Origin: a virus
Lineage: Duplodnaviria; Heunggongvirae; Uroviricota; Caudoviricetes
Length of the DNA stretch: 35,588 nucleotides
IMG/VR virus record: IMGVR_UViG_2585427725_000018
Strand: one strand, 5' to 3'
Shown here one piece after another: positions 1 to 35,588 of the stretch (positions are counted from its first letter, which is position 1; every line of letters begins with the position of its first letter). The notes under the pieces were generated by a model. The model had not been told where the DNA came from and did no database searches. It saw only the letters and a list, made by a program, of their open reading frames with translations. The position numbers were made by a program, and so were the translations under genes.

Positions 1-280
1 GGTCATAACTCCTCATGTATGTGGGGTGCTCGATGGCTCTCGTTATCTGGTTAAGTGTTTTGCAGCGCGGACATTTTATTTCAATGTAGTGAAATGAGGC
101 GCGGGCAAGTAGTTTGTTGCAATTTTTGCATCGTACATTTTGCGTCATTTGCGGCACCTCTTGTGTGGTTACTGCTGCCGATATGATAACAAATCGATCG
201 CTTTTATCGATCGGATTTATTGCATCGATCTGTTATGCCTATTACTTATGAATGGTGTTACCCTCATTTATGAGGGCAAC

Positions 281-315
281 AAAAAGAAAACCCGCAGTTT
301 TTACGCTGCGGGTTT
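281..315 (-). terminator. Rho-independent terminator downstream of the TM2-domain gene
   Basis: Inverted repeat aaacccgcag / ctgcgggttt (about 10 bp stem, 8 nt loop), followed on the minus strand by a U-rich tract (tcttttt gttg). The gene it follows stops at 341. Confidence 0.6.
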
Positions 316-340
316 GTCATTCTGATTCGCCCACTAGGCA

Positions 341-637
341 TTAGCCATATTTGCGGGCAAAGTCTTCATCAGAGGTGCATAGATAGATAAAAAACTCAAT
401 AAATGCCACGATTGCCGGAATGAATGTCCAGCAAAAAATAAGGTAAAGGAATCCTTGCCCCACTTTACCTAAATAAAATTTGTGTGCACCAAGACCACCT
501 AAAAAGAAAGCCAGTAGTGCTGCTGTCATTCTGCTTTTTGAACTTGCTGTTCTTTGAGGTGCTCCACAATTGGGGCAGGATGTGGCATCTTTATGTATTT
601 CCTTGCCGCATCCGCGACAAAATACCATTTCACTCAT
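341..637 (-). CDS. Zinc-ribbon / TM2-domain membrane protein
   Basis: 98 aa ORF. N-terminal CxxC...CxxC zinc ribbon (CRGCG...CPNCG), then a TM2-like segment (GGLGAHKFYLG...) with hydrophobic helices. ATG preceded by AAGGAA at about 7 nt. Confidence 0.7.
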   Translation of the reverse strand: MSEMVFCRGCGKEIHKDATSCPNCGAPQRTASSKSRMTAALLAFFLGGLGAHKFYLGKVGQGFLYLIFCWTFIPAIVAFIEFFIYLCTSDEDFARKYG

Positions 638-670
638 AAAGAGTTCCTTTCAAATTTAAATAAGCGTTAA

Positions 671-693
671 GCCCACCACTCTTACTGGTGGGC
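671..693 (-). terminator. Hairpin downstream of the hok-like gene (possible terminator)
   Basis: gcccacca (7 nt loop) tggtgggc, 8 bp stem, followed on the minus strand by a moderately U-rich stretch. Weak call. Confidence 0.35.
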
Positions 694-772
694 CTCAATT
701 TAAATTTGGGTGCCACTTCGACCATACCCTGGCAACCGATTGACGGGGGATTGCTCCCCCGTCGCGGTTTCC

Positions 773-913
773 TTACTGCTTACACTGTAAGAACGCCGCA
801 AACTCCGCTCCCCAAAAGCTCATCCGTATTTCACACAGCGAACCGTGCAGCATCCAGATGATGAGGATTACCGTCACGCAGAACGTGATGGCCGTAAGCG
901 ATTTTTGCGACAT
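773..913 (-). CDS. hok: Hok/Gef-family type I toxin (small membrane peptide)
   Basis: 46 aa ORF not on the track (below its size cut-off): MSQKSLTAITFCVTVILIIWMLHGSLCEIRMSFWGAEFAAFLQCKQ. Single TM helix followed by the SLCEIR and E-x-AAF(L/M) motifs characteristic of Hok/Gef/HokA-E peptides. AAGGAG lies 8 nt upstream of the ATG; a 9 bp GC hairpin (742-763) sits in the 3' UTR. Confidence 0.65.
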   Translation of the reverse strand: MSQKSLTAITFCVTVILIIWMLHGSLCEIRMSFWGAEFAAFLQCKQ

Positions 914-1104
914 AGCGCTTGCTCCTTTGTTGGAGAGGCGCTAACCTATCACTTGCTTAAGGTAGATATGTTAGGGCCTCGGTTAAACAAAAATGTTTTC
1001 CGGGGCCTTTCCACATCTGGCCTTCGGGTATTCCCTCCGACCATCAGCCGAAAGGCACCCGCACGTAATCTATCGCTTTTTTGTTACTCCGGCAATTCTG
1101 CCTG

Positions 1105-1365
1105 TTAATTCTGAGATAAAGGTAAACTCATCTGATTGTTTCCCCTGTGTGAAGCTGGCAGATCATGCCACGGGATACCTTCTGAAGAGTGAACGCCGGA
1201 GGCGTGTTTCGATGTGAATTTATGGAAAGCTTCCAGTGTTGAGAAGCATACGCCGCATTCCAGGTTGTTACACTGGTAATACTTTTGCCGCACGGTGTTT
1301 GAATCATTTTCCGGACGACTGGTGCGGATACGGGCAGATGCGCCACAAAGCGGACAACGGAACAT
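1105..1365 (-). CDS. ogr: Late gene transcriptional activator Ogr (zinc-finger)
   Basis: MFRCPLCGASARIRTSR...YYQCNNLECGVCFSTLE matches the Ogr/Delta C4 zinc-finger family. Internal ATG at 1365 chosen over the track start (1380) because GGAGGGGG lies 5 nt upstream. Confidence 0.85.
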   Translation of the reverse strand: MFRCPLCGASARIRTSRPENDSNTVRQKYYQCNNLECGVCFSTLEAFHKFTSKHASGVHSSEGIPWHDLPASHRGNNQMSLPLSQN

Positions 1366-1611
1366 AGATACCCCCTCCATTTAACGTGACGCTTCCGTTA
1401 TTTTTAGTTGCACTAGTACAGATTCTAGCTGACTGTCTCTTTGATTGAAAGTTCTTCTGTACCCATAACTCGATCTCGTAAGAATCTCAACTTGTATAAA
1501 GTTATTAATATAAATTTATACTAATAATTAAAATAGTTGCGCTTGCTGTCATGACATGCAGTTAGCTATTATAAAAGATGAATATATAACCATAGGCAAG
1601 ATATAAACTGG

Positions 1612-1677
1612 ATGGGATAAAAATACCTAGGTGAGTAACTAATTATATTTAATTATTTTGAATATTAGTCACTCACC
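1612..1677 (-). terminator. Rho-independent terminator closing the AT-rich accessory cassette
   Basis: ggtgagtaactaat / attagtcactcacc inverted repeat (14 bp, one mismatch, AT-rich loop), followed on the minus strand by tattttttat. Lies 16 bp downstream of the stop at 1693. Confidence 0.6.
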
Positions 1678-1692
1678 GTGGTATTAGAAAAA

Positions 1693-2097
1693 CTAAATAC
1701 TCTCTTGGTTTTTTTTGATTGTTTTTAGAGTTTCTAGATACTGCCTTTTCCTGTCAAGGCTTTGTTTTACTAATTCTTTATCGGTTGGTGATAAATTTTC
1801 TATATCATCCAATGTAAACTCAGCTTTTATTTTTTCTTGTGCTATCTCCTCAAGTTTTTTATATTTGTTACTGACAATTTTGTTGTAACACCAATTAACT
1901 ATAAGAGGAAGGAATAATGATATAAATACAGTTAACTTACTATAGTTTTCTATTCCTATTATATCTTTCACCCGCTCAGAAAAAGGCAGGGTGAGTATAA
2001 TGCTAGCAATAATTGAAGCCAGAAAACCGTATGCTAATCTACGGACATCGTGATTAGCCTTCAGGATTGTGGGAATTGAGTCATTAGTTTTTGACAT
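1693..2097 (-). CDS. Hypothetical two-TM membrane protein with C-terminal charged coiled-coil region (accessory cassette gene 2)
   Basis: 134 aa. Two hydrophobic helices (LAYGFLASIIASIILTLPF; LTVFISLFLPLIVNWCY), then a Lys/Glu-rich tail. ATG preceded by GGAGGAGAAGG. Start overlaps the upstream gene by 14 nt. Very AT-rich compared with the phage backbone. Confidence 0.6.
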   Translation of the reverse strand: MSKTNDSIPTILKANHDVRRLAYGFLASIIASIILTLPFSERVKDIIGIENYSKLTVFISLFLPLIVNWCYNKIVSNKYKKLEEIAQEKIKAEFTLDDIENLSPTDKELVKQSLDRKRQYLETLKTIKKNQESI

Positions 2098-2644
2098 GCC
2101 CCTTCTCCTCCGCGGTTTGTTTATTTATCATCTTTATAGAGCTTTCATCTATAAACATACTGGCTTCCAGGAGAGCAATTATCATGCTTCCCAAAATAGA
2201 GGACAGTTTGATTGATGCTTTCTTTGAATCATCATTTTTCCCATCGTATTCTGAATAACCAAAATAATCTTTGAATAGAAGGCTTTCAATGTCATCAAAG
2301 AAGAAAAAGGATGTAGTTATAACAATTATTGGCTTCTTGTCTATTATCTGAAACGTTACATTTGTTTTATTGAATTTAATTGATGTGTCATTAACTATCT
2401 TAACTAACTCCATCATGTTATTCGCTACTGGGCGATTAACTATACTCATTGTGAGCGATGGAGAAAATCCTGAATCATCAAAATTCAAATAATATTGAGT
2501 TACAGATGATTCATCTTTGTATTCTTTGTCTATGAAACTTTGTATTATTTTTTTATTCAAAGTCGAGCCATCACTTTCATTATATAATTCAATATTATCA
2601 TCATATCTAAGGGCTACACTATCGCGAATCAAATCAATCAACAT
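2084..2644 (-). CDS. Hypothetical acidic soluble protein (accessory cassette gene 1)
   Basis: 186 aa, Asn/Ile/Lys/Asp-rich, no motif I can recognise. ATG at 2644 (track start 2650 is a TTG two codons upstream) with GAGGT about 9 nt upstream. AT-rich. Confidence 0.55.
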   Translation of the reverse strand: MLIDLIRDSVALRYDDNIELYNESDGSTLNKKIIQSFIDKEYKDESSVTQYYLNFDDSGFSPSLTMSIVNRPVANNMMELVKIVNDTSIKFNKTNVTFQIIDKKPIIVITTSFFFFDDIESLLFKDYFGYSEYDGKNDDSKKASIKLSSILGSMIIALLEASMFIDESSIKMINKQTAEEKGHVKN

Positions 2645-2677
2645 TATCAAAAGACCTCAATTGTTATTCCATGCATA

Positions 2678-2707
2678 ATTATACTAAAAGTATCTTAAAA
2701 ACAGCAA
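2678..2707 (-). promoter_or_regulatory. Sigma70-type promoter driving the accessory cassette
   Basis: On the minus strand: -35 TTGCTG (2707-2702), 18 nt spacer, -10 TATAAT (2683-2678). Predicted start about 27 nt upstream of the ATG at 2644. Confidence 0.55.
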
Positions 2708-2867
2708 AATTTTACATTGGTGATACCTATATGTTGATTGTCCCTCTGAACAGGGGGAACTGCTTTTACAATAATGAATGTAGGGCATTCTGGCGCAGAG
2801 CGGTCAGTCTGATAGGGTTGTGTCATAATCGTGTCAGTACATGCCTGAACTAATACATCTAAGTTGC

Positions 2868-3977
2868 TCACTCTGTTTCTGCTATCCATTCCGGGATTTT
2901 TGCTTCAAGCTCAAGCTGCGTGGTAAAGCCGCTGTTATCAATGGTGTGCTCGGCTTTTGCAATAATCCAGTCCTGATTGTCGATGTCACTTTTGAAGCCT
3001 GTCACCGTGCCATGCATTTCAGGGTAGAGTTCTGCACGTCCACGCGCCAGCGTGATGGAGAATGATGCGGCTCCGCGTTGTAGCTGCTGCCACTTTGCCG
3101 CCGCTGCGCGTCTTGCTGCCTGCTCGTTCTGATAAGTCTTGCGTAACACAAAAACATTGCCTTCCGCACCTTCCATATAATCACCTTCACGGCTGCTGCT
3201 TTTCTCCTTTTTGGGCTTGGGCGGTTTGCGGCGTTTCACGCTGACTTTTTTCTTTTTCCCGTAATTAAGATCAAGCCAGTAAGCGCGTACCCCCGTATAC
3301 GCTTCGCGGTCAGCAATGCGGAACTGATGGCGATCGCCACTGCTGCGCGTGATGGCGAACGAGGGCAACGGCTGGCCCTGTGCGTTCACGCCACCGCCTG
3401 GCATGATGAATAACAGATTACCGCTTTTTACCGTAGTGATTGCGCCCAGCATTTCCGCCATGCGCGTAAGGAAGGACATGTCGCTTTCTTCAGTCTGGTC
3501 GGCGTGGTCGATTTCGATATCCATCAGCATTTCGCTGATTTGCGGTTTCAGGCCGTACCGATGAGCGATGGCGGATACCACACGCTCAACGGTCACATCA
3601 TGCCATGACACCTCACGTTTAACGTTAAATTCATCCCGAAAATCTGCGCTTCTGGCTGAAACAGTCAGCCTGTCGGGCGGTCCTTCATGAGCAATTTCAT
3701 CAACAATGTAAGTGCCTTTTTCTGTCAGCGGTTCTCCCTTCCAGCCAATGAGAACCGTCAGGCGCGCGCCCCGTGGCGGTAGCTGCAACTGACCATCCGC
3801 ATCATCCAGCGTGATGGTGAGCTGGTCCGCCTCAAATCCCCGGTTGTCGGTCAGTGACAGGCTCATCAGGCGCTCTGCCACGCCTGACAGCGTTTTACCC
3901 TCCGCGAGAATATCAAAATCCGGCATTTTCACGGGGTCTGTGCCCTGACTGAGCAATTGCATGGTGGTGTCGGTCAT
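2868..3977 (-). CDS. D: Tail protein D (late control gene D family)
   Basis: Long ORF with gpD-like sequence and a Lys-rich linker (KKKKVSVKRRKPPKPKKEK). Start set at the internal ATG (MTDTT...) preceded by GGGAGGGAG; the track ORF extends 44 codons further upstream. Confidence 0.85.
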   Translation of the reverse strand: MTDTTMQLLSQGTDPVKMPDFDILAEGKTLSGVAERLMSLSLTDNRGFEADQLTITLDDADGQLQLPPRGARLTVLIGWKGEPLTEKGTYIVDEIAHEGPPDRLTVSARSADFRDEFNVKREVSWHDVTVERVVSAIAHRYGLKPQISEMLMDIEIDHADQTEESDMSFLTRMAEMLGAITTVKSGNLLFIMPGGGVNAQGQPLPSFAITRSSGDRHQFRIADREAYTGVRAYWLDLNYGKKKKVSVKRRKPPKPKKEKSSSREGDYMEGAEGNVFVLRKTYQNEQAARRAAAAKWQQLQRGAASFSITLARGRAELYPEMHGTVTGFKSDIDNQDWIIAKAEHTIDNSGFTTQLELEAKIPEWIAETE

Positions 3978-4037
3978 CTGCTCCCTCCCTGTGCGGCATG
4001 GTCGCATGTGCGTGCGGAGGGGGTTACTGCTTTTTGT

Positions 4038-4055
4038 TGTCGCCGGGTCGGGAGA
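4038..4055 (+). promoter_or_regulatory. Candidate Ogr-dependent late promoter element upstream of FI (TGT-N12-AGA)
   Basis: TGT cgccgggtcggg AGA centred about 88 bp upstream of the FI ATG. The same TGT-N12-AGA arrangement appears in the O/P divergent region. Late promoters of this family carry a TGT-N12-ACA element near -55. Confidence 0.3.
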
Positions 4056-4134
4056 ACGGCGCAGGGGTGAGATTACGCGCGTGGTGGGTGATGATTGTTG
4101 CCGAATCATTTAACGGATACAAGGGGCTGAAGCT

Positions 4135-5319
4135 ATGAGTGAAACTCGTTTTCATGGTGCCCGTGTTACGGAAAGTACCGACCTGGTAACAGCGATTAAT
4201 GATGTTGATTCCAGTGTTATCGGTATCGTGGCAACGGCGGATGATGCGGACGCGGAGCTGTTCCCGCTGAACAAGCCCACACTGCTGACCCGCGTCAATG
4301 ACGTGCTGGGAAAATGCGGAACAACGGGGACGCTTTATCGTGCGCTTAAGGCCATCGCAGACCAGGTGAGCACAAAGGTGATCGTCGTTCGCGTGGCTGA
4401 ACACAAAGAAGAAGACGGAAAAACGCAGGATCAACTGGTTATCGGTGGTTCTGAATCTGACGGCAGCTATACGGGGATGTATGCGCTGCTTGTTGCAGAG
4501 CAGGATGAAAGCATCGGATACCGTCCGCGTATTCTGGCCGCGCCGGAGCTGGACACGGAGGCGGTAACAAAATCCCTGTGCGTGATTGCAGGTAAACTGC
4601 GCGCGTTTGTGTATGCCTCATGTCACGGCTGTAACACGATGGCTGAGGCGATTACCTACCGCCAGAAATTCAACGAACGTGAGGTGATGCTCTTATGGCC
4701 AGACTTCATCGCCTACAACCCGAAAAGTGGCAAAAACGAAACGTTCCCCGCGCCTGCCTATGCGTGCGGCCTTCGTGCGTACATTGACCATGAGCAGGGA
4801 TGGCACAAATCACTGTCCAACGTTCCGGTTAAAAATGTGCTGGGGATGTCGAGGCATGTGTTCTGGTCGTTGCAGGCCGAAGACAGCGATGCCAACAGCC
4901 TCAACAACAAAGAAATCACGACCATTATTCGTCGCAACGGGTTCCGCTTCTGGGGCAACCGCACACCGGAAACGAACGCCTACATCTTTGAGGTGTATAC
5001 CCGAACCGCACAGGTGCTGGCTGATTCAATTGCGGAAGCGCAGTTTGAAACCATCGACAGTCCACTGACGCCTGCGAACGTGAAGGATGTTATCAGTGCC
5101 ATCAGGGCAAAACTGGATTCGCTGGTTACTGCCGGGAAACTGATTGGTGCGGAGTGCTGGTATGACGTGGTGGATAACGGCACCACGAATTTACGTCAGG
5201 GACGTGTGCGTATTCGCTACAAATATACGCCCGTTCCGCCACTGGAAGACATGGAGCTTTACCAGACGTTTACTGATGAATTCTTTGGTCCCGCATTTGC
5301 GGTGCTGGGAGGTGCCTGA
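4135..5319 (+). CDS. FI: Tail sheath protein FI
   Basis: 394 aa, strong similarity to P2 FI along the whole length (e.g. LRAFVYAS, LLWPDF, DHEQGWHKSLSNV, IRRNGFRFWGNRT, YTPVPPLE). AAGGGG RBS. Confidence 0.95.
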   Translation: MSETRFHGARVTESTDLVTAINDVDSSVIGIVATADDADAELFPLNKPTLLTRVNDVLGKCGTTGTLYRALKAIADQVSTKVIVVRVAEHKEEDGKTQDQLVIGGSESDGSYTGMYALLVAEQDESIGYRPRILAAPELDTEAVTKSLCVIAGKLRAFVYASCHGCNTMAEAITYRQKFNEREVMLLWPDFIAYNPKSGKNETFPAPAYACGLRAYIDHEQGWHKSLSNVPVKNVLGMSRHVFWSLQAEDSDANSLNNKEITTIIRRNGFRFWGNRTPETNAYIFEVYTRTAQVLADSIAEAQFETIDSPLTPANVKDVISAIRAKLDSLVTAGKLIGAECWYDVVDNGTTNLRQGRVRIRYKYTPVPPLEDMELYQTFTDEFFGPAFAVLGGA

Positions 5320-5831
5320 TGGCTGTACCAAAACATCTTCGCTTTTTTACGTTGTTTGTGGATGGTGAAAACGAAGTGGGTAAAGTGACATCCGTCACGC
5401 CGCCCAAACTGACGCGCAAAACCGACAGCTATCGTGGTGGTGGCATGATGGGGGCGGTAAGTATTGATCTCGGTCTGGACGACTCCGCGCTTGATGCGAG
5501 TTTTGTTATGGGGGGAGCTGTTCGTGCGCTGTTCCTTAAATATGGCGGCACGATTGACGGCACGCTGCTGCGTTTTGCGGGTGAATACTACACCGATGCA
5601 GAAAGCGATCTGTATGAAATCGAGATGCGCGGACGTGTGACGGAAATTGATATGGGGGAAGCCAAACAGGGCGAAGCCACATCACACACTTACGCTGTCA
5701 AAAACACCTACTACAAGCTGAGCGTTAACGATCGCCCGCTGTGGGAAATCGACCTGTTGAACCACATCTACCGGAAGGACGGCAAGGACATTGTGCCTGA
5801 CCGTATCCGTTCCGCGCTTGGGCTTGGCTGA
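5319..5831 (+). CDS. FII: Tail tube protein FII
   Basis: 170 aa; ATGA start/stop overlap with FI; GGGAGGTG RBS; conserved position after the sheath gene. Confidence 0.9.
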   Translation: MAVPKHLRFFTLFVDGENEVGKVTSVTPPKLTRKTDSYRGGGMMGAVSIDLGLDDSALDASFVMGGAVRALFLKYGGTIDGTLLRFAGEYYTDAESDLYEIEMRGRVTEIDMGEAKQGEATSHTYAVKNTYYKLSVNDRPLWEIDLLNHIYRKDGKDIVPDRIRSALGLG

Positions 5832-5886
5832 TAAGTAATATGCAGGCGGCGCAGTGCGTCGCCTCTGACTGAAAAGGAGACAACTG

Positions 5887-6261
5887 ATGAAAGACATCGA
5901 TACTGAAACCCGGAATAACACCGTGGCGGATGATGTGACGGCAGGTGAGGATATGGCTGTCGAACGTGGCGTAAAACTGACCCGACCAATTGAGCGTGGT
6001 GGCGAAAAAATCACGTATGTGGAGATCACCGGGGCTATTGAACAGGCTGGATCCCTGCGTGGTCTGTCGCTGTCTGATGTGCTGAATCTGAAAGCGGATA
6101 CCATGTTCACGCTGTTGCCTCGCGTGACCTCGCCACGACTGGATGAAGTGATGATTAAAAAAATGTCGTCACGCGATTTTATTCAGTTGTGCGCTGTGGC
6201 TGTAAATTTTATGAGCGAGCCAGACTCTGGCGCGAAGAGCGTGCAGGAGACGGCAGCGTAA
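5887..6261 (+). CDS. E: Tail assembly chaperone E
   Basis: AAGGAG 7 nt upstream of the ATG; conserved position between tube and tape-measure genes; contains the slippery A-run used for the E' fusion. Confidence 0.8.
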   Translation: MKDIDTETRNNTVADDVTAGEDMAVERGVKLTRPIERGGEKITYVEITGAIEQAGSLRGLSLSDVLNLKADTMFTLLPRVTSPRLDEVMIKKMSSRDFIQLCAVAVNFMSEPDSGAKSVQETAA

Positions 6262-6425
6262 TCACCCTGGTGTGCTTTGAGCACATCGAAGATCTGGTGG
6301 CAGATATCGCCGCCATTTTTAACTGGTCGCCCGCCGAAATCTTCATGATGACGCCCGGCGAAGTGGTTAGCTGGCGTGAGCGGGCGGCACTTCGCAGCGG
6401 GAATGCAGACAATGAAGACTCTTGA
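5887..6425 (+). CDS. Tail assembly chaperone E+E' (programmed -1 frameshift product)
   Basis: The -1 frame is open from 6159 to the stop at 6423-6425 and encodes ...FNWSPAEIFMMTPGEVVSWRERAALRSGNADNEDS, similar to the P2 E' C-terminus. The shift is predicted at the A7 run. Confidence 0.7.
6157..6163 (+). other. Slippery heptanucleotide (AAAAAAA) for the E/E' -1 frameshift
   Basis: A7 run decoded as AAA AAA in the E frame. The -1 frame has a TAA immediately upstream (6156-6158) and is open downstream, so the shift must occur here. Confidence 0.6.
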
Positions 6426-9219
6426 TATCCGGGTCGCTTTCAGCGCCGTTGACAGGCTGACCCGGCCTGCCGAAAACGCCCGCCGCCTGATGGGGCAGTT
6501 TGGTGACTCCATCCAGCGAACGCAGGGGGCGATCAAAAATCTCGAGCGTCAGGCGCGTTCGTTTGAGCGCGCCCGTGACGCTGTCAGTAAAGCGGATGCG
6601 GGCATCGTGAAAGCACGACGCCAGCTTAACGCCCTTAATCAGTTACAACGCACGGGTACAGTGCTCAGCGAAAAACAACAAAAGCTGATGCAGCAGTTAA
6701 GCACCCGGCTTGAACGCCTGAATGAATCGCGCACACGGGAAATTCAGAAAATGCGGGAACTTGGCGGAGAGCTGAAACGCCACGGCATTTCCCTGACAGG
6801 CAGCGATAACACCATCCAGCAGGCCATCAGACGCACCGAACAGTACAATAACCAGCTTGAACGCGAACGGCAGGCGCTTGCGCGTGTAACGCGGGCGCGT
6901 GAGCGGTATTCGCGCGCGCAGGAAACAGCGGGAAAACTGAAAACAGGTGGTGCGCTGGCAATTGGTGCGGCAGCGGCTGGCGGCTATGCTGCCGGGCGTT
7001 TTTTGCAGCCTGCGATCGGGTTCGGCAAAGAGATGTCCCGAGTTCAGGCACTGACGCGAATCGACAAAAACAGCCCGCAGTTTAAGGCGCTGCGTGAGCA
7101 GGCGTTAAAACTTGGCTCTGAAACGCAGTTCACCGCAGGCGATGCCGCCAGTGGGCAGGCATTTCTTGCAATGGCTGGCTTCACACCACAGGCCATTCAG
7201 GCTGCGCTTCCCGGCGTGCTGAGCATGGCAACGGCTGGCGGTATGGATCTCGGCGAGACGGCGGATATTGGCTCAAATATCCTGACGCAGTTCGGCCTTT
7301 CTGCTGACCAGATGGACCAGGTCGGTGACACACTCACCGCAGCGTTTACCCGTACCAACACTGACCTTCGCGCACTGGGCGAAACCATGAAATATGCCGG
7401 TCCGGTGGCGGGTAAGCTGGGGATATCGCTGGAGCAGGCCGCAGCGATGGCGGGCGTGCTGGCGAATATGGGCATCAGAGGGAGTGATGCCGGGACGGCA
7501 ATGCGTGCCAGCCTGGCTCGTCTGGCATCACCGCCAAAGGCGGCGGCAGAAGCTCTGAAAGAGCTGGGCGTGTCCGTCTCGGATGCCGGGGGCAAAATGC
7601 GCCCGATGGAAGATCTGCTGGCTGACCTCTATAAAGCTACCCGCAAATACGGGGAAGTTGACCGGGTATCCTTCTTTAAGGACATCGCCGGGGAAGAGGC
7701 TTTCACATCGTTTATGGCTCTCGTTGATGCGGCGGGTGACGGTTCCTTACCCAAACTGAGAAAAGAACTTGAGGGCGCACGCGGTGAGGCTGAACGCACG
7801 GCAAAGGTTATGGCCAACAACCTTGATGGCGATCTGAAATCACTCGGCAGTGCATGGGAAGGGTTGCGCATCCGCATTGCAGATCTGATTGACGGTCCGC
7901 TGCGTTCTGTCACGCAGTGGCTCACGCGGGTGGTCTCAAAAGTGACGGCACTGGCGCAGGCCCATCCGGCACTGACGCGCCAGTTACTGATAGCGGGAGG
8001 CGCACTGCTGGCGACAACAGCAACGGTTGGTTCGTTGTCTCTGGTTATTGGGGTGCTTCACGGGAAGCTGGCTACGTTACGTCTCGGTTTTTCTCTCCTG
8101 ACAGGATCAATGAATGTCGTCAGGGTGCTGCCAGCACTATGGGGAATGGTAACAGGTTCCATCTCGTTGCTGGGTGGCGCTATCGGGGCGCTGTTCAGTC
8201 CGGTTGGATTGATTGCTGCTGCGTTTGTGGCTGCGGCGGTTCTCATCTGGAAATACTGGGAACCCATCAAGGCGTTTTATGCAGGGGTGTTCAGTGGGAT
8301 TATGGAACGGCTGGCTCCGTTGCGCGAAACCTTTGAACGGTTCGGTCCTGTTTTTGATGTCGTGCGCGATGGGATCATTCAGGTCTTTAACTGGTTTAAA
8401 TCGCTGCTGTCACCGATGGAGTCCGGCAAGGAAACGCTGGATAAATGTACCAGTGCTGGCGAGGTATTCGGCAGGGTACTCGGTGGAGCGATAGAGCTTG
8501 TCCTGACGCCAACAAAAGCATTGATGGATTCACTGGCGTGGATACTTGAAAAGCTCGGAGTGCTTCCGGATGAAGCGGAAAGGGCGAGAAAGAAAATCGA
8601 AGACGCACAGCGTGCGGCCATTCTTCAGGACAAGGTTGCCTTGCTTCAGGGGGACCTGGCGAAAATCAATCCGCCGAAGCCTGTGGAAAATGGCAATGGC
8701 ACCGGAGGTGATAAACCCAAAGACAATAAACCGCTCACAGACAGCAATACCGGGACGCTACGCAGACTCAGCAAAATTGCTGATAACACAGGTAAGCTGG
8801 TTGATGAGACGAAAAAACGCATTGGCCCCGGCGATATTGTCTTTAAGAACCTGCCCCGCGCACTTGCTGTTCGTGGGGAGTGGCAGGAGCGGAAGATTGC
8901 GCAGGTCAGTAAGCCTGCCCCCGCAATTAATATCACACCCGTGGTCCCGGCTCCGCTGCCTCCGGCGCTGGTCCCTGTTGTTGCGGCCAGCTCCCGCCCG
9001 GTGGCGGAGGCCATACGATCTCCAGTGGCATCAGTTCCTGTAACTTTCCGTAACCGGGAGCCTGTTGCCTCCGGATTTGGTGGTGAAATTCATGTTCATC
9101 TGCATAACGTTGTTACGCAGAATCCCCGCGAACTGGCGAAACTGGTCGGTGAAATGGTCAGGGCAGAAATGGAACGGCGCGCCCGTGCCGGGCGTGGCAG
9201 TTTTTACGATAAAGATTGA
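6412..9219 (+). CDS. T: Tail tape measure protein T
   Basis: About 935 aa, coiled-coil N-terminus, Gly/Ala-rich hydrophobic middle and a conserved IRKYWEPI-like segment. Start chosen at MKTLDIRV by alignment to the P2 T N-terminus; in-frame ATG at 6403 is an alternative. Confidence 0.9.
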   Translation: MKTLDIRVAFSAVDRLTRPAENARRLMGQFGDSIQRTQGAIKNLERQARSFERARDAVSKADAGIVKARRQLNALNQLQRTGTVLSEKQQKLMQQLSTRLERLNESRTREIQKMRELGGELKRHGISLTGSDNTIQQAIRRTEQYNNQLERERQALARVTRARERYSRAQETAGKLKTGGALAIGAAAAGGYAAGRFLQPAIGFGKEMSRVQALTRIDKNSPQFKALREQALKLGSETQFTAGDAASGQAFLAMAGFTPQAIQAALPGVLSMATAGGMDLGETADIGSNILTQFGLSADQMDQVGDTLTAAFTRTNTDLRALGETMKYAGPVAGKLGISLEQAAAMAGVLANMGIRGSDAGTAMRASLARLASPPKAAAEALKELGVSVSDAGGKMRPMEDLLADLYKATRKYGEVDRVSFFKDIAGEEAFTSFMALVDAAGDGSLPKLRKELEGARGEAERTAKVMANNLDGDLKSLGSAWEGLRIRIADLIDGPLRSVTQWLTRVVSKVTALAQAHPALTRQLLIAGGALLATTATVGSLSLVIGVLHGKLATLRLGFSLLTGSMNVVRVLPALWGMVTGSISLLGGAIGALFSPVGLIAAAFVAAAVLIWKYWEPIKAFYAGVFSGIMERLAPLRETFERFGPVFDVVRDGIIQVFNWFKSLLSPMESGKETLDKCTSAGEVFGRVLGGAIELVLTPTKALMDSLAWILEKLGVLPDEAERARKKIEDAQRAAILQDKVALLQGDLAKINPPKPVENGNGTGGDKPKDNKPLTDSNTGTLRRLSKIADNTGKLVDETKKRIGPGDIVFKNLPRALAVRGEWQERKIAQVSKPAPAINITPVVPAPLPPALVPVVAASSRPVAEAIRSPVASVPVTFRNREPVASGFGGEIHVHLHNVVTQNPRELAKLVGEMVRAEMERRARAGRGSFYDKD

Positions 9220-9231
9220 GGAGTCATGGCC

Positions 9232-9720
9232 ATGATGATGATCTACGGCATGTTTGTTTTTGAGCTGCGCACGCTGCCGCATCAGCAGTTACAGCAAAAC
9301 AAAAGCTGGCGGCATGTGAAAAATGAACGCGTTAACCGTTCAGCAAGCTGGCAGTATATCGGTGCAGGTGATGATCGCATCGTTCTTTCTGGTGTGCTTT
9401 ATCCTGAAATTACAGGTGGCGAAGTGTCGCTGTCGCTGCTGACCACGCAGGCGTATACAGGACGACCCTGGCCTTTGATTGATGGCGTCGGGCAGATTTA
9501 CGGCATGTATGTCCTGACCGGAACGAATACGACCCGTTCCGAGTTTGATCGCTACGGTAAGGCGAAAAAGATAGAATTTTCACTGACTCTTGAACGCTGT
9601 GATGAGGATTTGCGGGAGCGCCTGCAATCCTCATCGTTCAGCGATATGCTGTCCGGCTTCAAAGATAAAGTGACATCATCCCTTAACAGCACGGCCAGTT
9701 CAGTTAAAGGGCTGTTCTGA
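9232..9720 (+). CDS. U: Tail protein U
   Basis: MMMIYGMFVFELRTLPHQQL... aligns with the gpU N-terminus (MMVLGLFVFMLRTVPYQEL). GAGGAG 8 nt upstream of the ATG at 9232. Confidence 0.85.
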   Translation: MMMIYGMFVFELRTLPHQQLQQNKSWRHVKNERVNRSASWQYIGAGDDRIVLSGVLYPEITGGEVSLSLLTTQAYTGRPWPLIDGVGQIYGMYVLTGTNTTRSEFDRYGKAKKIEFSLTLERCDEDLRERLQSSSFSDMLSGFKDKVTSSLNSTASSVKGLF

Positions 9721-9890
9721 TTTAATGCTGGCCACTCATACCCTCATACCTGGTAATAAGTGGCCAGTCTTAACACTCACCATTTGATTGCACTGGTGTT
9801 AACGATTTGTTACTGGACATCAGGCACGCTGGATAGCCAGTAGAAACATACCATTAAAATTATTACAATAATTGGTCACATGATTATCTT

Positions 9891-10454
9891 ATGCTGAATA
9901 ATAGAGATATGAATATTAATGAACTTAAAGATTGTATTCACTATGAAGTAATCGGTAGCGAGCGTCCTTTCTCCTGGCGAAAGGCAATTGTTCGCGCAAT
10001 AAAACATAGAAGAGTTCGTTATTTATTTTGGTGGCGCATAGCCAAATACCTTTTTGATAAAGGCGGATACTGTCGGAAGATTGCGGGGAAAATAGAACGT
10101 TTCATTCTTGATAAATATAATGTAACAGTCCCTTTAACTGTAAATATAGGGAAAGGCTTTGATATTTCTTATCTCAACAGTGTTGTTATCGGTCACAAAG
10201 TAACAATCGGTGAAAATTGTTCAATAAAACCAAGGGTAACTATTGGGCTGCGTGGTGATTTTAATGATATGGATATTGTTATAGGACATAATGTGACCAT
10301 TGGTTGTAATGCCACCATTCTTGGTGGCAAAGTGCGTATAGGAAACAATGTCACAATAGGTGCTCATGCATTGGTATTGCATGATATTCCTGATGATTCA
10401 ACATTCATCACTAAATTTCAGTCTGAAGTTATCTGCTCGTCCTCCCGCACATAA
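9891..10454 (+). CDS. Hexapeptide-repeat (left-handed beta-helix) acetyltransferase, CysE/WcaB-like
   Basis: Tandem hexapeptide repeats ([51 protein letters not shown]) after an alpha-helical N-terminal region ([14 protein letters not shown]). AT-rich. Start uncertain (9891 or 9909), neither with a strong SD. 3' end overlaps the convergent gene G by 37 bp. Confidence 0.7.
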
Positions 10455-11035
10455 CCCTGATTCATCAGCTCTGGCCATACGATATCCGGAGCTGTACTGG
10501 TGTCAATTCTACTCACTAATACTCTGTATTTTCTCCAGGAATCCAGTTGTGAATTTTCCTCGTTTGTTGCTATTTCAAGATTAACTGCATCCTGCAGAAT
10601 TGCGATGTTATCTGTTGCTTCCTGGATCAACCTTGCCTTTTTCTCTTCCGCTTCCCGTATCCGAAACAGTTTTTCTGCTTCCTCATCCTTCACCCAGGAT
10701 ACGCCGTCCCACTTCTGATACTCCCCTGCTGGCGACAACCAGGTGACATTCTCTGGTAGCGGTCCGGGCTCAGAAATAAACAACGCGTCCCCCGATGCCA
10801 CGTCATAGACCGTTTTACCACGATGGTCTTCAACAAGATGCCACGATGCATCATCACTGTTGAAAACAGCCACGAAGCCAGCCGGAATATCTGGCGGTGC
10901 AATATCGGTACTGTTTGCTGGCAGGCCTGTATGAGGCGGAATGTATGCGTCACCTTCACCAATAAATTCATTAGTTCCGGCCAGCAGATTATAAATTGTT
11001 ATGGTCCGTGGTTGTTCACTCATTCTGAAATCCAT
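10418..11035 (-). CDS. G: Tail fibre assembly protein G
   Basis: Conserved Tfa C-terminus ([23 protein letters not shown]). ATG at 11035 with GAGG about 5 nt upstream; the track start 11041 is a GTG. Confidence 0.8.
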
Positions 11036-11043
11036 GTTCACCT

Positions 11044-11946
11044 CTACTTAATATCAGAGACAGAATATTGTTTGTTGAGCGTATGGGTGTGAGCACCAAT
11101 AACGATGCTACTTCCGTGGCTATGTGCGCCAGAGATGACATTACCTACGGGATTTTCTGGATTAATCCGGTGTATATGCGAACCAGGGCGAAACCGGTTA
11201 TTAGCCTGATGTTGTATCAGTACATCATCAGCCTGATGTTCAGGGTTAATACAGACCTGCCCGGAACGTGAGCAATATGTCCGATAATCGCCGCATCCAA
11301 TATATTTAGTATCCGCATAACGGCAAACAGAATTACCCGGACGGTATGCATATGTGCCAAATACTGCCGACTGGCGGGATTGTGCGTATTCCCAGTTAAT
11401 TGATTCTGTTTTTTTATTAAAGTTATCCCATGCCTGCTTCATCTGCCGGGCAACACTTTCAAACGGCACCTGACCACATCCGGCTCCCATTGCAGGGAAT
11501 ACCACCGTTTTTATTTTCCTGTCTGTCGTTGCGTGTTTATTGTGCTGAAAGATGGCAAGCAGAGCGGCCCAGGTTGCGTTATATACAGCGTCTGTTCCGT
11601 CAATTGTCAGCGGAACACGCATTGTTGGCGCATGTACCAGCCAGGGATGATGATTATGCCCCGTTTCAATAACAAATGCAGAACCTACAGGCTGCTCGCC
11701 TAGATATTCACGAAGAATATGATTCTGAACGCGGGACTGTAACTGAGTACCGAAGAATGCGGTAATGGCGGCATCAACACCGCCATCCATCAGGCCGAAA
11801 CTATTTGCCGCACTTACCATGCAGTTAAATTCCCTGATTGTTTCAAATGGCTTTCCGACAATATTCACATTATCTGCATTTGCGAATACCCGCTTAAATG
11901 CTTCAGCCATTTCTGTTACTGGTGCAGAAAGAATGAGCGTAATCAT
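11044..11946 (-). CDS. Macro-domain protein fused to a tail-fibre-tip-like His-box C-terminus
   Basis: N-terminal roughly 190 aa carry macro-domain signatures ([20 protein letters not shown]...; [15 protein letters not shown]). C-terminus contains GxHxH repeats ([19 protein letters not shown]) like those at the C-terminus of H. Start ATG overlaps the H stop (ATGA); GAGG RBS. Confidence 0.75.
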
Positions 11947-13769
11947 GCAAGCCTCACAATATAGTTAAATGCGATGTTTTTGACAGTGTTTTCCGCGTTA
12001 CCAGCAGCGTTAACGGTGATGGTGTGTCCATGTGAACCAATCGCAACAGAGTGCGTATGAGCGCCAATACCAACAGTGTGTGCATGTGCCCCAGCACTTG
12101 TAGCGGTACCTGATACTGAGTGGGTATGTGCGCCAGAAGAAGGCACAGTTCCATTCCCCACCACCGTGCCACTTGATGAACCATCCAGCCAGTCGAAATT
12201 CATACCGCCACTGTTTGGTCTCCTTAATGGAACGGTATGAGTATGTGCGCCAGCACTATTTGCAGTACCAGATACATTGTGGGTATGCGCACCTGTGTTA
12301 TTCGTTGATTTAGTACCGTAATCAAACGACGATGTGGTTTTCGTACCCAAATCCGTATTGGATGCGCTGGCGCTGTGGGTGTGCGATTTAATGCCATCCT
12401 GTTCCTGAGACAATACGGCCCGACCAGTGGCGGGGTTTCCTTTGATTGTCCAGCCACGCATATCAGGGAGCACACCAGAGGGATAAGCTACTGCAAGTTT
12501 CGGGTATGCTGATTTGTCAAAAGCCTGCCCCACCATGATAGCGTAACCGTCAGGCGGCGTATCTGACGGCCACGGCAGAGGTATTCCCGGTGGTAATGCT
12601 TCAATTCCCTTTGTGCCATCAAAAGCAACACCACTGATGGGGTGTGCTGTTTCCAGTTTACTTGCAGATACTGCGTTACCTGTTGCGGATAATGCGCCAA
12701 TATCCTGCACTGTGGGCTTGTTTTTATCCGTGTAAGTGCGGTACCAGATGGTTTTTTTTCCCTTGTCCAGTATCACCCCGGTAAATTGTGCCCGGTGTTC
12801 TTTTGTGGTCGGATCTGAATCTTCCAGCCCTGTGGTGATCCTGACTATTCCGCCGATGATTTCGCCAAACACTTCAATCAGGCAGCCGCCCAGGCCGATA
12901 TCACCGTACCCCGTGTCAGTAAGCACGCAGTGCTGTGACAGCGAAATATTAGCCCTGAATATCCAGCTCCCTGTTCTGAAGGCGCCACGCTCATTCAGCC
13001 ACTCCACGAATTGTTCCGTTGTCCAGCGTTGTCCTGCTTTACCTATGTACCCGTTTTTTGCATAAACGCGTGGTGTGCCCACGTTGATCAGGAACAGCTC
13101 CTTGTTGGGGATGTCCTCACCATTGCGGTTTTTCGCAAGCCGACCATCAGCGTTGTCCATGGCGATCTTTATGGCCTTTGGCGTGGCTGCCCGGGTCTCT
13201 GATGTACTGGTGGTGTCGCTGCTTAACTGAGTAAAACCTTTTGTGGTCAGCGAGGCATCCGGGTGACGTCGTGACTGTTCATGCTCTTTCAGTTTGTCAT
13301 CCACGTAATCCACTGTGGCCATCACCATGGTGTTATCCACGGTAAGCGCCACGGTGGCAGTGCTGGATACGGTCAGAATGGTGCGAAATGTTTGTGCACG
13401 TCCGGACCCTTCGGCAACGGTTGGTTTGTAACTTTCGGCAGTATTGCCCACCGCGATTAAATCGCCGTGCTCATCAAATACACCAATTTCCCGGATCCAG
13501 AATCCGCCCGTTTCAGGAGGAATAACCAGCTCCGCAATAATGCGGTTCTGATGTGTTGCGTCCAGGATGACGCGATTAACAGTGTGTCGCCACACCTCAT
13601 GCACCAGACGGATCTGCTTACTGTCTGGTGTGGGCAACGTGCCGCCACCGTCGCCCACGGCCATATGAGTCAGGCGGACAGGCTTACCATCTGGCGCGGC
13701 TGCCTGAGCTAATTTTTTTGCACCCGTATCGGTGATAACGGTTTTAAATTTTCGTGTTGTGGTACTCAT
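11943..13769 (-). CDS. H: Tail fibre protein H
   Basis: 608 aa. N-terminal about 200 aa closely match P2 H ([49 protein letters not shown]). C-terminal His-box repeats GAHTHSV...GAHAHTV...GAHTHSV. Confidence 0.9.
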
Positions 13770-13771
13770 GC

Positions 13772-14302
13772 TTAATCGCCTGGATAAATGGTAATAACTT
13801 CACCGTCATAAGTTGCCGCCGCTGTGAAAATATCCCCCGGAATTTCCTGAATGATATTCAGCCCTGTCATGTGGCGGCTGACCGGACGGGCATCAGCAAT
13901 CAACCGCTCCATTTCCAGATACATTTCCTCCGTCACGCCACTGTCCAGTGTGCCGACTTCAACGGTAAATGTTCCCGGTTCTCCGCCGAACTCCCACCAC
14001 TCAGACACGCGAATGAGGTATCCCAGCGGTTCAATGGCCCTGCGCAGTGCGCTGATGGTCCCTTTGTGTCGGTGTATCAGCCATGCATCACGAATAACCT
14101 GTCGCTTTGTCTCTTCCGGCCAGTTGCGATCCCTGCGGTCAACGGAAAATGCCCAGGCGAGATAAGGCAGCAGATGCACCGGGCAGGTGTCCGGCGACCA
14201 CAGCGTGTTGAGGTCTACCGGGATGTCTGTAATGCGCGCTCCGACAGCTTCGGCACAACGCATGAAATTGCTGGCTGATGGCGGTAACAGTGAATTACTC
14301 AT
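13772..14302 (-). CDS. I: Baseplate assembly protein I
   Basis: Conserved [23 protein letters not shown] segment. Start at the internal ATG (MSNSLL...) with AAGGTGG RBS; overlaps the J stop by 8 nt. Confidence 0.85.
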
Positions 14303-15191
14303 TACGCCCACCTTCGCTGATGGTGAATGACTCACAGCGCGCCGCCTGTATGTCGCTGATGGCCATATTCTGTGTAGGTTCGATTATCTCCACGCGTTGC
14401 ACACCGTGCACATGCAGTGCGGCAGCAATGGCGGACAACGCCACGTCCTGACCGATAAGCCCCTGCTCAGCCAGCCACTTCCTGAACGACGATTCAGCCG
14501 CAGCCAGAATAGGTTCGGATTCCGGACCGGGGTAAAAGTACAGTTTTGCATTCAGCCGCCATGTCACGATGCTGGCGCTCTGTACGGTCAGGCGGTCGGC
14601 CACCGGGCGGGTATCCTCTGCATTCAGAACGGCGCGAACGGTATTAAGCAACGCCTCCGTTGCTGTGCCGTCGCCTTTAGTGGACAGAATGGAAACCGTC
14701 ACATTTGCCGGAGACGGGCTGATGGCCCGCGCATCACGCACCAGACCGCTGGCGCTGCGGGCAAAATACTCGTATGCACCTGACGGGCCAGCAACACTCA
14801 GGCCGTCGTACGCCCGCTGCGCCCGCAGTCTCAGCGAGGTGTCGCTCTCCATCACCGCGTCGGTGGTATCCGTTGCCGGAGTGATAACCAGGCGCTTTGT
14901 GTTCATATTGCCCGCGAGGTTGTCCAGGTCTGTCCCGGCGCTGTGGCTTAACATGCAGGCGCGTGCACCCTCATTGACCCGCTGGCGTAACAGCATTTCA
15001 CGAAACGCTGTTGTCTGGGCGATAACGTTCAGGGGTTCCGATTCCAGCTCCAGCGCGGCGGAGACGGCTTCACGCTGTTCGGCGGGATAAGCCGCAATCA
15101 TCATGGCCTTTGTGTCAGCCAGAATTGCTTCAAAATCAGGCTCCGCGATGATGGCGGGTTCCGGTAACTGTGAAAGGTCAACGGCGGGCAT
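14295..15191 (-). CDS. J: Baseplate assembly protein J
   Basis: 298 aa at the conserved position between W and I; gpJ-like. Confidence 0.9.
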   Translation of the reverse strand: MPAVDLSQLPEPAIIAEPDFEAILADTKAMMIAAYPAEQREAVSAALELESEPLNVIAQTTAFREMLLRQRVNEGARACMLSHSAGTDLDNLAGNMNTKRLVITPATDTTDAVMESDTSLRLRAQRAYDGLSVAGPSGAYEYFARSASGLVRDARAISPSPANVTVSILSTKGDGTATEALLNTVRAVLNAEDTRPVADRLTVQSASIVTWRLNAKLYFYPGPESEPILAAAESSFRKWLAEQGLIGQDVALSAIAAALHVHGVQRVEIIEPTQNMAISDIQAARCESFTISEGGRNE

Positions 15192-15194
15192 GAT

Positions 15195-15545
15195 TTACTC
15201 CCTCAGCGTGATGGTTAATTCAACATTCTGCATGGTCTGCATGACAATGCCCGACAGCGTCACCCCGGCGCGGCCTCCCGCTTTCCAGACAACGTCGATG
15301 GCATCCAGGGCAATGCGGGGTTCCCATCGTGTCAGCGCAATCACGGCAGCACTCATGCATTGCAGACGCGTGGTGTTATTCATGGGTTCGTCAATCAAAT
15401 CAGGCACAAGGCTGCCATATTCCCGTCGCATAACCCGGCTTGCCAGCGGGGTGGCCAGGATGTCCCTGACTGACTGTTTCAGGTGCTCCATATCGTTCAG
15501 GTTTCCCGTCCCGTCCGGATTCATTCCTGTGTAGCGGGTTGTCAC
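15195..15545 (-). CDS. W: Baseplate protein W
   Basis: MTTRYTGMN... matches the gpW N-terminus (MTARYLGMN). GTG start overlapping the V stop (GTGA). Confidence 0.85.
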   Translation of the reverse strand: MTTRYTGMNPDGTGNLNDMEHLKQSVRDILATPLASRVMRREYGSLVPDLIDEPMNNTTRLQCMSAAVIALTRWEPRIALDAIDVVWKAGGRAGVTLSGIVMQTMQNVELTITLRE

Positions 15546-16123
15546 TGCGGGCCTCCTGTCGAATCGCTGCCGCCTTTCACGCCACCGTGTTTATGCGTAT
15601 GCACGGTAATGCCGTTTGAGGTGAAGTTGCCGCCGCTGTGCGTGATATTGCCGCTCATCTTTCCTCCTTTTGTGACGTCAAGCGTCGCCGTTCTCAGAAG
15701 GTTTGTGCATTCCACGACGGGCGTATCCAGTTTCACGCTGACGGATGCCTGCAAAGTGGCCGTTTTCATGCCGCTGGCGCTCAGTGCGCCTGCGTCTGCG
15801 TCGTAGCGGAACACCGCGCCATCCGGCGCGCTGACCACGATTTCTTTCAGGCTTTTGCCGGGGGCCGGACTGGCATCACTCCACAGGCTGCCAATTATCA
15901 TGGCGGTTTCCGGGTTGCCGCCAATGCAGGCAATTACCACCTGTTCGCCCACTGATGGCGGCAGCCACACATTGAAGGCCCCCGCGCGCGTGGTGTTCCA
16001 GCGCAACCAGCCTGTTTCCAGTTCGCCGCTGCGAACGCGCACGCGCCAGGACTTCTCATCAACTTCAGAGATGATCCCGGTGCGGATGATATTGCTCAGC
16101 AGTCGCATGAGTTCTGCGCTCAC
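15542..16123 (-). CDS. V: Baseplate spike / assembly protein V
   Basis: gpV-like sequence (IIRTGII, PSVGEQVV, TGGKMSGNITHSGG, HTHKHGG). GTG start at 16123 overlapping the S stop; in-frame ATG at 16108 is an alternative. Confidence 0.85.
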   Translation of the reverse strand: MSAELMRLLSNIIRTGIISEVDEKSWRVRVRSGELETGWLRWNTTRAGAFNVWLPPSVGEQVVIACIGGNPETAMIIGSLWSDASPAPGKSLKEIVVSAPDGAVFRYDADAGALSASGMKTATLQASVSVKLDTPVVECTNLLRTATLDVTKGGKMSGNITHSGGNFTSNGITVHTHKHGGVKGGSDSTGGPQ

Positions 16124-16755
16124 CGTACAGCCTCCGCAATCCGGCCCAGCACCGTGTTATAAATCAGGCGCTCATCTGCCTGGCTGATACCCAGCAGCTC
16201 ACGTACCGGGTAATCGGTGAAAATGCCCGGCGCAACCTGATCGCGCTCACCGAACTGATGAACGCGTGCAATACGTGCGGCCACGCCGCTGTAACCCACC
16301 GTCACACCGGAAGCATCTGCACGGGCTTTCAGGTAGCGGGCGGTGCGCAGTTTTACGAACATGGGGACGCGCTTTGTGCTGTCCTGGTTGATGCGCCTAG
16401 TGCGTATTTCCAGAAAACGGTTGATGTCATCCCGGTAAAACGTGCGGATATTGTTTTTATCCTCATCCCACCCGGTAATGGTTCGCCCGTATTTCCCCGT
16501 GTCGTGATGCCAGTTTTTCAGCGTGCGTGCTTCGTTATTCCAGATAAAGCGAATGCGTTCCTGTATCCTGGTTACGCGGCGTCTGCGTGGTGTCCACGCG
16601 GTCCCGTCCGGCGCTTTCTGTGACCGGATACGCGCCTGCTGGGCGCGGCGTAAATCCTGTGCCAGCTTTCTGGCGATGTTATTGATGGCCTGCTGATTCA
16701 GGCTGTCGCGGATGGCCTCAAGGGTTTCATCCACGCGGGTGAATGCCTTATCCAT
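16120..16755 (-). CDS. S: Tail completion protein S
   Basis: Conserved position between R and V. Start taken at the ATG (MDKAF); the track start 16764 is a GTG. Confidence 0.75.
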   Translation of the reverse strand: MDKAFTRVDETLEAIRDSLNQQAINNIARKLAQDLRRAQQARIRSQKAPDGTAWTPRRRRVTRIQERIRFIWNNEARTLKNWHHDTGKYGRTITGWDEDKNNIRTFYRDDINRFLEIRTRRINQDSTKRVPMFVKLRTARYLKARADASGVTVGYSGVAARIARVHQFGERDQVAPGIFTDYPVRELLGISQADERLIYNTVLGRIAEAVR

Positions 16756-17215
16756 CGCTTTCACCCCACGTCACATCCTGGAATACATGCGACCAGTCGC
16801 CTTCGGAAGATGGCAGGCGGGGTTTTGGCTCCGGCAGGTGTTCTGCCTGCGGGGTGCCCTGACTGATGCGCGTGATGCGAACGCGTTCCCGCAGGGGGAG
16901 CGTAAACAGGAGATCGGCGCTGTCATCGTCATTGATAACGGCGGAGAATTTGATGTCCTGATTACGCTCAGGGTTGAGCAACAACTGTGGCTGATTTTCG
17001 GATAACCACGCCAGCAGCGGCAGCGTGAGGTCGTCCAGCTCCCCGGCGTAATCCATGACAAACATCACCATCTGATAGCGGTAAACAAACGATGGGGTTT
17101 CTCCTGTCGTTTCAATGTTGCCGCTCTCCACGAAAATGGTGAATTTTTCCGGGTTGGCCTGACACCATCGGCATGAACGGGTCATGGCTTCACGCAGGGA
17201 ATCAGTTTTCAGCAT
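16748..17215 (-). CDS. R: Tail completion protein R
   Basis: 155 aa, conserved position after the lysis cassette; gpR-like. Confidence 0.8.
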   Translation of the reverse strand: MLKTDSLREAMTRSCRWCQANPEKFTIFVESGNIETTGETPSFVYRYQMVMFVMDYAGELDDLTLPLLAWLSENQPQLLLNPERNQDIKFSAVINDDDSADLLFTLPLRERVRITRISQGTPQAEHLPEPKPRLPSSEGDWSHVFQDVTWGESDG

Positions 17216-17492
17216 GGTTGTTGTCCTCGTTGTTCAGTCTTTGCAGCCTGCGCTGTTCCAGTAATTCAATGGCCCGTTTATCCGCGTTACAGGTTTCCAG
17301 TGCATCCAGAAGGCGGTCGCCCCATATACCGAGATTTCCCCATGTGGGAGTGTCAGGGAAGGGGGGAGGCGTTACCGGTATGGTCAGTGTCTGCGGTATA
17401 AGCCGGACTGACGGCGCTGGCCGTGGCGCGTTCTGCGTGCCTGCGCAACCTGTCAGAAAAACGAGCGTCAGGCAAAGCGTGGGCGCATTCAT
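17202..17492 (-). CDS. lysC: Outer-membrane spanin (Rz1/LysC-like lipoprotein)
   Basis: MNAPTLCLTLVFLTGCAG: signal peptide with an LTGC lipobox, then a Pro-rich region. Starts inside the i-spanin gene in another frame and extends beyond it. Confidence 0.7.
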   Translation of the reverse strand: MNAPTLCLTLVFLTGCAGTQNAPRPAPSVRLIPQTLTIPVTPPPFPDTPTWGNLGIWGDRLLDALETCNADKRAIELLEQRRLQRLNNEDNNHAEN

Positions 17493-17760
17493 CTTTTGCA
17501 ATATCGTTGCGTAGCTGTTCACGTCTGGCCTCTCCGTTCTGATTTCGCTGTTGATTTTCCACTCGGAGTTGCGCCAGCACCTGCTGCATATCCTGCACCC
17601 CGGTGCTGATGATATTCAGTGTGTCGACGGTACTTTTCAGGGCGCTGGCCTGCGCTTCGTTTCTGGCGTTCTCCCGGCCCAGCGACCATGACAGACGCAT
17701 GGATGTTCCCCATGCGGCAATCAGAAGAAAAGCGACGCCCAGAGAAGTCCATAACTTCAT
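17353..17760 (-). CDS. lysB: Inner-membrane spanin (Rz/LysB-like)
   Basis: N-terminal TM helix (LGVAFLLIAAWG) followed by a coiled-coil periplasmic region. ATGA overlap with the endolysin stop. Confidence 0.75.
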   Translation of the reverse strand: MKLWTSLGVAFLLIAAWGTSMRLSWSLGRENARNEAQASALKSTVDTLNIISTGVQDMQQVLAQLRVENQQRNQNGEARREQLRNDIAKDECAHALPDARFSDRLRRHAERATASAVSPAYTADTDHTGNASPLP

Positions 17761-18302
17761 GCTGCCACGCGTTCCTTTATCCAGCCGTAGACAAACGATT
17801 CGTTGGCTTCGCGTTTTTCCGCCAGCTCCAGATAGCGTTCACCCTGTGTACAGTTCAGTGCTGTGAACATCACCATCTCGCCGTCCCGACCGCGTTTTTC
17901 CAGATATGCACGCAATGCGTTAATCGTGCGTGGGCCAGTGCGTCCGTCCGTGTCCATATCGGGATACAGTTTCCCGCCCTGATTGAATGCGTTCAGCCAG
18001 CGCTGAAGCATTCTGGTTGCCACAGACGGTCCCATATTTACTCCGGTGTCACACAGTTCTGCGGCAATATCCGGGGACAGCTTCGCTATCTGATCAAAAC
18101 GCGGTCCGTACCAGTAATCAGCTTCAAGGATTTCCAGTGCCTGTCCGCGCGTTAAATCACGCATATCGCCACGGTATCCGTGCGCCCGTGCCACCTTTTC
18201 AGTGATGCCCCATTTTGTCGGACCGCCTCTGTCATCCGGGTGATTGACGTAGCCGCCTTCTTTGCCAAGAACGGCATCAAAAATTTCGTCTTTCGATTTC
18301 AT
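17757..18302 (-). CDS. Endolysin (GH108-like domain plus peptidoglycan-binding domain)
   Basis: N-terminal GGYVNHPDDRGGPTKWGIT segment typical of GH108 phage lysozymes; C-terminal PG-binding-like region. AGAGGTGA RBS. Confidence 0.85.
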   Translation of the reverse strand: MKSKDEIFDAVLGKEGGYVNHPDDRGGPTKWGITEKVARAHGYRGDMRDLTRGQALEILEADYWYGPRFDQIAKLSPDIAAELCDTGVNMGPSVATRMLQRWLNAFNQGGKLYPDMDTDGRTGPRTINALRAYLEKRGRDGEMVMFTALNCTQGERYLELAEKREANESFVYGWIKERVAA

Positions 18303-18356
18303 TTCGTCACCTCTGTGAATGATTTTTATGGTGATTACCGGCTTTAAGCCTGCGAT

Positions 18357-18680
18357 TTATTCATCTCCCTTTTGGGTTATGCGGTTAAAGGCGGCAATGA
18401 TCTTGTCGCGTGCTTTTTCTGCGCCCATAAAACCGATAGATGCGCCGAAAAACGTCACGGCATCTTCAGGAACTCCGAAGAAGCGCAACGACCCGGCCAC
18501 GGCCATGGCAAGAACGCCGCACGCCAGCGATCCCGTTACGGTCTGAACCAGTGTTCGTCCGTCATAAAGACTCATCAGCGCGGAAATGCTGACCGCCGCG
18601 CCTACTGCATACACCGTTGGCAGGTGGTCAAAGAGCCACGCAATAACCTGCTCTGTGATCCCTGTTTGAATGGTGCTCAC
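18357..18680 (-). CDS. Holin
   Basis: 107 aa with hydrophobic TM segments, directly upstream of the endolysin. GTG start preceded by GGGGGGAG at 5 nt, 2 nt after the X stop. The track's 180-aa ORF extends into X and L and is rejected. Confidence 0.6.
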   Translation of the reverse strand: MSTIQTGITEQVIAWLFDHLPTVYAVGAAVSISALMSLYDGRTLVQTVTGSLACGVLAMAVAGSLRFFGVPEDAVTFFGASIGFMGAEKARDKIIAAFNRITQKGDE

Positions 18681-18682
18681 TG

Positions 18683-18883
18683 CTACTCCCCCCACAACTG
18701 AATCATTTCTCGTTTCTTCTTCTCCGGCTCCGGCATCTCCACTTCCTGCCCGGCGTCCAGAAATACCTGCTGACAGAGTCCGGGGTTGGCATCCAGCACC
18801 TTTTCGGTGACGCCCTGCGTCGTGCCGTAGTACCGGAAACAGAGCGAATCCACGGTGTCGCCTTCCAGTGCCTTCACTTTCAT
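18683..18883 (-). CDS. X: Tail protein X
   Basis: 67 aa (MKVKALEGDTVDSLCFRYYG...), same length and position as P2 gpX. ATGA overlap with the L stop. Confidence 0.8.
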   Translation of the reverse strand: MKVKALEGDTVDSLCFRYYGTTQGVTEKVLDANPGLCQQVFLDAGQEVEMPEPEKKKREMIQLWGE

Positions 18884-19377
18884 CAGCACAACTCCGCAAA
18901 GATTCGCGGGCGGCACAGAATGTCAGAGATGGCCCAGCTCACATCGCGCCACAAATCCGATGTCTGTATATCCAGTGCGTCCGCCCGGCGGTCGCCCTTG
19001 TCCGTTGTGTCCGCATCGCGGTAACGCTCCAGAATCAGGGCGCGTGTGGCGGTGTAAACCGCATTGCGCCAGTGCCAGAGATTGACGCTTTCTCCGTTAA
19101 TTACGGGTGCCGGAACATCGGCCAGCGTCTGATGGCCAGCCGCCTGCTGTTCCTGCTGCCACGCTTCCAGCTCGCGGGTAACGTGTGCCACGGCCCCGGT
19201 GGCGGTATGCAGCAGGCGGGAGGTGGTCACACGGCCCGGCAGTCGTACCGCCAGACGCAGTTCACGCAGCACAATATCCGGCCAGAATGCACCTGCTGAA
19301 ATACGGGTATCACCATCATCGGTATCGGTGATGTCGTCCTCTGCGGGTCCGGGGTTGGTTCTGGCAACCATACTCAT
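18883..19377 (-). CDS. L: Head completion / stabilisation protein L
   Basis: About 164 aa at the conserved position after M. ATG at 19377 with CAGGAG 8 nt upstream; the track start 19386 is a GTG. Confidence 0.8.
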   Translation of the reverse strand: MSMVARTNPGPAEDDITDTDDGDTRISAGAFWPDIVLRELRLAVRLPGRVTTSRLLHTATGAVAHVTRELEAWQQEQQAAGHQTLADVPAPVINGESVNLWHWRNAVYTATRALILERYRDADTTDKGDRRADALDIQTSDLWRDVSWAISDILCRPRIFAELC

Positions 19378-19478
19378 GGGGTTCACTCCTGAAAAAATCG
19401 GGCGGTGGGTGCGCGGTGTAAACGGTCACGGAGTCAAACCGGAACACCGCGCACGCCGCCCGCTGACGGGGTCAGTCG

Positions 19479-20279
19479 TTAACCGCGCTTCGCCTTCTGC
19501 GTCGCGGTGGTTTTTCGTGTTGCAGGCTTCCGCGTTGTCTTTTTACTTTTGCTGCTTTCGTCCTGCGCCTGCTGTGTGCTGGCGTCTTCTGGTGCGGCTG
19601 CGGAATCGGCTTTTTTCAGGGCGCGGGAAAGGGTTGCAATCTCGCGTTTCACACCTGCGTTCGGGTTCAGGTGCATTGCTTCGCGCAGCAGCTTCAGTGA
19701 CAGGGCCATGCTGTCCGCATCACTCAGGCCACGGCGGACAAAGGCGCACGCTTTGCATAATTTGGCGCGCACTTCGTCCGGCATGTCCTGGTCGGTGACA
19801 ATCTCCCGGAGGGTGTCCAGTGGTTCGATAAAGGCGGACAAATCCGCGTCGGCATCCGTCCCGGCCTGCGTCAGTACCGGATTACAGATTTCTTCGGTCA
19901 GTACCGTGGCAGCAGTACGGCCAAAGTTATCCGGCATGATGAGGTTGTGACGGACCACATACGCGCCGATACGCAGCGCAAGCGGAAGATCGCCACAGTC
20001 AATCGCCCACACCATCAGCGTGGCAATCACTTCATCCTGCTGCCCGCCGTCAGCCTCCAGCGTTCCCTCAATCCAGCCGGAAAAATCCGGCAACAACTCT
20101 TTTTTGATGGCGGCTTTCGCGCTTCTGGCCTGTACGCCCTTAAGCCGGGCCTGTGCCAGACGCAGACGATACAGCACCTCTTCATGCGCGGTACGCGCGG
20201 CGTGGTCCACGCCTTCATTCGCCCGGCCTGCGCGCTGTGCCATCACGTTCTGCCAGTGTTGCTGTGCAGGAGTAATCAT
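19479..20279 (-). CDS. M: Terminase endonuclease (small) subunit M
   Basis: 266 aa, conserved position after the capsid gene; basic Lys/Thr-rich C-terminal tail. GGAGAG RBS. Confidence 0.8.
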   Translation of the reverse strand: MITPAQQHWQNVMAQRAGRANEGVDHAARTAHEEVLYRLRLAQARLKGVQARSAKAAIKKELLPDFSGWIEGTLEADGGQQDEVIATLMVWAIDCGDLPLALRIGAYVVRHNLIMPDNFGRTAATVLTEEICNPVLTQAGTDADADLSAFIEPLDTLREIVTDQDMPDEVRAKLCKACAFVRRGLSDADSMALSLKLLREAMHLNPNAGVKREIATLSRALKKADSAAAPEDASTQQAQDESSKSKKTTRKPATRKTTATQKAKRG

Positions 20280-20324
20280 TTGTTCTCTCCGTTACTGGCG
20301 GGCATGATGCCCGCCGTGAGTTGA

Positions 20325-21377
20325 TTAGCTGTCGGCGAACTTCAGGCCAGTGACCATCGCGCACTTGCCATAGTCTTCAACGACATAAGCGTCATTGATG
20401 GACTGGTAGGTGGCGATGCGGTTGTATTCCGGCTCGTCTTTCATCAGGCGACGCATTGAACCTTTCTGCCAGTAAATCGACAGGTTGTTGAACGAGGTGA
20501 TCAGCATCGTTGCATCCGGGAAGAACGGCGCAAGGAACACGCCCAGCCCGCCAATGGTGCGCGATGACAGGATGAGCTGCCCGGCAAGTAATTCCGCATT
20601 GGGATTCTGGCCGCTGATGCTGTTCAGCACGGGCAGACGCAGCGAGTTAAACAGGTTGCGCCCCATAATCACCACAAGGTCGTCAGCTTCCTTGTGCCAT
20701 TCATCCAGCAGGGATGAGCGTGCGTCCTGTACCAGTGCATCAGCGTTCGCATACTTACCCGCGTGCGCCACGGTGTTGTCCATGTTGCGGGAGGTCAGCG
20801 TCACGTCATTCATAACGCGTTCGCTGGCGTCGGTTCTGATGTGCTCCAGCCATCCCACGTTAACGTCCTGAAGCAGCTTGTTGGTGCTGAAGTTGGACTC
20901 ATCCGCGTGAGACGTGCCGTTGAAACCGATCATGATGCGGTCAAGCGCCACCTGTCGGGCAATCTGTGCGCTGATGCGGGACTGAAAATCAGGATGTGCC
21001 GCCCAGGCATCAAGCTGCGGATATGAAATAAACGTGTCGTAGTTCACCTGTTCGCACTGGTATTTGCGGTTTTTCAGATCAACCACGTTATTCGGGTTAC
21101 GGCGTTTTGTGCCGTCATAACTGGTATTCGTGCGTGCAATTGGCCCGGTGGTGTCCAGGAGGATTTTTTCGCCTTTCTGGTCGGTCACGCCGATCACGTT
21201 AATTCTTTTTGTAAATTCGGTGCTTTCCTTTGAGGCGTTTTCAAAACGCTGCTGCACCGAGGGTTCCACGGTAAATCGCGATACCAGTGCGGAAACCGGG
21301 ATATTGTTAAGCGACGCCTGCTGCGCCATATAGCAACCCAGCTTGTTGCGGGTAATATCTGACATCACCAGATTCAT
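20325..21377 (-). CDS. N: Major capsid protein N
   Basis: 350 aa; contains the FTVEPSVQQ segment shared with P2 gpN (FTVEPSVTQ). AAGGAG RBS. Confidence 0.9.
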   Translation of the reverse strand: MNLVMSDITRNKLGCYMAQQASLNNIPVSALVSRFTVEPSVQQRFENASKESTEFTKRINVIGVTDQKGEKILLDTTGPIARTNTSYDGTKRRNPNNVVDLKNRKYQCEQVNYDTFISYPQLDAWAAHPDFQSRISAQIARQVALDRIMIGFNGTSHADESNFSTNKLLQDVNVGWLEHIRTDASERVMNDVTLTSRNMDNTVAHAGKYANADALVQDARSSLLDEWHKEADDLVVIMGRNLFNSLRLPVLNSISGQNPNAELLAGQLILSSRTIGGLGVFLAPFFPDATMLITSFNNLSIYWQKGSMRRLMKDEPEYNRIATYQSINDAYVVEDYGKCAMVTGLKFADS

Positions 21378-21400
21378 AAAAAATTTGCTCCTTTGTCTTA

Positions 21401-22237
21401 TCAGAAGTCAGCCAGCTGGTCGGAGGCTGCGCCCGTTGCGGTGAAGCGGTTCTGCGGATCGCCGTCCTGCGTGCGCAGTTTTTCCTTCAGTGCTGTCAGC
21501 TCTGTGGTCAGTGACGTGATTTTCTGGCGGTCCTGCTGATGGCGGGTTTCCAGCACATTAAAACGGTCGATAATGTCGGCCTGTGACGTTGCGACGCCTT
21601 CCACCGCTTCCTGAATACGGGAAAAACTGGCGTCATCCGCTTTGCGGCCACGGCCAATAATCCCCATTACGCGGTTAAACCACTGGGTGCCTTCTTCCTG
21701 GCGTTGTTCTGCCATTTCGATGATTTCAGACTCGATGGCTTCGGAGATAAGCGGTGCTTCACCCTGGATACTGTTGAACGTCATCACCGCCTGACGCTGC
21801 TGTGCCGTGAATTTCAGGCGCTCAGTGCCCAGGCTTGCCGGGGTGTCGGTCATCGCCAGCCCGACCAGATAGGCGCGCCCGTTAACGGAGAACTGCGGGT
21901 GCAGTTCGATACTGGAATAGATTTTCTTGCCGTCAGCGACAAGCTGCTTCATGCGCTCGGTCGGTTCGATTTCTGCATACAGCGCAGTACGTCCGGCCAG
22001 CGGGCCTTCCGTAATATCTTCCGTACTCAGCGCGGTGACATCGCCCATTGCGGAAAATTCGCTTGACGGGCATGGCGAGAGATAGTGCTCAACGTTCACG
22101 CGGGCGGCGTAAACATCCGGGTTGAAGTTCTCAGCGGCTTCACGCAGATGCACCGGACTGATTTCGCGGCCATCAACAGTTGATCCGGAGACAGCCACGC
22201 GAAACTTTTTGCGGGATGTCTTTTTTTCATTAGCCAT
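21401..22237 (-). CDS. O: Capsid scaffolding protein O
   Basis: MANEKKTSRKKFRVAVSGSTVDGREISPVHLREAAENFNPDVYAARVNVEH aligns with the gpO N-terminus. Internal ATG at 22237 preferred over the track start. Confidence 0.85.
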   Translation of the reverse strand: MANEKKTSRKKFRVAVSGSTVDGREISPVHLREAAENFNPDVYAARVNVEHYLSPCPSSEFSAMGDVTALSTEDITEGPLAGRTALYAEIEPTERMKQLVADGKKIYSSIELHPQFSVNGRAYLVGLAMTDTPASLGTERLKFTAQQRQAVMTFNSIQGEAPLISEAIESEIIEMAEQRQEEGTQWFNRVMGIIGRGRKADDASFSRIQEAVEGVATSQADIIDRFNVLETRHQQDRQKITSLTTELTALKEKLRTQDGDPQNRFTATGAASDQLADF

Positions 22238-22309
22238 AGTTTTTGCCCCTCTGACTGGTTCTTCAGTCATGATGGCAAAGCGTAACAGGCTGATACAAAG
22301 GGCTTTTGT

Positions 22310-22330
22310 TGTAAGAAAACGGCCAGAACA
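22310..22330. promoter_or_regulatory. Candidate Ogr-binding dyad in the divergent O/P late promoter region
   Basis: TGT-N12-AGA-ACA (TGT aagaaaacggcc aga aca), centred about 55 bp upstream of a -10-like TAATCT (22362-22367) for P, and at a symmetrical distance from the O start. Confidence 0.35.
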
Positions 22331-22391
22331 GGGGGTTAAGGAGAACGGTTTCGCGCGCGGGTAATCTTCCTGTAATTACTCAGGGGGAGCA

Positions 22392-24143
22392 ATGATTCAG
22401 GACGCTTTTGTGCGCCAGCGTGCGCGGCAACTTTACTGGCAGGGTTATCCGCCCGCAGAAATATCACGTCTGATGGGAATAAACCCGAACACGATTTATG
22501 CGTGGAAAAAACGCGACCAGTGGGATGAAACGCCACCCGTGCAGCGTGTCACGCAGTCCATCGATGCGCGCCTCATCCAGCTCACTGAAAAACAGAATAA
22601 AACAGGTGGTGACTTTAAGGAAATAGACCTGCTGACCCGGCAGCTTAAAAAGCTGCATGATGGCCAGCCGGATGTGATGGCCGCAGGAAAGAAAGGCCGG
22701 GCGAAAAAACTCAAAAATCATTTCACGCCGGAACAGATTGCCGCACTGCGGGAAAAAATCATCAGCAGGCTGGAGTGGCATCAGCGGGGCTGGTTTGACT
22801 CCCTGACCCTTTGCAGGGAAGCCGGGATACGTAACAGGATGATCCTGAAATCCCGACAGATTGGGGCGACCTGGTATTTTGCACAGGAAGCACTGCTGAT
22901 GGCGCTGCGTGACGATGTGGCGCAACCTTACCAGCGTAACCAGATTTTTTTGTCTGCGTCGCGTCGTCAGGCGTTCCAGTTTAAAAGCATTATTCAGAAG
23001 GCCGCGGCTGAAGTTGATGTGGAGCTGAAAGGGGGCGATAAAATCATCCTCTCCAACGGCGCAGAGCTGCATTTTCTCGGCACATCTGCTGCGTCGGCAC
23101 AGTCCTATACGGGCAATTTTTATTTTGATGAATTTTTCTGGGTCAGTCGCTTTGCTGAACTGCGCAAGGTGGCTGGCGCTATGGCAACCCTCAGCGGACT
23201 GCGGCGCACCTACTTCTCCACGCCATCCACCGAAACGCACGAGGCATACGCCTACTGGAACGGCGACCGCTGGAACGAGAAAAAGGCCTCGCATAAACGC
23301 CAGCGTTTTTCTGTGGACTGGAAAACGCTGCATAACGGGCTTATCTGCCCTGACCGGACGTGGCGGCAAATTGTCACGCTGGAAGATGTGGTTAATCACG
23401 GCTGGAAACACACCGATATCGACGAAATTCGTGATGAAAACACCGAAGACGAGTTCCTCAATCTCTATATGTGTGAGTTTGTCCGCGAAGGGGAATCGGC
23501 ATTTAACCTGAATATCCTGATTGGCTGCGGTGTTGACGGATACGACGACTGGAAAGACTGGAAACCTTTTGCTCCCCGCCCGATGGGGAATCGTCCGGTA
23601 TGGATTGGGTATGACGCAAACGGCAGCAGTGGAAACGGCGACAGCGGCGCAGTGTCCGTGGTGGTTCCTCCGGCTGTTCCTGGTGGCCGTTTTCGAACGG
23701 TGGAGACGCGACGCGTTCAGGGGCTGGAGTTTGAAGAACAGGCCAGAGTAATTGAAGAGTTCACGTATCGCTACAACGTGGAACACATCGGCATTGATGT
23801 GACGGGCGGGAACGGGGAGGCTGTTTATCAGATAGTGAAACGGTTTTTCCCTGCTGCTATTCCGTACACCTTCACGCTGTCATCAAAACGGTCGCTGGTA
23901 CTGAAAATGCTGCAAATAATGCGTGCCGGGCGGTGGGAATACGATCGCGCCGAACGCGAGCTGGTCGCGGCCTTTAACGCCGTGCGTAAGGTGAAAACAC
24001 CGGGCGGCTTTATCACTTACGAAACGGACCGCGCGAGGGGGATCAGCCACGGCGACCTTGCGTGGGCAACCATGCTTGCTGTCATTAACGAACCGATTGG
24101 CGGCGAAGGAGAAAACGAGCGTTTCACGGTTATGGAGTTCTGA
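22392..24143 (+). CDS. P: Terminase ATPase (large) subunit P
   Basis: 583 aa; N-terminal HTH-like segment (EISRLMGINPNTIYAWKKRDQWDE), gpP-like throughout. Confidence 0.95.
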   Translation: MIQDAFVRQRARQLYWQGYPPAEISRLMGINPNTIYAWKKRDQWDETPPVQRVTQSIDARLIQLTEKQNKTGGDFKEIDLLTRQLKKLHDGQPDVMAAGKKGRAKKLKNHFTPEQIAALREKIISRLEWHQRGWFDSLTLCREAGIRNRMILKSRQIGATWYFAQEALLMALRDDVAQPYQRNQIFLSASRRQAFQFKSIIQKAAAEVDVELKGGDKIILSNGAELHFLGTSAASAQSYTGNFYFDEFFWVSRFAELRKVAGAMATLSGLRRTYFSTPSTETHEAYAYWNGDRWNEKKASHKRQRFSVDWKTLHNGLICPDRTWRQIVTLEDVVNHGWKHTDIDEIRDENTEDEFLNLYMCEFVREGESAFNLNILIGCGVDGYDDWKDWKPFAPRPMGNRPVWIGYDANGSSGNGDSGAVSVVVPPAVPGGRFRTVETRRVQGLEFEEQARVIEEFTYRYNVEHIGIDVTGGNGEAVYQIVKRFFPAAIPYTFTLSSKRSLVLKMLQIMRAGRWEYDRAERELVAAFNAVRKVKTPGGFITYETDRARGISHGDLAWATMLAVINEPIGGEGENERFTVMEF

Positions 24144-25189
24144 TGAGCAGAAAAAATAAAAAAGTGCGCATGAGTTCACGCATTGATCTCGCTGATGCGC
24201 TCAGGAAAGAATCGTCGCTCAGTGCATTCACATTTGATGGTCCTTATCGCCTGACCGGGCATGATTTGCTGGACAATATGTACTGTGCTGATAACGGGCG
24301 GTGGTATGAAACCCCGGTGGACTGGTACGGTCTGGCAAGAGCTGCCCGGCAAACGTCCTGGCATCAGTCTGCGCTTTACTTTAAGCGCAATGTATTGCTC
24401 GGTTGCTATATTCCGCACCCGCTGCTTTCCCGGCAGGATTTCTCGGCGCTGGCGCTGGACTGGTTTGTGTTCGGTAACGCATTCCTTGAGCTTCGAAGCA
24501 ATATGCTCGGCGAACCGCTTAAATTACGGCACGCCCTGGCGAAATACATGCGACGCGGAAGCGATCTTGAATCATGGTGGTATGTGCAGGATGGTAAGGA
24601 CGCGTTTCAGTTTCGCCCTGGCAAAGTGTGCCACCTGATGAATCCTGACATTAACCAGGAAATCTACGGCATGCCGGAATATCTCGGCGCATTACTCTCG
24701 GCCAGCCTGTCTCATTCGGCGGACATGTTCAGAAAACTGTATTACGACAACGGATCCCACGCCGGGTGCATCATCTACATCGGTGCAGCGCAGGTAAACC
24801 GCGAAAGCATGGACTCCCTGAAAGAAACGCTACAGGGTGCGCGTGGTGGCGGTGCGTTTAAAAACGTGCTCATTCATGCGCCCAACGGGGGCAAAGAGGG
24901 GGTGCAAATTTTGCCGTTCCAGCAGATCACCGCAAAGGATGAGTTCATGAATGTTAAGGCGGCATCCCGTGATGATGTGCTGGCTGCGCACCGCGTTCCG
25001 CCGCAACTGATGGGGGCGATGCCGGGTGAAAAAAGTGCGTTTGGTGATGTGGAGAAGGCCGCGCGGGTTTACGCAATTAACGAGCTGATGCCCGTCATGG
25101 AGGCCATGAAGCACATCAATGACTGGCTTGGCGAAGAGGTGATCCGCTTTAACCCTTACGCACTGTTAGACACCCAGCCCACATCCTGA
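24143..25189 (+). CDS. Q: Portal protein Q
   Basis: 348 aa; start overlaps the P stop (TGATG); gpQ-like. Confidence 0.95.
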   Translation: MSRKNKKVRMSSRIDLADALRKESSLSAFTFDGPYRLTGHDLLDNMYCADNGRWYETPVDWYGLARAARQTSWHQSALYFKRNVLLGCYIPHPLLSRQDFSALALDWFVFGNAFLELRSNMLGEPLKLRHALAKYMRRGSDLESWWYVQDGKDAFQFRPGKVCHLMNPDINQEIYGMPEYLGALLSASLSHSADMFRKLYYDNGSHAGCIIYIGAAQVNRESMDSLKETLQGARGGGAFKNVLIHAPNGGKEGVQILPFQQITAKDEFMNVKAASRDDVLAAHRVPPQLMGAMPGEKSAFGDVEKAARVYAINELMPVMEAMKHINDWLGEEVIRFNPYALLDTQPTS

Positions 25190-25518
25190 CGCGCTTCGCT
25201 TGTCTGCTGCTTCGCCGGGGCATAAAAAATTTATGCCCCGACTCTCCAGCTCCTGTATCAATCAGATAATTTCACGACGCCTTCCAGTTTATCGCCACCA
25301 TCGACGGTCAGACTCTTACGCAATCCCACCGCGTTGACTGTATGTTCTCGCTGCCTCAGTGCGATTTTGACGGCTTTACCTTTCACCCCATCAAATCAAA
25401 AGCCCTCACGCCTTTTTCATGCTCAGCGTGAGAAATATGGCCATTCTGTTGTGTCTCTGCGACATCGTTCAGGGAATGCTATTTACCCCCTGAAACGCGG
25501 GCTGTTCCCCCGTCACCT

Positions 25519-25543
25519 GCGCGCAGAAAAAGCGCGCTTTTTT
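25519..25543 (+). terminator. Rho-independent terminator downstream of the P-Q operon
   Basis: GCGCGC agaaaaa GCGCGC followed by TTTTTT. Confidence 0.6.
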
Positions 25544-25612
25544 GTGCACGCACGGATCCTTGACGGATCCAGCCGCCATGCGGGCCGGAAGGGTAAAAAG
25601 TCGTTCAAAAAA

Positions 25613-25642
25613 ATTGTGCAAATTTGTGCACTATTGTGCAGA
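25613..25642. repeat. Three tandem 10-bp repeats (W-TTGTGCA-NN) in the cos-proximal non-coding region
   Basis: attgtgcaaa / tttgtgcact / attgtgcaga: TTGTGCA at 25614, 25624 and 25634, exactly one helical turn apart. Confidence 0.5.
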
Positions 25643-25726
25643 AGGGCGATGCGCGATTATCGCCCTGGTTTGAGGGGGATCAGGTGTTATTTTTATCTGT
25701 CGTCAGTGGGCTAAACCATCCACGAT

Positions 25727-26269
25727 TTACATCGCAGGACTGATGCGTTCTGTCCTCGTGTTTCTCCTGCCACATGCTTTTCCGCCAGCCTTTATGATGG
25801 CTCTTTCAACATCCCGCTCGTATCGCAAGGGCTGAAATACGTCATTAATGAAATATTCGCTTATGTCCGGAAGCGATACTGCAAAATTATTTGTTTGTTG
25901 CGCCGTCCTGCTATGCAGCAAAGCGGCATGCTTTAATGCGTCCTGTGCTTTCTGGAATTTAAGTGCATAGTCAGTGGCGATTTTTTCCAGTTCAGCGATT
26001 CGGTTGTCTTTGGTTTCCAGCCAATCAAGTAGCGCCAATACTTCAGGATCCCCGACATCCAACACTGTTACGCGTGATTTTTCATAATGTTCGTCAGCAA
26101 GAGTTCGGCCAATTTTGAAATCTCCATCATCACCATAACCGGAGCAGGCATAAACAACCTGTGCTCCAGATATTCGCTGAATTGACATTTCCTCGCCGCA
26201 AATAGGGCATTTCGGTACTGGCACAGGTGAATAACGTTCACGTAATGCCTGATAGTTGATTTCGCTCAT
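25727..26269 (-). CDS. Ead/Ea22-like prophage protein with N-terminal zinc-ribbon-like motif
   Basis: 180 aa. N-terminus MSEINYQALRE... and an LALLDWLE coiled-coil segment resemble Ea22-like proteins as I recall them; CPICGEE...YACSGYG cysteine pairs. AAGGAG RBS. Confidence 0.5.
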   Translation of the reverse strand: MSEINYQALRERYSPVPVPKCPICGEEMSIQRISGAQVVYACSGYGDDGDFKIGRTLADEHYEKSRVTVLDVGDPEVLALLDWLETKDNRIAELEKIATDYALKFQKAQDALKHAALLHSRTAQQTNNFAVSLPDISEYFINDVFQPLRYERDVERAIIKAGGKACGRRNTRTERISPAM

Positions 26270-26332
26270 TAAGTCGTTCTCCTTGTTTATGTTCTGAGGT
26301 GGAGAGCAGGGCGAACTCGCCCTGATGTTGTG

Positions 26333-26644
26333 TTATTCAGGAAATAACGCCCGGATATTTCCGGCCATCTGACTGGTTATCTGTGCGGTTGATACTGGCT
26401 GTGATGCGGGGCGTTCTGTCCTGGTTTGTGTCACTGATAACGCTTCATCACCAGCCCATGCAGCCAGTCGATAAGCCTCAGCCGGATTCATTTTCAGAAG
26501 TGCCAGCCCGGCCAGAAAAGCCACGCGTTGGCCGCTTTTGCGGGCTTCTGGTGTAAGGCTGTCCAGCCAGGCGCATGCTTCTCCTTCGTTCTTGACGGCG
26601 GTGGGCTTCAGATAGAAACTTATCCGTCTGGTTGGAGTCGTCAT
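26333..26644 (-). CDS. parR: ParR-like centromere-binding protein
   Basis: About 103 aa. RISFYLKP...AWLDSLTPEARKSGQRVAFLAGLALL...NIRALFPE parallels R1 ParR (RTIAFKLNP...LDSIPQGERSRLNRAALTAGLALY...ILRSLFPKE). AAGGAG RBS; sits directly after parM. Confidence 0.7.
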   Translation of the reverse strand: MTTPTRRISFYLKPTAVKNEGEACAWLDSLTPEARKSGQRVAFLAGLALLKMNPAEAYRLAAWAGDEALSVTQTRTERPASQPVSTAQITSQMAGNIRALFPE

Positions 26645-26648
26645 TGGT

Positions 26649-27608
26649 TTACTCCTTGTCCATTGCGTACAGCCCATTAACCAGAGCAAACTGTGGCACC
26701 CCGTCCGCGATGAAAGTCGCATTAACTCCGCAGGCTTCGCGGATAGCGGGTGCCACAATCTCCGCCCCTCCACCGACAACCATCCCCCGCCCGTAACCCG
26801 AAAAACCCGCCAGCGCGCGGATCACGCGTTGTTTCAGTGTTTCTTCCTTTTCACGAATTACCGCCATCAGGCTGGCGTAATGCGCGTCATTGTGGATGTG
26901 CTGGCGCAGCCAGGCTTCATCATGGCGATGTTCGATAATGGTATTGGCGATGTGGTGACTGGTGCGCATACCGTTAGTGGCCATCACCGACAGTACGGCA
27001 TCGGCCATCAGAGAAACGCCCACGTGTGGATCGCAAAACACCTGGCTGATACCTGCCAGTTGCCCCTGAACCTTTGCCACATCCAGCGTGGTTCCGCCCA
27101 AATCCACAATCAGCAGGGATTCAAACGGACTCATGTCAGCCAGTGCCTTAAAGCCAGCCGGAATGGATTCAGGCATAACCCGTACGTTACGGATAGTGAA
27201 TGCTTCGCCGTTCTGGTACTCCACCAGGCGCATGACGTTCGCTTTTTTGCGGTTGATGTTGGCCATGTCCGGCTGTGCGTTTGTATCGAAATACTCGCTC
27301 AGTGGCAGGGTGACAACCACATCCACTTCCTGTGGTGTGATGCCTGATTTGACCAGCGCGTGATGAATGGCAATTATATTCACATCGCTGTACTGGTATT
27401 GCGTGTCGGTCGTCTGGACAAAGCGATCGCTGACCGGATCAAAACCATAGCGCACGCCATCAAGCATGTAGTTCGCGGGCTGCGTGCCACCGAACGGCGC
27501 AGACCATTCCGACTTGAAGCTGTTCGGGCTGATGGCGTTGCGGCGTTCGCCGTTCTCAGTCCATGCCAGCTTGATGTTGGTGGAGCCGTCGTCGATACAA
27601 ATTTTCAT
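26649..27608 (-). CDS. parM: ParM / StbA actin-like segregation ATPase
   Basis: 319 aa. MKICIDDGSTNIKLAW...ISPNSFK.EW...QYSDVNI.A.HHAL..SG...EVD.V.T.PL.E......QP...NI.RKKAN...TI..V.VMPESIPAG...SLLI.DLGGTTLD...V.G.L.GIS...GVSL......VIGGGAE: collinear and highly similar to R1 ParM by my recollection. Confidence 0.9.
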   Translation of the reverse strand: MKICIDDGSTNIKLAWTENGERRNAISPNSFKSEWSAPFGGTQPANYMLDGVRYGFDPVSDRFVQTTDTQYQYSDVNIIAIHHALVKSGITPQEVDVVVTLPLSEYFDTNAQPDMANINRKKANVMRLVEYQNGEAFTIRNVRVMPESIPAGFKALADMSPFESLLIVDLGGTTLDVAKVQGQLAGISQVFCDPHVGVSLMADAVLSVMATNGMRTSHHIANTIIEHRHDEAWLRQHIHNDAHYASLMAVIREKEETLKQRVIRALAGFSGYGRGMVVGGGAEIVAPAIREACGVNATFIADGVPQFALVNGLYAMDKE

Positions 27609-27684
27609 GTCGCTTTTCCTTATGTTGATTAATTAATCGGTTACAGGATTTTTAAATCCCGCTTTTGCCTGTTTTGTGCGCGCT

Positions 27685-30507
27685 TCATATATCGCGGCAC
27701 GTTTTTTGCTCATTTACGGGATTTGTGAGTCCCGTTTCTGTCTGTTTTTTGTTTCCACTGGTCAGGCTACCCCGCAGCAGGTCTGCTTTGCGGTGGGCGC
27801 GTTCAGTGGTTTCACTGATTCTTTGTGCGTGCTCTGCGTCACGGATGGCGCGCAGCATGTCAGAAAGCACGGTAACGGGGGTTTTCATGGTGTTCTGGTC
27901 CTGCTGAAGTGTGGATGCCAGGTGTGCGGCGGCTTCGGGGTCTGATGCCCCCAGCTGTTCCAGATAGCTGGCGACCGGGTTATGGCGGATCTCCGTGCTG
28001 CTTACGCCGTGATTACGGCTCAGGCGCTGCCAGAGTTGCGTGATTCGGCTGTCCGGGCGGGTATCTGGTTTGCGTACAATTTCAAATCCCTGCGGTGCAA
28101 TGATGCTGCCGTCAACGTACAGACTGCCGCCCCGTAACAGGTGCTGCATCTGCTGTTCACCGATATGCAGGCCGAGAGATTCAGCAGACTCCCGCCATTC
28201 TTTAGCGAGTAACTCGTGGTTATCAGGCAAAGGCCGTGGCTGTTTGCGGCTCTGTGTCCAGTTCTGCATTTCATCACTGCTGTTTTTTACCTGTTTGTCA
28301 CGAAGCGAACGCATCAGCGCCCGGCGTTCGTGCCGTTTCAGTGAACGCATCCATTCGTTCACTTCAACGCCGTCAGGGAGCTGCGGCCACGGTGCTGGCC
28401 GTTCTTCCGGCTGTTCTGTCCCGTTGTTGTCCGTTTCCTGTACACGGGGACAGTTATTGCCACGAGTCCAAGGGGCGGCAGGGCCGCCCTGAAGGTCAAA
28501 ACCATTTTCGTGGGTGCTGTCTTCCGCTTCCGGTTTACGTCTTACCAGCTTCCAGTTATCCGGGTGCGTGCACACACGGGAGGATTCCCCGATGAGTGGC
28601 GACCAGATCCCGTAAATCTGTACACTCTGTTCGCCGTAATCGTTCAGCTCATCTGCGAGGTCGTAGGCTGTGCGAATCAGGTAGTCCTTGCGCGGAACAA
28701 GTACGCCACCCTGTTTTTCAATGTAGGTGGCAAAACACCCGGCATCAGCGGCAGCAAGAACCGCATCCATTGCGTCATCCTTCAGCCGTTGCGGGCCCTC
28801 CGGGTTGCGTGCCATCTGGCTGGCAAGGCGGCGGAGTTCACGCCACACCTGACGGGAGGGAATGCCAAAGAACTGGAACTGGCGGACCCGGTGAAGGCGC
28901 GCCCAGCCGATGGCGCGCTCCACGCTCTCGGCCATTGATTTTCCTGTTTCGTGGTCAACGCGTGGCTTGCCCGTTTTCGGGTCGATGCCATCCACGGCGC
29001 GGCTGTCCAGGTTCTTTCCGATGTAGGTGGCGATGTAGCTGGTTGGCGTGCCTTTTGAGCCGTCTACATACTCCGCCTTAAAGCGCGGAGTAATATCATC
29101 GCCCAGCTCGTGACGATCTTCCTGAATGGCAATATCGCGGGTGTGGGACACAATGGTGTCGATTTCTTCCGGATGGGCAAAGACCATCATATGCCAGTGC
29201 ACGGTTCCGTCATGGTGAGGCTCCACCGTGCGGATGCCATACCAGCGCAGGCCGTCGCGGTTCAGTTTTTTGCGGACCGCCGCAAAAAACGTGTTAACCA
29301 GGTAATCGCTGGAGTCGCGCATGGTGGCCCCGTTCCATTTGGGGTTCGGATGACCGTTCTCCGTTGTTGCGTGGTATTTTGACGGGCAGGTGACAGTCAG
29401 AAACACCGCTCTGTCGCCACGGGCTTCGGCCAGAAGTTCCAGTCCCTTCATGGTGGCCATCATTTCTGCCTTACGGTGAACCGGGTTACTTACTCCCGCG
29501 TAATACACTGTCTCGAGATCAATCGTGAACCCGTCTTCATTTTCCAGCATGAAACTTTTCAGGAAATCGCGTGTTTTCTCGCGCTGTGCGCGAAACTCGC
29601 TTAACGCGTCCTGGCTCAGATAGGGTGATGTTTTTCTGGAAACCAGACAGGCGGCGCGGAGTTGTTCTTCTCTCCACTCGCAACGTAACAGCCACAGTTT
29701 GCGTTTCCACCATTCCGCACAGGTCAGGCGAAGGATTGCGCCCGGCAGCAGCTCCGTGTCCGGTTCGTTCCTCCGGTCTTTGTCTGTTGTCAGTGCGTCA
29801 TAATGTGGAGGCATGGCGTGCAGGTGTAACGCCATGCGGGCCAGCATCTGATACGCCTTCAGCGTTACATCCATGGTCAGTTCGCCATCAGTCGCGCCAA
29901 AGCCATCGCAGAGTTTTTCGAAGGTGCTGCTGAACATCGCCGCCGTCATGGTGGCCAGCGTCTGTATCTGGTGCTTGTTGAGCTGCGGCAGGTAAAGCAA
30001 ATCATCCAGGCGTTCGCGTCCGGCAAGGGAGCGATAACCCGGTGTCAGCCAGCGGTGGTCGGTGCGGTCCAGACGTTCGAATATTTTGCGCAGGGTTCCG
30101 CGCGCGTAGCGTTCAGCCTGCCAGCTCTTTTTGCCTTTCCGGCGATCGACTTCCTGTTTTTTGCGCAGGAAGGAGAGGTGGCGAATAAGCGGATCGCGCA
30201 GATAGGACGGCAGCAGGCGCAGCGAGGCCATGGCTTCATCCACCGCGCCGCGTGCCTGTTTTCTGGCGTCTCCTGCCAGTGTGATGGTTTTGTCCTGTTT
30301 TTCCTGTGCATCCAGGCTTTTATTAATCAGGTTGCCCAGCGGCGTGGCGGAGAACGCCGCATCAGCCATTTCCTGGCGGCGCTCGTTCTCTGCCCGGTAG
30401 GCATCCAGCCAGGAGGAAAGCGCAGATTCAGGAACGGGGATCCCCGTTCCTTCACGTCCCACTGCGTGGCGCGGTTGTTGCCAGTCCCTGATGTACTCTG
30501 CCGTCAT
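27685..30507 (-). CDS. A: Replication initiation protein A (rolling-circle nicking protein)
   Basis: Conserved gpA blocks (VFLTVTCPSKYH, GIRTVEPHHDGTVHWHMM, YIATYIGKN). 940 aa as read from the track start; the true start is uncertain. Confidence 0.8.
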   Translation of the reverse strand: MTAEYIRDWQQPRHAVGREGTGIPVPESALSSWLDAYRAENERRQEMADAAFSATPLGNLINKSLDAQEKQDKTITLAGDARKQARGAVDEAMASLRLLPSYLRDPLIRHLSFLRKKQEVDRRKGKKSWQAERYARGTLRKIFERLDRTDHRWLTPGYRSLAGRERLDDLLYLPQLNKHQIQTLATMTAAMFSSTFEKLCDGFGATDGELTMDVTLKAYQMLARMALHLHAMPPHYDALTTDKDRRNEPDTELLPGAILRLTCAEWWKRKLWLLRCEWREEQLRAACLVSRKTSPYLSQDALSEFRAQREKTRDFLKSFMLENEDGFTIDLETVYYAGVSNPVHRKAEMMATMKGLELLAEARGDRAVFLTVTCPSKYHATTENGHPNPKWNGATMRDSSDYLVNTFFAAVRKKLNRDGLRWYGIRTVEPHHDGTVHWHMMVFAHPEEIDTIVSHTRDIAIQEDRHELGDDITPRFKAEYVDGSKGTPTSYIATYIGKNLDSRAVDGIDPKTGKPRVDHETGKSMAESVERAIGWARLHRVRQFQFFGIPSRQVWRELRRLASQMARNPEGPQRLKDDAMDAVLAAADAGCFATYIEKQGGVLVPRKDYLIRTAYDLADELNDYGEQSVQIYGIWSPLIGESSRVCTHPDNWKLVRRKPEAEDSTHENGFDLQGGPAAPWTRGNNCPRVQETDNNGTEQPEERPAPWPQLPDGVEVNEWMRSLKRHERRALMRSLRDKQVKNSSDEMQNWTQSRKQPRPLPDNHELLAKEWRESAESLGLHIGEQQMQHLLRGGSLYVDGSIIAPQGFEIVRKPDTRPDSRITQLWQRLSRNHGVSSTEIRHNPVASYLEQLGASDPEAAAHLASTLQQDQNTMKTPVTVLSDMLRAIRDAEHAQRISETTERAHRKADLLRGSLTSGNKKQTETGLTNPVNEQKTCRDI

Positions 30508-30513
30508 AGTGAT

Positions 30514-30879
30514 TTACTTCGTCATGCCATTCAGGGTGTCGCGGCAGACGGCAGCCAGCCGCTGAATTTCCAGCACGGTGTCTTCTGTGTCGGCATGGCG
30601 ATGTGTGATGCGGATGCTGTCGGCAATCACATCGACGATTGCAGAGGATGGGCGCTGGTAAATGCCAATAACGGACGGGGTGCCACCTTCAATGCGGTAA
30701 AGCCTGTAATTTCCCTCGTGGCTGTCAATCATGTAGCGACCATCAATAACAATCTTTCCGTCAGCGAGCTGCGGTACAGGCAGGGATTTCAGGTACATGT
30801 CATAACGATCACGCACGCGAGCGGCAAGATCACGTTCTGTGTTGAGCAGGTATTCAAGAAAGTCGTTGGCGAGAATCAT
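30514..30879 (-). CDS. Hypothetical early-operon protein
   Basis: 121 aa ORF with AAGAGGA RBS, immediately upstream of A; no family recognised. Confidence 0.55.
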   Translation of the reverse strand: MILANDFLEYLLNTERDLAARVRDRYDMYLKSLPVPQLADGKIVIDGRYMIDSHEGNYRLYRIEGGTPSVIGIYQRPSSAIVDVIADSIRITHRHADTEDTVLEIQRLAAVCRDTLNGMTK

Positions 30880-30951
30880 TGCGGCAATCCTCTTGTTACA
30901 GATGTGCGAAGGCCTCCCGCCGCAAGGTGCAGGAAAGGCCCGGAACAGGAA

Positions 30952-31182
30952 TTAATGGAGTTTGTTTTGCTGCTGGATGAGCTGTTGAAGCTCGCGCAGA
31001 TCATCCGCCAGATAGCTGAAAACAGCGGATGAATAGAGGTTTGAAAGTTCGCAGCTACGCTCATGCAGCATATTGATGTGCATGATTTTAGCGACGCGGA
31101 ATGCGCGGGAAAGTCTGCGGTTGATTTCAGTCTGGATGTGACGACGCTCCGCGATAGTGCGGTGCTGTTTGCGGTTTGCCAT
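30952..31182 (-). CDS. Hypothetical small basic early-operon protein
   Basis: 76 aa, Arg-rich N-terminus, AAGAGG RBS; no family recognised. Confidence 0.5.
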   Translation of the reverse strand: MANRKQHRTIAERRHIQTEINRRLSRAFRVAKIMHINMLHERSCELSNLYSSAVFSYLADDLRELQQLIQQQNKLH

Positions 31183-31358
31183 GATATGTGGCCTCTTGTA
31201 GTAAGTTGTGAAAACTCACCATCCAGAGCTGCGAAACTGTGGGTGGCGAGACGTACGAGGTTCGCAGTACCGGCTACAAGAGATCCCGGCCCGACCGAAG
31301 TCGGCCCCGTACGCCCCGCCATAATTCTGACGCGAAAAAAACGTGGCAATACAGTACG

Positions 31359-31382
31359 CACAAAAAAACCGCTGGCGCGGTT
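31359..31382 (-). terminator. Possible intrinsic terminator inside the early region
   Basis: aaccgc (4 nt loop) gcggtt, followed on the minus strand by T7. Short stem, so a weak call. Confidence 0.35.
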
Positions 31383-31504
31383 GTGCGCTCTTGTAGTCAG
31401 CAGGCTGCGAAACCCGGCACCCGTTTTATGAGGTGCAGCGGAAATGTAACCTGACTGATTGCGGCATGGCAAGCGGTTTTTTTGTGTGTGCATGCTCTGG
31501 TTTC

Positions 31505-31804
31505 TTACTGGTTCAAAAAAAAATCAAAAACCTTGTCAATACGTTGCAGCAGCTCTTGCTGTATTGCTTCCGGCGTTTCCGGTTCGCCTGGCACCTCCAA
31601 TGTCGCGCAGAAATCAGCGATTTCATGATGGAGCGTCAGGCGAATGGCAGGAGCCGTGGTTCTGGCGTGCTCCAGCTCATCCAGCAATGCCAGCGCAGCA
31701 GACGGCGAGAGCATTGCGCGAAATGCCAGTAATTTTTGAGGTGTTGCCATTCGTTGCAGGGCAAATGCCAGTTCGCGTAGCTTCTGGTGGTTGATGGTGC
31801 TCAT
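31505..31804 (-). CDS. Hypothetical protein, Ea22-like N-terminal segment
   Basis: 99 aa; MSTINHQKLRE... and SAALALLDELEH segments resemble the N-terminus of the 180-aa gene at 25727-26269. Confidence 0.5.
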   Translation of the reverse strand: MSTINHQKLRELAFALQRMATPQKLLAFRAMLSPSAALALLDELEHARTTAPAIRLTLHHEIADFCATLEVPGEPETPEAIQQELLQRIDKVFDFFLNQ

Positions 31805-32067
31805 GTTCTGGCTTCCTTCAGTAGCTGGTTAAACATGTGAGTAAGTGGATTGCTACACCCGAACGGCATCGGGTTTACGTGGTAAGAAGCCTGGCCTCCA
31901 GTTTTGCGAGCGCGACCACCTGTGCTGCGGTTTGTTCTGATGACTAAGCCGCCGCGCCAAAGTTGGCGTAACTCAGCATTAATGGCTGTGGTTGGAGTAT
32001 TCAGTGCTGCGGCGATCTCTCCGCCGCTACACCCCGGATGAGTAGCGATGTAGTCCAGAATGGTCAT
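31801..32067 (-). CDS. Hypothetical winged-helix-like protein
   Basis: Start at the internal ATG (MTILDYIATHPGCSGGEIAAAL...) with AGGAG 8 nt upstream; helix-turn-helix-like N-terminus. The track's longer N-terminus would overlap the small ORF upstream. Confidence 0.45.
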   Translation of the reverse strand: MTILDYIATHPGCSGGEIAAALNTPTTAINAELRQLWRGGLVIRTNRSTGGRARKTGGQASYHVNPMPFGCSNPLTHMFNQLLKEART

Positions 32068-32098
32068 CTGCGTGGCTCCTGTACCTGTCGGATAAGGT

Positions 32099-32266
32099 TT
32101 ACCGCGCCACATTAGTGGCGCAGAAGTAAGTGCCGTCAGTGAGGTAGATGTGGTGTGCATCCTTTTCCGAACGATGTTTGTCGATAGTGGTAATCAGGCG
32201 TTCGTCGACCTCGTATTCGCGCCCTCTGGAGGTAAAGCGAACGACGGGAAAATGCTTAATTGCCAT
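32099..32266 (-). CDS. Hypothetical small protein (55 aa, not on the ORF track)
   Basis: MAIKHFPVVRFTSRGREYEVDERLITTIDKHRSEKDAHHIYLTDGTYFCATNVAR; AGGGGG upstream of the ATG; fills the gap between two early genes. Confidence 0.35.
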   Translation of the reverse strand: MAIKHFPVVRFTSRGREYEVDERLITTIDKHRSEKDAHHIYLTDGTYFCATNVAR

Positions 32267-32289
32267 TGCGCCCCCTTTGTCCAGTAACT

Positions 32290-32700
32290 CTATGCGTTAA
32301 ATACGGTGCACTGTGCGTCATCAATGAATGCGACTTGAGAGCGCTCTATCAGGCGGAGATTTGTCAGAATTTCTGATTCCCTTATGGGGTGAGGAGTGAT
32401 CAGGTATTTATCCTGTAACCCGGCGATAATGGTGTATCGCTGTAGCTCCGAGCCAATTGTGTAAATAAGGCGTCCGGTGTTAGACAAATCCAGTCCGGTG
32501 ACTGGTTGTGTTCTGAAAACCGCCAGTTCAGCATCCTGTTTTGCGATAATTTCGGCTGCTTCTGCCGTGACTCTTGCGACTATCAGTGTGTGGGTTGCGA
32601 CGTCCATATGATTATTTGCTATGGCTTTTTTCGCTACTTCGTTTTCTGTCTTTGAAATTTCTTTCAGTGCTCTGATGATACCTTCTTCTTTTGCGTGCAT
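32290..32700 (-). CDS. Hypothetical early-operon protein
   Basis: 136 aa ORF with GGAG RBS; no family recognised. Confidence 0.5.
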   Translation of the reverse strand: MHAKEEGIIRALKEISKTENEVAKKAIANNHMDVATHTLIVARVTAEAAEIIAKQDAELAVFRTQPVTGLDLSNTGRLIYTIGSELQRYTIIAGLQDKYLITPHPIRESEILTNLRLIERSQVAFIDDAQCTVFNA

Positions 32701-32793
32701 TTTTGTATCTCCGTTATTTGCGTGTGCGAATACCTCCGTTAATACGGATGGTTTTCACGTTTTCTTATTTAATTTGATGTTTTATTTGTATCG

Positions 32794-32907
32794 TTATTCA
32801 CCAGTGAAAAAACGTTCAATCTTTTTTACTGAATGAATAATTCGCATAATTCCAATGGCGCAGGCCACCGAAATAATCAGAACAAGCCATGAGATAAATA
32901 TACTCAT
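32794..32907 (-). CDS. Hypothetical 37-aa hydrophobic peptide (not on the ORF track)
   Basis: MSIFISWLVLIISVACAIGIMRIIHSVKKIERFFTGE: one predicted TM helix and a basic C-terminus. Start ATG overlaps the stop of the upstream 80-aa gene (ATGA). Confidence 0.35.
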   Translation of the reverse strand: MSIFISWLVLIISVACAIGIMRIIHSVKKIERFFTGE

Positions 32908-33146
32908 GCGATATTCCCCAGCTTATACGGTTCAATATGTTCCCCGCATTCTGCGGCACAGATCAGCTCGGAAAGTTCGTTAAGTGCATCCAGATCATCA
33001 GCGTAAAAAGCGACGTCATACAAACTCCGGATTGCCCTGGTCAATGAGTCACGGGCTGCACGTTCAGCATGAGCGCCTGATGCACTTAAGCGAAAATAAA
33101 ATCGTTCAAGTGCTTTGTTAATGAGAGTTTTATATTCTTTGCCCAT
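32904..33146 (-). CDS. Hypothetical early-operon protein
   Basis: 80 aa ORF in the co-directional early gene series. Confidence 0.5.
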   Translation of the reverse strand: MGKEYKTLINKALERFYFRLSASGAHAERAARDSLTRAIRSLYDVAFYADDLDALNELSELICAAECGEHIEPYKLGNIA

Positions 33147-33157
33147 CGCAACGCCCT

Positions 33158-33424
33158 TTAATCTGCTTTCTGAATTTCAGCTTCTGAATCCATACAAATA
33201 ATTTCGATATATGGTTCATCGCCATTAACCTGACGTGCCTTTTCAGCTTCGCTAATGATTTCTCGCACGGTCTGGTACGGAAGCTCCACAGTCAGGCGCG
33301 TACCGTTCAGATAAACGTAAGTAGCTGCGTTTTTTTTCGGATGGAACAACTCCGTCAATGGCTGATGCGCGTAATAACAGTTCACCGCGAAAATCAATAA
33401 AACGGATAAATACACCTTGTGCAT
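33158..33424 (-). CDS. Hypothetical early-operon protein with hydrophobic N-terminus
   Basis: 88 aa; N-terminal hydrophobic stretch (VYLSVLLIFAV); preferred over the overlapping 81-aa track ORF in another frame, which has poor composition. Confidence 0.45.
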   Translation of the reverse strand: MHKVYLSVLLIFAVNCYYAHQPLTELFHPKKNAATYVYLNGTRLTVELPYQTVREIISEAEKARQVNGDEPYIEIICMDSEAEIQKAD

Positions 33425-33447
33425 GCTCTTTGGTCATAAAGCACCTG

Positions 33448-33789
33448 TTATAAATCAGCCTGTTTAATAAAACTTTGCCCACGAAGCAGACGATCAACCG
33501 TGCGAAGTGCTTCGTATAATGTGAAATCCTGCCCGAATTGATTGTCGCCGCAGCTCAATGCAAAAATGCGGTTTCCGGTAAACGGATTGCGTGGGCATTT
33601 GTGGACCACGATTCCAGCTTTCTCAATCAGCCAGGCATGCTCGCCGATTTGTTTTACTGGGTAGCCATCCGGCGTTGCGTGTGTATCACTCAGGCTGTAG
33701 CGGATGTTGCTGCGTGATGCACTGGTAGCGAAACGGTTAGCGTGGCGTTCAGCACCATTACGAAAGCGTGAATTACGTTGCTGTTTCAT
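33448..33789 (-). CDS. Hypothetical early-operon protein
   Basis: 113 aa, first gene after cox in the early operon. Confidence 0.5.
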   Translation of the reverse strand: MKQQRNSRFRNGAERHANRFATSASRSNIRYSLSDTHATPDGYPVKQIGEHAWLIEKAGIVVHKCPRNPFTGNRIFALSCGDNQFGQDFTLYEALRTVDRLLRGQSFIKQADL

Positions 33790-33807
33790 ATCAAAACTCC
33801 CTGCATC

Positions 33808-34134
33808 TCATGCAGCAAAATTAAGAAAGCCTAATCCCAAATCTTCCGCCAGCTTCTTGGCTTTCTTAAGCCAGTGATTGCGCCAATCTTTACGCTCAGG
33901 AGGAAGCTGTTTCGTTGCGTCATAGACCATTTCGAGCCACTCATTCCAAAGGATGAGAAGACGGCGCGAACTCCCTTCCTCGCCTAAAACCTCGCGCTCA
34001 GTAGTTAGAGGGATGAGTCGACGCTCTACCAACTTTCTTACGGCTGATTCGGTCTTACCTGTGCGGCGGGAAAACTCATCGACGGTGATGGGGTCTGGGA
34101 TCTTAAACAATGCCCTCAATAGTTCTTCATTCAT
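33808..34134 (-). CDS. cox: Cox-like excisionase / early regulator
   Basis: ITVDEFSRRTGKTESAVRKLVERRLIPL parallels P2 Cox (IPYQEFAKLIGKSTGAVRRMIDKGKLPV). Internal ATG with GGGAGA RBS; divergent from C. Confidence 0.75.
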   Translation of the reverse strand: MNEELLRALFKIPDPITVDEFSRRTGKTESAVRKLVERRLIPLTTEREVLGEEGSSRRLLILWNEWLEMVYDATKQLPPERKDWRNHWLKKAKKLAEDLGLGFLNFAA

Positions 34135-34229
34135 GTGATAATCTCCCTGTTTGGGGTATTTCTTGCGACGGATGCCCCAAATCAAACTCATTTGTATAAA
34201 CATTAATACAGACGTTGGAGAATTGCAAC
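34135..34229. promoter_or_regulatory. Divergent cox/C switch region (early and repressor promoters, operators)
   Basis: 95 bp between divergent cox and C starts; contains an imperfect inverted repeat tttggggtat-N12-atgccccaaa (34150-34181) and an AT-rich TGTATAAACATTAATACA element. Individual promoters not resolved. Confidence 0.5.
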
Positions 34230-34532
34230 ATGCGTATGACTATTGGAGAGCGCATAAAAATCATGCGTGAAAGCGAGAGACTTACTAGCCTCCCGGATAC
34301 AGCAAAAATGCTTGGTTTAAACCGTGATGCTCTGTGGAGATATGAAAGCGGTAAAACTATCCCTAATGCTGAAGTAATTGAGCAAATACTAAACAACCCC
34401 AGATTTGAGAAATATGCGTTGTGGTTTATGACTGGGAAAATTGCGCCTGAATCCGGGCAGATAGCTCCGGCTCTCGCACACTATGGGCAAGAGCCAACGG
34501 ACTTACCCCCATCCGAAAGGAAAATTGGCTAA
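34230..34532 (+). CDS. C: Immunity repressor C
   Basis: MRMTIGERIKIMRESE...YESGKTIP...KYALWFMTGKIAPESGQIAPALAHYGQ is near-collinear with P2 C (...KYTLWFMTNQIAPESGQIAPALAHFGQ). Confidence 0.9.
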   Translation: MRMTIGERIKIMRESERLTSLPDTAKMLGLNRDALWRYESGKTIPNAEVIEQILNNPRFEKYALWFMTGKIAPESGQIAPALAHYGQEPTDLPPSERKIG

Positions 34533-34598
34533 CCCTTTATTATTCTTACGTTTTACAAACTGGAAATGTCTTTCCTCGTTTCACCGGAGGGCTTGCCA

Positions 34599-35588
34599 AT
34601 GGCAATTAAAGCGCTCGATGGTGGACGGTATAAAGTGGATGTTAGACCGCGTGGCCGAAGTGGACGTCGGATTCAGCGGATTTTTAAGAAAAAGGCAGAT
34701 GCAGTGGCCTTTGAGCGTTATGTTCTCAGCCACATGCACGATAAGGAATGGCTTGAAAAGCCAACAGAGCAACGTCATCTCTCAGATCTGCTTCCGTTAT
34801 GGTGGGAATTGGGTGGACGCAATAAGCCATATGCTAACGGCGTTCTAACCAGGTTGAAAAAAATCATCAAAGAAATGAATGATCCAAGGGTTAGCCAGAT
34901 TAATGCTCGTTTCATGGCCGCTTATCGAAGCTCCCGTTTATCCTTGGGAGTAAAAGAGTCTACTGTTCGGCGTGATGAGTCGGATCTCGGAGGAATGTTT
35001 ACACTCCTGGCAAATGCCGGGGAATTTCACGGAGAAAATCCGCTCCGCGCCCTCCCCTCTTTGAAACGAAAATCACCCGAAATGACGTATCTCACCACGG
35101 AAGAAATCGCCAAATTACTGGATGCAGTAAGCGGTGATGCCCGGCGGATTACGCTACTTTGTCTCAGTACTGGGGCGAGATGGGGAGAAGCGAAAAATCT
35201 GCGCGCGGAACACATCATCAATAATCGCGTGACGTTTAACAAAACTAAAAACGGAAAAGTTCGAATTATTCCTGTCTCTGATGAAGTTGTTAGTGAGATC
35301 AAAACAAAGAAATCCGGCCTTTTGTTTGACGTCAATTATGAGGAATATCGCAAGGTGCTTCGCAGTGTTAAGCCAGACCTACCAAAAGGACAGGCTGTAC
35401 ATGTTCTACGCCATACCTTTGCTGCTCACTTTATGATTAATGGAGGAAATATACTTACGCTCCAGCGAATTATGGGGCACGCCACGATCCAGCAAACTAT
35501 GACCTATGCGCACCTCGCTCCTGATTTCCTCCAGGATGCAATTTCACTTAATCCGTTAAAAGGAGGCATCCACATTTCATCCACATAA
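34599..35588 (+). CDS. int: Tyrosine integrase
   Basis: MAIKALDGGRYKVDVRPRGRSGRRI...LLCLSTGARWGEA...HVLRHTFAAHFMINGG...TLQRIMGHATIQQTMTYAHLAPDFLQDAISLNPL is highly similar to P2 Int. The stop codon is the last three bases of the window. Confidence 0.9.
   Translation: MAIKALDGGRYKVDVRPRGRSGRRIQRIFKKKADAVAFERYVLSHMHDKEWLEKPTEQRHLSDLLPLWWELGGRNKPYANGVLTRLKKIIKEMNDPRVSQINARFMAAYRSSRLSLGVKESTVRRDESDLGGMFTLLANAGEFHGENPLRALPSLKRKSPEMTYLTTEEIAKLLDAVSGDARRITLLCLSTGARWGEAKNLRAEHIINNRVTFNKTKNGKVRIIPVSDEVVSEIKTKKSGLLFDVNYEEYRKVLRSVKPDLPKGQAVHVLRHTFAAHFMINGGNILTLQRIMGHATIQQTMTYAHLAPDFLQDAISLNPLKGGIHISST

Follow-up and report, generated by a model that had tools for sequence, protein, structure and literature searches.

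The 35,588-nt viral DNA considered here (IMGVR_UViG_2585427725_000018; hereafter the window) is very probably, at roughly 85%, the interior of a chromosomally integrated P88-like prophage (Xuanwuvirus, P2-type), with the flanks of this particular copy read from those of its relatives. The P88/phiSM group, in the genus Xuanwuvirus of the Peduoviridae, is well known and common in E. coli, and the host of this prophage was almost certainly E. coli or a close relative. The window also encodes an actin-like partition system (ParM and ParR) and a Hok toxin. These are conserved accessory modules of the P88 group, and are not signs of a plasmid prophage. Their co-occurrence with P2-type phage genes is not chance; it is a conserved trait of P88-like phages and is seen in roughly one in four complete E. 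coli genomes.

What places the window in this group? Bases 1-25000 match Chuche, phiSM, P884B11 and P88 at 95-97.5% nucleotide identity over 75-81%, and bases 24000-35588 match the same phages at 95-97.5% over 59-78%. P2-type genes for the virion, lysis, replication (A) and late control (Ogr) are all present, with Pfam matches above cut-off for the P2-family capsid (396.9 bits), GPO scaffold, small and large terminases, portal, sheath, tube, the V/W/J/I baseplate, holin, endolysin, GPA and Ogr; tape measure, gpU, gpD, tail fibre, R, S, L and X are present as well. The virion, lysis and cargo genes, with the last gene of the early region, are arranged as follows.

341-637, minus strand: TM2-domain membrane protein with an N-terminal zinc ribbon, cargo (PF05154, 68.6 bits)
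1105-1380, minus strand: ogr, late-gene activator (PF04606, 52.2 bits)
1411-2858, minus strand: low-GC (31-38%) island between ogr and D (composition profile)
2868-9720, both strands: tail genes D (minus), then FI sheath, FII tube, E, T tape measure and U (plus) (Pfam)
9891-10454, plus strand: hexapeptide-repeat acetyltransferase, cargo (PF00132)
10418-17215, minus strand: tail-fibre assembly, macro-domain protein (11044-11946), tail fibre H, I, J, W, V, S and R (Pfam)
17353-18680, minus strand: lysis cassette of LysB-like ORF, GH108 endolysin (PF05838 and PF09374) and holin (PF05106)
18683-25189, both strands: head and packaging genes X, L, M, N capsid and O scaffold (minus), P terminase and Q portal (plus) (Pfam)
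25727-26269, minus strand: Ead/Ea22-like protein, last gene of the leftward early transcription unit (PF13935, 113 bits)

The low-GC island holds two ORFs (1693-2097 and 2084-2650) with no convincing Pfam, NCBIfam, PADLOC or PHROG match, and it has no alignment to L001, a collinear chromosomal prophage. RefSeq names the L001 homologue of the acetyltransferase a serine O-acetyltransferase, and the L001 homologue of 17353-17760 is annotated as DUF2570, with LysC embedded. A two-way terminator-like hairpin (25519-25551) lies by the Ead/Ea22-like gene at the end of the early unit. The early region and lysogeny module, apart from parMR, comprise the following features.

27685-30507, minus strand: gene A, P2-type rolling-circle replication endonuclease (PF05840, 437 bits)
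31239-31326, minus strand: C4 antisense RNA (Rfam RF01695, 81.1 bits, above gathering score)
31362-31436, minus strand: isrK-like sRNA of the early region (Rfam RF01394, 66.7 bits, above gathering score)
33808-34203, minus strand: possible Cox-like excisionase/repressor, first early-operon gene (PF10743, 24.6 bits, a weak match below the cut-off of 27.5)
34215-34532, plus strand: C-type immunity repressor with a helix-turn-helix (HTH_31 and HTH_3)
34566-35588, plus strand: tyrosine integrase (PF24624, Int_N, and PF00589, Phage_integrase), whose stop is the window's last base

The Cox homologue is called "Cox family DNA-binding protein" by RefSeq in some relatives. Lysogeny would proceed as in P2, with Int recombining the phage att core, a copy of the raiA terminator sequence, into the chromosomal interval that separates raiA from pheL, and with the C repressor silencing the leftward early operon. 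A preliminary description of the window had listed a full set of P2 virion, lysis and replication genes, the C/cox/int module, a type II partition system and a Hok toxin, and every one of these was found.

Relatives of the window sit in the chromosome. In E. coli 89-3156, a collinear prophage lies between raiA and pheL, aligning with the window in seven blocks at 95.6-98.7% identity and bounded at each end by a 20-bp direct repeat. This repeat, CCTTCGGGCGCGTTTTTTGT, is the att core, and it flanks collinear relatives between raiA and pheL in E. coli chromosomes. Positions 32000-35588, including int, are 99.9% identical to a pheL-adjoining chromosomal region of E. coli strain MSI001. Across 5426 complete E. 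coli genomes, the left end of the window was found at 2111 chromosomal and 17 plasmid places, and the int end at 1558 chromosomal and 2 plasmid places. Chromosomal flanks with attL and attR repeats had been named beforehand as the observation that would speak against a plasmid lifestyle; such flanks do bound relatives with a 99.9% identical integrase region, and it is for the relatives that they are seen. A 51-mer specific to the window was found in a single 5.6-kb IMG/VR contig and in none of the GTDB representative genomes.

The two ends of the window are where a gene-based interval would have been cut. As first described, the window starts about 1.1 kb beyond ogr, which ends at 1105, and it stops at the last base of int. 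The description of the phage as "complete" did not hold within the window, where com is cut and both the methyltransferase and the att site are absent. The cut gene is as follows.

1-148, minus strand: com, Mu Com-like zinc-ribbon regulator, cut by the window start (PF10122, 45 bits, model positions 1-36 of 52)

Compared with the full-length Com of L001 and of a second relative, L002, the window holds the first 49 of 65 codons, and, by the gene order of L001, L002 and Chuche, its first six bases (1-6) are codons 1 and 2 of a mom-like DNA methyltransferase gene that is otherwise missing. The Chuche genome runs ogr-hok-com-methyltransferase-(about 310 bp)-int, and because the roughly 1 kb that joins com to int there (methyltransferase and attP) is missing from the window, the window's ends are not contiguous in the phage circle. 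The attP/attR core, mapped in L001, lies about 94 nt past the int stop in relatives and so outside the window, where it was not found even with three mismatches allowed. The prophage interval thus appears to stop some 0.9 kb before attL is reached on one side and some 0.1 kb before attR on the other. An alternative is that the window is a complete, plasmid-only circular replicon, linearised between int and com after losing the methyltransferase and attP. An end on an exact stop codon, a start near a gene start, the absent att core and the partition and toxin genes would all fit such a circle. However, joining the ends would truncate and re-tail Com, and would remove exactly what lies between the stop codon of int and the start of the methyltransferase gene, a pattern to be expected if an interval is cut by gene coordinates and not if a deletion arises naturally; such a junction is absent from all records examined, and the closest relatives of both ends are all chromosomal. 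This alternative is thus highly improbable. The preliminary description had offered a predicted prophage interval or a linearised circle without choosing between them; the former is supported, and the cut com, the absent att core and the missing connector argue against the latter.

The partition genes follow gene A directly.

26333-26644, minus strand: parR, adaptor, 103 aa (PF10784, 80.5 bits; PHROG 2515 over its full length, 193 bits)
26649-27608, minus strand: parM, actin-like segregation ATPase, 319 aa (PF06406, 272 bits, and PF21523, 225 bits)
27641-27751, minus strand: candidate centromere (parC-like) with putative ParR sites (two 38-nt repeats, 73 nt apart)

ParM matches R1 ParM (PDB 1mwk) over its full length (310 bits, residues 2-316), with the three nucleotide-binding motifs aligned. 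The gene for ParR lies directly downstream, after a 4-nt gap, and its product ends in the C-terminal tail N-I/V-x-x-x-F/L-P-E/D common to plasmid ParRs. One 38-nt repeat lies between A and parM and the other within the final codons of gene A, and each contains the palindrome ACGGGAYT-N4-AATCCCGT (27643-27662 and 27716-27735). This palindromic repeat occurs just twice in the whole window, both times upstream of parM, and no iteron array was found at the candidate centromere, which has these two sites only. The upstream regions of 83 related loci were aligned, and in the 13 commonest variants, which were inspected, the palindromes are kept, with single-base changes in a few. Two sites are far fewer than the ten iterons of R1 parC, and their assignment as a centromere is tentative; they could instead be part of the replication origin or sites for another regulator.

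Both partition genes are maintained in prophages. The parM ORF is intact in 85 of 85 ungapped copies and parR in 50 of 50, and pN/pS is 0.05 for parM versus 0.14 for gene A across the same 62 loci, which were chosen as the closest ParM matches, a choice that itself lowers pN. Hence, parMR is under strong purifying selection in prophage copies. Could ParMR and Hok nevertheless be inert leftovers of past recombination with plasmids, having no role for the phage? They occupy variable sites of the P2 plan (ParMR between A and the portal gene, Hok between ogr and att), and neighbouring cargo varies among relatives. This idea is scarcely credible given the low pN/pS, the intact ungapped copies, the conservation of the ParM-binding tail of ParR and of the upstream palindromes, and the retention of the genes in phages whose integration modules are of at least three kinds.

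The toxin gene lies near the other end of the window.

773-913, minus strand: hok, Hok/Gef-family type I toxin, 46 aa (PF01848, 30.1 bits, cut-off 22; PHROG 251, 82.8 bits)
903-1060, minus strand: possible hok mRNA leader/sok-like region (Rfam RF01794, 47.6 bits, E 2e-9, below the gathering score of 59)

PHROG 251 is labelled "MokW-like host killing", and the homologue in relatives is Hok/Gef in RefSeq. The transcript predicted from 740-1075 on the minus strand folds with z = -6.1. Hok and its structured leader would form a prophage-borne type I toxin module, of a kind also common on chromosomes, that probably makes losing the element costly to the cell or hinders other phages.

Do these phages sometimes live as plasmids? 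The preliminary description considered a P2-type phage-plasmid unusual, but the idea is not new: Pfeifer et al. 2021 (PMC7969092) flagged P88 for the same genes, listing it among putative phage-plasmids with suggested episomal and integrative states, and they noted its integration. On such a reading, P88-like phages would be facultative episomes, kept at low copy when integration is delayed or attB is unavailable, with ParMR acting on a two-palindrome centromere and Hok killing cells that lose the phage. [quoted passage not shown] It is likewise improbable that the window derives from a facultative phage-plasmid, either integrated or as a low-copy circle replicated by A, segregated by ParMR and secured by Hok. 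In favour are the complete R1-type ParMR under purifying selection, the presence of Hok, the listing of P88, and a circular "plasmid" record, pZ1323PEC0009-2 (34,461 bp), that is an entire P88-like genome with the int-attP-methyltransferase junction intact. Because this record exists, free circles of P88-like phages can be abundant enough to assemble, and an occasional episomal state may occur. Outside the group, D6 alone among the phages of the collection has a ParM of this type (47% identity), and it adds weight only if it is a P1-like phage-plasmid, which we take it to be.

Several lines of evidence argue against plasmid lysogeny. First, parMR, present in 1307 of the 5426 genomes, is chromosomal in 1453 of 1455 places, and one of the two plasmid cases is a prophage integrated via the att core into a larger D6-like replicon. 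Second, an attP rebuilt for the window's integrase type is present in 183 of these genomes, at a median of two separate places, and is split into attL and attR in 183 of 183, with an intact attP in none. Third, pZ1323PEC0009-2 is the one circular P88-like record among 72,556 plasmids, and its integrase type is chromosomal in 311 of 311 places. Fourth, phage-plasmids as defined usually have no integrase and are propagated as plasmids during lysogeny (PMC12977533), whereas the window has a tyrosine integrase and every annotated relative keeps its integrase. Fifth, a profile search of the window detected no plasmid-type initiator, copy control or theta-type replicon, and the sole replication gene found is A, a rolling-circle initiator. 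Finally, parMR has no promoter of its own by consensus scan, and would be silent under C repression if it were read from the early promoter only.

A chromosomally integrated prophage may still use ParMR. Once the phage has infected a cell or been induced, parMR would be read together with the replication genes, because it lies on the same strand directly behind A, with no sigma-70 consensus promoter on the coding strand (crude consensus scan) and no terminator seen between A and parM. Such a scan could miss a promoter in the 76 nt between A and parM if it is weak or controlled by ParR. ParR may then bind the two palindromes just upstream of parM, and ParM filaments may position or separate free circular phage genomes, either before integration or after excision. 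There is a precedent in the AlpAC system of the integrated Corynebacterium prophage CGP3, an actin-like system that is reported to act on phage DNA after induction and not to maintain a plasmid (PMC4446434, PMC5539076). AlpAC/alpS of C. glutamicum CGP3 likewise combines an actin-like ATPase with a DNA-binding adaptor. Its actin-like subfamily and the phylum of its host are different, and the analogy is purely functional.

Comparison with R1 ParMRC highlights both kinship and divergence. The ParRs share Pfam family PF10784 and the C-terminal tail, the parM-parR order is the same, and candidate binding sites lie upstream in both. The R1 parC has ten iterons of 11 bp in two blocks of five, whereas the window has two palindromic sites 73 nt apart; unlike R1 parC, the window's site has no recognisable promoter, and, unlike the R1 cassette, its parMR is embedded in the early operon of an integrating phage. 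Phage-plasmids, of which P1 and D6 are examples, typically encode a virion along with partition and addiction functions, and the window too has a partition system, ParM and ParR. Unlike them, the window encodes Int, C and a Cox-like protein, and its relatives lie almost always on chromosomes.

The closest known systems are the Escherichia phages P88 and Chuche, and phiSM. The window is a mosaic variant of this group, with an integrase of the raiA/pheL type where that of phiSM is of the pdxB type. The low-GC island between ogr and D is shared with only some relatives, and, compared with L001, whose corresponding gene encodes an M15 peptidase, the window has a GH108 endolysin, and the cargo from the portal gene to parR differs too. 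Because of where it was cut, the window lacks the terminal segment with the methyltransferase and att. P88 and phiSM are temperate by experiment and integrate into the chromosome: phiSM, a Citrobacter phage, forms chromosomal lysogens at pdxB, and P88 has attL and attR and is induced by mitomycin C (PMC6456863, PMC5285337). Gene order is the same in P88, phiSM, Chuche and the window, and nucleotide identity is 95-97.5% over most of the genome. All four have the A-parM-parR arrangement, the phages' ParMs being 97.5-99.4% identical to that of the window, and in all four hok adjoins ogr.

Partition and Hok genes on a P2-type phage are the hallmark of a genus that already has a name; GenBank records annotate the combination, and it has been discussed before as a possible phage-plasmid signature. 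The window is another mosaic member of the P88 group, the P88-like phages of the genus Xuanwuvirus. The observation made in the preliminary description is confirmed; the reading of the window element or its relatives as a phage-plasmid is not supported. An ORF listing and profile searches recovered the claimed P2 virion, lysis and replication sets in full. By profile searches, the P2-type morphogenesis set is complete: P2-family capsid, GPO scaffold, small and large terminase, portal, L and X on the head side, and sheath, tube, E, tape measure, U, D, V, W, J, I, tail fibre, fibre assembly, R and S on the tail side. The lysis genes encode a holin and a GH108 endolysin. The C/cox/int module, the type II partition system (by Pfam and alignment to R1 ParM) and the Hok-type toxin are likewise present, and the window runs from 1.1 kb beyond ogr to the int stop codon, as described. 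The replication, control, lysogeny, partition and toxin features are as follows.

773-913, minus strand: Hok; above the Pfam cut-off, with a PHROG 251 match
26333-26644, after a 4-nt gap downstream of parM: ParR; PF10784 match
26649-27608, minus strand: ParM; both ParM Pfam domains, aligned to R1 ParM end to end (310 bits)
27685-30507, minus strand: gene A, replication; PF05840 (437 bits)
Ogr: late control; profile match
Lysogeny module: tyrosine integrase, HTH repressor and a weakly matching Cox-like protein; profile matches

In the alignment, the nucleotide-binding motifs of the window ParM and R1 ParM are in register; ParR has no match among solved structures. The leader upstream of hok resembles Rfam sok (47.6 bits, under the gathering score), and the hok transcript is unusually structured (fold z = -6.1).

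Over most of its length, the window shares 95-97.5% identity with Escherichia phages Chuche and P88, Citrobacter phage phiSM and Xuanwuvirus P884B11. A collection of 50,697 phage records has its ParM type in these P88-like phages (97.4-99.4% identity) and, outside that group, in phage D6 alone (47%); ParM and ParR each have their own PHROG family, labelled “partition protein”. Thus, the co-occurrence that had drawn attention is the normal gene content of the genus. Pfeifer et al. (2021), in a search of phages for plasmid functions, listed P88 as a putative phage-plasmid (PMC7969092), and the phiSM paper lists a partition gene as cargo (PMC6456863), so both the observation and the phage-plasmid hypothesis are already in print. 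No complete E. coli genome carries bases 1-3200 at ≥80% coverage. A window-specific 51-mer at the junction of ogr and a low-GC island matches one 5.6-kb IMG/VR contig, which ends short of the window start, and has no match in GTDB representative genomes. A ParM 97% identical to the enterobacterial phage ParM of the window is found on a contig labelled Vagococcus sp. WN89Y (NZ_JBQPOM010000071.1), an assembly that is probably contaminated or mislabelled.

Is the window a linearised circle or a predicted prophage interval? Both options had been offered. The window opens 6 nt into a mom-like DNA methyltransferase gene, at a point that also falls within the overlapping com, 49 of whose 65 codons are in the window; the com-methyltransferase module is cut by the window edge (window 1-148). 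In phage Chuche and the circular plasmid record pZ1323PEC0009-2 (NZ_CP148288.1), the order is ogr-hok-com-methyltransferase-attP-int. The window ends would therefore be separated by ~1 kb in the phage circle, which argues against a linearised circle. The prophage interval is favored by the cut com, by the chromosomal location of relatives and by the att core, a 20-bp repeat flanking relatives, which has no match in the window at up to three mismatches. Judged from the truncated com gene and the relatives, the window is an interval cut within a prophage, not a closed replicon. A Mu-like com overlapping a DNA methyltransferase gene sits at the att-proximal end of P88-like prophages; in the E. 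coli 89-3156 prophage (locus L001), 5163-6111 corresponds to the part left of the window.

The relatives are overwhelmingly chromosomal. The E. coli 89-3156 prophage is collinear with the window in seven blocks (95.6-98.7% identity) and lies between raiA and pheL, with a 20-bp direct repeat, CCTTCGGGCGCGTTTTTTGT, at both ends that is the raiA terminator. The last 3.6 kb of the window, including int (32000-35588), is 99.9% identical to a stretch directly adjoining pheL in strain MSI001. In 5426 complete E. coli genomes, 2111 of the 2128 places matching the left end of the window are chromosomal, as are 1558 of 1560 for the int end and 1453 of 1455 for parMR, the last distributed among 1307 genomes. 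The attP junction for the integrase type of the window was rebuilt and searched for; its sequence occurs in 183 genomes, where it is typically split into two halves at different places, and no record in this search holds it intact. Published biology agrees with this chromosomal location: phiSM forms chromosomal lysogens at pdxB (PMC6456863), and P88 has attL and attR and is inducible by mitomycin C (PMC5285337).

What of plasmid and free-phage records? Near-identical parMR occurs in seven of 72,556 plasmid records. Five range in size from 228 kb to 1.4 Mb and, on size alone (far above one ~35-kb phage genome), were not counted as phage-sized episomes; the sixth is a 26.8-kb linear fragment. 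The remaining record, pZ1323PEC0009-2, is circular, has 34,461 bp and comprises an entire P88-like genome in which the int-attP-methyltransferase junction is intact. In complete E. coli genomes, the integrase type of this circle is chromosomal in 311/311 places. The simplest explanation of the circle is a phage that had excised, was replicating and was caught in the assembly, but it leaves room for an occasional episomal state. A further candidate, pCREC455-3 (NZ_CP183151.1), is a ~95-kb D6-like replicon with its own RepB initiator and its own ParMR. The P88-like prophage within it (record 1-34400) has an int-end region 99.8% identical to window 32000-35588, and its junctions lie exactly at the att core, within a tail-fibre-like gene. 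This record was rejected as a P88-type plasmid, being a phage integrated at the att core in a D6-like phage-plasmid. “Escherichia phage 520873” was similarly rejected as an independent circle. Its record is a linear contig on which a fragment of the host gene yecA, split genes and an IS100 insertion mark a defective chromosomal prophage.

Several other parts of the window deserve mention. First, the endolysin has been exchanged: the window encodes a GH108 + PG_binding_3 protein (17757-18302, minus strand), and the otherwise collinear E. coli 89-3156 prophage an M15 peptidase. Second, a hexapeptide acetyltransferase (9891-10454, plus strand) adjoins the tail-fibre genes and a macro-domain protein (11044-11946, minus strand) lies among them; both are likely lysogenic-conversion or fibre-associated cargo. 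Third, the early region holds a P1/P7-type C4 antisense RNA (81.1 bits) beside an isrK-like sRNA (66.7 bits) at 31239-31436 (minus strand), overlapped by a weak Ash-like ORF (30876-31493); the pair looks like an immI-like RNA control module within a P2-type phage. Fourth, the island (1411-2858, GC 31-38%), between ogr and D, is present in only some relatives and has two overlapping ORFs (134 and 188 aa), neither of which matches any family in Pfam, NCBIfam, PADLOC or PHROGs. The island may serve as a slot for cargo or defence genes. A defence reading of ParMR or the island was rejected, as PADLOC returned no meaningful matches.

The parM and parR genes are not relics. All ungapped copies (85 of parM, 50 of parR) are intact, and in a shared set of 62 loci pN/pS is 0.05 for parM versus 0.14 for gene A; for parR it is 0.21. 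A caveat is that the loci were chosen for ParM similarity, which lowers pN. The window ParR and that of the E. coli 89-3156 prophage (L001 31205-31519) represent two allele classes that are only 52% identical. The N-terminal strand is retained in both classes, as is a C-terminal tail that plasmid ParRs share, and both are paired with nearly identical ParM and upstream palindromes, with a recombination breakpoint inside parR. These palindromes, ACGGGAYT-N4-AATCCCGT, lie upstream of parM, one in each of two 38-nt repeats with a spacing of 73 nt. Both repeats are present in the aligned upstream regions of 83 related loci, with single-base changes in a few, and occur nowhere else in the window; they are the best candidates for a centromere.

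As a discovery, the gene combination matters little. What ParMR does is relevant to the way temperate phages manage their DNA from entry until integration. P88-group phages are carried by ~24% of complete E. coli genomes, and selection on ParMR is as strong as that on the replication gene. Literature searches found no experimental study of ParMR in P2-like phages, and no experiment explaining why an integrating phage retains an actin-like segregation machine. Because both P88 and phiSM can be cultivated and manipulated genetically, the role is directly testable.

How might ParMR act in an integrating phage? Between gene A and parM there is neither a sigma-70 consensus promoter nor a terminator, and a two-way hairpin near 25530 apparently ends the transcription unit holding parMR. 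Given this arrangement, parMR would be co-expressed with the replication genes from the early promoter, presumably after infection or induction and not in the repressed lysogen, and the target would be free circular phage DNA. We consider this mechanism of early expression and action on free phage circles about as likely as not; the evidence for the integrated lifestyle is far stronger. Iterons upstream of plasmid parM genes are far more numerous than the two P88-type repeats, for example the 11-bp-spaced repeats in the D6-like replicon. The IncL/M plasmid pKPC-edb7 (locus L007, 3150-3320) has repeats upstream of parM at 72-73 nt spacing, which hints at a centromere geometry shared with the phage palindromes. 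There is also precedent for an actin-like system in an integrated prophage: AlpAC of the Corynebacterium prophage CGP3 (PMC4446434, PMC5539076).

What the first reader, a model, noticed from the sequence alone, without database searches (positions are those of the whole stretch)
640..1104. Hok/Gef-family type I toxin locus immediately outside ogr
A 46-aa ORF missed by the ORF track has the Hok family hallmarks (TM helix, SLCEIR, E-x-AAFL), an AAGGAG RBS, a stable hairpin in the 3' UTR and a terminator-like hairpin downstream. Its 5' leader abuts the ogr stop codon. I could not identify an overlapping mok frame or place the Sok antisense RNA with confidence. Whether this addiction-type module is part of the phage (between ogr and attR) or flanking host DNA is unresolved.
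Basis: partly seen in the sequence, partly recalled or inferred. Interest (0 to 1): 0.6.

Follow-up and report, generated by a model that had tools for sequence, protein, structure and literature searches.

The report
Phage-borne hok/sok toxin–antitoxin locus
This is a real but already catalogued hok/sok-type toxin–antisense-RNA module carried inside a P88-like (P2-related) E. coli prophage next to ogr; its one unusual trait is that it lacks the mok leader reading frame that classical hok genes need for translation.

Summary
Window 773..913 (-) encodes a 46-aa Hok/Gef peptide (Pfam HOK_GEF, 30.1 bits against a cut-off of 22).

Around it lies a complete hok-type RNA architecture:
- a promoter just after the ogr stop, with the transcript starting near G1060
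- a 5' tac element that pairs with a 3' fbi element (708..722)
- an alternative tac/ucb pairing; the variable tac positions covary with both partners across 29 relatives
- a hairpin that sequesters the Shine-Dalgarno (SD) sequence
- a 3'UTR stem-loop
- an antisense Sok gene on the + strand (about 955..1016), whose promoter boxes are present in all 29 relatives (the -35 hexamer varies)

- The module is phage DNA. It is present in the isolated phages P88 and Chuche. In the closest prophage found elsewhere, TM2, com and a methyltransferase gene lie between it and host raiA.
- There is no canonical mok frame. It is missing from the whole 46-aa subfamily, whereas R1, hokB, hokC and intact hokA have it.

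The locus is not new. RefSeq annotates it as 'Hok/Gef family protein'. The exact peptide is in a 2026 Hok catalogue, where a one-residue variant was toxic. About 28% of complete E. coli genomes carry the subfamily.

The only modestly novel angle is how hok is translated without mok. Interest is low.

The parts
1067..1095 (-). hok promoter: -35 TTGCCG (1095..1090), 17-nt spacer, -10 TAGATT (1072..1067). It starts 10 nt after the ogr stop codon.
   Evidence: Read from the sequence. The -10 aligns with the -10 boxes of hokC, hokB and R1. TAGATT/TAGAAT is kept across relatives. The generic promoter scan did not reach its threshold here.
708..1060 (-). Full-length hok mRNA core, from inferred TSS G1060 to the end of fbi. 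The 3' end of the primary transcript is uncertain: the hairpin at 669..695, or read-through to the terminator at 315..288.
   Evidence: The homology block shared with hokC, hokB, R1 and 28 subfamily members begins at GGGTGCC and ends at GGCACCC. MFE -158.2 kcal/mol, z -7.1. The TSS is inferred, not mapped.
1046..1060 (-). tac element (5' end: GGGUGCCUUUCGGCU)
   Evidence: It pairs with the 3' end in the MFE and centroid structures. Alignment columns 10-14 covary with fbi, and columns 10-11 covary with ucb.
708..722 (-). fbi element (GUCGAAGUGGCACCC), the 3' partner of tac in the inert full-length mRNA
   Evidence: Twelve pairs, 99-100% of cells paired. Four pairs show changes on both sides (UA>CG, CG>GC and GC>AU in 7 sequences each).
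1002..1011 (-). ucb element (GAAAGGCCCC), the alternative partner of tac after 3' trimming. In the inert form it pairs with GAGGCC (976..981).
   Evidence: The tac/ucb helix has 10 pairs, 99% paired, with two compensatory pairs in 6 sequences. The ucb/GAGGCC hairpin is 98% paired.
935..980 (-). Sok-target hairpin: GAGGCCCUAAC (980..970) pairs with GGUUAGCGCCUC (946..935). The loop is complementary to the Sok 5' tail. This is the place where mok starts in classical loci, but no start codon is present here.
   Evidence: RNAalifold consensus. 98.7% of cells are paired, but the pairs hardly vary. It forms when tac/ucb is enforced. The mok ATG of hokC, hokB, R1 and hokA aligns here.
913..943 (-). 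Hairpin that sequesters the hok Shine-Dalgarno sequence (SD AAGGAG at 927..922). Its 5' arm overlaps the 3' arm of the target hairpin.
   Evidence: -14.0 kcal/mol, z -4.1. Stability is comparable to R1, hokB and hokC (-13.7 to -15.0). 95% of cells are paired.
773..913 (-). hok coding sequence, 46 aa plus stop
   Evidence: dN/dS is 0.11-0.39 against Salmonella, Klebsiella and Stx-phage relatives. C27 and C44 are invariant in 25 homologues.
742..763 (-). 3'UTR stem-loop. By analogy with R1, this is the likely 3' end of the processed, translatable mRNA.
   Evidence: -19.7 kcal/mol, z -6.4. Five of nine pairs show compensatory changes. The role is inferred from R1 (PMC9841398).
669..695 (-). It belongs to the TM2 insertion, not to the conserved hok module.
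   Evidence: It is absent from P88 and Chuche, where fbi is followed after about 21 nt by the terminator that in this window lies at 315..288.
919..947 (+). Sok promoter: -35 TTGCTC (919..924), 17-nt spacer, -10 TAACCT (942..947)
   Evidence: It is positioned like the sokB and R1 promoters. The 17-nt spacing is kept in all 29 variants. The -10 is TAACCT in 27 and TATCCT in 2. The -35 is TTGCTC in most, with TTGCCT and TTTACT variants.
955..1016 (+). Sok antisense RNA (predicted, about 60 nt): single-stranded 5' tail at 955..972 and a terminator-type hairpin at 973..1009
   Evidence: The annotated SokC and SokB of K-12 both map to 957..1016. The fold is -26.1 kcal/mol, z -4.9. The transcript itself has not been shown.
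957..1016 (-). 19-codon leader ORF (MWKGPGKHFCLTEALTYLP) that exactly spans the Sok target. It is not a conserved mok. It is listed because it could act as a degenerate substitute.
   Evidence: It is present only in the E. coli lineage. Its stop position ranges from -68 to +83 relative to the hok ATG. It is absent from 7 Salmonella/Klebsiella members and disrupted in 3 other sequences.

Best explanation
This is a hok/sok-type type I toxin-antitoxin module carried as accessory cargo (a 'moron') by a P88-like (Xuanwuvirus, Peduoviridae) temperate phage. It sits directly downstream of ogr, at the inner edge of the variable cargo slot next to the attachment site.

Proposed mechanism.
1. A promoter 10 nt after the ogr stop makes a roughly 350-nt hok mRNA.
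2. In that mRNA the 5' end (tac) pairs with the 3' end (fbi). This locks the RNA in an inert fold: ucb pairs with the GAGGCC segment, and the hok SD sits in a -14 kcal/mol hairpin.
3. Slow 3' trimming back to the 3'UTR stem-loop removes fbi.
4. tac then pairs with ucb, and the Sok-target hairpin forms.
5. The short-lived antisense Sok RNA, transcribed from the + strand at about 955..1016, binds that hairpin. The duplex is destroyed, or the SD stays closed.
6. When Sok supply stops, the stable processed mRNA is translated into the 46-aa membrane toxin. Sok supply could stop through loss of the element, host transcription shut-off by an infecting phage, or prophage induction.

What is shown and what is inferred.
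- Shown here: the ORF and its family, the conserved structural elements and their covariation, the Sok promoter boxes and hairpin, and phage residence.
- Inferred by homology with R1 and hokW-sokW: transcript ends, 3' processing, RNase III decay and the trigger.
- Unresolved: how hok is translated without mok. My preferred guess is direct gating of the SD hairpin by the target hairpin, because the two share the segment UAGCGCCUC.
For: Protein.
- Pfam HOK_GEF is above its cut-off. PHROG 251 gives E 2.5e-23.
- Both cysteines are invariant. dN/dS is 0.11-0.39.
- The identical peptide is sequence 1628 of cluster 72 in bioRxiv 10.1101/2025.08.07.668861. Cluster members 72_1621 (one residue different) and 72_1589 were cloned and tested. 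They are not among the three non-toxic constructs.

RNA.
- The locus aligns end to end with hokC, hokB and R1.
- The MFE closes the 5' and 3' ends.
- tac covaries with both fbi and ucb.
- The Rfam hok-leader model hits with E 2.9e-9. That model hits bona fide loci on the hok-sense strand.

Sok.
- Annotated SokB and SokC map to 957..1016.
- The 17-nt spacing is fixed in all 29 relatives and the -10 is TAACCT in 27 and TATCCT in 2. The -35 hexamer varies (TTGCTC in most, also TTGCCT and TTTACT).

Phage residence.
- The module is present in P88, Chuche, 500465-2, P884B11, PhiR44_2 and Shae_phiSM.
- In E. coli 2013C-3181 the order is raiA | methyltransferase-com-TM2-hok-ogr-gpD.
- In a Salmonella P2-like prophage the order is gpU-gpD-ogr-hok | ihfA.

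Precedent. hokW-sokW of the Stx prophage Sp5 is a working type I TA system that aids lysis on induction (PMC8621323).
Against: - There are no transcript data for this locus. The TSS, the 3' ends and Sok expression are predictions.
- The generic sigma-70 scan called neither promoter.
- The Rfam score (47.6 bits) is below the gathering score of 59.
- The mok frame is absent. [quoted passage not shown]
- The SD hairpin is predicted to be closed in both the full-length and the truncated RNA, with P about 1. The toxin may therefore be poorly translated from its native mRNA.
- In this window a TM2 gene separates fbi from the usual terminator. The primary transcript may therefore not end near fbi.
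Confidence: 0.88

Rival explanations
1. The locus is a decaying, translationally silent hok remnant. The RNA architecture persists, but loss of mok has switched the toxin off, as was proposed for the chromosomal hok loci of K-12.
For: There is no mok start in any member. The SD sits in a -14 kcal/mol hairpin that stays closed in all predicted states. R1 needs mok translation. The literature considers chromosomal hok loci mostly inactive.
Against: The ORF is intact at exactly 46 codons in 28 of 29 diverged loci, and dN/dS is 0.11-0.39. Both promoters, tac/fbi/ucb and the 3' hairpin are maintained with compensatory changes. The subfamily is spread over several phage types and 28% of E. coli genomes, with up to 7 copies per genome. 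Near-identical peptides are toxic when expressed.
Confidence: 0.12
2. The 19-codon leader ORF (1016..957) replaces mok. Sok blocks its translation, and ribosomes finishing it help open the hok SD hairpin.
For: The ORF spans exactly the Sok-complementary region and is present in every complete E. coli-lineage sequence apart from three with a base change or short indel. In 8 variants it ends at the TAG that forms the base of the SD hairpin.
Against: In this window it stops 30 nt before the SD. Its stop position varies from -68 to +83. It is missing in 7 Salmonella/Klebsiella members and disrupted in 3 other sequences. Its SD-like GAAGG sits only 4 nt from the ATG and is paired in the predicted folds.
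Confidence: 0.15
3. The locus is a host chromosomal hok paralogue that merely flanks the prophage.
For: hok loci are common on enterobacterial chromosomes. One relative, in Klebsiella oxytoca, lies near ppiD-hupB-lon without obvious phage genes.
Against: Isolated phage genomes carry it between ogr and com or other cargo. In prophages, phage genes lie on both sides of it. The same module follows ogr in prophages integrated at different host sites: raiA, ytfP and ihfA.
Confidence: 0.01

Closest known systems
Hok cluster 72 of Escalera-Maurer et al. (bioRxiv 10.1101/2025.08.07.668861); RefSeq WP_000078920.1 'Hok/Gef family protein'
   Same: It is the same thing. The peptide is identical to catalogue sequence 1628 and to the protein annotated in E. 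coli 2013C-3181. Cluster members 72_1621 and 72_1589 were tested for toxicity.
   Different: The catalogue deals with coding sequences only and explicitly leaves mok, Sok and mRNA structure unanalysed. The RNA anatomy and the absence of mok described here are not in it.
hok/sok (parB) of plasmid R1
   Same: It shares the gene layout, the tac/fbi and tac/ucb switch, the target hairpin, the SD hairpin, the 3' stem-loop, the antisense Sok with its promoter inside the hok 5' region, and the SLCEIR motif.
   Different: - There is no mok frame.
- The toxin is 46 aa instead of 52.
- The SD-hairpin loop is about 9 nt shorter, so the Sok -35 box sits next to the hok ATG.
- It is carried by phages and chromosomes, almost never by plasmids: 35 plasmid records against more than 5000 for R1-type Hok.
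- The Rfam score is 47.6 bits, against 87 for R1.
Chromosomal hokA of E. coli
   Same: It is the best NCBIfam match (HokA, E 6e-9). It shares the M-x-QK start, the W-M motif, AAFL-x-CK and both hard-coded cysteines. The leader and fbi are alignable.
   Different: The score is far below the HokA equivalog cut-off (35.8 against 89). Intact hokA (strain 83972) has a canonical in-frame mok, with ATG at -60 and a GAGG SD. hokA is a fixed core-genome locus, found in 5421 of 5426 genomes. This subfamily is mobile and occurs in 28% of genomes.
hokW-sokW of Stx2 prophage Sp5 (Takada et al. 2021, PMC8621323)
   Same: It is a prophage-borne hok/sok module, shown experimentally to be a type I TA system. 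Sok disappears and Hok is made on induction, which aids lysis. Phage annotators label the present gene 'MokW-like'.
   Different: It is a different paralogue. HokW is 51 aa and HokC-like (MKQQKAM...EVAVFVDYESEK, read from the paper's primers). Stx phages carry a separate 46-aa copy that is 84% identical at the DNA level to this locus.

Membership tests
Hok/Gef toxin family (Pfam PF01848) | Match to the family HMM above the curated threshold | tested here: met
   30.1 bits against a cut-off of 22, E 3.7e-7, covering residues 7-44.
Hok/Gef toxin family (Pfam PF01848) | Peptide of about 50 aa with an N-terminal hydrophobic helix and two conserved cysteines in the C-terminal part | tested here: met
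   46 aa. The hydrophobic stretch is LTAITFCVTVILIIWML. C27 and C44 are invariant in 25 homologues. The role of the cysteine pair is taken from the literature on HokB.
Hok/Gef toxin family (Pfam PF01848) | Toxic when expressed | not testable with these tools
   Published for the one-residue variant 72_1621 and for 72_1589, by overexpression with a constant SD. Not shown for the native locus.
NCBIfam HokA equivalog (NF007290) / Hok subfamily (NF007279) | Score above the curated cut-off | tested here: not met
   35.8 against 89, and 23.6 against 73. It is a distinct subfamily, not HokA.
hok/sok type I TA locus (RNA architecture of Gerdes and co-workers) | Long-range 5' tac / 3' fbi pairing that closes the full-length mRNA | tested here: met
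   Present in the MFE, the centroid and the RNAalifold consensus. Twelve pairs are at least 99% paired, and four have changes on both sides. These changes probably stem from one E. coli/Salmonella split.
hok/sok type I TA locus (RNA architecture of Gerdes and co-workers) | Alternative tac/ucb pairing plus a target hairpin in the processed mRNA | tested here: met
   tac/ucb is 99% paired. The same tac columns that covary with fbi also covary with ucb. This fold lies 0-2.3 kcal/mol above the free ensemble in six members. The target hairpin is nearly invariant, so it is neither supported nor contradicted by covariation.
hok/sok type I TA locus (RNA architecture of Gerdes and co-workers) | Antisense Sok gene with its own promoter and a terminator hairpin, complementary to the hok leader | tested here: met
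   Annotated SokB and SokC map to 957..1016 (+). TTGCTC-17-TAACCT lies upstream. The spacing and -10 are kept in all 29 variants, while the -35 varies. The hairpin has z -4.9. Expression of the RNA is not testable here.
hok/sok type I TA locus (RNA architecture of Gerdes and co-workers) | mok reading frame starting in the Sok target and running into hok | tested here: not met
   No ATG, GTG or TTG ORF in the leader comes within 25 nt of the hok ATG in the window or in most relatives. The mok ATGs of R1, hokB, hokC and hokA align to non-start triplets. The hok frame is closed by TAG 943..941.
Rfam RF01794 'sok' (in practice a model of the hok leader) | Score at or above the gathering threshold | tested here: not met
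   47.6 bits against 59, with E 2.9e-9. All six subfamily loci tested, this window included, score 38-55 bits. hokC, hokB and R1 score 87-118 bits.
hokW-sokW of Sp5 | Orthology to HokW (51 aa, HokC-like) | tested here: not met
   The length, N-terminus and C-terminus differ from the HokW sequence encoded in the paper's primers. Only the PHROG label is shared.

The most novel reading that the evidence does not exclude
The 46-aa (cluster 72) hok loci, this one included, form a lineage of hok/sok that has dispensed with mok.

In this reading the refolding switch and Sok act directly on the hok ribosome-binding site. The 5' arm of the SD hairpin (UAGCGCCUC, 943..935) is also the 3' arm of the Sok-target hairpin.
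- When the target hairpin forms after 3' processing, the SD would open.
- When Sok pairs with its target, the SD would close again.
- No leader-peptide translation would be needed.
Probability: 0.35. Interest if true: 0.4.

Novelty: already known. Interest (0 to 1): 0.2.

Why it matters
For annotation it matters little. The gene is already named in RefSeq and in phage records. Enrichment of hok in prophages is published, and a near-identical peptide has been shown to be toxic.

Two things may be useful.
- The window now has a complete feature map of the module (promoters, tac, ucb, fbi, Sok, hairpins). Rfam misses this whole subfamily at its gathering score.
- The subfamily offers a natural experiment on whether hok can be controlled without mok. 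In R1, hok translation requires mok translation. That question can be tested with simple mutants.

For phage biology, the module marks the inner edge of a variable cargo slot next to the attachment site of P88-like phages. It may contribute to prophage retention, exclusion of other phages, or lysis on induction.

Tried and rejected
An alignment of homologues worked.
- The viral-contig scan returned only near-identical copies, so it added little diversity. Diversity came from the species-representative genomes and from four exact-protein look-ups.
- The generic promoter scan found nothing in 250..1450. The promoters were placed by homology and conservation instead.
- I searched all three frames of the leader for a mok substitute.
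  - The 31-aa ORF 1044..949 and the 3-codon GTG ORF 952..941 are not conserved.
  - The 19-codon ORF 1016..957 is confined to one lineage and has a variable end.
- I tested the direct SD-gating idea with partition functions.
  - The SD stays paired with P about 1 in unconstrained full-length and truncated RNAs.
  - Its mean unpaired probability rises only from 0.34 to 0.39 when tac/ucb is enforced.
  - The enforced MFE does dissolve the -14 kcal/mol hairpin.
  - This is suggestive, not convincing.
- My first hand-set coordinates for the target hairpin were off by one and that constrained energy should be ignored. The tac/ucb-only constraint recovered the hairpin on its own.
- PADLOC has no model matching Hok46 or its neighbours, apart from a marginal hit for ORF 1693..2097.

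Full report
**1. What is there**

On the minus strand, 773..913 encodes MSQKSLTAITFCVTVILIIWMLHGSLCEIRMSFWGAEFAAFLQCKQ.
- Pfam HOK_GEF scores 30.1 bits against a gathering score of 22.
- PHROG 251 ('MokW-like host killing') gives E 2.5e-23.
- NCBIfam places it nearest HokA but far below the equivalog cut-off (35.8 against 89).
- Its neighbours on the same strand are an Ogr/Delta zinc-finger gene (1105..1380) and a TM2-domain/zinc-ribbon gene (341..637).

- The stem at 669..695 has no U-tract and was not called a terminator.
- The promoter, not the leader, abuts the ogr stop.

**2. Where it belongs**

The window is a P88-like (Xuanwuvirus, Peduoviridae) E. coli prophage, cut inside com at the left end and at the integrase stop at the right end.
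- The hok-ogr block (708..1376) is 95-98% identical in six isolated phage genomes: P88, Chuche, 500465-2, P884B11, PhiR44_2 and Citrobacter phage Shae_phiSM.
- In phage Chuche the order is integrase, methyltransferase, com, hok, ogr, gpD.
- In E. coli 2013C-3181 (99.2% identical over 1..1376) the order is host raiA, then methyltransferase-com-TM2-hok-ogr-gpD.
- The module is therefore phage DNA. In that closest relative it lies about 1.6-1.9 kb inside the prophage end.
- In strain BEC1-S17-ESBL-09 a related prophage sits at ytfP and carries different genes between hok and the junction.
- In a Salmonella P2-like prophage, hok is the last gene before host ihfA.
- hok thus marks the boundary between the conserved ogr gene and a variable cargo slot next to the attachment site.
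- In this window a roughly 395-bp segment carrying the TM2 gene has replaced the 21 nt that normally separate fbi from the terminator. That terminator now lies at 315..288.

**3. RNA anatomy**

The locus aligns from promoter to 3' end with hokC/sokC and hokB/sokB of K-12 and with an R1-type hok.
- hok promoter: TTGCCG (1095..1090), 17 nt, TAGATT (1072..1067). The inferred start is G1060, where the family-wide GGGUGC begins.
- Sok position: the annotated SokC and SokB RNAs both map to window 957..1016 on the plus strand.
- Sok promoter: TTGCTC (919..924), 17 nt, TAACCT (942..947) lies upstream, giving a start near G955. The 17-nt spacing and the -10 are kept in all 29 non-redundant relatives. 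The -35 varies between TTGCTC, TTGCCT and TTTACT.
- Sok fold: a free 5' tail plus a 10-bp terminator-type hairpin (-26.1 kcal/mol, z -4.9).
- Full-length mRNA (1060..708): it folds at -158.2 kcal/mol (z -7.1). Its first 15 nt pair with its last 15 nt.

I built an alignment of 29 mRNAs from E. coli, E. albertii, Salmonella and Klebsiella genomes and prophage or phage records, including an Stx-type phage of E. coli O145 (A2).
- tac/fbi is at least 99% paired, with four compensatory pairs.
- The same tac columns covary with the alternative partner ucb.
- The 3'UTR stem-loop has five compensatory pairs.
- Slid-partner controls drop to 29-60% of cells paired.
- The compensatory changes mostly separate the E. 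coli and Salmonella lineages, so they represent few independent events.

The Rfam 'sok' model is in practice a model of the hok leader. It hits hokC, hokB and R1 on the hok-sense strand at 87-118 bits. It hits this window at 47.6 bits and five other subfamily loci at 38-55 bits, all below the gathering score of 59.

**4. The missing mok**

In R1, hokB, hokC and intact hokA, a mok ATG sits 7-9 nt after the conserved GAGG. Here that position reads AUAUCU.
- No ATG, GTG or TTG ORF in the leader comes within 25 nt of the hok ATG.
- The hok frame is closed by TAG 943..941.
- The mok-equivalent frame is open but has no start codon.
- The same holds for most members of the 46-aa subfamily.
- A 19-codon ORF (1016..957) covers the Sok target. 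It occurs only in the E. coli lineage, and its stop position varies from -68 to +83.
- The hok SD sits in a -14 kcal/mol hairpin, as stable as in loci that rely on mok.
- In R1, mutations of the mok start codon abolish toxicity (PMC9841398).

How this subfamily is translated is therefore open. Purifying selection (dN/dS 0.11-0.39) and conservation of all the regulatory RNA elements argue that it is expressed.

One structural possibility is direct gating.
- The SD hairpin and the Sok-target hairpin share the segment UAGCGCCUC.
- With tac/ucb enforced, the truncated RNA forms the target hairpin and the SD hairpin collapses.
- That fold costs only 0-2.3 kcal/mol relative to the free ensemble in six members.
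- Ensemble accessibilities change little.
- R1 has a similar overlap yet still needs mok.
- I rate this at about one in three.

**5. What is already known**

- RefSeq annotates the gene as 'Hok/Gef family protein' (WP_000078920.1). Phage records label it 'MokW-like host killing'.
- The exact peptide is sequence 1628 of cluster 72 in the Hok catalogue of Escalera-Maurer et al. (bioRxiv 10.1101/2025.08.07.668861).
- In that study 72_1621 (V16A) and 72_1589 (the Stx-phage form) were cloned and tested. They are not among the three non-toxic constructs of 45.
- The same paper reports enrichment of hok in prophages and states that mok, Sok and mRNA structure were not analysed.
- hokW-sokW of prophage Sp5, a different HokC-like paralogue, has been shown to be a type I TA system that aids lysis on induction (PMC8621323).
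- The subfamily locus is present in 1545 of 5426 complete E. coli genomes, with up to 7 copies per genome. Nearly all copies are chromosomal. Only 35 plasmid records carry it.

**6. Verdict**

- The open points are resolved: the locus is phage-borne, Sok is placed, and mok is absent.
- The locus is already known.
- The only part that goes beyond existing annotation is the mok-less regulatory layout of this subfamily. That is a modest variant of a well-understood system.
- Function in the phage (retention, exclusion or help with lysis) remains inferred.

Noticed in passing
window 341..637 (-), with flanks 638..707 and 316..340: A 98-aa zinc-ribbon plus TM2-domain ORF (Pfam TM2, E 5.5e-19) lies between the hok fbi element and the terminator that directly follows hok in P88 and Chuche. 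Only 76 of 1560 matching E. coli records cover it. It has no obvious promoter of its own and may be read through from hok.
   Followed up: partly
window 1..148 (-) and 149..287: The Com-family gene is cut by the window start (its ATG is at 148). Its upstream region carries three ATCGATC (GATC) repeats within about 40 bp (roughly 190..230). From memory, this resembles the Dam/OxyR-controlled region of the phage Mu com-mom operon. In relatives a DNA methyltransferase follows com.
   Followed up: no
window 1381..2867: An AT-rich island lies between ogr and gpD with two ORFs (1693..2097 and 2084..2650, both on the minus strand) that have no Pfam family. It is found in only 2 of 5426 complete E. 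coli genomes. There is a marginal PADLOC hit (PDC-M03A, E 0.001). It may be rare phage cargo, possibly a defence candidate.
   Followed up: partly
window 31239..31326 (-) and 31362..31436 (-): The Rfam families C4 antisense RNA (81.1 bits) and isrK (66.7 bits) lie side by side, both above their gathering scores. This suggests a P1/P7-type antisense immunity module in this phage.
   Followed up: no
L101 3001..3141 and 3491..3631; L102 3001..3141 and 3495..3635: Two complete 46-aa hok loci lie in tandem, about 490 bp apart, in Salmonella enterica. Each has its own leader and fbi element.
   Followed up: partly
L009, L010, L013: Hok46 loci 100% (L009, L010) or 74% (L013) identical at protein level to this window's Hok occur in assemblies labelled Planococcaceae MAG, Vagococcus sp. 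and Xanthomonas pisi. Assembly contamination is the most likely cause.
   Followed up: no
L020, L025, L028 and about 20 other IMG/VR loci of length 2641: Many IMG/VR viral contigs end exactly 3 nt after the hok stop codon. Provirus boundary calls appear to cut at this gene, which would hide the cargo slot beyond it.
   Followed up: no
L097 3295..3492 (-): The Rfam family STnc540 sRNA (171.6 bits) lies directly after the hok46 locus, at the junction of a Salmonella P2-like prophage with host ihfA.
   Followed up: no
window 700..714 compared with L104 (hokA of strain 83972): The sequence GCACCCAAATTTA (the end of fbi plus 6 nt) is identical in this window's TM2-bearing variant and in chromosomal hokA. 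Other P88-like phages read GGCACCCTATCTC. This could be chance or an old recombination joint.
   Followed up: no

Follow-up and report, generated by a model that had tools for sequence, protein, structure and literature searches.

The window analysed here is a stretch of 35,588 nucleotides (IMG/VR record IMGVR_UViG_2585427725_000018) that comes from a P2-like prophage of E. coli and is presented in the orientation opposite to that of the P2 map, as its reverse complement. On its minus strand the tail gene D (about 3962-2868, with the stop codon at 2868-2870) is followed by ogr, the gene for the late activator (1365-1105), and by a hok/gef gene (913-773). The D-ogr gap of reference P2 measures 81 bp and holds the ogr promoter only, with no gene. 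In the window, the D stop and the ogr start are separated by an insert of 1502 bp on the minus strand (1366-2867) with 32% GC. The G+C content is 0.28-0.33 over positions 1350-2700 and 0.50-0.57 in D and the tail genes, and the two genes of the insert, termed A and B, together have 0.32 against 0.53 in the remaining window. A first-pass annotation of this DNA, made from the sequence alone, had described an AT-rich cassette between D and ogr at a junction where P2 carries no genes, and on both points it was right. Read along the minus strand, the order is a flank, a hairpin, promoter-like hexamers, gene A, gene B, a terminator-like hairpin, a spacer and ogr.

Gene A (2084-2644, minus strand) starts with ATG and encodes a protein of 186 aa with a pI of 4.72 that has no family match. 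Its start is supported by homologues that begin at the same methionine, and it is preceded by a fair Shine-Dalgarno sequence, GAGG at 2658-2655, 10 nt upstream of the ATG. Gene B (1693-2097, minus strand) overlaps gene A by 14 nt and encodes a basic protein of 134 aa (pI 9.1) with weak, scattered family hits only; the sequence GGAGGAG at 2111-2105 lies 7 nt upstream of its ATG. The overlapping pair of an acidic 186-aa protein and a 134-aa protein with two TM helices had been recognized in the first-pass annotation, which also credited both genes with strong Shine-Dalgarno sites; that of gene A is fair and not strong. At a stop frequency of 0.08 per codon, frames as long as A and B would be free of stops with probabilities of 2e-7 and 1.5e-5, respectively, and the longest stop-free run reaches 190 codons, as compared to a maximum of 137 in 1000 shuffles. 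Gene A, with a dN/dS of 0.16-0.21, is under purifying selection. Since the stop-free runs exceed chance, gene A is under such selection and homologues that are 28-54% identical keep the same length and architecture, A and B are real, conserved protein-coding genes.

The D-proximal (left) flank of the insert (2771-2867, minus strand) begins with GCAACTTAGA directly past the D stop. It is 98% conserved among the cassette alleles, is recognisably conserved though diverged among loci that carry 13 unrelated cargos, and is missing from empty sites. Between this flank and the promoter region lies a G+C-rich hairpin (2741-2758, minus strand; TCCCCCTG TTCA GAGGGA) with no T-run downstream of it on the gene strand. 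A candidate sigma-70 promoter (2678-2707, minus strand) consists of a -35 hexamer TTGCTG at 2707-2702, an 18-nt spacer and a -10 hexamer TATAAT at 2683-2678, which are the elements previously named as a sigma70-like promoter of the cassette. The hexamers are present, and the -10 element is perfect and invariant among four alleles, but the -35 element agrees with the consensus at 3 of 6 positions and varies among the same alleles. A consensus promoter scan did not call the site, and the 12 promoter-like sites of the region, against 7.2 +/- 2.9 in shuffles, represent no significant enrichment. The candidate promoter is not distinguishable from AT-rich background.

Downstream of gene B, a terminator-like hairpin (1617-1685, minus strand) is formed by an inverted repeat, I1, with arms at 1685-1664 and 1643-1622, a loop of 20 nt and then TATTTTTA. 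Its stem of 14 bp is extendable to 20 bp, and its predicted fold of -25 kcal/mol (z = -5.6) was not equalled in stability by any of 200 shuffles. With this stability and the T-run, the intrinsic terminator proposed for the cassette is borne out, with the reservation that the 20-nt loop is longer than that of canonical terminators and is atypical. Such a terminator would keep transcription of the cassette out of ogr. The remaining part of the insert (1366-1616, minus strand) is an AT-rich non-coding spacer with the ogr-proximal flank, about 250 bp before ogr. It contains a promoter-like site at 1552-1524, from which ogr could be transcribed, and a diverged right copy, GCAACTAAAAATAACGG, of the junction repeat, a short direct repeat (CAACTTAGA) found at the D-ogr cargo site alongside the shared flanks. 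Terminal inverted repeats of the transposon type were also considered as boundaries of the cargo and were dropped, as their alignment scores did not exceed those of shuffles in most loci; what stands at the boundaries is the short direct repeat and the conserved flanks.

Protein A has no conserved transmembrane segment. Its conserved C-terminal helix (residues 145-166) is hydrophobic in the E. coli alleles and contains six charged residues in distant homologues, and for this reason residues 147-165 (Kyte-Doolittle score 1.9) were rejected as a transmembrane anchor. In a shallow alignment of five sequences no invariant catalytic-type motif is visible, so protein A is unlikely to be an enzyme. 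Single-sequence AlphaFold prediction was uninformative (pLDDT 36). A further structure model (pLDDT 64, with one of five models above 50) predicts, at low confidence, an alpha/beta N-terminal domain of about residues 1-125. Searching PDB and BFVD with Foldseek returned generic alpha/beta matches with low TM-scores only; among them, histidine-kinase ATP-binding domains, biotin ligase and tail completion proteins were rejected as uninformative. YbjN and the class I type III secretion chaperones reached TM-scores of at most 0.49 on the pLDDT 64 model. The fold of protein A is possibly a chaperone-like or YbjN-like alpha/beta fold, which we treat as a lead and not as a result. Compared with both of these groups, protein A would have an additional C-terminal helical region of about 60 residues, and no sequence-level match to either of them was found in Pfam (E-values up to 10) or PDB.

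Protein B includes two uncharged hydrophobic segments (residues 21-40 and 54-72), which are kept in all seven family members, and a charged, helical C-terminal tail of 62 residues. Positive charges are located before the first hydrophobic segment and just after the second. Because the two segments are conserved and uncharged and positive charges flank them on both cytoplasmic sides, the layout suggests that of a membrane effector, and we infer that protein B forms an N-in/C-in membrane hairpin with its tail in the cytoplasm. Gene B is less constrained than gene A, with a dN/dS of 0.35-0.38; one allele pair gave a dN/dS of 1.1, a value derived from 21 non-synonymous and 5 synonymous changes, only 26 substitutions in all. 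Hits of the B family to known proteins were weak and inconsistent. SieB (phrog_6399) was matched by two of the seven members at E = 0.005, which is below a reasonable threshold for membership. In PADLOC, two of the seven members matched PDC-M03A (0.001), and RTasSLATT (0.004) and KwaA (0.008) were each matched by one. A single member had a very weak hit to a holin phrog (E = 0.11). The family profile of B retrieved only coiled-coil or transmembrane noise from PDB sequences.

Comparison of protein A, protein B and all family members with Pfam, PADLOC, PHROGs and NCBIfam yielded no usable match, and neither A nor B is homologous to known defence, exclusion or toxin proteins in these four collections. 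Protein A had no hit in PADLOC-DB 2.0, its family profile found nothing among PDB sequences, and no domain of a type II toxin-antitoxin system was detected in A or B in Pfam or NCBIfam. The earlier remark that neither protein belongs to a family that can be named therefore holds across Pfam, PADLOC, PHROGs, NCBIfam and PDB. Judged by sequence comparison, A and B solidly represent an orphan pair that belongs to no described family.

The family was defined by a word-indexed search of 5.8 billion protein clusters, by an exhaustive phmmer search with protein A against 1.84 billion cluster representatives and by a profile search with the alignment of B. These three protein searches, which cover billions of proteins, revealed four lineages in total. 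The first consists of the E. coli alleles, which are 86-100% identical, always have the gene order D-A-B-ogr-hok and are found in prophages at at least three chromosomal sites, adjoining ihfA, greA or ytfP. In the second lineage (L023) a pair with 48-54% identity follows the tape-measure gene of an enterobacterial siphovirus-like element. In the third (L015) a pair with 28-33% identity occupies the gpS-gpV slot of another P2-like phage. The fourth (L003) is a short contig of a GC-rich P2-like phage, in which a B homologue (52% identical) lies tail-to-tail with gpD and follows the C-terminal end of an A-like open reading frame. Phage tail genes (gpD, gpV or the tape-measure gene) are located beside the pair in all four contexts.

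The cassette is very rare. It is present in two of 5426 complete E. coli genomes; among 50,697 phage records megablast detected no match to it, neither of two scans that covered one genome per GTDB species with both family alignments turned up a relative, and scans of IMG/VR returned the E. coli alleles only. In the literature, no paper was found that mentions the RefSeq accessions of protein A or protein B.

Where the pair occurs, its organization is preserved. Gene B directly follows gene A in three phage contexts that are independent of one another, namely the D-ogr junction in E. coli, L015 and L023, and in all four lineages the two genes either overlap or lie no more than about 10 nt apart. 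In every member of the family the two proteins carry opposite charges, A with a pI of 4.5-4.9 and B with one of 9.0-9.6. All four lineages have an AT-rich pair, with a G+C content of 0.27-0.36 as compared to 0.39-0.58 in its surroundings. A and B are a co-inherited pair that travels together. Of the 19 cassette loci that were checked, 17 have intact frames for both genes; in one of the broken alleles (L105) both genes are frameshifted, and in the other (L014) B alone is truncated.

The rarity of the cassette and the existence of frameshifted alleles raise the question of whether it is decaying, silent DNA that was acquired horizontally and serves no current function, and E. coli often silences DNA that is rich in A+T. 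The prevalence of intact frames, the dN/dS of about 0.2 in gene A and the maintenance of the pair, with its architecture preserved, across unrelated phages at 28-54% identity all argue against this explanation, and we consider it highly improbable.

The same loci bear on a second alternative, an addiction module resembling a toxin-antitoxin system, in which B would be a membrane toxin and A its neutraliser, and which would stabilise the prophage or the cargo. None of the 19 loci combines a broken A with an intact B, which speaks for such a module, although the sample is small, broken alleles are few and errors of assembly in this homopolymer-rich DNA could account for the frameshifts. An acidic upstream protein paired with a basic downstream membrane protein, encoded by overlapping genes, also suits the idea, and the hok/gef gene at 773-913 demonstrates that the element carries modules of this kind. 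Protein A, however, contains no DNA-binding domain or known antitoxin domain and exceeds B in size with its 186 aa, an unusual relation for an antitoxin, and protein B matches no toxin family. An addiction module thus appears improbable, with the qualification that one and the same module can have both a toxin-antitoxin function and an abortive-infection function.

In order to characterize the insertion site, we surveyed 80 loci from IMG/VR in which Ogr shares at least 97% identity with the Ogr of the window; the D-ogr distance was measurable in 77 of them. In 43 of the 77 loci the gap is 40-42 bp. The remaining 34 carry cargo of 1.0-2.8 kb with a G+C content of 0.32-0.43, which represents 13 unrelated modules. 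The A-B cassette is one of these modules and is present in a single locus of the 77, so that neither among these relatives nor in E. coli at large is it a universal occupant of the junction. Other modules encode a PifA-like KAP NTPase (PADLOC, 2.6e-64), a GmrSD-like nuclease (a protein with GmrSD_N and HNH domains), PIN_4 and PIN_12 proteins, a weak match to HEPN_RiboL-PSP, and a phosphoribosyltransferase-like protein (a weak match to PADLOC PsyrT) with a 185-aa partner. A SEC-C protein, a DUF2971 protein, an alpha/beta hydrolase and several proteins without a match were also found. The D-ogr junction is a cargo hotspot, and its other occupants include defence-type genes. Since several of the cargos, such as the alpha/beta hydrolase and the unmatched proteins, lack a defence signature, location alone is weak evidence for defence.

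The moron character and foreign composition that the first-pass annotation had attributed to the cassette agree with these data, as the site is empty in P2 and in the 43 relatives with a short gap. There is solid support for regarding the insert as a horizontally acquired two-gene moron of foreign composition in a variable D-ogr cargo slot. Two classical hotspots have been described in P2, A-Q (old/tin) and Z/fun (PMC9122126, PMC9519451), and uncharacterised cargo is common in P2 hotspots (PMC9519451, PMC13586616); no explicit description of D-ogr as a hotspot was found in the literature. The A-Q hotspot of the window's own prophage encodes ParM/StbB and Ead/Ea22-like genes, in which a search of Pfam only found no recognisable defence domain. 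As these A-Q genes are without a Pfam defence domain, the A-B cassette is possibly the main candidate defence cargo of this prophage.

The survey further bears on the possibility that the pair is an accessory unrelated to defence, such as a lysogenic-conversion factor that acts on the envelope physiology of the host, a holin/antiholin-like regulator of lysis timing or a chaperone for a tail or ejection protein. The tail genes that neighbour the pair in every context, the chaperone-like model of A, the class-II-holin-like topology of B with the faint holin hit of one member, and D-ogr cargos that are not defence-like, e.g. the alpha/beta hydrolase, are all compatible with such a role. Yet, of the 77 phages whose D and Ogr are near-identical, 76 lack the pair, which is why we consider it dispensable for tail assembly and lysis; the pair is dispensable for the phage. 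Moreover, foreign composition and a layout that runs from a candidate promoter to a terminator are typical of morons and unlike those of morphogenetic genes, and the fold model of A is weak. An accessory of this type is, in our estimate, rather improbable.

One of the characterized systems closest to the pair is RexA/RexB of phage lambda. In both cases two adjacent prophage genes encode a cytoplasmic partner and a small inner-membrane protein (predicted, in the case of B), both are located outside the lytic operons and both are presumed to be expressed in the lysogen; by analogy, the logic proposed here, in which a sensor gates a membrane effector, would also be shared. RexB has four transmembrane helices and RexA about 280 aa, so that by this description the pair differs from them, with two segments and a long helical tail in B and 186 aa in A. 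The layout of adjacent genes for a cytoplasmic partner and a membrane protein, as in RexAB, is kept in the four contexts.

HK97 gp15, SieB of lambda and P22, and T4 Imm, which act on superinfecting phages, are small inner-membrane proteins of AT-rich morons that are often found by tail clusters, and in these respects they resemble protein B. Exclusion morons such as HK97 gp15 sit beside tail-tip or ejection genes, as does the A-B pair in all four contexts. The pair could hence act in superinfection exclusion at entry, where B, with A as an accessory, would block ejection or translocation of the DNA and the cell would survive, in the manner of HK97 gp15, T4 Imm and P22 SieA. The predicted nature of B as a small two-segment inner-membrane protein would suit such a block, and a dN/dS of up to 1.1 in gene B would fit an interface in co-evolution with phage proteins, although it rests on just those few substitutions. 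On the other hand, known blockers are usually single genes for small membrane proteins or lipoproteins, as are HK97 gp15, SieB and T4 Imm, whereas B is always accompanied by a conserved cytoplasmic partner, and a passive block needs no conserved partner that is translationally coupled to it. Homology to the Sie, Imm or Cor families was also absent in PADLOC and PHROGs. We therefore regard exclusion at entry as unlikely.

A third group for comparison is the cargo of the P2-like hotspots (old/tin at A-Q, Z/fun, PD-T4, PD-lambda and DprA-PRTase), which shares with the cassette the family of carrier phages and the AT-rich, present-or-absent pattern. The cassette differs from it in its slot, D-ogr, which is neither of the classical hotspots A-Q and Z/fun (PMC9122126, PMC9519451), and its proteins match none of the systems described from P2 hotspots.

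The association with a cargo site and the layout of a cytoplasmic partner with a membrane protein lead us to favour a role in defence. Based on context and architecture, we propose an anti-phage role for this moron, with A as a sensor or regulator in the cytoplasm and B as an effector in the membrane, and we give this proposal a little under an even chance of being correct. The extreme rarity of the family speaks against a broad function of this kind, as it would be unusual for an effective broad defence. A and B would share one translationally coupled transcript, which would start at a promoter of their own in the lysogen and might also arise, late in infection, from transcription that continues past D; transcription of the ogr region has been documented in lysogens of a P2-like prophage (PMC7067206). 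Protein B would span the inner membrane with a helical N-in/C-in hairpin, its basic helical tail reaching into the cytoplasm, where the acidic and presumably non-enzymatic A may bind this tail and hold or gate B. An incoming phage would supply a trigger upon which A releases or activates B, and B would then compromise the membrane, so that the infection is aborted or is otherwise stopped at the membrane. The lysogen population would be protected by this means, in analogy to RexA/RexB in logic and not in ancestry.

A fuller version of the anti-phage proposal is more tentative and, in all its parts together, doubtful. Here the pair would constitute a new two-component anti-phage system, in which a chaperone-like or YbjN-like A gates the two-segment membrane effector B, and would be exchangeable cargo of a third, little-studied hotspot at D-ogr, where the conserved flanks and the short junction repeat suggest a dedicated route for the exchange of cassettes.

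Should the pair prove active, its 1.1-kb cassette would add to prophage-borne immunity a new protein family that has no relatives among the described systems. Because the family is rare and uncharacterised cargo is abundant in P2 hotspots, such a result would extend a known pattern and not change it. An active pair would also make the D-ogr junction, where most of the 13 modules are uncharacterised, one more site at which to look for defence genes in a family of enterobacterial prophages that is very common.

In P2, the genes T, U, D and ogr all lie on one strand, whereas in the prophage studied here T and U are opposite to D and ogr. The tail block FI-FII-E-T-U (4135–9720, plus strand) is inverted relative to D (2868–3962, minus strand), ogr and the other late genes (10418–22270, minus strand), so that D and FI have divergent directions of transcription. 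This arrangement was found in all related loci, and in most of them a resolvase/invertase adjoins gpU. Inversions linked to an invertase at the gpU-side hotspot were noted in a preprint (10.1101/2024.10.15.618418). The gpU/tail-fibre junction is a hotspot of the Z/fun type, occupied by the resolvase/invertase in relatives and in the window by a hexapeptide-repeat transferase (9891–10454, plus strand; Pfam Hexapep, 4.5e-12), which may act as an acetyltransferase in lysogenic conversion.

The classical A-Q (old/tin) hotspot of the window (25727–27608, minus strand) encodes an actin-like plasmid partition pair, ParM/StbA (26649–27608, 1.6e-81) and StbB (26333–26779, 7.8e-23), together with an Ead/Ea22-like protein (25727–26269), all on the minus strand. 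No defence system was recognised in this hotspot by the Pfam search. A partition system is unusual for a P2-like prophage, which integrates. The early region includes side-by-side matches to the C4 antisense RNA (81 bits) and the Hfq-binding RNA isrK (67 bits), both above the Rfam gathering score (31239–31436, minus strand).

Past ogr, the window (1–913) includes further cargo, namely a hok/gef toxin gene (773–913) and a gene for a membrane protein with a zinc ribbon and a TM2 domain (341–637; Pfam TM2, 5.5e-19), both on the minus strand. At this left edge, a Com-family regulator and a DNA methyltransferase are annotated in the matching E. coli records. In relatives, the chromosome (ihfA, greA) directly follows hok.

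Alleles of the cassette between D and ogr were compared for gene A, encoding the 186-aa acidic protein, and gene B (1693–2097), encoding the predicted membrane protein. Between the window and the E. coli allele at locus L004, dN/dS is 0.19 for A and 1.1 for B, where 21 of the differences are non-synonymous and 5 are synonymous; B could be under diversifying selection, although so few differences do not settle the matter. Frameshifts break both A and B in the allele of locus L105 (3001–4270), and truncate B alone, to 92 aa, in that of locus L014 (761–2032). A broken A with an intact B was found in no cassette allele checked. The frameshifts may represent genuine decay, or else assembly errors in homopolymers.

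Comparison of the window's D-ogr flanks (1366–1440 and 2771–2867) with the related junctions L054–L104 demonstrated that occupied junctions carrying 13 unrelated cargos have in common a left flank of ~95 bp, diverged yet recognisable, and likewise a right flank of ~45 bp. A terminal inverted repeat around the cargo was apparent, but was not significant when tested. Occupied junctions also include a short direct repeat, GCAACTTAGA immediately after the D stop codon and ACAACTTAGAATAGC before ogr, of which empty sites have one copy. As the flanks visibly differ from each other far more than the adjoining Ogr proteins do (97–100% identical), they appear to move together with the cargo.

Follow-up and report, generated by a model that had tools for sequence, protein, structure and literature searches.

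A tail-gene block inverted relative to phage P2 is the fixed, lineage-typical layout of P88-like prophages

The window analyzed here, a stretch of 35,588 nucleotides of viral DNA taken at its full length, is a complete P2-family prophage belonging to the P88-like genus Xuanwuvirus (Peduoviridae), and its tail genes FI-FII-E-E′-T-U lie on the strand opposite to that of the remaining late genes. Comparison with relatives showed the inverted FI–U block to be a lineage-typical, fixed layout that reflects neither a switch nor a misassembly nor any recent change. The explanation as a whole, namely a Xuanwuvirus prophage carrying a single ancient inversion that has since become fixed, with one dyad shared by FI and D, is considered highly probable.

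The P2 late gene set Q, P, O, N, M, L, X, R, S, V, W, J, I, H, FI, FII, E, T, U, and D was found to be complete in the window, with amino acid identities of 26–67% in tblastn searches with the P2 proteins and in agreement with Pfam, and the integrase and repressor C were found by tblastn to be 54 and 52% identical, respectively, to their P2 counterparts. The window shows the features of Peduoviridae, namely the P2 late gene set, an Ogr/Delta zinc-finger activator, and a P2-type integrase and repressor. The order G-(slot)-FI-FII-E-T-U-D-ogr of P2, 186, and phiCTX is not found, with FI–U being on the other strand; the reference phages typically have this collinear arrangement, but it is no formal criterion of the family, and three ICTV genera have the inverted order. 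With respect to the genus, positions 2600–11100 of the window were 81% covered at 95–97% identity by Xuanwuvirus phages in megablast comparisons, and positions 10589–35588 were ~75–79% covered at ~96% identity by P88-like phages. According to the genus convention of the ICTV, members have a genome-wide nucleotide similarity of ~70% or more to the type phage. The product of coverage and identity against P88 and phiSM is roughly 0.75, an approximate figure rather than a formal intergenomic distance, and on this figure the window lies within Xuanwuvirus. Furthermore, the Xuanwuvirus architecture—D on the minus strand, FI to U on the plus strand, a slot, and the fibre genes on the minus strand—matches the annotated P88 and phiSM maps gene for gene.

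The strands and identities of the late genes had been predicted from the sequence, and were confirmed by Pfam together with tblastn of the P2 proteins: V-W-J-I-H-Tfa, D, and ogr are on the minus strand, and FI-FII-E-E′-T-U (4135–9720) is on the plus strand. The minus-strand gene ogr (1105–1380), encoding the zinc-finger late-gene activator, lies downstream of D on the same strand and was identified by a Pfam Ogr_Delta match (E = 5.9e-14) and by 42% identity to P2 Ogr in tblastn; an open reading frame at 1128–1346 was rejected as ogr. Gene D (2868–3977, minus strand), encoding the baseplate hub or late control protein D of 369 amino acids, matches Pfam Phage_GPD and is 48% identical to P2 gpD over residues 15–384. 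Its start was placed at 3977, with GGAGG upstream and a product equal in length to the phiSM D protein; the start at 4109, giving the maximal open reading frame, was set aside. With this choice of start, D and FI diverge across a 157-bp intergenic region (3978–4134), as had been predicted.

On the plus strand, FI (4135–5319), encoding the tail sheath, contains Pfam sheath domains and is 46% identical to P2 FI, and it is followed by FII (5319–5831), encoding the tail tube, with a Pfam Phage_tube match (E = 2e-45) and 42% identity to P2 FII. The tail assembly chaperone gene E (5887–6261) has a weak match to Pfam Phage_TAC_7 and 35% identity to P2 E. The E′ reading frame (6189–6425) is an open reading frame in the −1 frame relative to E and is annotated in relatives as a GpE family protein; A_AAT_TTT at 6204–6210 is a candidate slippery site for E/E′. 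The tape measure gene T (6376–9219) was identified by Pfam PhageMin_Tail (E = 2e-57) and 33% identity to P2 T, and the annotated T start of relatives corresponds to position 6412. The final gene of the block is the tail gene U (9226–9720), with a Pfam Phage_P2_GpU match (E = 1.5e-38) and 46% identity to P2 U. Converging on U is the last gene of the minus-strand late operon, a lambda Tfa-like tail fibre assembly gene equivalent to G (10418–11041), which matches Pfam Caudo_TAP (E = 1.8e-39) and is ~90% identical in nucleotide sequence to the lambda tfa region. In P2, V to G, FI to U, D, and ogr are all on the same strand, with FI to U, D, and ogr forming one rightward operon, whereas in the window the FI–U part is reversed and D-ogr stands as a unit of its own. 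Indeed, given the one-strand P2 map, flipping the FI–U block would give the P2 order, with an acetyltransferase gene in the Z/fun position, as originally predicted.

The same layout was found throughout the close relatives. In megablast comparisons with P88, P884B11, phiSM, PhiR44_2, Chuche, and 500465-2, D through U matched in a single collinear piece at 92–97% identity, and in 520873 the D–U match consisted of two pieces around an IS insertion. The strands in the annotated maps of P88 and phiSM are identical to those of the window, and across Xuanwuvirus (P88, P884B11, Citrobacter phage phiSM, 520873, PhiR44_2, and Chuche) the order of ogr, D, FI-FII-E-E′-T-U, and the fibre genes, the strands, and the D/FI intergenic region are the same. 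P88 and phiSM are isolated, plaque-forming phages with the inverted layout (PMC5285337, PMC6456863), and phages with this layout have been found to yield particles or plaques (PMC5285337, PMC6456863, PMC5261728, PMC9826266). Among complete E. coli genomes, the D/FI junction was collinear in 1301 of 5426, or about a quarter, and the canonical U–D junction, searched for with a synthetic query, was joined in none of the 1414 E. coli genomes carrying window DNA.

A wider survey used one-genome-per-species contigs, with prophage loci grouped by D identity; one example at 74% identity, CP052639.1, was left out as a scrambled linear record. All 48 loci with D proteins 61–99% identical to that of the window, from more than 20 genera of Enterobacterales, were inverted (U, T, FII, and FI on one strand and D and ogr on the other), whereas none of the 32 loci with D at 47–54% identity were; in 30 of these, D is collinear with T, U, or the entire block, and the other two lack any neighboring tail gene. 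Outside the genus, Salmonella phages SEN4 and SEN5 (Senquatrovirus) and Klebsiella phage 3LV2017 (Reginaelenavirus) have the FI–U block inverted beside D as in the window, as seen in the SEN5 and 3LV2017 maps, and SEN5 also shares the order of fibre, macro-domain, and Tfa genes. These three phages differ from the window in having D proteins only 63–70% identical and different slot contents, and megablast detected no DNA-level similarity between them and the D-to-fibre region of the window. The genome maps of phiCTX and P2 show the canonical order. The original prediction had allowed for a rearrangement or misassembly of this particular sequence, with the proviso that an arrangement common to all close relatives would instead be typical of the lineage; P88, phiSM, the E. 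coli genomes, and the 48 prophages bear out the latter, so that the inversion relative to P2 stands and its attribution to an event in this sequence does not.

Three other accounts of the inverted block were weighed against a single old inversion. A misassembly, or a rearrangement confined to this strain, has nothing in its favor beyond the difference from P2, and is hardly credible with the junction also present in the genomes of isolated phages, in the 1301 complete E. coli genomes, and in 48 prophages of other genera, and with the canonical junction being absent from the 1414 genomes searched. Just as implausible is a programmed switch in which a site-specific recombinase flips FI–U in the manner of Gin, Cin, or Hin. 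As with those systems, a DNA block of opposite orientation lies beside tail genes, and relatives such as P88 and phiSM encode a serine invertase directly after U; this invertase, however, adjoins a tail-fibre segment with alternative fibre and assembly genes, and therefore most likely flips that segment. Unlike Gin, Cin, and Hin segments, the window contains neither an invertase—a tblastn search with the P88 invertase gave a best E of 1.2, in accordance with the predicted absence of such a gene—nor bracketing repeats, and no genome was found with the block in the other orientation. A search for short inverted repeats pairing the 3978–4134 junction with the 9721–9890 junction, a check proposed with the original prediction, returned chance-level pairs only. 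The one pair near both ends (4036–4054 and 10721–10739; 19 nt, 79% complementary) was likewise rejected as a boundary, being at chance level and consisting of the Ogr box and part of the non-conserved Tfa gene. A flip of this kind, 5.6 kb in length, would moreover sever D from, or join D to, an operon, unlike any known switch.

The remaining account, in which a foreign FI–U cassette from another contractile-tail phage entered in the opposite orientation at the origin of the clade, is improbable, if less so than the other two. Phage genomes are mosaic, and the fibre, Tfa, and acetyltransferase region of the window is clearly so, with a lambda-like tfa and P1-like plasmid matches. Against replacement, FI, FII, E, T, and U are 33–46% identical to their P2 counterparts, comparable to the 26–67% of the other late genes (FI, FII, U, D, and J being at 33–48% by tblastn), and over 78 loci the divergence of the FI–U genes parallels that of D, J, I, and V. 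In particular, sequence change in FI, FII, and U tracks that in D and J, with median identities of 63–68% in the inverted group and 44–49% in the canonical group. The PF box and its spacing are also of the P2 type. If the block had been swapped with that of a close P2-type relative when the event took place, the result would be indistinguishable from a simple inversion.

The comparisons indicate that the FI-FII-E-E′-T-U operon underwent a single ancient inversion with respect to the P2/phiCTX order, with D and ogr retaining the late-gene strand. The clade bearing the inversion comprises Enterobacterales Peduoviridae including Xuanwuvirus, Senquatrovirus, and Reginaelenavirus; the inverted layout of the latter two genera and the canonical layout of phiCTX and P2 point to one old, fixed inversion. 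The canonical order is taken as ancestral on the basis of two reference genomes (phiCTX and P2) and the more distant loci, rather than of a formal ancestral reconstruction.

The intergenic region between D and FI, the putative site of a bidirectional pair of late promoters, PD and PF, contains an Ogr-type activator box, TTGTTGT-N12-AGAAC (4034–4057), with the core TGT-N12-AGA at 4038–4055. This core had been predicted as an element placed like a late-promoter Ogr site for FI, and its geometry is indeed of the P2 type. The window contains just two exact copies of the full motif, the second (22306–22329) lying in the divergent O/P intergenic region and serving as an internal reference for the late-promoter motif. 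A −10-like hexamer is present on each side at 34 nt from the box: GATGAT (4090–4095, plus strand), facing FI, and GACCAT (3998–4003, minus strand), facing D and preceded by TGc. Both fit the pattern xAxxxT, and the predicted starts, near 4102 for FI and near 3991 for D, are each 55 nt from the center of the box, matching the ~55 nt that separate the partial dyad TGT-N12-ACA from the start in P2-type Ogr-dependent promoters, a correspondence of sequence only. Thus placed, with AGA for ACA in the dyad and a hexamer at the fixed distance of 34–35 nt, the elements have the sequence features of a P2-type late promoter.

The arrangement was also found to be conserved among relatives. A TGT-N12-A(C/G)A box, reading ACA or AGA, is located at the same place and at a constant distance from FI in 44 of the 48 related loci, and the distance between box and xAxxxT is exactly 34 nt in 43 of these 44 distinct relatives on the FI side and in 40 on the D side; the 44 box sequences are mutually related, and the counts do not represent independent events. 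The flanks are otherwise ~55–58% conserved, and the intergenic region is anywhere between 122 and 198 nt long. Of 17 canonical-type loci used as a control, 16 had a hexamer at 34 nt on the FI side but only 2 had one on the far side. The fixed value of 34 nt was obtained with the measurement anchored on the box. A shared dyad had at one stage seemed disfavored by box-to-D distances of 41–117 nt, which came from wrongly extrapolated D starts, the N-termini being different. A GTGA motif found conserved to either side of the box was rejected as a pair of mirror-image −35 elements, since the distances do not match (~21 vs ~40 nt) and the D-side GTGA is the TG of an extended −10.

On these grounds the inversion may have placed the FI late promoter, including its symmetric dyad for Ogr binding, beside the D start, such that one activator bound at 4038–4055 could drive two divergent late transcripts: from PF, starting near 4102 and running through FI to U, and from the clade-specific PD, starting near 3991 and running through D on to ogr. 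The divergent use of one dyad for FI and D, raised as a possibility in the original prediction, is backed by the comparative sequence evidence of the conserved 34-nt hexamers on both sides. That the inversion in this way created a fifth, clade-specific late promoter, PD, sharing one activator site with pF, is judged somewhat more probable than its converse. P2 offers a precedent, sharing with the window the divergent P-Q and O operons, Ogr, TGT-N12-xCA late-promoter boxes, and a −10 hexamer 34–35 nt downstream, the spacing in the mapped P2 promoters pF, pO, and pP being 34–35 nt. For the divergent P2 promoters pP and pO, one activator site is annotated midway between them (box at 3063–3080), with hexamers 34 nt away on each side and transcription mapped to begin 7 nt farther out, at 3016 and 3127. 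This 6+34+18+34+6 layout recurs in the D/FI region, and the O/P region of the window has the identical box; the pair in the window would drive D and FI, whereas that in P2 drives P and O, with the function being inferred in the former and mapped in the latter.

Some features fit the shared-dyad model less well, namely the AGA of the window box where the canonical sequence is ACA, the agreement of the D-side GACCAT with TATAAT at only three of six positions, a predicted D leader of only ~14 nt, and the TG before roughly half of the 44 D-side hexamers, an extended −10 element that could work without an activator. The D promoter might accordingly be an ordinary activator-independent, extended −10 sigma-70 promoter, with its distance to the Ogr box incidental, a reading to which the TG of these hexamers, including TGcGACCAT in the window, lends some weight. 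Such a promoter is nonetheless the less likely choice, given that the distance to the box is exactly 34 nt in 40 of the 44 relatives despite the variable intergenic length and weakly conserved flanks, and that the mapped Ogr-dependent promoters of P2 show this spacing as well; a lysogen would also not be expected to express a baseplate hub gene without regulation. If the shared-dyad model is correct, the region would exemplify in nature how a rearrangement can turn a one-way, activator-dependent promoter into a bidirectional one, with prophages from over 20 enterobacterial genera having kept the 34-18-34 nt geometry invariant since then. The hexamer-34-box-34-hexamer core provides a simple, testable model of one symmetric activator site serving two promoters, and no description of a shared-site PD/pF promoter was found in the literature searched.

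The inverted arrangement itself is the standard map of a named genus and two sister genera in public annotated records; the inversion is not mentioned in the published descriptions of P88, phiSM, SEN4/5, and Serratia PP4, nor was a mention found by literature search. The arrangement is ordinary and matters little for discovery. For prophage annotation, a deviation from the P2 map at D/FI is no ground for flagging misassembly, and the direction of FI–U with respect to D serves as a clean two-state marker separating the P88/SEN4/3LV2017 clade from P2-, 186-, and phiCTX-type phages.

Other parts of the window differ from its relatives in content. A 1.4-kb low-GC insert between D and ogr is rare and unlike the P88-like relatives, and its two open reading frames received no assignment by Pfam, PADLOC, or PHROGs. 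At the other end of the block, homology to P88 ends at ~9725 (megablast), just after U, where a G+C-rich hairpin (9727–9768, plus strand; inverted repeat I5) has a predicted RNA folding energy of −22.5 kcal/mol (z = −4.0); it possibly marks the end of the FI–U transcript, and no clear T run follows it. Beyond the hairpin, a hexapeptide acetyltransferase gene (9891–10454, plus strand; Pfam Hexapep, phrog_2154) is carried as cargo between U and the tail-fibre genes, in the P2 Z/fun position. P88 and phiSM have a serine invertase and an invertible fibre segment after U, whereas the window has the acetyltransferase, the lambda-like Tfa, and a macro-domain open reading frame; the slot between U and the tail-fibre genes would thus remain a cargo site, occupied here by the acetyltransferase.

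The 35.6-kb window carries a complete prophage of the P2 family, all late genes of which are matched by P2 proteins at 26–67% identity on the strands given here (tblastn against the window). The late-gene activator gene ogr (1105–1380; Pfam Ogr_Delta, E = 5.9e-14) and the baseplate hub/late control gene D (2868–3977) lie on the minus strand, and the tail genes FI (4135–5319), FII (5319–5831), E (5887–6261), E′ (a frame ending at 6425), T (ending at 9219), and U (ending at 9720) on the plus strand, followed there by a hexapeptide acetyltransferase gene (9891–10454). Beyond this block, the minus strand bears Tfa (the G equivalent), a macro-domain ORF, H, I, J, W, V, and the remaining late genes to O, from which P and Q (22392–25189) diverge in a P2-like manner. 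In the P2 reference record, by contrast, V-W-J-I-H-G, FI-FII-E-T-U-D, and ogr all occupy a single strand. The FI–U block is thus opposite to its P2 orientation, as originally predicted, and the gene coordinates confirm that it diverges from D over 157 bp (3978–4134) and converges on the fibre genes.

Several details of the gene calls deserve mention. An overlapping ORF at 1128–1346 was rejected as ogr, having no Pfam match. For E+E′, a candidate −1 slippery heptamer, A_AAT_TTT, is located at 6204–6210, with the −1 frame open over 6189–6425; it differs from the slippery site of P2, a T-run (GGTTTTTTG). In close E. coli prophages, the RefSeq (PGAP) annotation of D comprises only 801 bp (266 aa) and a small pseudo-ORF, with an apparent gap of ~470 bp before FI (11669–12469 in locus L004 and 5488–6288 in locus L089, equivalent to 2868–3668 of the window). 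The full 369-aa D ORF is covered without a break by the P2 gpD alignment.

The inverted order was initially regarded as unusual, and possibly as a misassembly, but the same layout is found in P88-like phages and in many E. coli genomes. When positions 2600–11100 were compared with phage genomes by megablast, the stretch from the end of D to that of U matched as one collinear piece (92–97% identity) in Escherichia phage P88, Xuanwuvirus P884B11, Citrobacter phage phiSM, PhiR44_2, Chuche, and 500465-2, and as two pieces separated by an IS insertion in 520873. P88 and phiSM, both viable, plaque-forming temperate phages (PMC5285337, PMC6456863), are annotated with each gene on the same strand as in the window. 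Sequence comparison places the window in the P88-like genus Xuanwuvirus, since the remainder is also covered to 75–79% at ~96% identity by P88-like phages. Furthermore, of 5426 complete E. coli genomes, 1301 matched a 1.4-kb query spanning the D/FI junction (3400–4800) collinearly, and a synthetic canonical junction, consisting of the last 500 nt of U and the first 500 nt of D, was joined in none of the 1414 E. coli genomes containing these sequences. The orientation of FI–U is fixed, without polymorphism, and the arrangement is neither a rearrangement of this window nor an artefact; being shared by close relatives, it is lineage-typical.

The extent of this lineage was surveyed by scanning a single genome of each bacterial species with a D protein alignment, yielding 80 prophage loci in which FI, FII, T, U, J, I, V, and ogr were placed by tblastn. 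All 48 loci whose D is 61–99% identical to that of the window show the inverted order (U−, T−, FII−, FI−, then D+, ogr+); their hosts are Salmonella, Trabulsiella, Symbiopectobacterium, Edwardsiella, Serratia, Erwinia, Enterobacter, Pantoea, Kosakonia, Citrobacter, Pectobacterium, Brenneria, Izhakiella, Klebsiella, Xenorhabdus, Providencia, Rouxiella, Dryocola, Photorhabdus, Hafnia, Morganella, and Yersinia. The inversion was found in none of the 32 loci with a D at P2 level (47–54% identity): T, U, or the entire block is collinear with D in 30, and the other two (L064 and L074) have too few tail-gene matches upstream of D for the entire block to be read. Of the named phages, Salmonella phage SEN5 (Senquatrovirus) and Klebsiella phage 3LV2017 (Reginaelenavirus) have the inverted order, and Pseudomonas phage phiCTX is canonical, as is P2. 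The simplest reading of these comparisons is that one ancient inversion occurred at the base of an enterobacterial clade of Peduoviridae and has been inherited since. Two records are irregular. L006 (NZ_JBQPOM010000071.1, "Vagococcus sp. WN89Y") is a 226-kb contig with an enterobacterial prophage region of the same synteny and a D 98% identical; contamination or mislabelling probably explains this assembly, labelled as a Gram-positive genus. L085 (CP052639.1, Klebsiella pneumoniae "plasmid unnamed"), a linear 32-kb record from the phage collection with a split sheath gene, the N-terminal piece (−) before D and the C-terminal piece (+) after it, appears to be an inverted-type prophage that has been permuted or misassembled.

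A programmed switch flipping the FI–U block is excluded by the single orientation among E. coli genomes with these sequences, no invertase homologue having been found in the window and no inverted repeats bracketing the block. P88 and phiSM do encode an invertase just after U, but because alternative tail-fibre and assembly genes are annotated in the adjoining segment, that segment, rather than FI–U, is most likely its target. A foreign cassette is also unlikely to have replaced the block: the median identities of FI, FII, and U to the window move in step with those of D and J (63–68% in the inverted group, 44–49% in the canonical group), the block is as similar to P2 as the remaining late genes are, and the promoter before FI is of the P2 type.

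At the far junction, homology to P88 stops ~5 nt past the U stop codon, and a stable hairpin follows U at 9727–9768 (−22.5 kcal/mol, z = −4.0). Between U and the fibre genes is a slot in which SEN5 has almost nothing, P88 and phiSM have an invertase and invertible segment, and the window and many E. coli genomes, including O157:H7, have the acetyltransferase. With contents that vary among relatives, it resembles the Z/fun cargo slot of P2 in its behaviour, in keeping with the original prediction. The slot (9726–11041) is itself mosaic, with the low-GC acetyltransferase accompanied by its own promoter-like sites (9841–9902) and Tfa sharing ~90% DNA identity with the lambda tfa region.

Cut off from the F operon, and with no gene upstream on its strand, D needs its own promoter. 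The D/FI region contains an activator box (TGT-N12-AGA, 4038–4055), and the longer form TTGTTGT-N12-AGAAC has just two exact copies in the window, one here and one at 22306–22329. It is taken as the late-activator box of this phage because the second copy lies between the divergent O and P. In the P2 record, one activator site is annotated for the divergent pO and pP (mapped starts 3016 and 3127); xAxxxT hexamers stand exactly 34 nt to each side of the box (3063–3080), with starts 7 nt past them, and pF has the same layout at 35 nt. The D/FI region matches the pO/pP pair, with GACCAT (3998–4003, read on the D strand and preceded by TGc) and GATGAT (4090–4095, facing FI) each 34 nt from the box, and predicted starts at ~3991 (−) and ~4102 (+).

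Of the 48 inverted loci, 44 have a single TGT-N12-A(C/G)A box, whose distance from FI is constant; the intergenic length ranges from 122 to 198 nt in the clade. Among the 44 distinct box-bearing sequences (the window and its relatives), xAxxxT lies exactly 34 nt away on the FI side in 43 and on the D side in 40; elsewhere in the flanks, the majority base averages only 0.54–0.58. Canonical-type loci, including P2, have the hexamer on the FI side in 16/17 cases but beyond the box in only 2/17, so the D-side hexamer is specific to the inverted clade. The suggestion that D might use the same dyad divergently is supported by this comparison. On this sequence-based reading, the inversion would have set the symmetric Ogr dyad of pF beside D, where a second outward-facing promoter, PD, would share it and drive D, and probably ogr downstream as well. 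The main rival, an activator-independent extended −10 promoter on the D side, is favored by a TG before the hexamer in about half of the sequences. The arrangement itself is already public in annotated genomes of three ICTV genera, and passes without comment in the searched literature on these phages; the putative shared-dyad PD/PF pair is the only, modestly new element.

Other genes were noted along the window. The macro-domain ORF (300 aa, 11044–11946, −; Pfam Macro, E = 7.7e-19; phrog_2613) lies between H and Tfa, and the order fibre, macro, Tfa is also annotated in SEN5, many E. coli prophages, and P1-like plasmids. D and ogr, adjacent in relatives, are separated by a low-GC (~0.31–0.35) insert (1381–2867), present in just 2 of the 5426 complete E. 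coli genomes; its two minus-strand ORFs (1693–2097 and 2084–2650) gave no convincing match in Pfam, PADLOC, or PHROGs, and may form an uncharacterised pair of cargo or defence genes inserted at a new site. ParM and StbB-like plasmid partition genes (26649–27608 and 26333–26779) and an Ead/Ea22-like gene (25727–26269) lie on the minus strand (25727–27608), flanked by Q and the replication gene; ParM is likewise annotated in P88, phiSM, and 520873. A TM2-domain protein whose N-terminus has a zinc ribbon is encoded at 341–637 (−), past ogr and close to the end of the prophage, and the end region in relatives carries Hok/Gef, TM2, Com, and methyltransferase genes.

What the first reader, a model, noticed from the sequence alone, without database searches (positions are those of the whole stretch)
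9721..10454. Hexapeptide acetyltransferase moron in the Z/fun-equivalent slot, converging into gene G
An AT-rich gene encoding a CysE/WcaB-like left-handed beta-helix acetyltransferase lies between U and G, the position where P2 carries the Z/fun exclusion gene. It is transcribed against the fibre genes and its last 12 codons overlap the 3' end of G. Cytoplasmic hexapeptide acetyltransferases modify sugars, nucleotide-sugar precursors or small molecules, so this could be a lysogenic-conversion gene or an exclusion or defence function. A hairpin at 9728-9767 after U may insulate it from late transcription.
Basis: partly seen in the sequence, partly recalled or inferred. Interest (0 to 1): 0.5.

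Follow-up and report, generated by a model that had tools for sequence, protein, structure and literature searches.

The report
Fibre-linked acetyltransferase-like prophage cargo gene
A small, AT-rich prophage gene sits tail-to-tail with the tail-fibre chaperone gene and encodes a serine-acetyltransferase-shaped protein that has lost the usual catalytic histidine; it moves between unrelated phages with the fibre tip, and its function is untested.

Summary
An ORF at 9891/9909-10454 (+), 35-36% GC, encodes a 181-187 aa left-handed beta-helix protein. It lies between tail gene U and the tail-fibre assembly gene G, converges on G, and overlaps it by 37 nt.

The prophage is P88-like (Xuanwuvirus), not P2. 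P88 itself holds a DNA invertase and an alternative fibre set in this slot.

The protein has a serine-acetyltransferase (SAT) fold but fails every curated family cut-off (CysE, WcaB, EpsC). In its own narrow clade the CysE Asp143-His158 dyad is replaced: His becomes Tyr94, Asp/Glu becomes Thr79. All 94 other distinct relatives in the fetched loci keep His. dN/dS of 0.06-0.11 shows the protein is maintained.

The gene is the last member of a mobile module: T4-gp37-like fibre tip, then Tfa, then this gene with about 50-70 bp of promoter-like DNA. The module recurs in P88-like prophages, P1-like phage-plasmids, a 49-kb phage-plasmid and a Hafnia phage.

No functional study was found. My best guess (about 0.3) is a prophage-expressed envelope or receptor modifier that gives exclusion, using non-canonical chemistry. 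This is a new variant of a known kind, of moderate interest.

The parts
9909..10454 (+). SAT-fold left-handed beta-helix protein gene (181 aa; the alternative upstream ATG at 9891 gives 187 aa). Thr79 and Tyr94 (numbering from 9891) stand where CysE has Asp143 and His158.
   Evidence: (phrog_2154, 1.3e-78); dN/dS 0.06-0.11
9841..9869 (+). Sigma-70-like promoter candidate, TAGAAA-17-TACAAT. It reads TATAAT in the P1-like and '+10' variants. It lies inside the 50-70 bp of upstream DNA that always moves with the gene.
   Evidence: This is a consensus match only; no transcript data.
9728..9767 (+). Stable hairpin after U (9-10 bp perfect stem) with no U-tract. It lies outside the minimal cassette. 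It is present only in the P88-like and 613R2/pMS21199B contexts.
10418..11041 (-). Tail-fibre assembly protein gene (G/Tfa, Caudo_TAP). It converges on the LbH gene.
10418..10454 (.). 37-nt 3'-3' overlap of the two convergent genes. It is specific to this allele type; sister alleles have gaps of +10 or +35 nt.
11943..12605 (-). C-terminal ~210 aa of fibre protein H (whole gene 11943-13769). This is a T4-gp37-like receptor-binding tip and forms the far end of the shared fibre-tip-tfa-LbH module.
11044..11946 (-). 300-aa macro-domain ORF inserted between H and tfa. It lies inside the module here but is absent from most copies, so it is not a constant part.
9226..9720 (+). Tail gene U, the last gene of the P88-type backbone. 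Homology to P88 stops at about 9725.

Best explanation
The gene is an accessory (moron) gene of a P88-like prophage.

Shown:
- It encodes a cytoplasmic protein with the fold of the C-terminal two-thirds of serine acetyltransferase: four helices followed by a left-handed beta-helix. Enzymes with this fold work as trimers.
- It is under strong purifying selection.
- It is the third member of a horizontally exchanged host-range module: a T4-gp37-like fibre tip, the Tfa chaperone, and this gene with its own short upstream region.
- It points against the late fibre operon.
- Its clade has replaced the Asp/Glu-His catalytic dyad that the rest of the family keeps.

Inferred:
- It is transcribed in the lysogen from its own sigma-70-type promoter at about 9841-9869. 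No Ogr-type late-activator site lies upstream.
- It uses an acyl-CoA to modify a conserved cell-envelope glycan or precursor. That changes the surface read by fibres of this class, so the lysogen is protected against re-adsorption or superinfection.
- Because the general base is gone (Tyr94, with clade-specific Pro114 and His164 along the same groove), the chemistry cannot be the textbook SAT mechanism. Either the base has moved, or the acceptor is an amine that needs no base.
For: Fold and family:
- Pfam Hexapep.
- phmmer and profile hits to solved SATs, 1e-11 and 1.6e-20.
- The AF2 model (pTM 0.74) matches only SAT structures in its top 50, with TMq up to 0.72.

Maintained function: dN/dS 0.056-0.11 between three alleles.

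Cargo character:
- GC 0.35 against about 0.5 in the flanks.
- Present in 184 of 5426 E. coli genomes, in prophages and phage-plasmids.
- The upstream -10/-35-like elements are conserved and co-transferred.
- No TGT-N12-ACA site upstream.

Module:
- The same fibre tip + tfa + gene block occurs in four or more backbones.
- 42 of 43 Tyr-type loci with enough downstream sequence have a convergent tfa within 300 bp.
- His-type relatives in phiNP, JL22 and many viral contigs show the same arrangement with homologous fibre tips.

Precedent for the slot: P2 fun(Z) is a convergent exclusion gene after G. The hotspot is known to mix fibre swaps with defence cargo (bioRxiv 10.1101/2024.10.15.618418).

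From background knowledge: the K1 prophage CUS-3 carries the LbH O-acetyltransferase gene neuO next to its tailspike gene.
Against: - No experiment exists. The JL22 paper states that the reason for the gene is unknown (PMC9603915).
- Known LbH polysaccharide O-acetyltransferases need the His that is missing here.
- The cassette occurs in E. coli of many serotypes, so a serotype-specific O-antigen target is unlikely.
- T4-gp37/lambda-Stf-type tips often bind OmpC, which a cytoplasmic acyltransferase cannot modify (background knowledge).
- A His-type homologue in Proteus is coupled to housekeeping cysE in all 60 O-serotypes and was judged not to be an O-antigen gene.
- Other homologues sit on conjugative plasmids next to repA and toxin-antitoxin genes. 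The family is therefore not intrinsically tied to receptors.
- Two Tyr-type metagenomic relatives have no tfa nearby.
- PADLOC gave no hit.
- The link to the fibre genes could be hitch-hiking through physical proximity.
Confidence: 0.3

Rival explanations
1. It is a non-catalytic (pseudoenzyme) beta-helix protein. It keeps the trimeric SAT scaffold and perhaps CoA or ligand binding, and acts by binding or sequestering a host or phage partner.
For: Both dyad positions are lost together, only in this clade (T/K/V79 and Y94). The family keeps D/E79 in nearly all of the 94 other distinct locus sequences, and His94 in all 94 of them and in 222 of 248 database proteins. The partner position 79 is now variable, as expected if it is no longer needed. 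The CysE serine-binding residues Arg192/His193 are also absent. Strong purifying selection shows that the protein still matters.
Against: Tyr94 is invariant, and Pro114 and His164 are clade-fixed on the same repeat face. That pattern looks like a remodelled active site more than an abandoned one. No partner is suggested by gene fusion or constant co-occurrence. No trimer model or binding data could be obtained.
Confidence: 0.2
2. It is a soluble small-molecule or metabolite acyltransferase. The acceptor could be an amine or an amino-acid-like compound, with a possible link to cysteine or O-acetylserine metabolism. It would give the lysogen a physiological or anti-phage advantage unrelated to receptors.
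For: The closest solved structures and the closest curated families are serine acetyltransferases. In Proteus a homologue is start/stop-coupled to cysE in all serotypes. Homologues are general mobile-element cargo on conjugative plasmids and at int-proximal prophage ends. Loss of the general base fits an amine acceptor; base-less LbH N-acetyltransferases such as QdtC and WlbB are known (background knowledge).
Against: The serine-binding and catalytic residues are absent. There is no SATase_N domain. The protein ends in ...SSSRT and so lacks the C-terminal Ile that binds CysK. This reading does not explain why the Tyr clade is almost always joined to a fibre tip and tfa.
Confidence: 0.2
3. It is a genuine serine O-acetyltransferase (or WcaB/WbbJ equivalent), as many database records name it.
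For: GenBank and RefSeq records call it or its relatives 'serine acetyltransferase'. The best NCBIfam hits are EpsC, CysE and WcaB.
Against: Scores are 79, 68 and 57-60 bits against cut-offs of 150, 211 and 195. Asp143, His158, Arg192 and His193 are all substituted. The N-terminal half of CysE is missing.
Confidence: 0.03
4. It serves fibre or virion morphogenesis, or acts late in the lytic cycle. For example it could modify the fibre, the Tfa or the dying cell's surface. It would be expressed with fibre genes, as would happen in invertible-segment arrangements.
For: In P1-like JL22 a homologue lies inside the C segment, co-oriented with the alternative S'-U' genes. After inversion it would sit downstream of them in the late operon. 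In virulent S. thermophilus 987-group phages a 30%-identical gene follows the last structural gene in the late direction. Linkage to tfa is tight.
Against: In the window, and in every Tyr-type locus seen, the gene is antisense to the expressed fibre operon, with no invertase present. No late-activator site lies upstream. P88 and many phages with the same tfa family lack the gene: 858 genomes carry a tfa of this family against 184 with the gene. It is therefore dispensable for assembly.
Confidence: 0.08

Closest known systems
NeuO, the polysialic-acid O-acetyltransferase of E. coli K1 prophage CUS-3 (with its meningococcal relative OatWY)
   Same: Both are LbH-fold proteins encoded as cargo of a temperate phage beside the receptor-binding gene. 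NeuO modifies a surface polysaccharide of the lysogen (background knowledge). OatWY (2wlc) is a weak sequence hit, E = 2e-3, confined to the hexapeptide region.
   Different: NeuO and OatWY use a catalytic His and belong to another LbH branch. The window protein is SAT-like, has Tyr at the His position, shows no phase-variable repeats, and has no known substrate.
Serine O-acetyltransferase CysE
   Same: CysE gives the best sequence and structure matches. The last helices of the N-domain and the LbH coils align over residues ~40-173.
   Different: The window protein lacks the first ~100 residues. D143, H158, R192 and H193 become T, Y, M and D. There is no CysK-binding tail. It scores 68 bits against a cut-off of 211. 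It is phage-borne, not a core gene.
WcaB / EpsC-type short SAT-like sugar O-acetyltransferases of exopolysaccharide loci
   Same: Similar size (~160-190 aa) and architecture. EpsC is the best NCBIfam hit at 3e-22.
   Different: Scores are far below cut-offs. The catalytic His is replaced. The genomic context is a phage fibre module, not a polysaccharide gene cluster.
P2 fun(Z), at the 'Z/fun' hotspot of P2-like phages
   Same: Same topological slot: a non-essential gene converging on the end of the fibre operon. The hotspot is known to hold defence cargo, fibre swaps and invertases.
   Different: Fun(Z) is a 528-aa protein that blocks T5. No relationship between the two was tested or is claimed; the analogy is positional only. 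In this genus the far neighbour is U, not FI.
Invertible fibre segments (P88 invertase module, P1 C segment, Mu G segment)
   Same: They occupy the same position distal to tfa. In P88 the slot holds an invertase, an alternative tip and an alternative tfa. In JL22 a homologue lies inside the C segment.
   Different: The window has no invertase and no second fibre set. The LbH gene stands in their place.
sacF of P1-like phage-plasmid JL22 and sat of Citrobacter phage phiNP
   Same: Same protein family (37-39% identity), same convergent position next to tfa, and homologous fibre tips.
   Different: They keep the Asp/Glu-His dyad. Their function is also unknown (PMC9603915; PMC6456863 lists the phiNP gene only as a 'fitness' gene).

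Membership tests
Hexapeptide-repeat / left-handed beta-helix transferase superfamily | Tandem [LIV]-G-x4 hexapeptide repeats scoring above the Pfam PF00132 gathering threshold | tested here: met
   45.6 bits against a cut-off of 27, over residues 128-162
Hexapeptide-repeat / left-handed beta-helix transferase superfamily | LbH fold, shown by structure comparison | tested here: met
   The AF2 model (pTM 0.74, LbH part pLDDT 55-75) matches only SAT crystal structures in its top 50, probability 1.00, TMq 0.55-0.72. The first, shallower model gave no significant match.
Serine O-acetyltransferase CysE (TIGR01172 / PRK11132) | Score above the curated equivalog cut-off | tested here: not met
   67.8 bits against 210.65; 43.7 against 397
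Serine O-acetyltransferase CysE (TIGR01172 / PRK11132) | Catalytic dyad Asp143-His158 and serine-binding Arg192/His193 (E. coli numbering) | tested here: not met
   The aligned residues are T79, Y94, M127 and D128 (alignment to 8i04)
Serine O-acetyltransferase CysE (TIGR01172 / PRK11132) | N-terminal SATase_N helical domain and a C-terminal Ile tail that docks into CysK | tested here: not met
   No SATase_N Pfam hit. The protein is 181-187 aa and aligns only from CysE residue ~110 onward. Its C-terminus is ...CSSSRT.
Colanic-acid acetyltransferase WcaB (TIGR04016) / EpsC (NF041874) | Score above the curated cut-off | tested here: not met
   WcaB 56.7 against 194.65 (PRK10191: 59.6 against 196); EpsC 79.1 against 150
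Xenobiotic acetyltransferases (CatB, Vat) | Score above the curated cut-off, with a match beyond the generic hexapeptide coil | tested here: not met
   22-28 bits against 300-475. The matches cover only residues ~127-168.
PHROG phrog_2154 (phage protein family, function unknown) | Full-length profile match | tested here: met
   1.3e-78, 263.7 bits, residues 5-186 on profile positions 2-184 of 185
Known anti-phage defence systems (PADLOC-DB v2) | Match to any defence-protein model | tested here: not met
   0 families at E <= 0.01
Lysogenic-conversion / superinfection-exclusion morons | Non-essential gene with its own promoter, expressed from the prophage, that changes the host phenotype | not testable with these tools
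   Only indirect support. GC is atypical. The promoter-like site is conserved and co-transferred. The gene is absent from P88. There are no expression or phenotype data.
Acyl-CoA-dependent transferase activity (any acceptor) | CoA-thioester binding and turnover | not testable with these tools

The most novel reading that the evidence does not exclude
The fibre tip, Tfa and dyad-less SAT-fold protein form a self-contained 'receptor-binding protein plus chaperone plus cognate immunity' cassette. The LbH protein, using a relocated or base-independent active site (Tyr94, Pro114, His164), alters the very envelope structure that its linked fibre tip reads. A phage that acquires a new host range would then acquire protection of its lysogen against phages with that same host range in a single recombination event, much as colicin genes travel with their immunity genes.
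Probability: 0.15. Interest if true: 0.7.

Novelty: new variant of a known kind. Interest (0 to 1): 0.4.

Why it matters
Phage-borne acetyltransferases next to receptor-binding genes are a known way for prophages to change the cell surface. This family is widespread: 184 of 5426 complete E. coli genomes carry this stretch. It also sits on mcr-1- and CTX-M-carrying P1-like phage-plasmids, and distant relatives are on IncK/IncI plasmids. Databases label it 'serine acetyltransferase', which the sequence contradicts.

If the gene protects lysogens against phages that share its linked fibre tip, it would affect two things: predicting phage host range from fibre sequences, and choosing therapeutic phages. 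The clean, clade-wide replacement of the catalytic His-Asp pair under strong purifying selection is also a tractable enzymology question: a relocated base, a new acceptor, or a pseudoenzyme.

Tried and rejected
- The first AF2 model, from a 25-sequence alignment, was too poor (LbH pLDDT 55-75, pTM 0.55). Foldseek gave no significant hit. A 94-sequence alignment gave a usable model. Coordinates cannot be inspected, so distances around Tyr94 and His164 and a trimer model were not obtained.
- PADLOC gave no hit.
- A bidirectional terminator between the convergent genes was not found. Folding z-scores were -1.84 and -0.98, and no terminator-like site was called there.
- An Ogr/Delta-type late-activator site (TGT-N12-ACA) was not found upstream. 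Eight matches in the window equal the chance expectation.
- The idea that the hairpin at 9728-9767 belongs to the mobile gene was rejected. P1-like and '+10' copies start at 9821/9840.
- The idea that tfa of this type always carries the gene was rejected. 858 genomes have a tfa that covers >=80% of the query, against 184 with the gene.
- The idea that the Proteus homologue proves an O-antigen role was rejected. It is conserved in all 60 serotypes and co-oriented with cysE.
- The idea that the macro-domain neighbour is a functional partner was rejected. It is absent from most cassettes.
- Literature searches found no functional study. Rousset 2022 and Vassallo 2022 do not mention such a gene.
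- My Tfa profile may miss divergent chaperones, so the low tfa linkage of His-type chromosomal homologues (3 of 58) is a lower bound.

Full report
**What is there**

The window carries a P2-family prophage. Its FI-FII-E-T-U tail genes (4135-9720, + strand) face the V-W-J-I-H-G baseplate and fibre genes (- strand). Between U (9226-9720, Phage_P2_GpU 1.5e-38) and the tail-fibre assembly gene G/Tfa (10418-11041, Caudo_TAP 1.8e-39) lies one ORF, 9891-10454 on the + strand (187 aa).

The conserved initiator is Met7 (9909, 181 aa). The ATG at 9891 is missing in sister alleles, and RefSeq uses 9909 in a 99.7%-identical copy.

GC falls to 0.35-0.36 across the gene. The tail genes to the left are at 0.49-0.59, and the tfa and macro genes to the right are at 0.46-0.50. 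The ORF and G converge and share 37 nt (10418-10454).

It has no U-tract and was not picked up as a terminator.

**Which phage, and what normally sits in this slot**

The flanking backbone is 97-99% identical to Escherichia phage P88 and other Xuanwuvirus members. The homology ends about five bases after the U stop codon. In P88 the convergent layout of the two tail operons is native. The slot between U and the fibre genes there holds a DNA invertase, an alternative fibre tip and an alternative tfa, which together make an invertible host-range segment. In the window that segment is replaced by the LbH gene.

The phage is not P2, though, and the far neighbour is U only because of the genus-specific orientation of the F operon. 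A recent preprint describes this hotspot as a mixture of defence cargo, fibre and tfa swaps, and invertases.

**What the protein is**

- Pfam finds hexapeptide repeats: 45.6 bits against a cut-off of 27.
- The best curated families are EpsC, CysE and WcaB. Every score is two- to three-fold below its cut-off: 79/150, 68/211 and 57/195. Vat and CatB matches are confined to one 40-residue coil.
- PHROGs places it full-length in phrog_2154, function unknown (1.3e-78). PADLOC has nothing.
- Against solved structures, the best sequence matches are all serine acetyltransferases: 1e-11 for the single sequence and 1.6e-20 for a family profile. The alignment runs from the last helices of the CysE N-domain through the beta-helix.
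- An AlphaFold model built on 94 homologues (pTM 0.74; helices confident, coils pLDDT 55-75) matches only SAT crystal structures in its top 50, with TMq up to 0.72.

So the protein has the SAT fold in a shortened form. It is not a member of CysE, WcaB, EpsC or the xenobiotic acetyltransferases.

**The active site is not the family's**

In the HMMER alignment to Salmonella CysE, window Thr79 aligns with Asp143 and Tyr94 aligns with His158. Met127 and Asp128 align with Arg192 and His193.

I compared 22 distinct sequences of the window's clade with 94 distinct relatives taken from 170 fetched loci.

| Position (window numbering) | Window's clade | Other relatives |
|---|---|---|
| 94 | Tyr in 22 of 22 | His in 94 of 94 |
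| 79 | Thr, Lys or Val | Asp or Glu in nearly all |
| 114 | Pro | Gln or His |
| 164 | His | Lys |

Positions 114 and 164 are further clade-fixed switches.

An exhaustive HMMER scan of 1.84 billion representatives found only four proteins at E <= 1e-30. Pooling all 248 short relatives from that scan and the earlier homologue search, Tyr at this column occurs only in the window's clade: 16 Tyr, 222 His and 6 Asn, with His shifted by one in five of the six Asn cases.

The gene is not decaying. dN/dS between three alleles is 0.056-0.11, both inside and outside the overlap.

Established SAT enzymology assigns His158 as the general base and Asp143 as its partner. A protein that has lost both, yet is conserved, has one of three explanations: it has moved its base, it has changed acceptor (base-less LbH N-acetyltransferases are known), or it works without catalysis. 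These tools cannot decide between them.

The window allele also carries Arg115 where all 21 other distinct clade members have Gly.

**The gene moves with the fibre tip and its chaperone**

BLASTN of the region against all fetched loci shows a shared block. It runs from about 9821/9840 (50-70 bp upstream of the start codon) through the gene and tfa, and resumes in the last ~630 nt of H (11942-12575/12605). The block is found in several backbones:

- P88-like prophages
- IncY P1-like phage-plasmids such as pHYEC7-mcr1, where it replaces cin and the C segment
- the 49-kb phage-plasmid pMS21199B and phage vB_EcoM-613R2
- a second allele type with a +10 nt gap

A 53%-identical copy sits in the same position in Hafnia phage yong2.

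Of 43 Tyr-type loci with at least 700 bp of downstream sequence, 42 have a convergent tfa within 300 bp, with gaps of -37, +10 or +35 nt. The 37-nt overlap is therefore allele-specific and not a conserved feature.

His-type relatives (36-49% identity) in Citrobacter phage phiNP, P1-like JL22 and 18 of 33 viral contigs show the same arrangement, with fibre tips 72-86% identical in DNA. In JL22 the gene lies inside the invertible C segment.

The tip is 62% identical to the C-terminus of T4 gp37. The co-transferred upstream DNA contains TAGAAA-17-TACAAT, or TATAAT in other alleles. No Ogr-type activator site precedes the gene.

**Limits of the linkage argument**

- tfa genes of the same family occur in 858 genomes, against 184 genomes with the LbH gene. 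P88 lacks the gene.
- Two Tyr-type metagenomic relatives (68% and 53% identity) have no detectable tfa nearby.
- His-type homologues are also found at an int-proximal prophage end, as three tandem chromosomal paralogues, and next to repA and toxin-antitoxin genes on MPF_I conjugative plasmids.
- In Proteus a homologue is start/stop-coupled to housekeeping cysE. That gene is present in all 60 O-serotypes and was judged not to be an O-antigen gene (PMC5560731).

The wider family is therefore general mobile-element and chromosomal cargo with a conserved, unknown target. Only the window's clade is almost exclusively joined to fibres.

**What it most likely does**

Nothing has been tested. The one paper that discusses a homologue says its presence is unexplained (PMC9603915), and another lists it merely as a 'fitness' gene (PMC6456863).

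I weigh four things: the slot, which by precedent holds exclusion and conversion genes; the atypical GC with its own promoter-like DNA; the orientation against the late operon; and the co-transfer with a receptor-binding tip. On that basis my best guess, at about 0.3, is a prophage-expressed modifier of a conserved envelope glycan or precursor that masks the lysogen from phages of the same fibre class, using non-canonical chemistry.

The alternatives are:

- a non-catalytic beta-helix binder (0.2)
- a soluble small-molecule or metabolic acyltransferase unrelated to receptors (0.2)
- a late or fibre-related role (0.08)
- the database label 'serine acetyltransferase' (0.03)

The remainder is unassigned.

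**Novelty and score**

Phage-borne LbH acetyltransferases beside receptor-binding genes are a known kind (NeuO of CUS-3). The gene itself is already annotated in hundreds of genomes.

Three things appear not to have been described, as far as I could find:

- the three-gene module
- the replacement of an invertible fibre segment by this gene
- the clade-wide loss of the catalytic dyad under purifying selection

I rate this a new variant of a known kind, with interest 0.4.

Noticed in passing
window 11044-11946 (-): A 300-aa ORF with an N-terminal macro domain (Pfam Macro 7.7e-19; phrog_2613, 2e-146) and a Cys/His-rich C-terminal part. It is start/stop-coupled between fibre gene H and tfa. It is an insertion: most related cassettes go straight from H to tfa, and only L039 and L057 share it. 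A macro-domain (ADP-ribose-binding or hydrolase) gene inside a late fibre operon might be a counter-defence gene.
   Followed up: partly
window 10233-10235 (codon 115 of the LbH gene): The window allele has Arg115 (AGG) where all 21 other distinct members of its clade have Gly. The position lies in a beta-helix turn next to the clade-specific Pro114. This copy may be functionally impaired.
   Followed up: partly
L002 (phage P88) 7557-10261, compared with window 9721-11041: The genus prototype P88 has a DNA invertase, an alternative fibre tip and a second tfa where the window has the LbH gene. The window prophage has therefore lost fibre switching.
   Followed up: partly
L008, L180, L181, L009 (E. 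coli plasmids): 36-39%-identical His-type homologues, annotated 'serine acetyltransferase', sit next to repA, a toxin-antitoxin pair and a ProQ/FinO gene on conjugative IncK2/Z and IncI-gamma/K1 (MPF_I) plasmids and on an IncF plasmid. tblastn matched 531 plasmid records in all, 473 of them at below 60% identity.
   Followed up: partly
L097 5171-6561 (Proteus sp.; also L099, L101, L103, L107, L110, L113, L116, L147): A His-type homologue is start/stop-coupled downstream of the housekeeping cysE in secB-gpsA-cysE-X, beside trmL and ugd. PMC5560731 reports both 'serine acetyltransferase' genes in all 60 Proteus O-serotypes.
   Followed up: partly
L007 (P1-like phage JL22) 1773-9140: The homologue sacF lies inside the invertible C segment, between U' and the convergent tfa. 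Inversion would place it downstream of the alternative fibre genes in the late operon.
   Followed up: no
L010 (Streptococcus phage 9874) 5010-5489: Virulent S. thermophilus 987-group phages carry a 30%-identical SAT-like gene between the last virion structural gene and the holin, in the late orientation.
   Followed up: no
L178 6001-7697: An Enterobacteriaceae chromosome (strain BIT-l23) has three tandem hexapeptide paralogues of 181, 193 and 195 aa, headed by a 48-49%-identical homologue. No phage genes lie nearby.
   Followed up: no
L173-L177 6001-6627 (E. coli): A 45%-identical His-type homologue lies at the edge of a P2/HP1-like prophage next to the host mntR-like gene. It is separated from the fibre and tfa genes by DUF4760 and HP1_ORF34-type cargo.
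   Followed up: no
window 9630-9820, compared with L003, L027, L029 and L172: The 613R2/pMS21199B-type phage-plasmids carry the last ~90 nt of a Xuanwuvirus U gene and the hairpin upstream of the LbH gene, next to their repA. This suggests they acquired the cassette from a P88-like phage.
   Followed up: no

Follow-up and report, generated by a model that had tools for sequence, protein, structure and literature searches.

ADP-ribose chemistry, which underlies the DarTG, CmdTAC, Thoeris and SIR2/DSR defence systems, is erased and read mainly by macro domains, and to our knowledge the jumbo-phage protein AdfM is the only characterised phage macro-domain counter-defence enzyme so far. AdfM removes the ADP-ribosylation introduced by DarT2 and so offers a precedent for counter-defence, from a family other than the one considered here (PMC13309987). 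Side tail fibres and their chaperones, likewise of another family, have been found to set sensitivity to type II Thoeris, the signal of which is His-ADPR (bioRxiv 10.64898/2026.06.04.730250).

The closest described relatives of the protein analysed here are STM2588.1n of Gifsy-1, gp19 of phages SEN4/SEN5 and CDS0053 of phage Chuche, which belong to the same family (PHROG 2613) at 63-85% identity. All are annotated in the same order, with a fibre gene, an ATGA junction, the macro-domain gene and the fibre chaperone gene tfa, and all have a GAHSH motif, the window and Chuche versions carrying in addition an insertion of 24-28 residues with an extra G[AS]HxH motif. An earlier note on this DNA knew of no description of the arrangement in P2-like phages; as a claim of an undescribed arrangement this holds only in part, given the annotations in Gifsy-1, SEN4/SEN5, Chuche and thousands of prophages and the existence of PHROG 2613, but no paper discussing or testing it was found. 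The literature searched contained no functional or descriptive treatment of the protein, and the paper on SEN4/SEN5 is without virion proteomics. The arrangement and the family are known to databases and the macro fold is ordinary; the protein represents an uncharacterised branch of that fold, ends in a His tail of fibre type and is encoded by an optional cargo gene of a host-range cassette. It differs from AdfM in class and context, occurs in much-studied prophages of important pathogens, among them Gifsy-1 of Salmonella Typhimurium LT2 and P2-like prophages of E. coli O157:H7, and appears to have spread recently among four unrelated phage backbones.

Gene position, junctions and probable co-synthesis with the fibre

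The window, that is, the whole 35,588-nucleotide stretch of viral DNA analysed, is P88/Xuanwuvirus-like, of the P2 group, and shares 99.6% identity over 6 kb with a prophage of E. coli 2013C-3181. On its minus strand, the gene at 11044..11946 encodes 300 amino acids plus a stop codon, matches PHROG 2613 and Pfam Macro, and bears the NCBI name 'macro domain-containing protein'. Upstream of it lies the tail fibre gene H (11943..13769, minus strand), whose 608-residue product matches Pfam Phage_tail_fib at its N-terminus, Phage_fiber_2, Collar and five HxH 'Phage_fiber' repeats, with Collar and the HxH tip at the C-terminal end. Downstream lies the tail fibre assembly chaperone gene (tfa, gpG-like; 10418..11035, minus strand, with a longer ORF start at 11041), recognised by Pfam Caudo_TAP at E=1.8e-39. 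The macro protein gave no match to Caudo_TAP (PF02413), the true Tfa being the next gene. The 300-residue reading frame placed by the earlier note between fibre gene H and chaperone gene G is real, and both neighbours are identified by Pfam.

At the junction of H with the macro gene, the minus strand reads GTG AGG CTT GCA TGA TTA, in which the start codon of the macro gene (ATG, 11946-11944) and the stop codon of the fibre gene (TGA, 11945-11943) overlap. The sequence also contains a GAGG Shine-Dalgarno element (11952..11955, minus strand), which falls among the final codons of H and lies 5 nt ahead of the macro ATG, so that the overlap and the good ribosome-binding site described in the earlier note are both present. 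On the other side, the tfa ATG at 11035, which is the start annotated by NCBI in the 99.6% identical prophage, lies 8 nt past the macro stop codon, with an AGGTGA Shine-Dalgarno sequence in the spacer. Since the macro gene stands at the point where fibre and tfa are translationally coupled, and within the late operon, its product is expected to be made late with the fibre and chaperone; the overlap and Shine-Dalgarno sequence at the junction support the co-synthesis with the fibre that had been thought probable. Under P2 late gene control, embedding in the late operon excludes a role for a lysogen-expressed product in P2-type phages. Two other modes of expression were considered and rejected: fusion of H to the macro protein by frameshifting at the ATGA junction, as there is no slippery heptamer in GTGAGGCTTGCATGA, and expression of the macro gene in the lysogen from its own promoter, as promoter and terminator signals numbered 8 against 7.6 expected from shuffled sequence and the gene lies inside the late operon.

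The same organisation recurs well outside this phage. Relatives at E<=0.001 number 1330 proteins, in clusters of up to 868 members, and many of the listed E. coli, Salmonella, Erwinia and Citrobacter entries are named by NCBI either 'macro domain-containing protein' or 'phage tail protein'. The order of fibre, ATGA, macro gene and tfa was also seen in an N15-like linear plasmid prophage, a P1-like plasmid, an O157:H7 prophage, and Erwinia and Izhakiella genomes. At 77 of 80 IMG/VR loci the macro gene overlaps by 4 nt an ORF that ends in [FY]NYIVRLA; these are all the loci that could be assessed, the other three being cut by a contig end. A Tfa homologue begins within -11 to +30 nt of the macro stop codon at 78 of the 80. 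Together with the annotated phages, these loci confirm that homologues adjoin fibre genes elsewhere, a question raised in the earlier note. Cassette backbones are P2-like, lambdoid, N15-like and P1-like, and the full-length form with its tail was found only in Enterobacterales. Outside this setting, Microcystis phage Mae-JY35 carries the same macro subfamily among virion structural and ejection genes, a hint that the protein may belong to the virion in one lineage at least. In jumbo phages (Noxifer) and in Rhizobium phage P106B, macro proteins labelled 'tail protein' are encoded among small non-structural genes, a context that does not support the label.

A position between fibre and chaperone could mean that the protein is a virion-associated fibre accessory, its HxH tail trimerising like a mini-fibre, possibly with the aid of Tfa, so that it decorates the fibre or baseplate and its macro domain binds or modifies a phosphorylated surface sugar. 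We consider this unlikely, although the slot between fibre and chaperone is invariant and coupled on both sides, the Mae-JY35 module is structural, and NCBI often names the protein 'phage tail protein', a name given by annotation. No attachment domain was recognised in the protein, the N-terminus of which is part of the macro fold.

The macro domain and its C-terminal extension

Domain search and structure prediction both bear out the macro domain that the earlier note had proposed for the N-terminal part. Residues 1-185 (11392..11946, minus strand) were assigned to it from the structural model and fold searches. Pfam Macro (PF01661) aligns in full (model positions 1-118) to residues 44-169 with a score of 68.2 bits, the cut-off being 22 (E=7.7e-19), and the PHROG 2613 profile, labelled 'unknown function', aligns over positions 1-271 of 274 to residues 1-270 (E=2.1e-146). 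AlphaFold2 run without an alignment gave a mean pLDDT of 32 and was repeated with an alignment of 104 relatives, which yielded a core of three-layer alpha/beta/alpha macro fold with pLDDT of about 65-90 over residues 1-180 and lower values in loops. In Foldseek searches of the PDB, every one of the 72 matches at E<=0.001 was a macro domain, the best being yeast Ymx7, an ADP-ribose-1''-monophosphatase (1njr, E=9.6e-9). By sequence the closest solved structure is TTHA0132 (E=1e-4 with the single sequence, 8e-6 as a profile), and none is close.

The pocket motifs are strongly conserved. The catalytic Asn and Asp of the MacroD-type N-x6-GG-[VLI]-D motif are present as N48-x6-G55 G56 V57 D58 and are found in all 104 relatives, in which N48, D54, G55, G56, V57, D58, G154, G156 and G158 are invariant, as are P107-T-M-R-V-P and the pattern G154-A-G-x-G158 as a whole. 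The aromatic residue of the MacroD G-[VIA]-[YF]-G loop is missing, the loop reading G154-A-G-C-G158-Q with C157 replaced by Tyr or Phe in only nine of the 104. Of the catalytic residues that the earlier note proposed to look for, the Asn and Asp of the N-x6-GGVD motif are present. Assignment to a characterised class also failed on other grounds. The NCBIfam equivalogs for YmdB and O-acetyl-ADP-ribose deacetylase were far from being reached (best 49.9 bits against a cut-off of 246), and Macro_2 (PF14519), the Ymx7 family, stayed below threshold at 24.1 bits against 27, Ymx7 still being the best structural neighbour. An enzyme of DarG/AdfM type was rejected, with E=0.066 for NCBIfam DarG and E=0.0059 for PADLOC DarG, each over about 40 residues, and a BLASTP E of 0.74 to PhiKZ gp104. 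Given the Pfam, fold and motif results and the failure to match equivalogs, DarG or AdfM, the N-terminal part is a macro domain; its pocket is apparently intact, and its branch is without a characterised member. With these conserved pocket motifs it may bind ADP-ribose or a derivative.

Homologues consisting of the macro domain alone (~195 aa, ~50% identity) are chromosomal in Chloroflexota, Cyanobacteria, Acidobacteria and others and are ordinary cytoplasmic genes, with no conserved partner found in 57 neighbourhoods; in eukaryotic homologues the macro domain is fused to WD40, RRM or dual-specificity phosphatase domains. The Ymx7 neighbourhood in fold space and these solitary cellular homologues would suit an ADP-ribose-1''-phosphate phosphatase (cf. 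Ymx7, Poa1p) that clears by-products of KptA 2'-phosphotransferase RNA repair or of NAD breakdown, with no immune target. Such metabolic clean-up seems very doubtful to us: the cassette contains no RNA-repair genes, the host already has YmdB-type macro enzymes, and neither the rarity of the gene (~2% of cassettes) nor its recent spread would be explained.

The macro domain is followed by a Cys-rich linker, residues 186-245 (11212..11391, minus strand), in which C225 and C232 are invariant, C208 is nearly so and H237 is frequent; it has no family match and is modelled at pLDDT below 50. The last part, residues 246-300 (11047..11211, minus strand), is a His-rich tail with motifs of fibre type, GSHIH (255-259), GAHSH (273-277) and GAHTH (284-288), and its monomer model has pLDDT below 35. 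The GxHxH motifs noted earlier as resembling the fibre tip are confirmed here as three motifs at fibre-like spacing, and the tail matches the HxH region of the adjacent H at a BLASTP E of 0.001 (41% identity over 37 residues). Across the family, 86 of 103 full-length relatives have at least two HxH motifs (two or three) in the tail, a frequency far above chance, mostly spaced by 9-11 residues as in the fibre tip (9, 9, 14). G273 is invariant and A274, H275 and H277 nearly so, and some Salmonella tails consist of clean 9-residue repeats, for example IGAHTHTIDIGAHNHAIHTG. The tail is nevertheless hypervariable in length and sequence, and in many alleles the third motif is lost (GTPTHT, GAPTHT). 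The C-terminal 120 residues matched nothing in Pfam or the PDB, and two tail variants failed to match the 14-residue PF03335 repeat model at E<=10. Because PF03335 is unmatched, at most 15-18 nt are shared with fibre genes, the tail is hypervariable and its third motif is often lost, the likeness to fibre HxH repeats holds at the level of motifs only. That the tail is a recent copy of the 3' end of the adjacent fibre gene was considered and rejected, nucleotide matches being limited to those 15-18 nt. The tail probably supports oligomerisation or metal binding, or persists as a weakly constrained remnant, and in either case would not be the functional core.

A tail whose motifs and spacing copy the fibre tip and which varies as a host-range determinant would do speaks for the fibre accessory, and its failure to reach PF03335 and frequent loss of the third HxH speak against it. 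The same fibre-like tail, combined with placement and 1:1 translational coupling with fibre and tfa, could alternatively serve to recruit the enzyme to the Tfa-fibre complex, where it would de-ADP-ribosylate or shield a fibre or chaperone that is sensed or attacked by immunity. We know of no report of ADP-ribosylated fibres or chaperones, which counts against this idea, and we find it quite doubtful. It does draw on the role of fibre and chaperone in determining sensitivity to Thoeris II (bioRxiv 10.64898/2026.06.04.730250).

The copy in the window carries two substitutions at conserved positions. D41N is shared only with strain 2013C-3181; of 104 relatives 103 have Asp at this site, and of 101 distant representatives 88 have an acidic residue there. 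C202R replaces a Cys that is nearly invariant, and is unique to the window. Proteins 96-99% identical to that of the window occur in E. coli prophages. Because both lie at conserved positions, this allele may be impaired.

Presence, absence and constraint across cassettes

The gene behaves as a discrete insert. The sequences of phage 613R2 and the lambdoid phage ev099 match the window on both sides of a gap, window positions 11035 and 11942 being joined directly in them, which defines a presence/absence unit of 906 bp (11036..11941, minus strand) made up of the macro gene and the spacer with the tfa Shine-Dalgarno sequence. Where the unit is absent, it is the start of tfa that the fibre stop codon overlaps. 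Among 5426 complete E. coli genomes this macro-less junction occurs in 3696, at 6326 matching places, and the macro gene in 128, at 131 places of which 22 are on plasmids, so that carriers are ~2% of E. coli cassettes of this type. The unit lies within a larger, horizontally exchanged host-range cassette that comprises fibre residues ~388 to the end, the macro gene and tfa (~10471..12605, minus strand), delimited by its identity to other backbones: an N15-like plasmid prophage, a P1-like plasmid and another P2-like prophage share 89-97% nucleotide identity with the window over 10471..12605 alone. Because macro-less cassettes with the same tip and tfa are common, the macro gene is not needed for fibre assembly, and the fibre tip and chaperone clearly work without it. 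This dispensability weighs against the fibre accessory, since the same fibre tip and Tfa function in its absence.

An optional gene might also be a functionless passenger, a reading frame kept open only for ribosomes to reach tfa, and the near-neutral tail and the two substitutions at conserved sites in the window allele would fit such a view. We consider it highly improbable. Macro-less cassettes couple tfa to the fibre directly, so a spacer ORF is not needed, and across Escherichia, Salmonella, Erwinia and Izhakiella the active-site residues are invariant and dN/dS is ~0.1.

Constraint is distributed very unevenly along the cassette. The macro domain (residues 1-185) has a mean pairwise identity of 85%, a dN/dS of 0.09-0.14 and a synonymous divergence of 0.11-0.18. 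The Cys-rich region (186-245) and the His tail (246 to the end) have a joint identity of 61% (residue 186 to the end), with a dN/dS of 0.13-0.35 and a synonymous divergence of 0.09 in the former and 0.45-0.85 and 0.06-0.25 in the latter. Corresponding values are 69%, 0.15-0.40 and 0.37-0.49 (last 150 codons) for the fibre tip and 68%, 0.17-0.19 and 0.26-0.35 for Tfa. Within the cassette, constraint is strongest on the macro domain and nearly absent from the His tail. Over most of the macro gene synonymous divergence is 0.06-0.18, well under the 0.26-0.59 of its flanks, and where macro domains reach at least 97% identity, the accompanying fibre tips average ~80% and the Tfa types are quite different. 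The low synonymous divergence and these pairings indicate, as far as the sequences can tell, that a conserved enzyme has recently moved into many diverse cassettes, a pattern unlike that of a receptor-binding part.

These values bear on both readings that tie the protein to the fibre. For the fibre accessory, the candidate 'binding' domain would be the least variable element of the cassette, opposite to what receptor-binding proteins do, and the HxH tail would be nearly neutral (dN/dS up to 0.85). For an enzyme recruited to the Tfa-fibre complex, the tail still covaries to some degree with fibre tip and tfa when the macro domain is controlled for (partial correlation r about 0.31 each), a weak signal that is confounded by linkage; the tail is weakly constrained, and near-identical macro alleles are found with very different Tfa types, at identities down to about 5%.

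Candidate functions and comparison with known systems

The reading that we prefer, with confidence slightly short of even, is that of a cytoplasmic protein made late, an enzyme or perhaps a binder with an ADP-ribose derivative as its target, the most plausible role of which would be in counter-defence or fitness. The fold, pocket, late coupling and dispensability, the constraint on the enzyme domain and its weakness in the tail, and the horizontal spread lead us to a late-acting, cytoplasmic, ADP-ribose-processing protein; its enzymatic activity, substrate, cytoplasmic action and counter-defence role are what we infer from them. The macro gene product would be an ADP-ribose-processing enzyme of the Ymx7 or ADP-ribose-1''-phosphatase branch, with the MacroD-like N-x6-GGVD motif, that at some point may have gained a Cys-rich segment and a short, degenerate G[AS]HxH tail. 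Its gene would have become optional cargo of a lambda Stf-type host-range cassette, in which it follows the fibre tip and precedes tfa and brings its own tfa Shine-Dalgarno sequence. Late in lytic growth the protein would be made along with fibre and chaperone, and in the cytoplasm of the infected cell it would either take off ADP-ribosyl marks or act on an immune signal or toxic metabolite derived from ADP-ribose, by breaking it down or sequestering it. In this way a counter-defence or fitness factor could travel with host-range cassettes between unrelated temperate phages.

Several observations run against this preferred reading. The loop lacks the MacroD aromatic residue and no similarity to AdfM or DarG was detected. 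That the gene sits between fibre and chaperone, and that its product has a fibre-like tail, would be explained just as well by a physical link between protein and fibre. The structural context in Mae-JY35 and the D41N and C202R substitutions of the window allele are likewise points against it. Counter-defence genes are usually expressed early, and the late position of the macro gene counts against counter-defence.

The earlier note had offered two roles for a fibre-associated or co-injected protein of this kind, an anti-defence factor and a receptor-modifying tip enzyme, of which the anti-defence factor appears to fit the data better. Co-injection is unlikely because fibre tips stay outside, and nothing in a P2-like virion would bring a protein of the fibre module into the cell. 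The tip enzyme is weakened because the gene is dispensable, near-identical tip and tfa cassettes existing without it, because the enzymatic domain is the most conserved part where tips vary, and because we know of no extracellular substrate or ligand of macro domains; this last point tells equally against the fibre accessory. Should the protein prove to be a virion enzyme after all, it would provide the first case of extracellular action by a macro domain.

Within the anti-defence idea, the cassettes might carry their own immune-evasion enzyme, one that hydrolyses or sponges an immune signal derived from ADP-ribose, such as the His-ADPR or gcADPR of Thoeris, or reverses ADP-ribosylation by a defence toxin and that is hard-wired to the very fibre or chaperone being sensed. 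We regard this linkage as conceivable but rather unlikely; if true, one swap would change receptor specificity and evasion of post-entry immunity. If the counter-defence role is true, an exchange of tail fibres would carry immunity evasion along with receptor specificity, a point of importance for the engineering of phage host range. Cassettes both with the gene and without it occur naturally, which makes the system easy to test.

Among known systems, Ymx7 (YMR087W, PDB 1njr) is the nearest in structure, with no significant sequence match in PDB searches, and is a eukaryotic, monomeric protein without a His tail. MacroD-type enzymes (MacroD1/2, YmdB, Oceanobacillus iheyensis OiMacroD and TTHA0132) share the N-x6-GG-V-D motif and the spacing from Asn to Asp, and the G-x-G-x-G phosphate loop of TTHA0132 resembles that of the macro protein, which differs from the MacroD type in lacking the aromatic of the G-[VIA]-[YF]-G loop. 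AdfM (PhiKZ gp104) and the DarG2 macrodomain are the comparison for a phage-encoded macro domain, with no detectable sequence similarity; AdfM is of the TARG1/ALC1-like class with a catalytic Lys, belongs to nucleus-forming jumbo phages, is encoded outside a fibre module and has no His tail (PMC13309987). The iron-binding HxH needle of T4 gp37 and the tips of lambda Stf type show G[AS]HxH with a period of 9-11 followed by hydrophobic positions, like the macro tail and fibre H, but the macro tail has only one to three motifs, often degenerate, and evolves near-neutrally.

Allele and tail region of the macro protein

Two residues that hardly vary across the family are substituted in the macro gene of the window: D41N at codon 41 (11824..11826) and C202R at codon 202 (11341..11343). 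D41N also occurs in E. coli 2013C-3181, and C202R is found in the window only; the function of the window's allele may be impaired. Contig JAEWTL010000041.1, which is assigned to a MAG labelled Bacillota bacterium, carries a version of the E. coli prophage gene with 91% identity, an assignment that is probably a binning error.

In Izhakiella australiensis (loci L015 and L017), the macro protein beyond residue 195 is substituted by another Cys/Gly/His-rich sequence (CGCTATTDWHPDMW...CDCGCGWG...), and a long alternative-frame ORF overlaps this replaced region. Since HxH motifs still terminate the protein after the replacement, the tail region seems free to vary provided that it stays open and His-rich. 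Salmonella phage SEN34 contains an orphan fragment (4001..4183) with homology to the Cys-rich region only, matching macro-protein residues 184-244 with 59% identity and placed after the genes for the tail assembly chaperone and for an acyltransferase. The fragment looks like the leftover of a former macro gene.

An acetyltransferase gene next to tfa

On the plus strand of the window, a gene at 9891..10454 encodes an acetyltransferase of the hexapeptide-repeat type (187 aa; Pfam Hexapep, phrog_2154). The gene is convergent with tfa, the tail fibre assembly chaperone gene, and shares 37 nt with the 3′ end of tfa. Its GC content is very low, at 0.34-0.39 compared to 0.52-0.60 for the backbone. 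Phage 613R2, a P1-like plasmid and prophages of O157:H7 also have the gene alongside their fibre cassettes, whether or not the macro gene is present. Its probable role is lysogenic conversion by acetylation of surface sugars.

Macro proteins in other phages

The macro proteins of Pseudomonas phage Noxifer and Rhizobium phage P106B are annotated as "tail protein" or "tail assembly-like protein", and their genes are surrounded by small non-structural genes. This label looks like an annotation transferred from the enterobacterial family and not like evidence. In Microcystis phage Mae-JY35, a 185-aa macro protein (4935..5492; PHROG 2613, E = 2e-51) belongs to the same subfamily as that of the window, without the His tail. 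Its gene lies within the structural module, where it overlaps its neighbours; the flanking genes encode a structural protein of the virion on one side and a DNA ejection protein on the other. This makes an independent association of the window-type macro branch with virion genes.

Follow-up and report, generated by a model that had tools for sequence, protein, structure and literature searches.

An R1-family parM-parR cassette in the replication region of P88-like prophages and its possible role in segregating a transient phage circle

One of the closest known systems to the cassette analysed here is ParMRC (the parA/stb locus) of R1/R100 and pVR50A, in which parM is followed by parR and the cis sites lie directly upstream of parM on an A/C-rich upstream strand; the upstream strand of the phage cassette is likewise A/C-rich. 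R1-family ParM acts by the bipolar pushing of paired plasmids. The parC region of R1-type systems is an array of A/C-rich 11-bp iterons; a parse by eye of the R1-type upstream region gave two blocks of five A/C-rich 11-mers, about 10 iterons. A StbA/ParM gene is also found in the genome of the 91-kb P1-like phage D6, its product being 47% identical to the ParM of the present study. P1-like phages such as D6 replicate as plasmids, whereas the present element is a 35-kb prophage with an integrase, located on chromosomes.

The srpMRC locus stabilises the integrative SXT/R391 element, which undergoes rolling-circle replication when excised (Carraro et al. 2015, PMC4489591). It is an actin-type (type II) partition locus on an element that is normally chromosomal and has an HUH-type rolling-circle initiator; its centromere comprises only four direct/inverted repeats just upstream of the ATPase gene, and a toxin-antitoxin system adds to the stability of the element (PMC4489591). 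SrpM and SrpR are, however, distant from ParM and ParR, and SrpR has no recognisable ParR domain (PMC4489591). In the integrated Corynebacterium prophage CGP3, the AlpC/AlpA/alpS system pairs a prophage-encoded actin-like protein with a DNA-binding adaptor and acts on phage DNA after induction. AlpC comes from another actin-like family and from a host of another phylum, and it is reported to serve the replication and transport of viral DNA and not inheritance (PMC4446434, PMC5539076).

The original prediction for this DNA held that P2-like phages are not among the described phage-plasmid groups, which proved wrong, as P88 was flagged in the phage-plasmid survey of Pfeifer 2021 with the suggestion of 'episomal and integrative states' (PMC7969092). 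The cassette was also noted by Rousset 2022, with speculation on an episomal state. That these phages carry the genes is thus no new finding; no experimental work on the P88-like parMR cassette was found in the literature searched.

Gene content and conservation of the cassette

The window, i.e. the whole stretch of 35,588 nucleotides analysed, contains a P88-like (Xuanwuvirus) prophage, with 99.5% identity over the region to Xuanwuvirus P88_4B11 and 96% to P88. The annotated neighbours follow the P2-type order (int-C-cox...A / Q-P / O-N-M-L, tail genes, ogr), and the Ogr, integrase and GPA domains were recognised. The genes parM and parR and the Ea22-like gene are all located between gene A (gpA), the homologues of which are annotated as 'replication endonuclease', and the portal gene (Table 1).

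Table 1. Positions in the window of the cassette, its candidate cis sites and the neighbouring genes
Feature	Coordinates	Strand	Evidence
Integrase, intact, ending at window edge	34566-35588		Domain match
Gene A, long form (940 aa) of the initiator of rolling-circle replication	27685-30507	-	Pfam Phage_GPA, E=4.5e-131
Distal 38-nt repeat unit with palindrome 1 (27716-27735), inside gene A 3' end	27714-27751	-	Repeat search
Proximal 38-nt repeat unit with palindrome 2 (27643-27662), in 76-nt gpA-parM intergenic region	27641-27678	-	Repeat search
Invariant leader with parM ribosome-binding site	27609-27640	-	Alignment of 11 loci
parM, actin-like segregation ATPase, 319 aa	26649-27608	-	Pfam, PDB, BLASTP
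parR, adaptor, 103 aa	26333-26644	-	Pfam Plasmid_stab_B, E=7.8e-23
GC-rich hairpin just after parR, boundary of conserved module	26307-26324		Stem kept in P88
Ead/Ea22-like ORF, occupant of variable cargo slot	25727-26269	-	Pfam Ead_Ea22, E=1.7e-32
Portal and terminase	22392-25189	+	Annotated homologues
Hok/Gef-family toxin ORF, opposite prophage end	773-913	-	Pfam HOK_GEF, E=3.7e-7, above cutoff

The predicted R1-type (type II) parM-parR pair downstream of gene A was found to be intact, with both products in the expected Pfam families. ParM matches StbA_N (E=1.6e-81) and the ParM C-terminal domain (E=5e-67), and its best solved-structure match is R1 ParM (1mwk, E=1.6e-91, residues 2-316 aligned). 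It had been described as very similar to R1 ParM over its whole length; it is indeed a full-length homologue, but the identity is moderate (46%, with 67% positives over 318 residues by BLASTP). For the nucleotide-binding motifs, the alignments show DDGSTNIK, MPESIPAG (E148), DLGGTT (D170) and GGGAE all kept, so that the actin-fold ATPase retains its phosphate-1, phosphate-2, catalytic Glu and adenosine motifs. Among the six pairs with the greatest divergence (dS at least 0.07), five give parM dN/dS values of 0.05-0.14, and the range is 0.05 to 0.3 over all pairs except those with one near-identical locus, which indicates purifying selection on parM. Shortened parM variants constitute sizeable protein clusters (P0010 and P0017), and frameshifted copies of parM or parR occur; loss is therefore tolerated in some hosts or lineages.

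The adaptor gene directly follows parM as had been predicted, its ATG lying 5 nt past the parM stop codon and preceded by GGAG. Comparison of the alleles shows a conserved N-terminal DNA-binding part, a hypervariable linker and a conserved C-terminal N-I-x-x-L-F-P motif. Residues R6, F10, P14, R35, R40, G46, A48 and L49 of the N-terminal part are invariant with R1-type ParR, as is N96 in the alignment with the R1-type and pVR50A proteins; the ParR of the window is shorter than that of R1, from which the hypervariable linker also sets it apart. The C-terminal motif, (K/G)NIxxLFP(E/K), is common to alleles with unrelated linkers and aligns with KKNAMKLIN at the C-terminus of R1 ParR, which makes this peptide a candidate ParM-binding element.

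The cassette was identified in 1307 of 5426 complete E. coli genomes (~24%), the hosts including O157:H7 and ST131 strains. At a coverage of at least 80%, parMR is present in 1278 E. coli genomes and this gpA type in 1321, with ~97% co-occurrence. The cassette DNA of P88, Citrobacter phage phiSM and the O157:H7 and ST131 P2-like prophages is 94-99.5% identical to that of the window; all carry an annotated ParM/partition protein in the order gpA-parM-parR-cargo-portal and differ only in the cargo after parR and in the ParR linker allele. The gpA-parM-parR order is also found in P2-like prophages of Plesiomonas, Hafnia, Serratia and Enterobacter, with ParMs 53-62% identical to that of the window, whereas genuine plasmid ParMs reach at most 52% among the matches listed (one PLSDB record at 60-80% stands outside these). 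The window, Hafnia and Plesiomonas ParMs form one clade with bootstrap values of 100/100. By its distribution, parMR is lineage-core, forming the constant flank of the hotspot and not its cargo; being constant and linked to gpA, it does not belong to the variable defence-hotspot content. Since this prophage family occurs in ~24% of complete E. coli genomes, a constant ParMR also means many chromosomal copies of a 'plasmid' partition system.

Candidate ParR sites and the cargo boundary

The two 38-nt units upstream of parM constitute a repeat family (D1) of two copies, 73 nt apart. Their 20-bp palindromes, likewise 73 bp apart, lie one on each side of the gpA stop codon and provide four half-sites; the last ~15 codons of gene A overlap palindrome 1 (ACGGGAyT-N4-AATCCCGT). 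The upstream palindromes mentioned in the original prediction are therefore real, and these are the only two matches in the whole window, with 0.16 expected by chance. The pair is kept in 10 related loci, and in the Plesiomonas and Hafnia prophages analogous pairs lie roughly 128 and 55 nt upstream of the parM start codon. The exact palindrome was found in 120 IMG/VR contigs; in 112 of them ParM is 35-407 nt away, and another 5 break off at gpA.

Judged from sequence, the two palindromes are likely ParR sites, the distal unit being a candidate parC-like site and the proximal unit a candidate ParR operator or centromere half. A search for an iteron array upstream of parM found the two palindromes only. 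Thus, a conserved cis site is present in the expected place, but its architecture is unlike the parC of direct iterons, and the distal site, unlike in R1, falls within coding sequence, at the end of gene A. As a candidate centromere has two palindromes here against ~10 iterons in R1-type parC, the sites could be an operator only. They also provide a compact natural candidate ParR site with which the minimum size of a type II centromere could be explored.

The leader between the proximal unit and parM (GATTAATTAATCAACATAAGGAAAAGCGAC) is invariant, and its core (ATTAATCAA..ATAAGG) is kept in the Plesiomonas and Hafnia relatives. Scans of the region between gpA and parM, which are weak evidence, detected neither a sense-strand terminator nor a sigma-70-like promoter; this fits co-transcription with the early operon and differs from R1, where the parC iterons flank the promoter.

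The cassette had been placed in the slot where P2 carries old/tin, but parMR is a conserved module between gpA and the variable tin/old-equivalent slot, the start of which falls at the 3' end of parR or within it. The hairpin after parR (CAGGGCGAGTTCGCCCTG) keeps its stem and has a changed loop in P88 and pZ1323PEC0009-2; in other loci the divergence starts at the hairpin or earlier. The Ea22-like gene predicted after parR is present and lies outside the partition cassette, being swapped for other genes in P88, EC958, O157, GF31, Serratia (HicAB) and Enterobacter (KAP NTPase). PADLOC models gave zero matches to ParM, ParR and the Ea22-like ORF.

Proposed segregation of a transient circle and competing explanations

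We hold with moderate confidence that the cassette serves to stabilise or distribute the transient, circular, gpA-replicated form of the phage after infection or induction. It could well be a functional type II (ParM/ParR) segregation module, long fixed in the replication region of one P2-like lineage. We infer that ParR dimers would bind the two palindromes flanking the gpA stop, seven helical turns apart, and that the resulting small complex would use the conserved peptide at the ParR C-terminus to cap filaments of ParM. These would then push apart the circular genomes made by gpA rolling-circle replication, and the same binding of ParR would probably damp transcriptional read-through into parMR from gene A. 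The module would be active when the phage is an extrachromosomal circle with its early operon on, either between infection and integration or in still-dividing cells following excision or induction, and its effect would be less loss or less uneven inheritance of the element. Since phages P2 and 186 thrive with no system of this kind, any benefit would be conditional.

The logic would be the same as that demonstrated experimentally for srpMRC of SXT/R391, and the cassette is not a mark of a permanent plasmid lifestyle. The few repeats of the srpMRC centromere can be likened to the sites of the window, and the hok-like gene of the phage to the toxin-antitoxin system of SXT/R391. The two differ in that the window pair is orthodox, and in that srpMRC belongs to an ICE and has a demonstrated function whereas the phage cassette is known here from its sequence. 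If the module does stabilise a transient circle, temperate phages would, like ICEs, make use of plasmid machinery while extrachromosomal, and this would influence how efficiently they lysogenise, how often the prophage is lost and how the adjoining defence cargo spreads.

ParM filaments might instead position or spread the replicating circles, giving better replication or packaging of monomeric circles with no role in inheritance. A prophage actin with a DNA adaptor has a precedent in AlpC/AlpA of CGP3 (PMC4446434, PMC5539076), the lineage is deep and phage-specific, and the cassette ends the early replication operon with no terminator detected before it. However, this ParM is an orthodox R1-family protein, and P2 and 186 replicate and package without ParMR, which makes a purely lytic role unlikely. 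The positioning of phage DNA by ParMR, also raised in the original prediction, is close to the segregation of a transient circle that we prefer.

Another explanation, raised in the original prediction and shared by Pfeifer 2021 and Rousset 2022, is that of a facultative phage-plasmid, in which ParMR, together with hok, would maintain the phage for many generations as a low-copy plasmid, for instance in hosts without the attachment site. The cassette is complete, the same speculation exists in the literature, and one circular record has been deposited as a plasmid. The predicted hok-like toxin gene is present at the other end of the prophage and is also annotated in the circular copy, making a second stabilising function possible; an Rfam search found no Sok RNA. 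The Burkholderia P2-like phage KS14, cited in Pfeifer 2021, is reportedly a plasmid prophage, which also counts in favour. Against these stands the location of the cassette in the 5426 complete E. coli genomes: of its 1455 places 1453 are on chromosomes and 2 on plasmids, a distribution that disfavours episomal maintenance and is not one of low-copy extrachromosomal carriage or extrachromosomal lysogeny. Three of the seven PLSDB matches were inspected, the other four being records between 272 kb and 1.4 Mb in length. The three comprise a fragment captured by IS26 in an IncC plasmid, an unplaced linear contig and one complete circle of 34,461 bp. The circle keeps its integrase; across the 25 kb that were compared it shows 99.9% identity to a copy integrated in a different strain, and it could equally be an excised or replicating form of the phage. 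The integrase is intact in the window as well; the coincidence of its stop with the window edge, taken earlier as a hint of an episome, is uninformative in this respect. Phage_GPA, the rolling-circle initiator of the lytic early operon, is the sole replication function recognised; a plasmid-type replicon was not seen, and the other early ORFs showed no plasmid Rep domain, the 430-residue C-terminal part of gpA being uncharacterised. The facultative phage-plasmid is thus quite unlikely. It is similarly doubtful that P88-like phages have a dual lifestyle, in which a low-copy episome, gpA-replicated, ParMR-segregated and hok-guarded, would last for many generations, for instance where attB is absent or occupied, and would rely on a minimal centromere of two palindromes set into the last part of the replication gene; if true, an abundant 'integrative' phage family would be a hidden phage-plasmid with a new minimal parC architecture.

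The cassette may also not serve partition in practice, with ParR mainly a regulator at the palindromes or the pair engaged in conflict (plasmid incompatibility, exclusion or a defence hotspot). We consider this improbable, even though only two palindromes and no iteron array are present, the location adjoins the P2 defence hotspot and parMR is intact within a degraded O157:H7 prophage. The purifying selection extends to the ParM ATPase motifs and the C-terminal ParR peptide, which a pure repressor would not need; PADLOC gave no match, and it is beyond the cassette that the hotspot varies, parMR forming its constant flank. Since the palindrome is unlike R1-type iterons, cross-reaction with IncF plasmids is unlikely, which argues against an incompatibility role. 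That the cassette is a non-functional relic of an old plasmid-phage recombination is extremely improbable: some copies are frameshifted or shortened, but dN/dS is well below 1, almost every locus examined has intact ORFs, and the arrangement is kept across genera at 53-62% identity.

Gene organisation and phage association of the cassette

The window is a P2-family prophage with an orientation opposite to that of the usual P2 map, and the features bearing on the partition cassette are listed in the Table. ParM matched the R1 ParM structures over residues 2-316 in the solved-structure search (E=1.6e-91; identity 46%, positives 67%, two gaps), while ParR had no match in that search and NCBIfam returned nothing above its cutoff at the family level. 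The parR ATG lies 5 nt past the parM stop codon and is preceded by GGAG. The original prediction was of a full-length R1-like ParM followed by a ParR-like gene and then an Ea22-like gene, with inactivating mutations in ParM as a point to be checked; the nucleotide-binding and catalytic motifs are all intact and, given these together with the Pfam and R1 ParM matches, the gene set is confirmed as real. A defence-system reading was rejected, as PADLOC models match none of ParM, ParR and the Ea22-like ORF.

Table. Features of the partition cassette, its surroundings and the opposite prophage end
Feature	Coordinates	Strand	Details
Gene A	27685-30507	-	940 aa; Pfam Phage_GPA, E=4.5e-131
Spacer between gene A and parM			76 nt
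parM	26649-27608	-	319 aa; both Pfam ParM domains, E=1.6e-81 and 5e-67
parR	26333-26644	-	103 aa; Pfam Plasmid_stab_B, E=7.8e-23
GC-rich hairpin			between parR and the Ead/Ea22-like ORF
Ead/Ea22-like ORF	25727-26269	-	Pfam Ead_Ea22, E=1.7e-32
Portal and terminase genes		+	beyond ~540 nt of non-coding DNA past the Ea22-like ORF
Hok/Gef-family toxin ORF	773-913	-	Pfam E=3.7e-7; near the ogr end of the prophage

The finding is real yet already known in substance. Identity of the cassette region is 99.5% with Xuanwuvirus P88_4B11 and 93-97% with a set of P88-like phages, induced or isolated, that includes P88 itself and Citrobacter phage phiSM; in all of them the genes already carry the annotation ParM or partition protein. 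The view that P2-like phages stand outside the described phage-plasmid groups does not hold, since Pfeifer et al. 2021 picked up P88 in their phage-plasmid census and proposed 'episomal and integrative states' (PMC7969092). Rousset et al. 2022 also took note of the cassette, with speculation on an episomal state. An experimental test of the cassette was not found in the literature searched. The present analysis adds the close coupling of parMR with gpA, a phage-specific ParM clade, a candidate centromere of two palindromes that overlaps the gpA stop codon, the allele structure of ParR and a replicon census against a stable plasmid state.

The parMR segment is present in 1307 of 5426 complete E. 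coli genomes (24%), including O157:H7 and ST131 strains. At coverage of at least 80%, the matching gpA type was identified in 1321 genomes and parMR in 1278, and thus the two are nearly always found together. Similarity between the loci stops at the parR stop codon or within the 3' half of parR, past which different phages carry different genes. Thus, the Ea22-like gene occupies the counterpart of the P2 tin/old slot, which parMR borders as a constant flank; the cassette does lie downstream of gene A as predicted, but does not itself occupy the slot. In the O157:H7 TW14359 chromosome (L007), gpA, parM and parR are intact although the prophage is degraded, with an IS3 beside parR, a frameshifted tape-measure gene and rearranged tail genes. 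An enterobacterial ParM/gpA locus, 97% identical, was also observed in a contig labelled Vagococcus sp. WN89Y, a Firmicute (L005), probably owing to contamination or mislabelling.

A scan of the genome collection with the single ParM yielded only three near-identical loci, and the wider relatives were obtained from a protein search. Genuine plasmid ParMs among the matches listed do not exceed 52% identity, with one PLSDB record at 60-80% lying outside the listed rows. The closer ParMs, from Plesiomonas (62%), Hafnia (61%), Serratia (57%) and Enterobacter (53%), all reside within P2-like prophages, where parM lies downstream of gpA, directly or past one or two small ORFs, and is followed by a Plasmid_stab_B gene, variable cargo and then the portal gene. 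Of the ParMs that are 48-50% identical, those on large chromosomal contigs are part of an ICE in Dickeya and of an integrated plasmid in Mangrovibacter. In a neighbour-joining tree, the ParMs of the window, Hafnia and Plesiomonas form one clade in 100 of 100 bootstrap replicates and the wider P2-like group is recovered in 59 of 100. The placement of the closer relatives in P2-like prophages and the ParM clade thus point to an old acquisition retained through phage divergence, and not to repeated recent capture. parM is under purifying selection, with dN/dS of 0.05-0.30 against ten relatives, the near-identical locus L002 excepted, and of 0.05-0.14 in five of the six most diverged pairs; the possibility that the cassette is a relic is accordingly given very little credence.

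Candidate centromere and ParR alleles

A repeat search identified two 38-nt direct repeats (27641-27678 and 27714-27751) spaced 73 nt apart, each containing a 20-bp palindrome with the consensus ACGGGATT-N4-AATCCCGT. The palindromes expected upstream of parM are therefore real: these two are the window's sole matches, where 0.16 would arise by chance, and both are kept in 10 of 10 related loci. The distal one falls within the last codons of gene A. Plesiomonas has a differing gpA tail but carries a related pair of sites, 72 nt from one another, whose distances to the parM ATG are the same; Hafnia carries a pair ~71 nt apart. In Serratia and Enterobacter this place is taken by another two-copy repeat. 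The exact palindrome was found in at least 120 IMG/VR contigs, with ParM within 35-407 nt in 112 and the contig cut at gpA in five. Hijacking of ParMR through the palindrome, by P4-like satellites or by other phages that carry it, was considered and rejected, the three of the 120 contigs listed that lacked both gpA and ParM having unrelated low-GC terminator hairpins.

An R1-like iteron array upstream of parM was absent by repeat search, half-site scan and autocorrelation, which returned the two palindromes only. The phage cis region consists of four half-sites only, whereas that of an R1-type plasmid, as parsed by eye, has ten A/C-rich 11-mers in two blocks. The palindromes were also rejected as sense-strand terminators of gene A, there being no U-tract behind them on that strand. 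On the antisense (+) strand both are terminator-like, with a T-rich run after each (27643-27678 and 27716-27751), and the single sigma-70-like promoter match of the region (27349-27377, +; TTGACC-17-AATTAT) lies antisense inside parM; an antisense RNA running across the start of parM is conceivable, though it has no support.

ParR occurs in at least four alleles with unrelated linkers (window 26333-26500, the 3' half of parR, and the related loci L004, L007, L008 and L010), which have in common their N-terminal DNA-binding part and the final stretch of ~9 residues with the C-terminal motif N-I-x-x-L-F-P. In R1, the C-terminal peptide of ParR is the ParM-binding element. The phage motif aligns with the C-termini of R1 ParR (KKNAMKLIN) and pVR50A ParR, and is the putative counterpart of that peptide. 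Unrelated linkers between conserved ends place the boundary of the variable hotspot inside parR, which suggests that parR serves as a flank for hotspot recombination.

Replicon state and proposed role of ParMR

The only replication function recognised in the window is gpA of the early operon, in which the Pfam GPA domain covers residues 179-503 of the 940. The C-terminal ~430 residues (window 27685-29000), whose last codons encode palindrome 1, are without a recognised domain. Simple scans of the gpA-parM interval detected no terminator on the sense strand and no sigma-70-like promoter, which weakly suggests that parMR is transcribed together with the early operon; if so, ParMR would be made in the extrachromosomal phage and not in the quiescent lysogen. 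In proteome and transcriptome papers on O157:H7, no expression evidence for ParM or ParR in particular was found. Two genes upstream of gene A in the early region, an Ash-family ORF (30876-31493) contains Rfam matches to C4 antisense RNA (31239-31326, -; 81 bits) and to the Hfq-binding RNA isrK (31362-31436, -; 67 bits).

The hok-like toxin expected at the other prophage end was recovered (Table), and Rfam detected no Sok antisense RNA. The stability loci of R1 include both parMR and hok/sok, and the phage thus holds homologues of both.

ParMR may stabilise or distribute the transient circular form of the phage after infection or induction, a reading by analogy whose chances we consider about even. 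The nearest system with a worked-out function is srpMRC of the SXT/R391 ICEs, integrated elements with rolling-circle replication once excised; it is a type II actin-type partition locus whose centromere, of only four repeats, lies immediately before the ATPase gene, and both srpMRC and a toxin-antitoxin system lower the loss of the element (PMC4489591). P88-like phages match these ingredients in the rolling-circle replication by gpA, ParMR with four half-sites and the Hok/Gef gene, which favours stabilisation or distribution of the transient circle. An AlpAC-like part in lytic replication has a precedent (PMC4446434) and is a possible, though unlikely, alternative.

A true facultative plasmid state is improbable, as 1453 of 1455 parMR places in complete E. 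coli genomes are chromosomal and gpA is the sole recognised replication function. Among the seven PLSDB matches three were characterised, the other four being 'plasmids' of 272 kb to 1.4 Mb. One of the three, L003 (NZ_CP148288.1, plasmid pZ1323PEC0009-2), is a complete circular P88-like phage genome of 34,461 bp with an intact integrase; over the 25 kb compared, the first of the record, it shares 99.9% identity with an integrated prophage of another strain of the same study series, Z1323HEC0067. This lone circular record is indistinguishable from an excised, replicating form. The two non-circular records were rejected as evidence for an episome: in L141 (NZ_MK439959.1, the KPC-carrying IncC conjugative plasmid pC-Ec2-KPC) an IS26-bounded prophage fragment was captured, and the other is a linear unplaced Shigella contig. 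The L141 fragment is a rearranged piece of an ST131-type P88-like prophage that includes gpA-parM-parR. The replicon census therefore argues against a stable plasmid state, and the suggested maintenance as an episome is disfavoured. A regulatory or conflict role is, in our estimation, also doubtful.

Other features of the prophage

Between ogr and a tail gene lies a low-GC island (1500-2700; 31-38% GC vs ~55% for the phage), likely a second cargo or defence slot, whose ORFs at 1693-2097 and 2084-2650 (-) have no meaningful Pfam match. A small membrane protein with a zinc ribbon and a TM2 domain (Pfam TM2, E=5.5e-19) is encoded at the prophage end (341-637, -). A hexapeptide-repeat acetyltransferase ORF (9891-10454, +) occupies a low-GC stretch beside the tail-fibre genes, and its homologues in related prophages are annotated as serine O-acetyltransferase or transferase.
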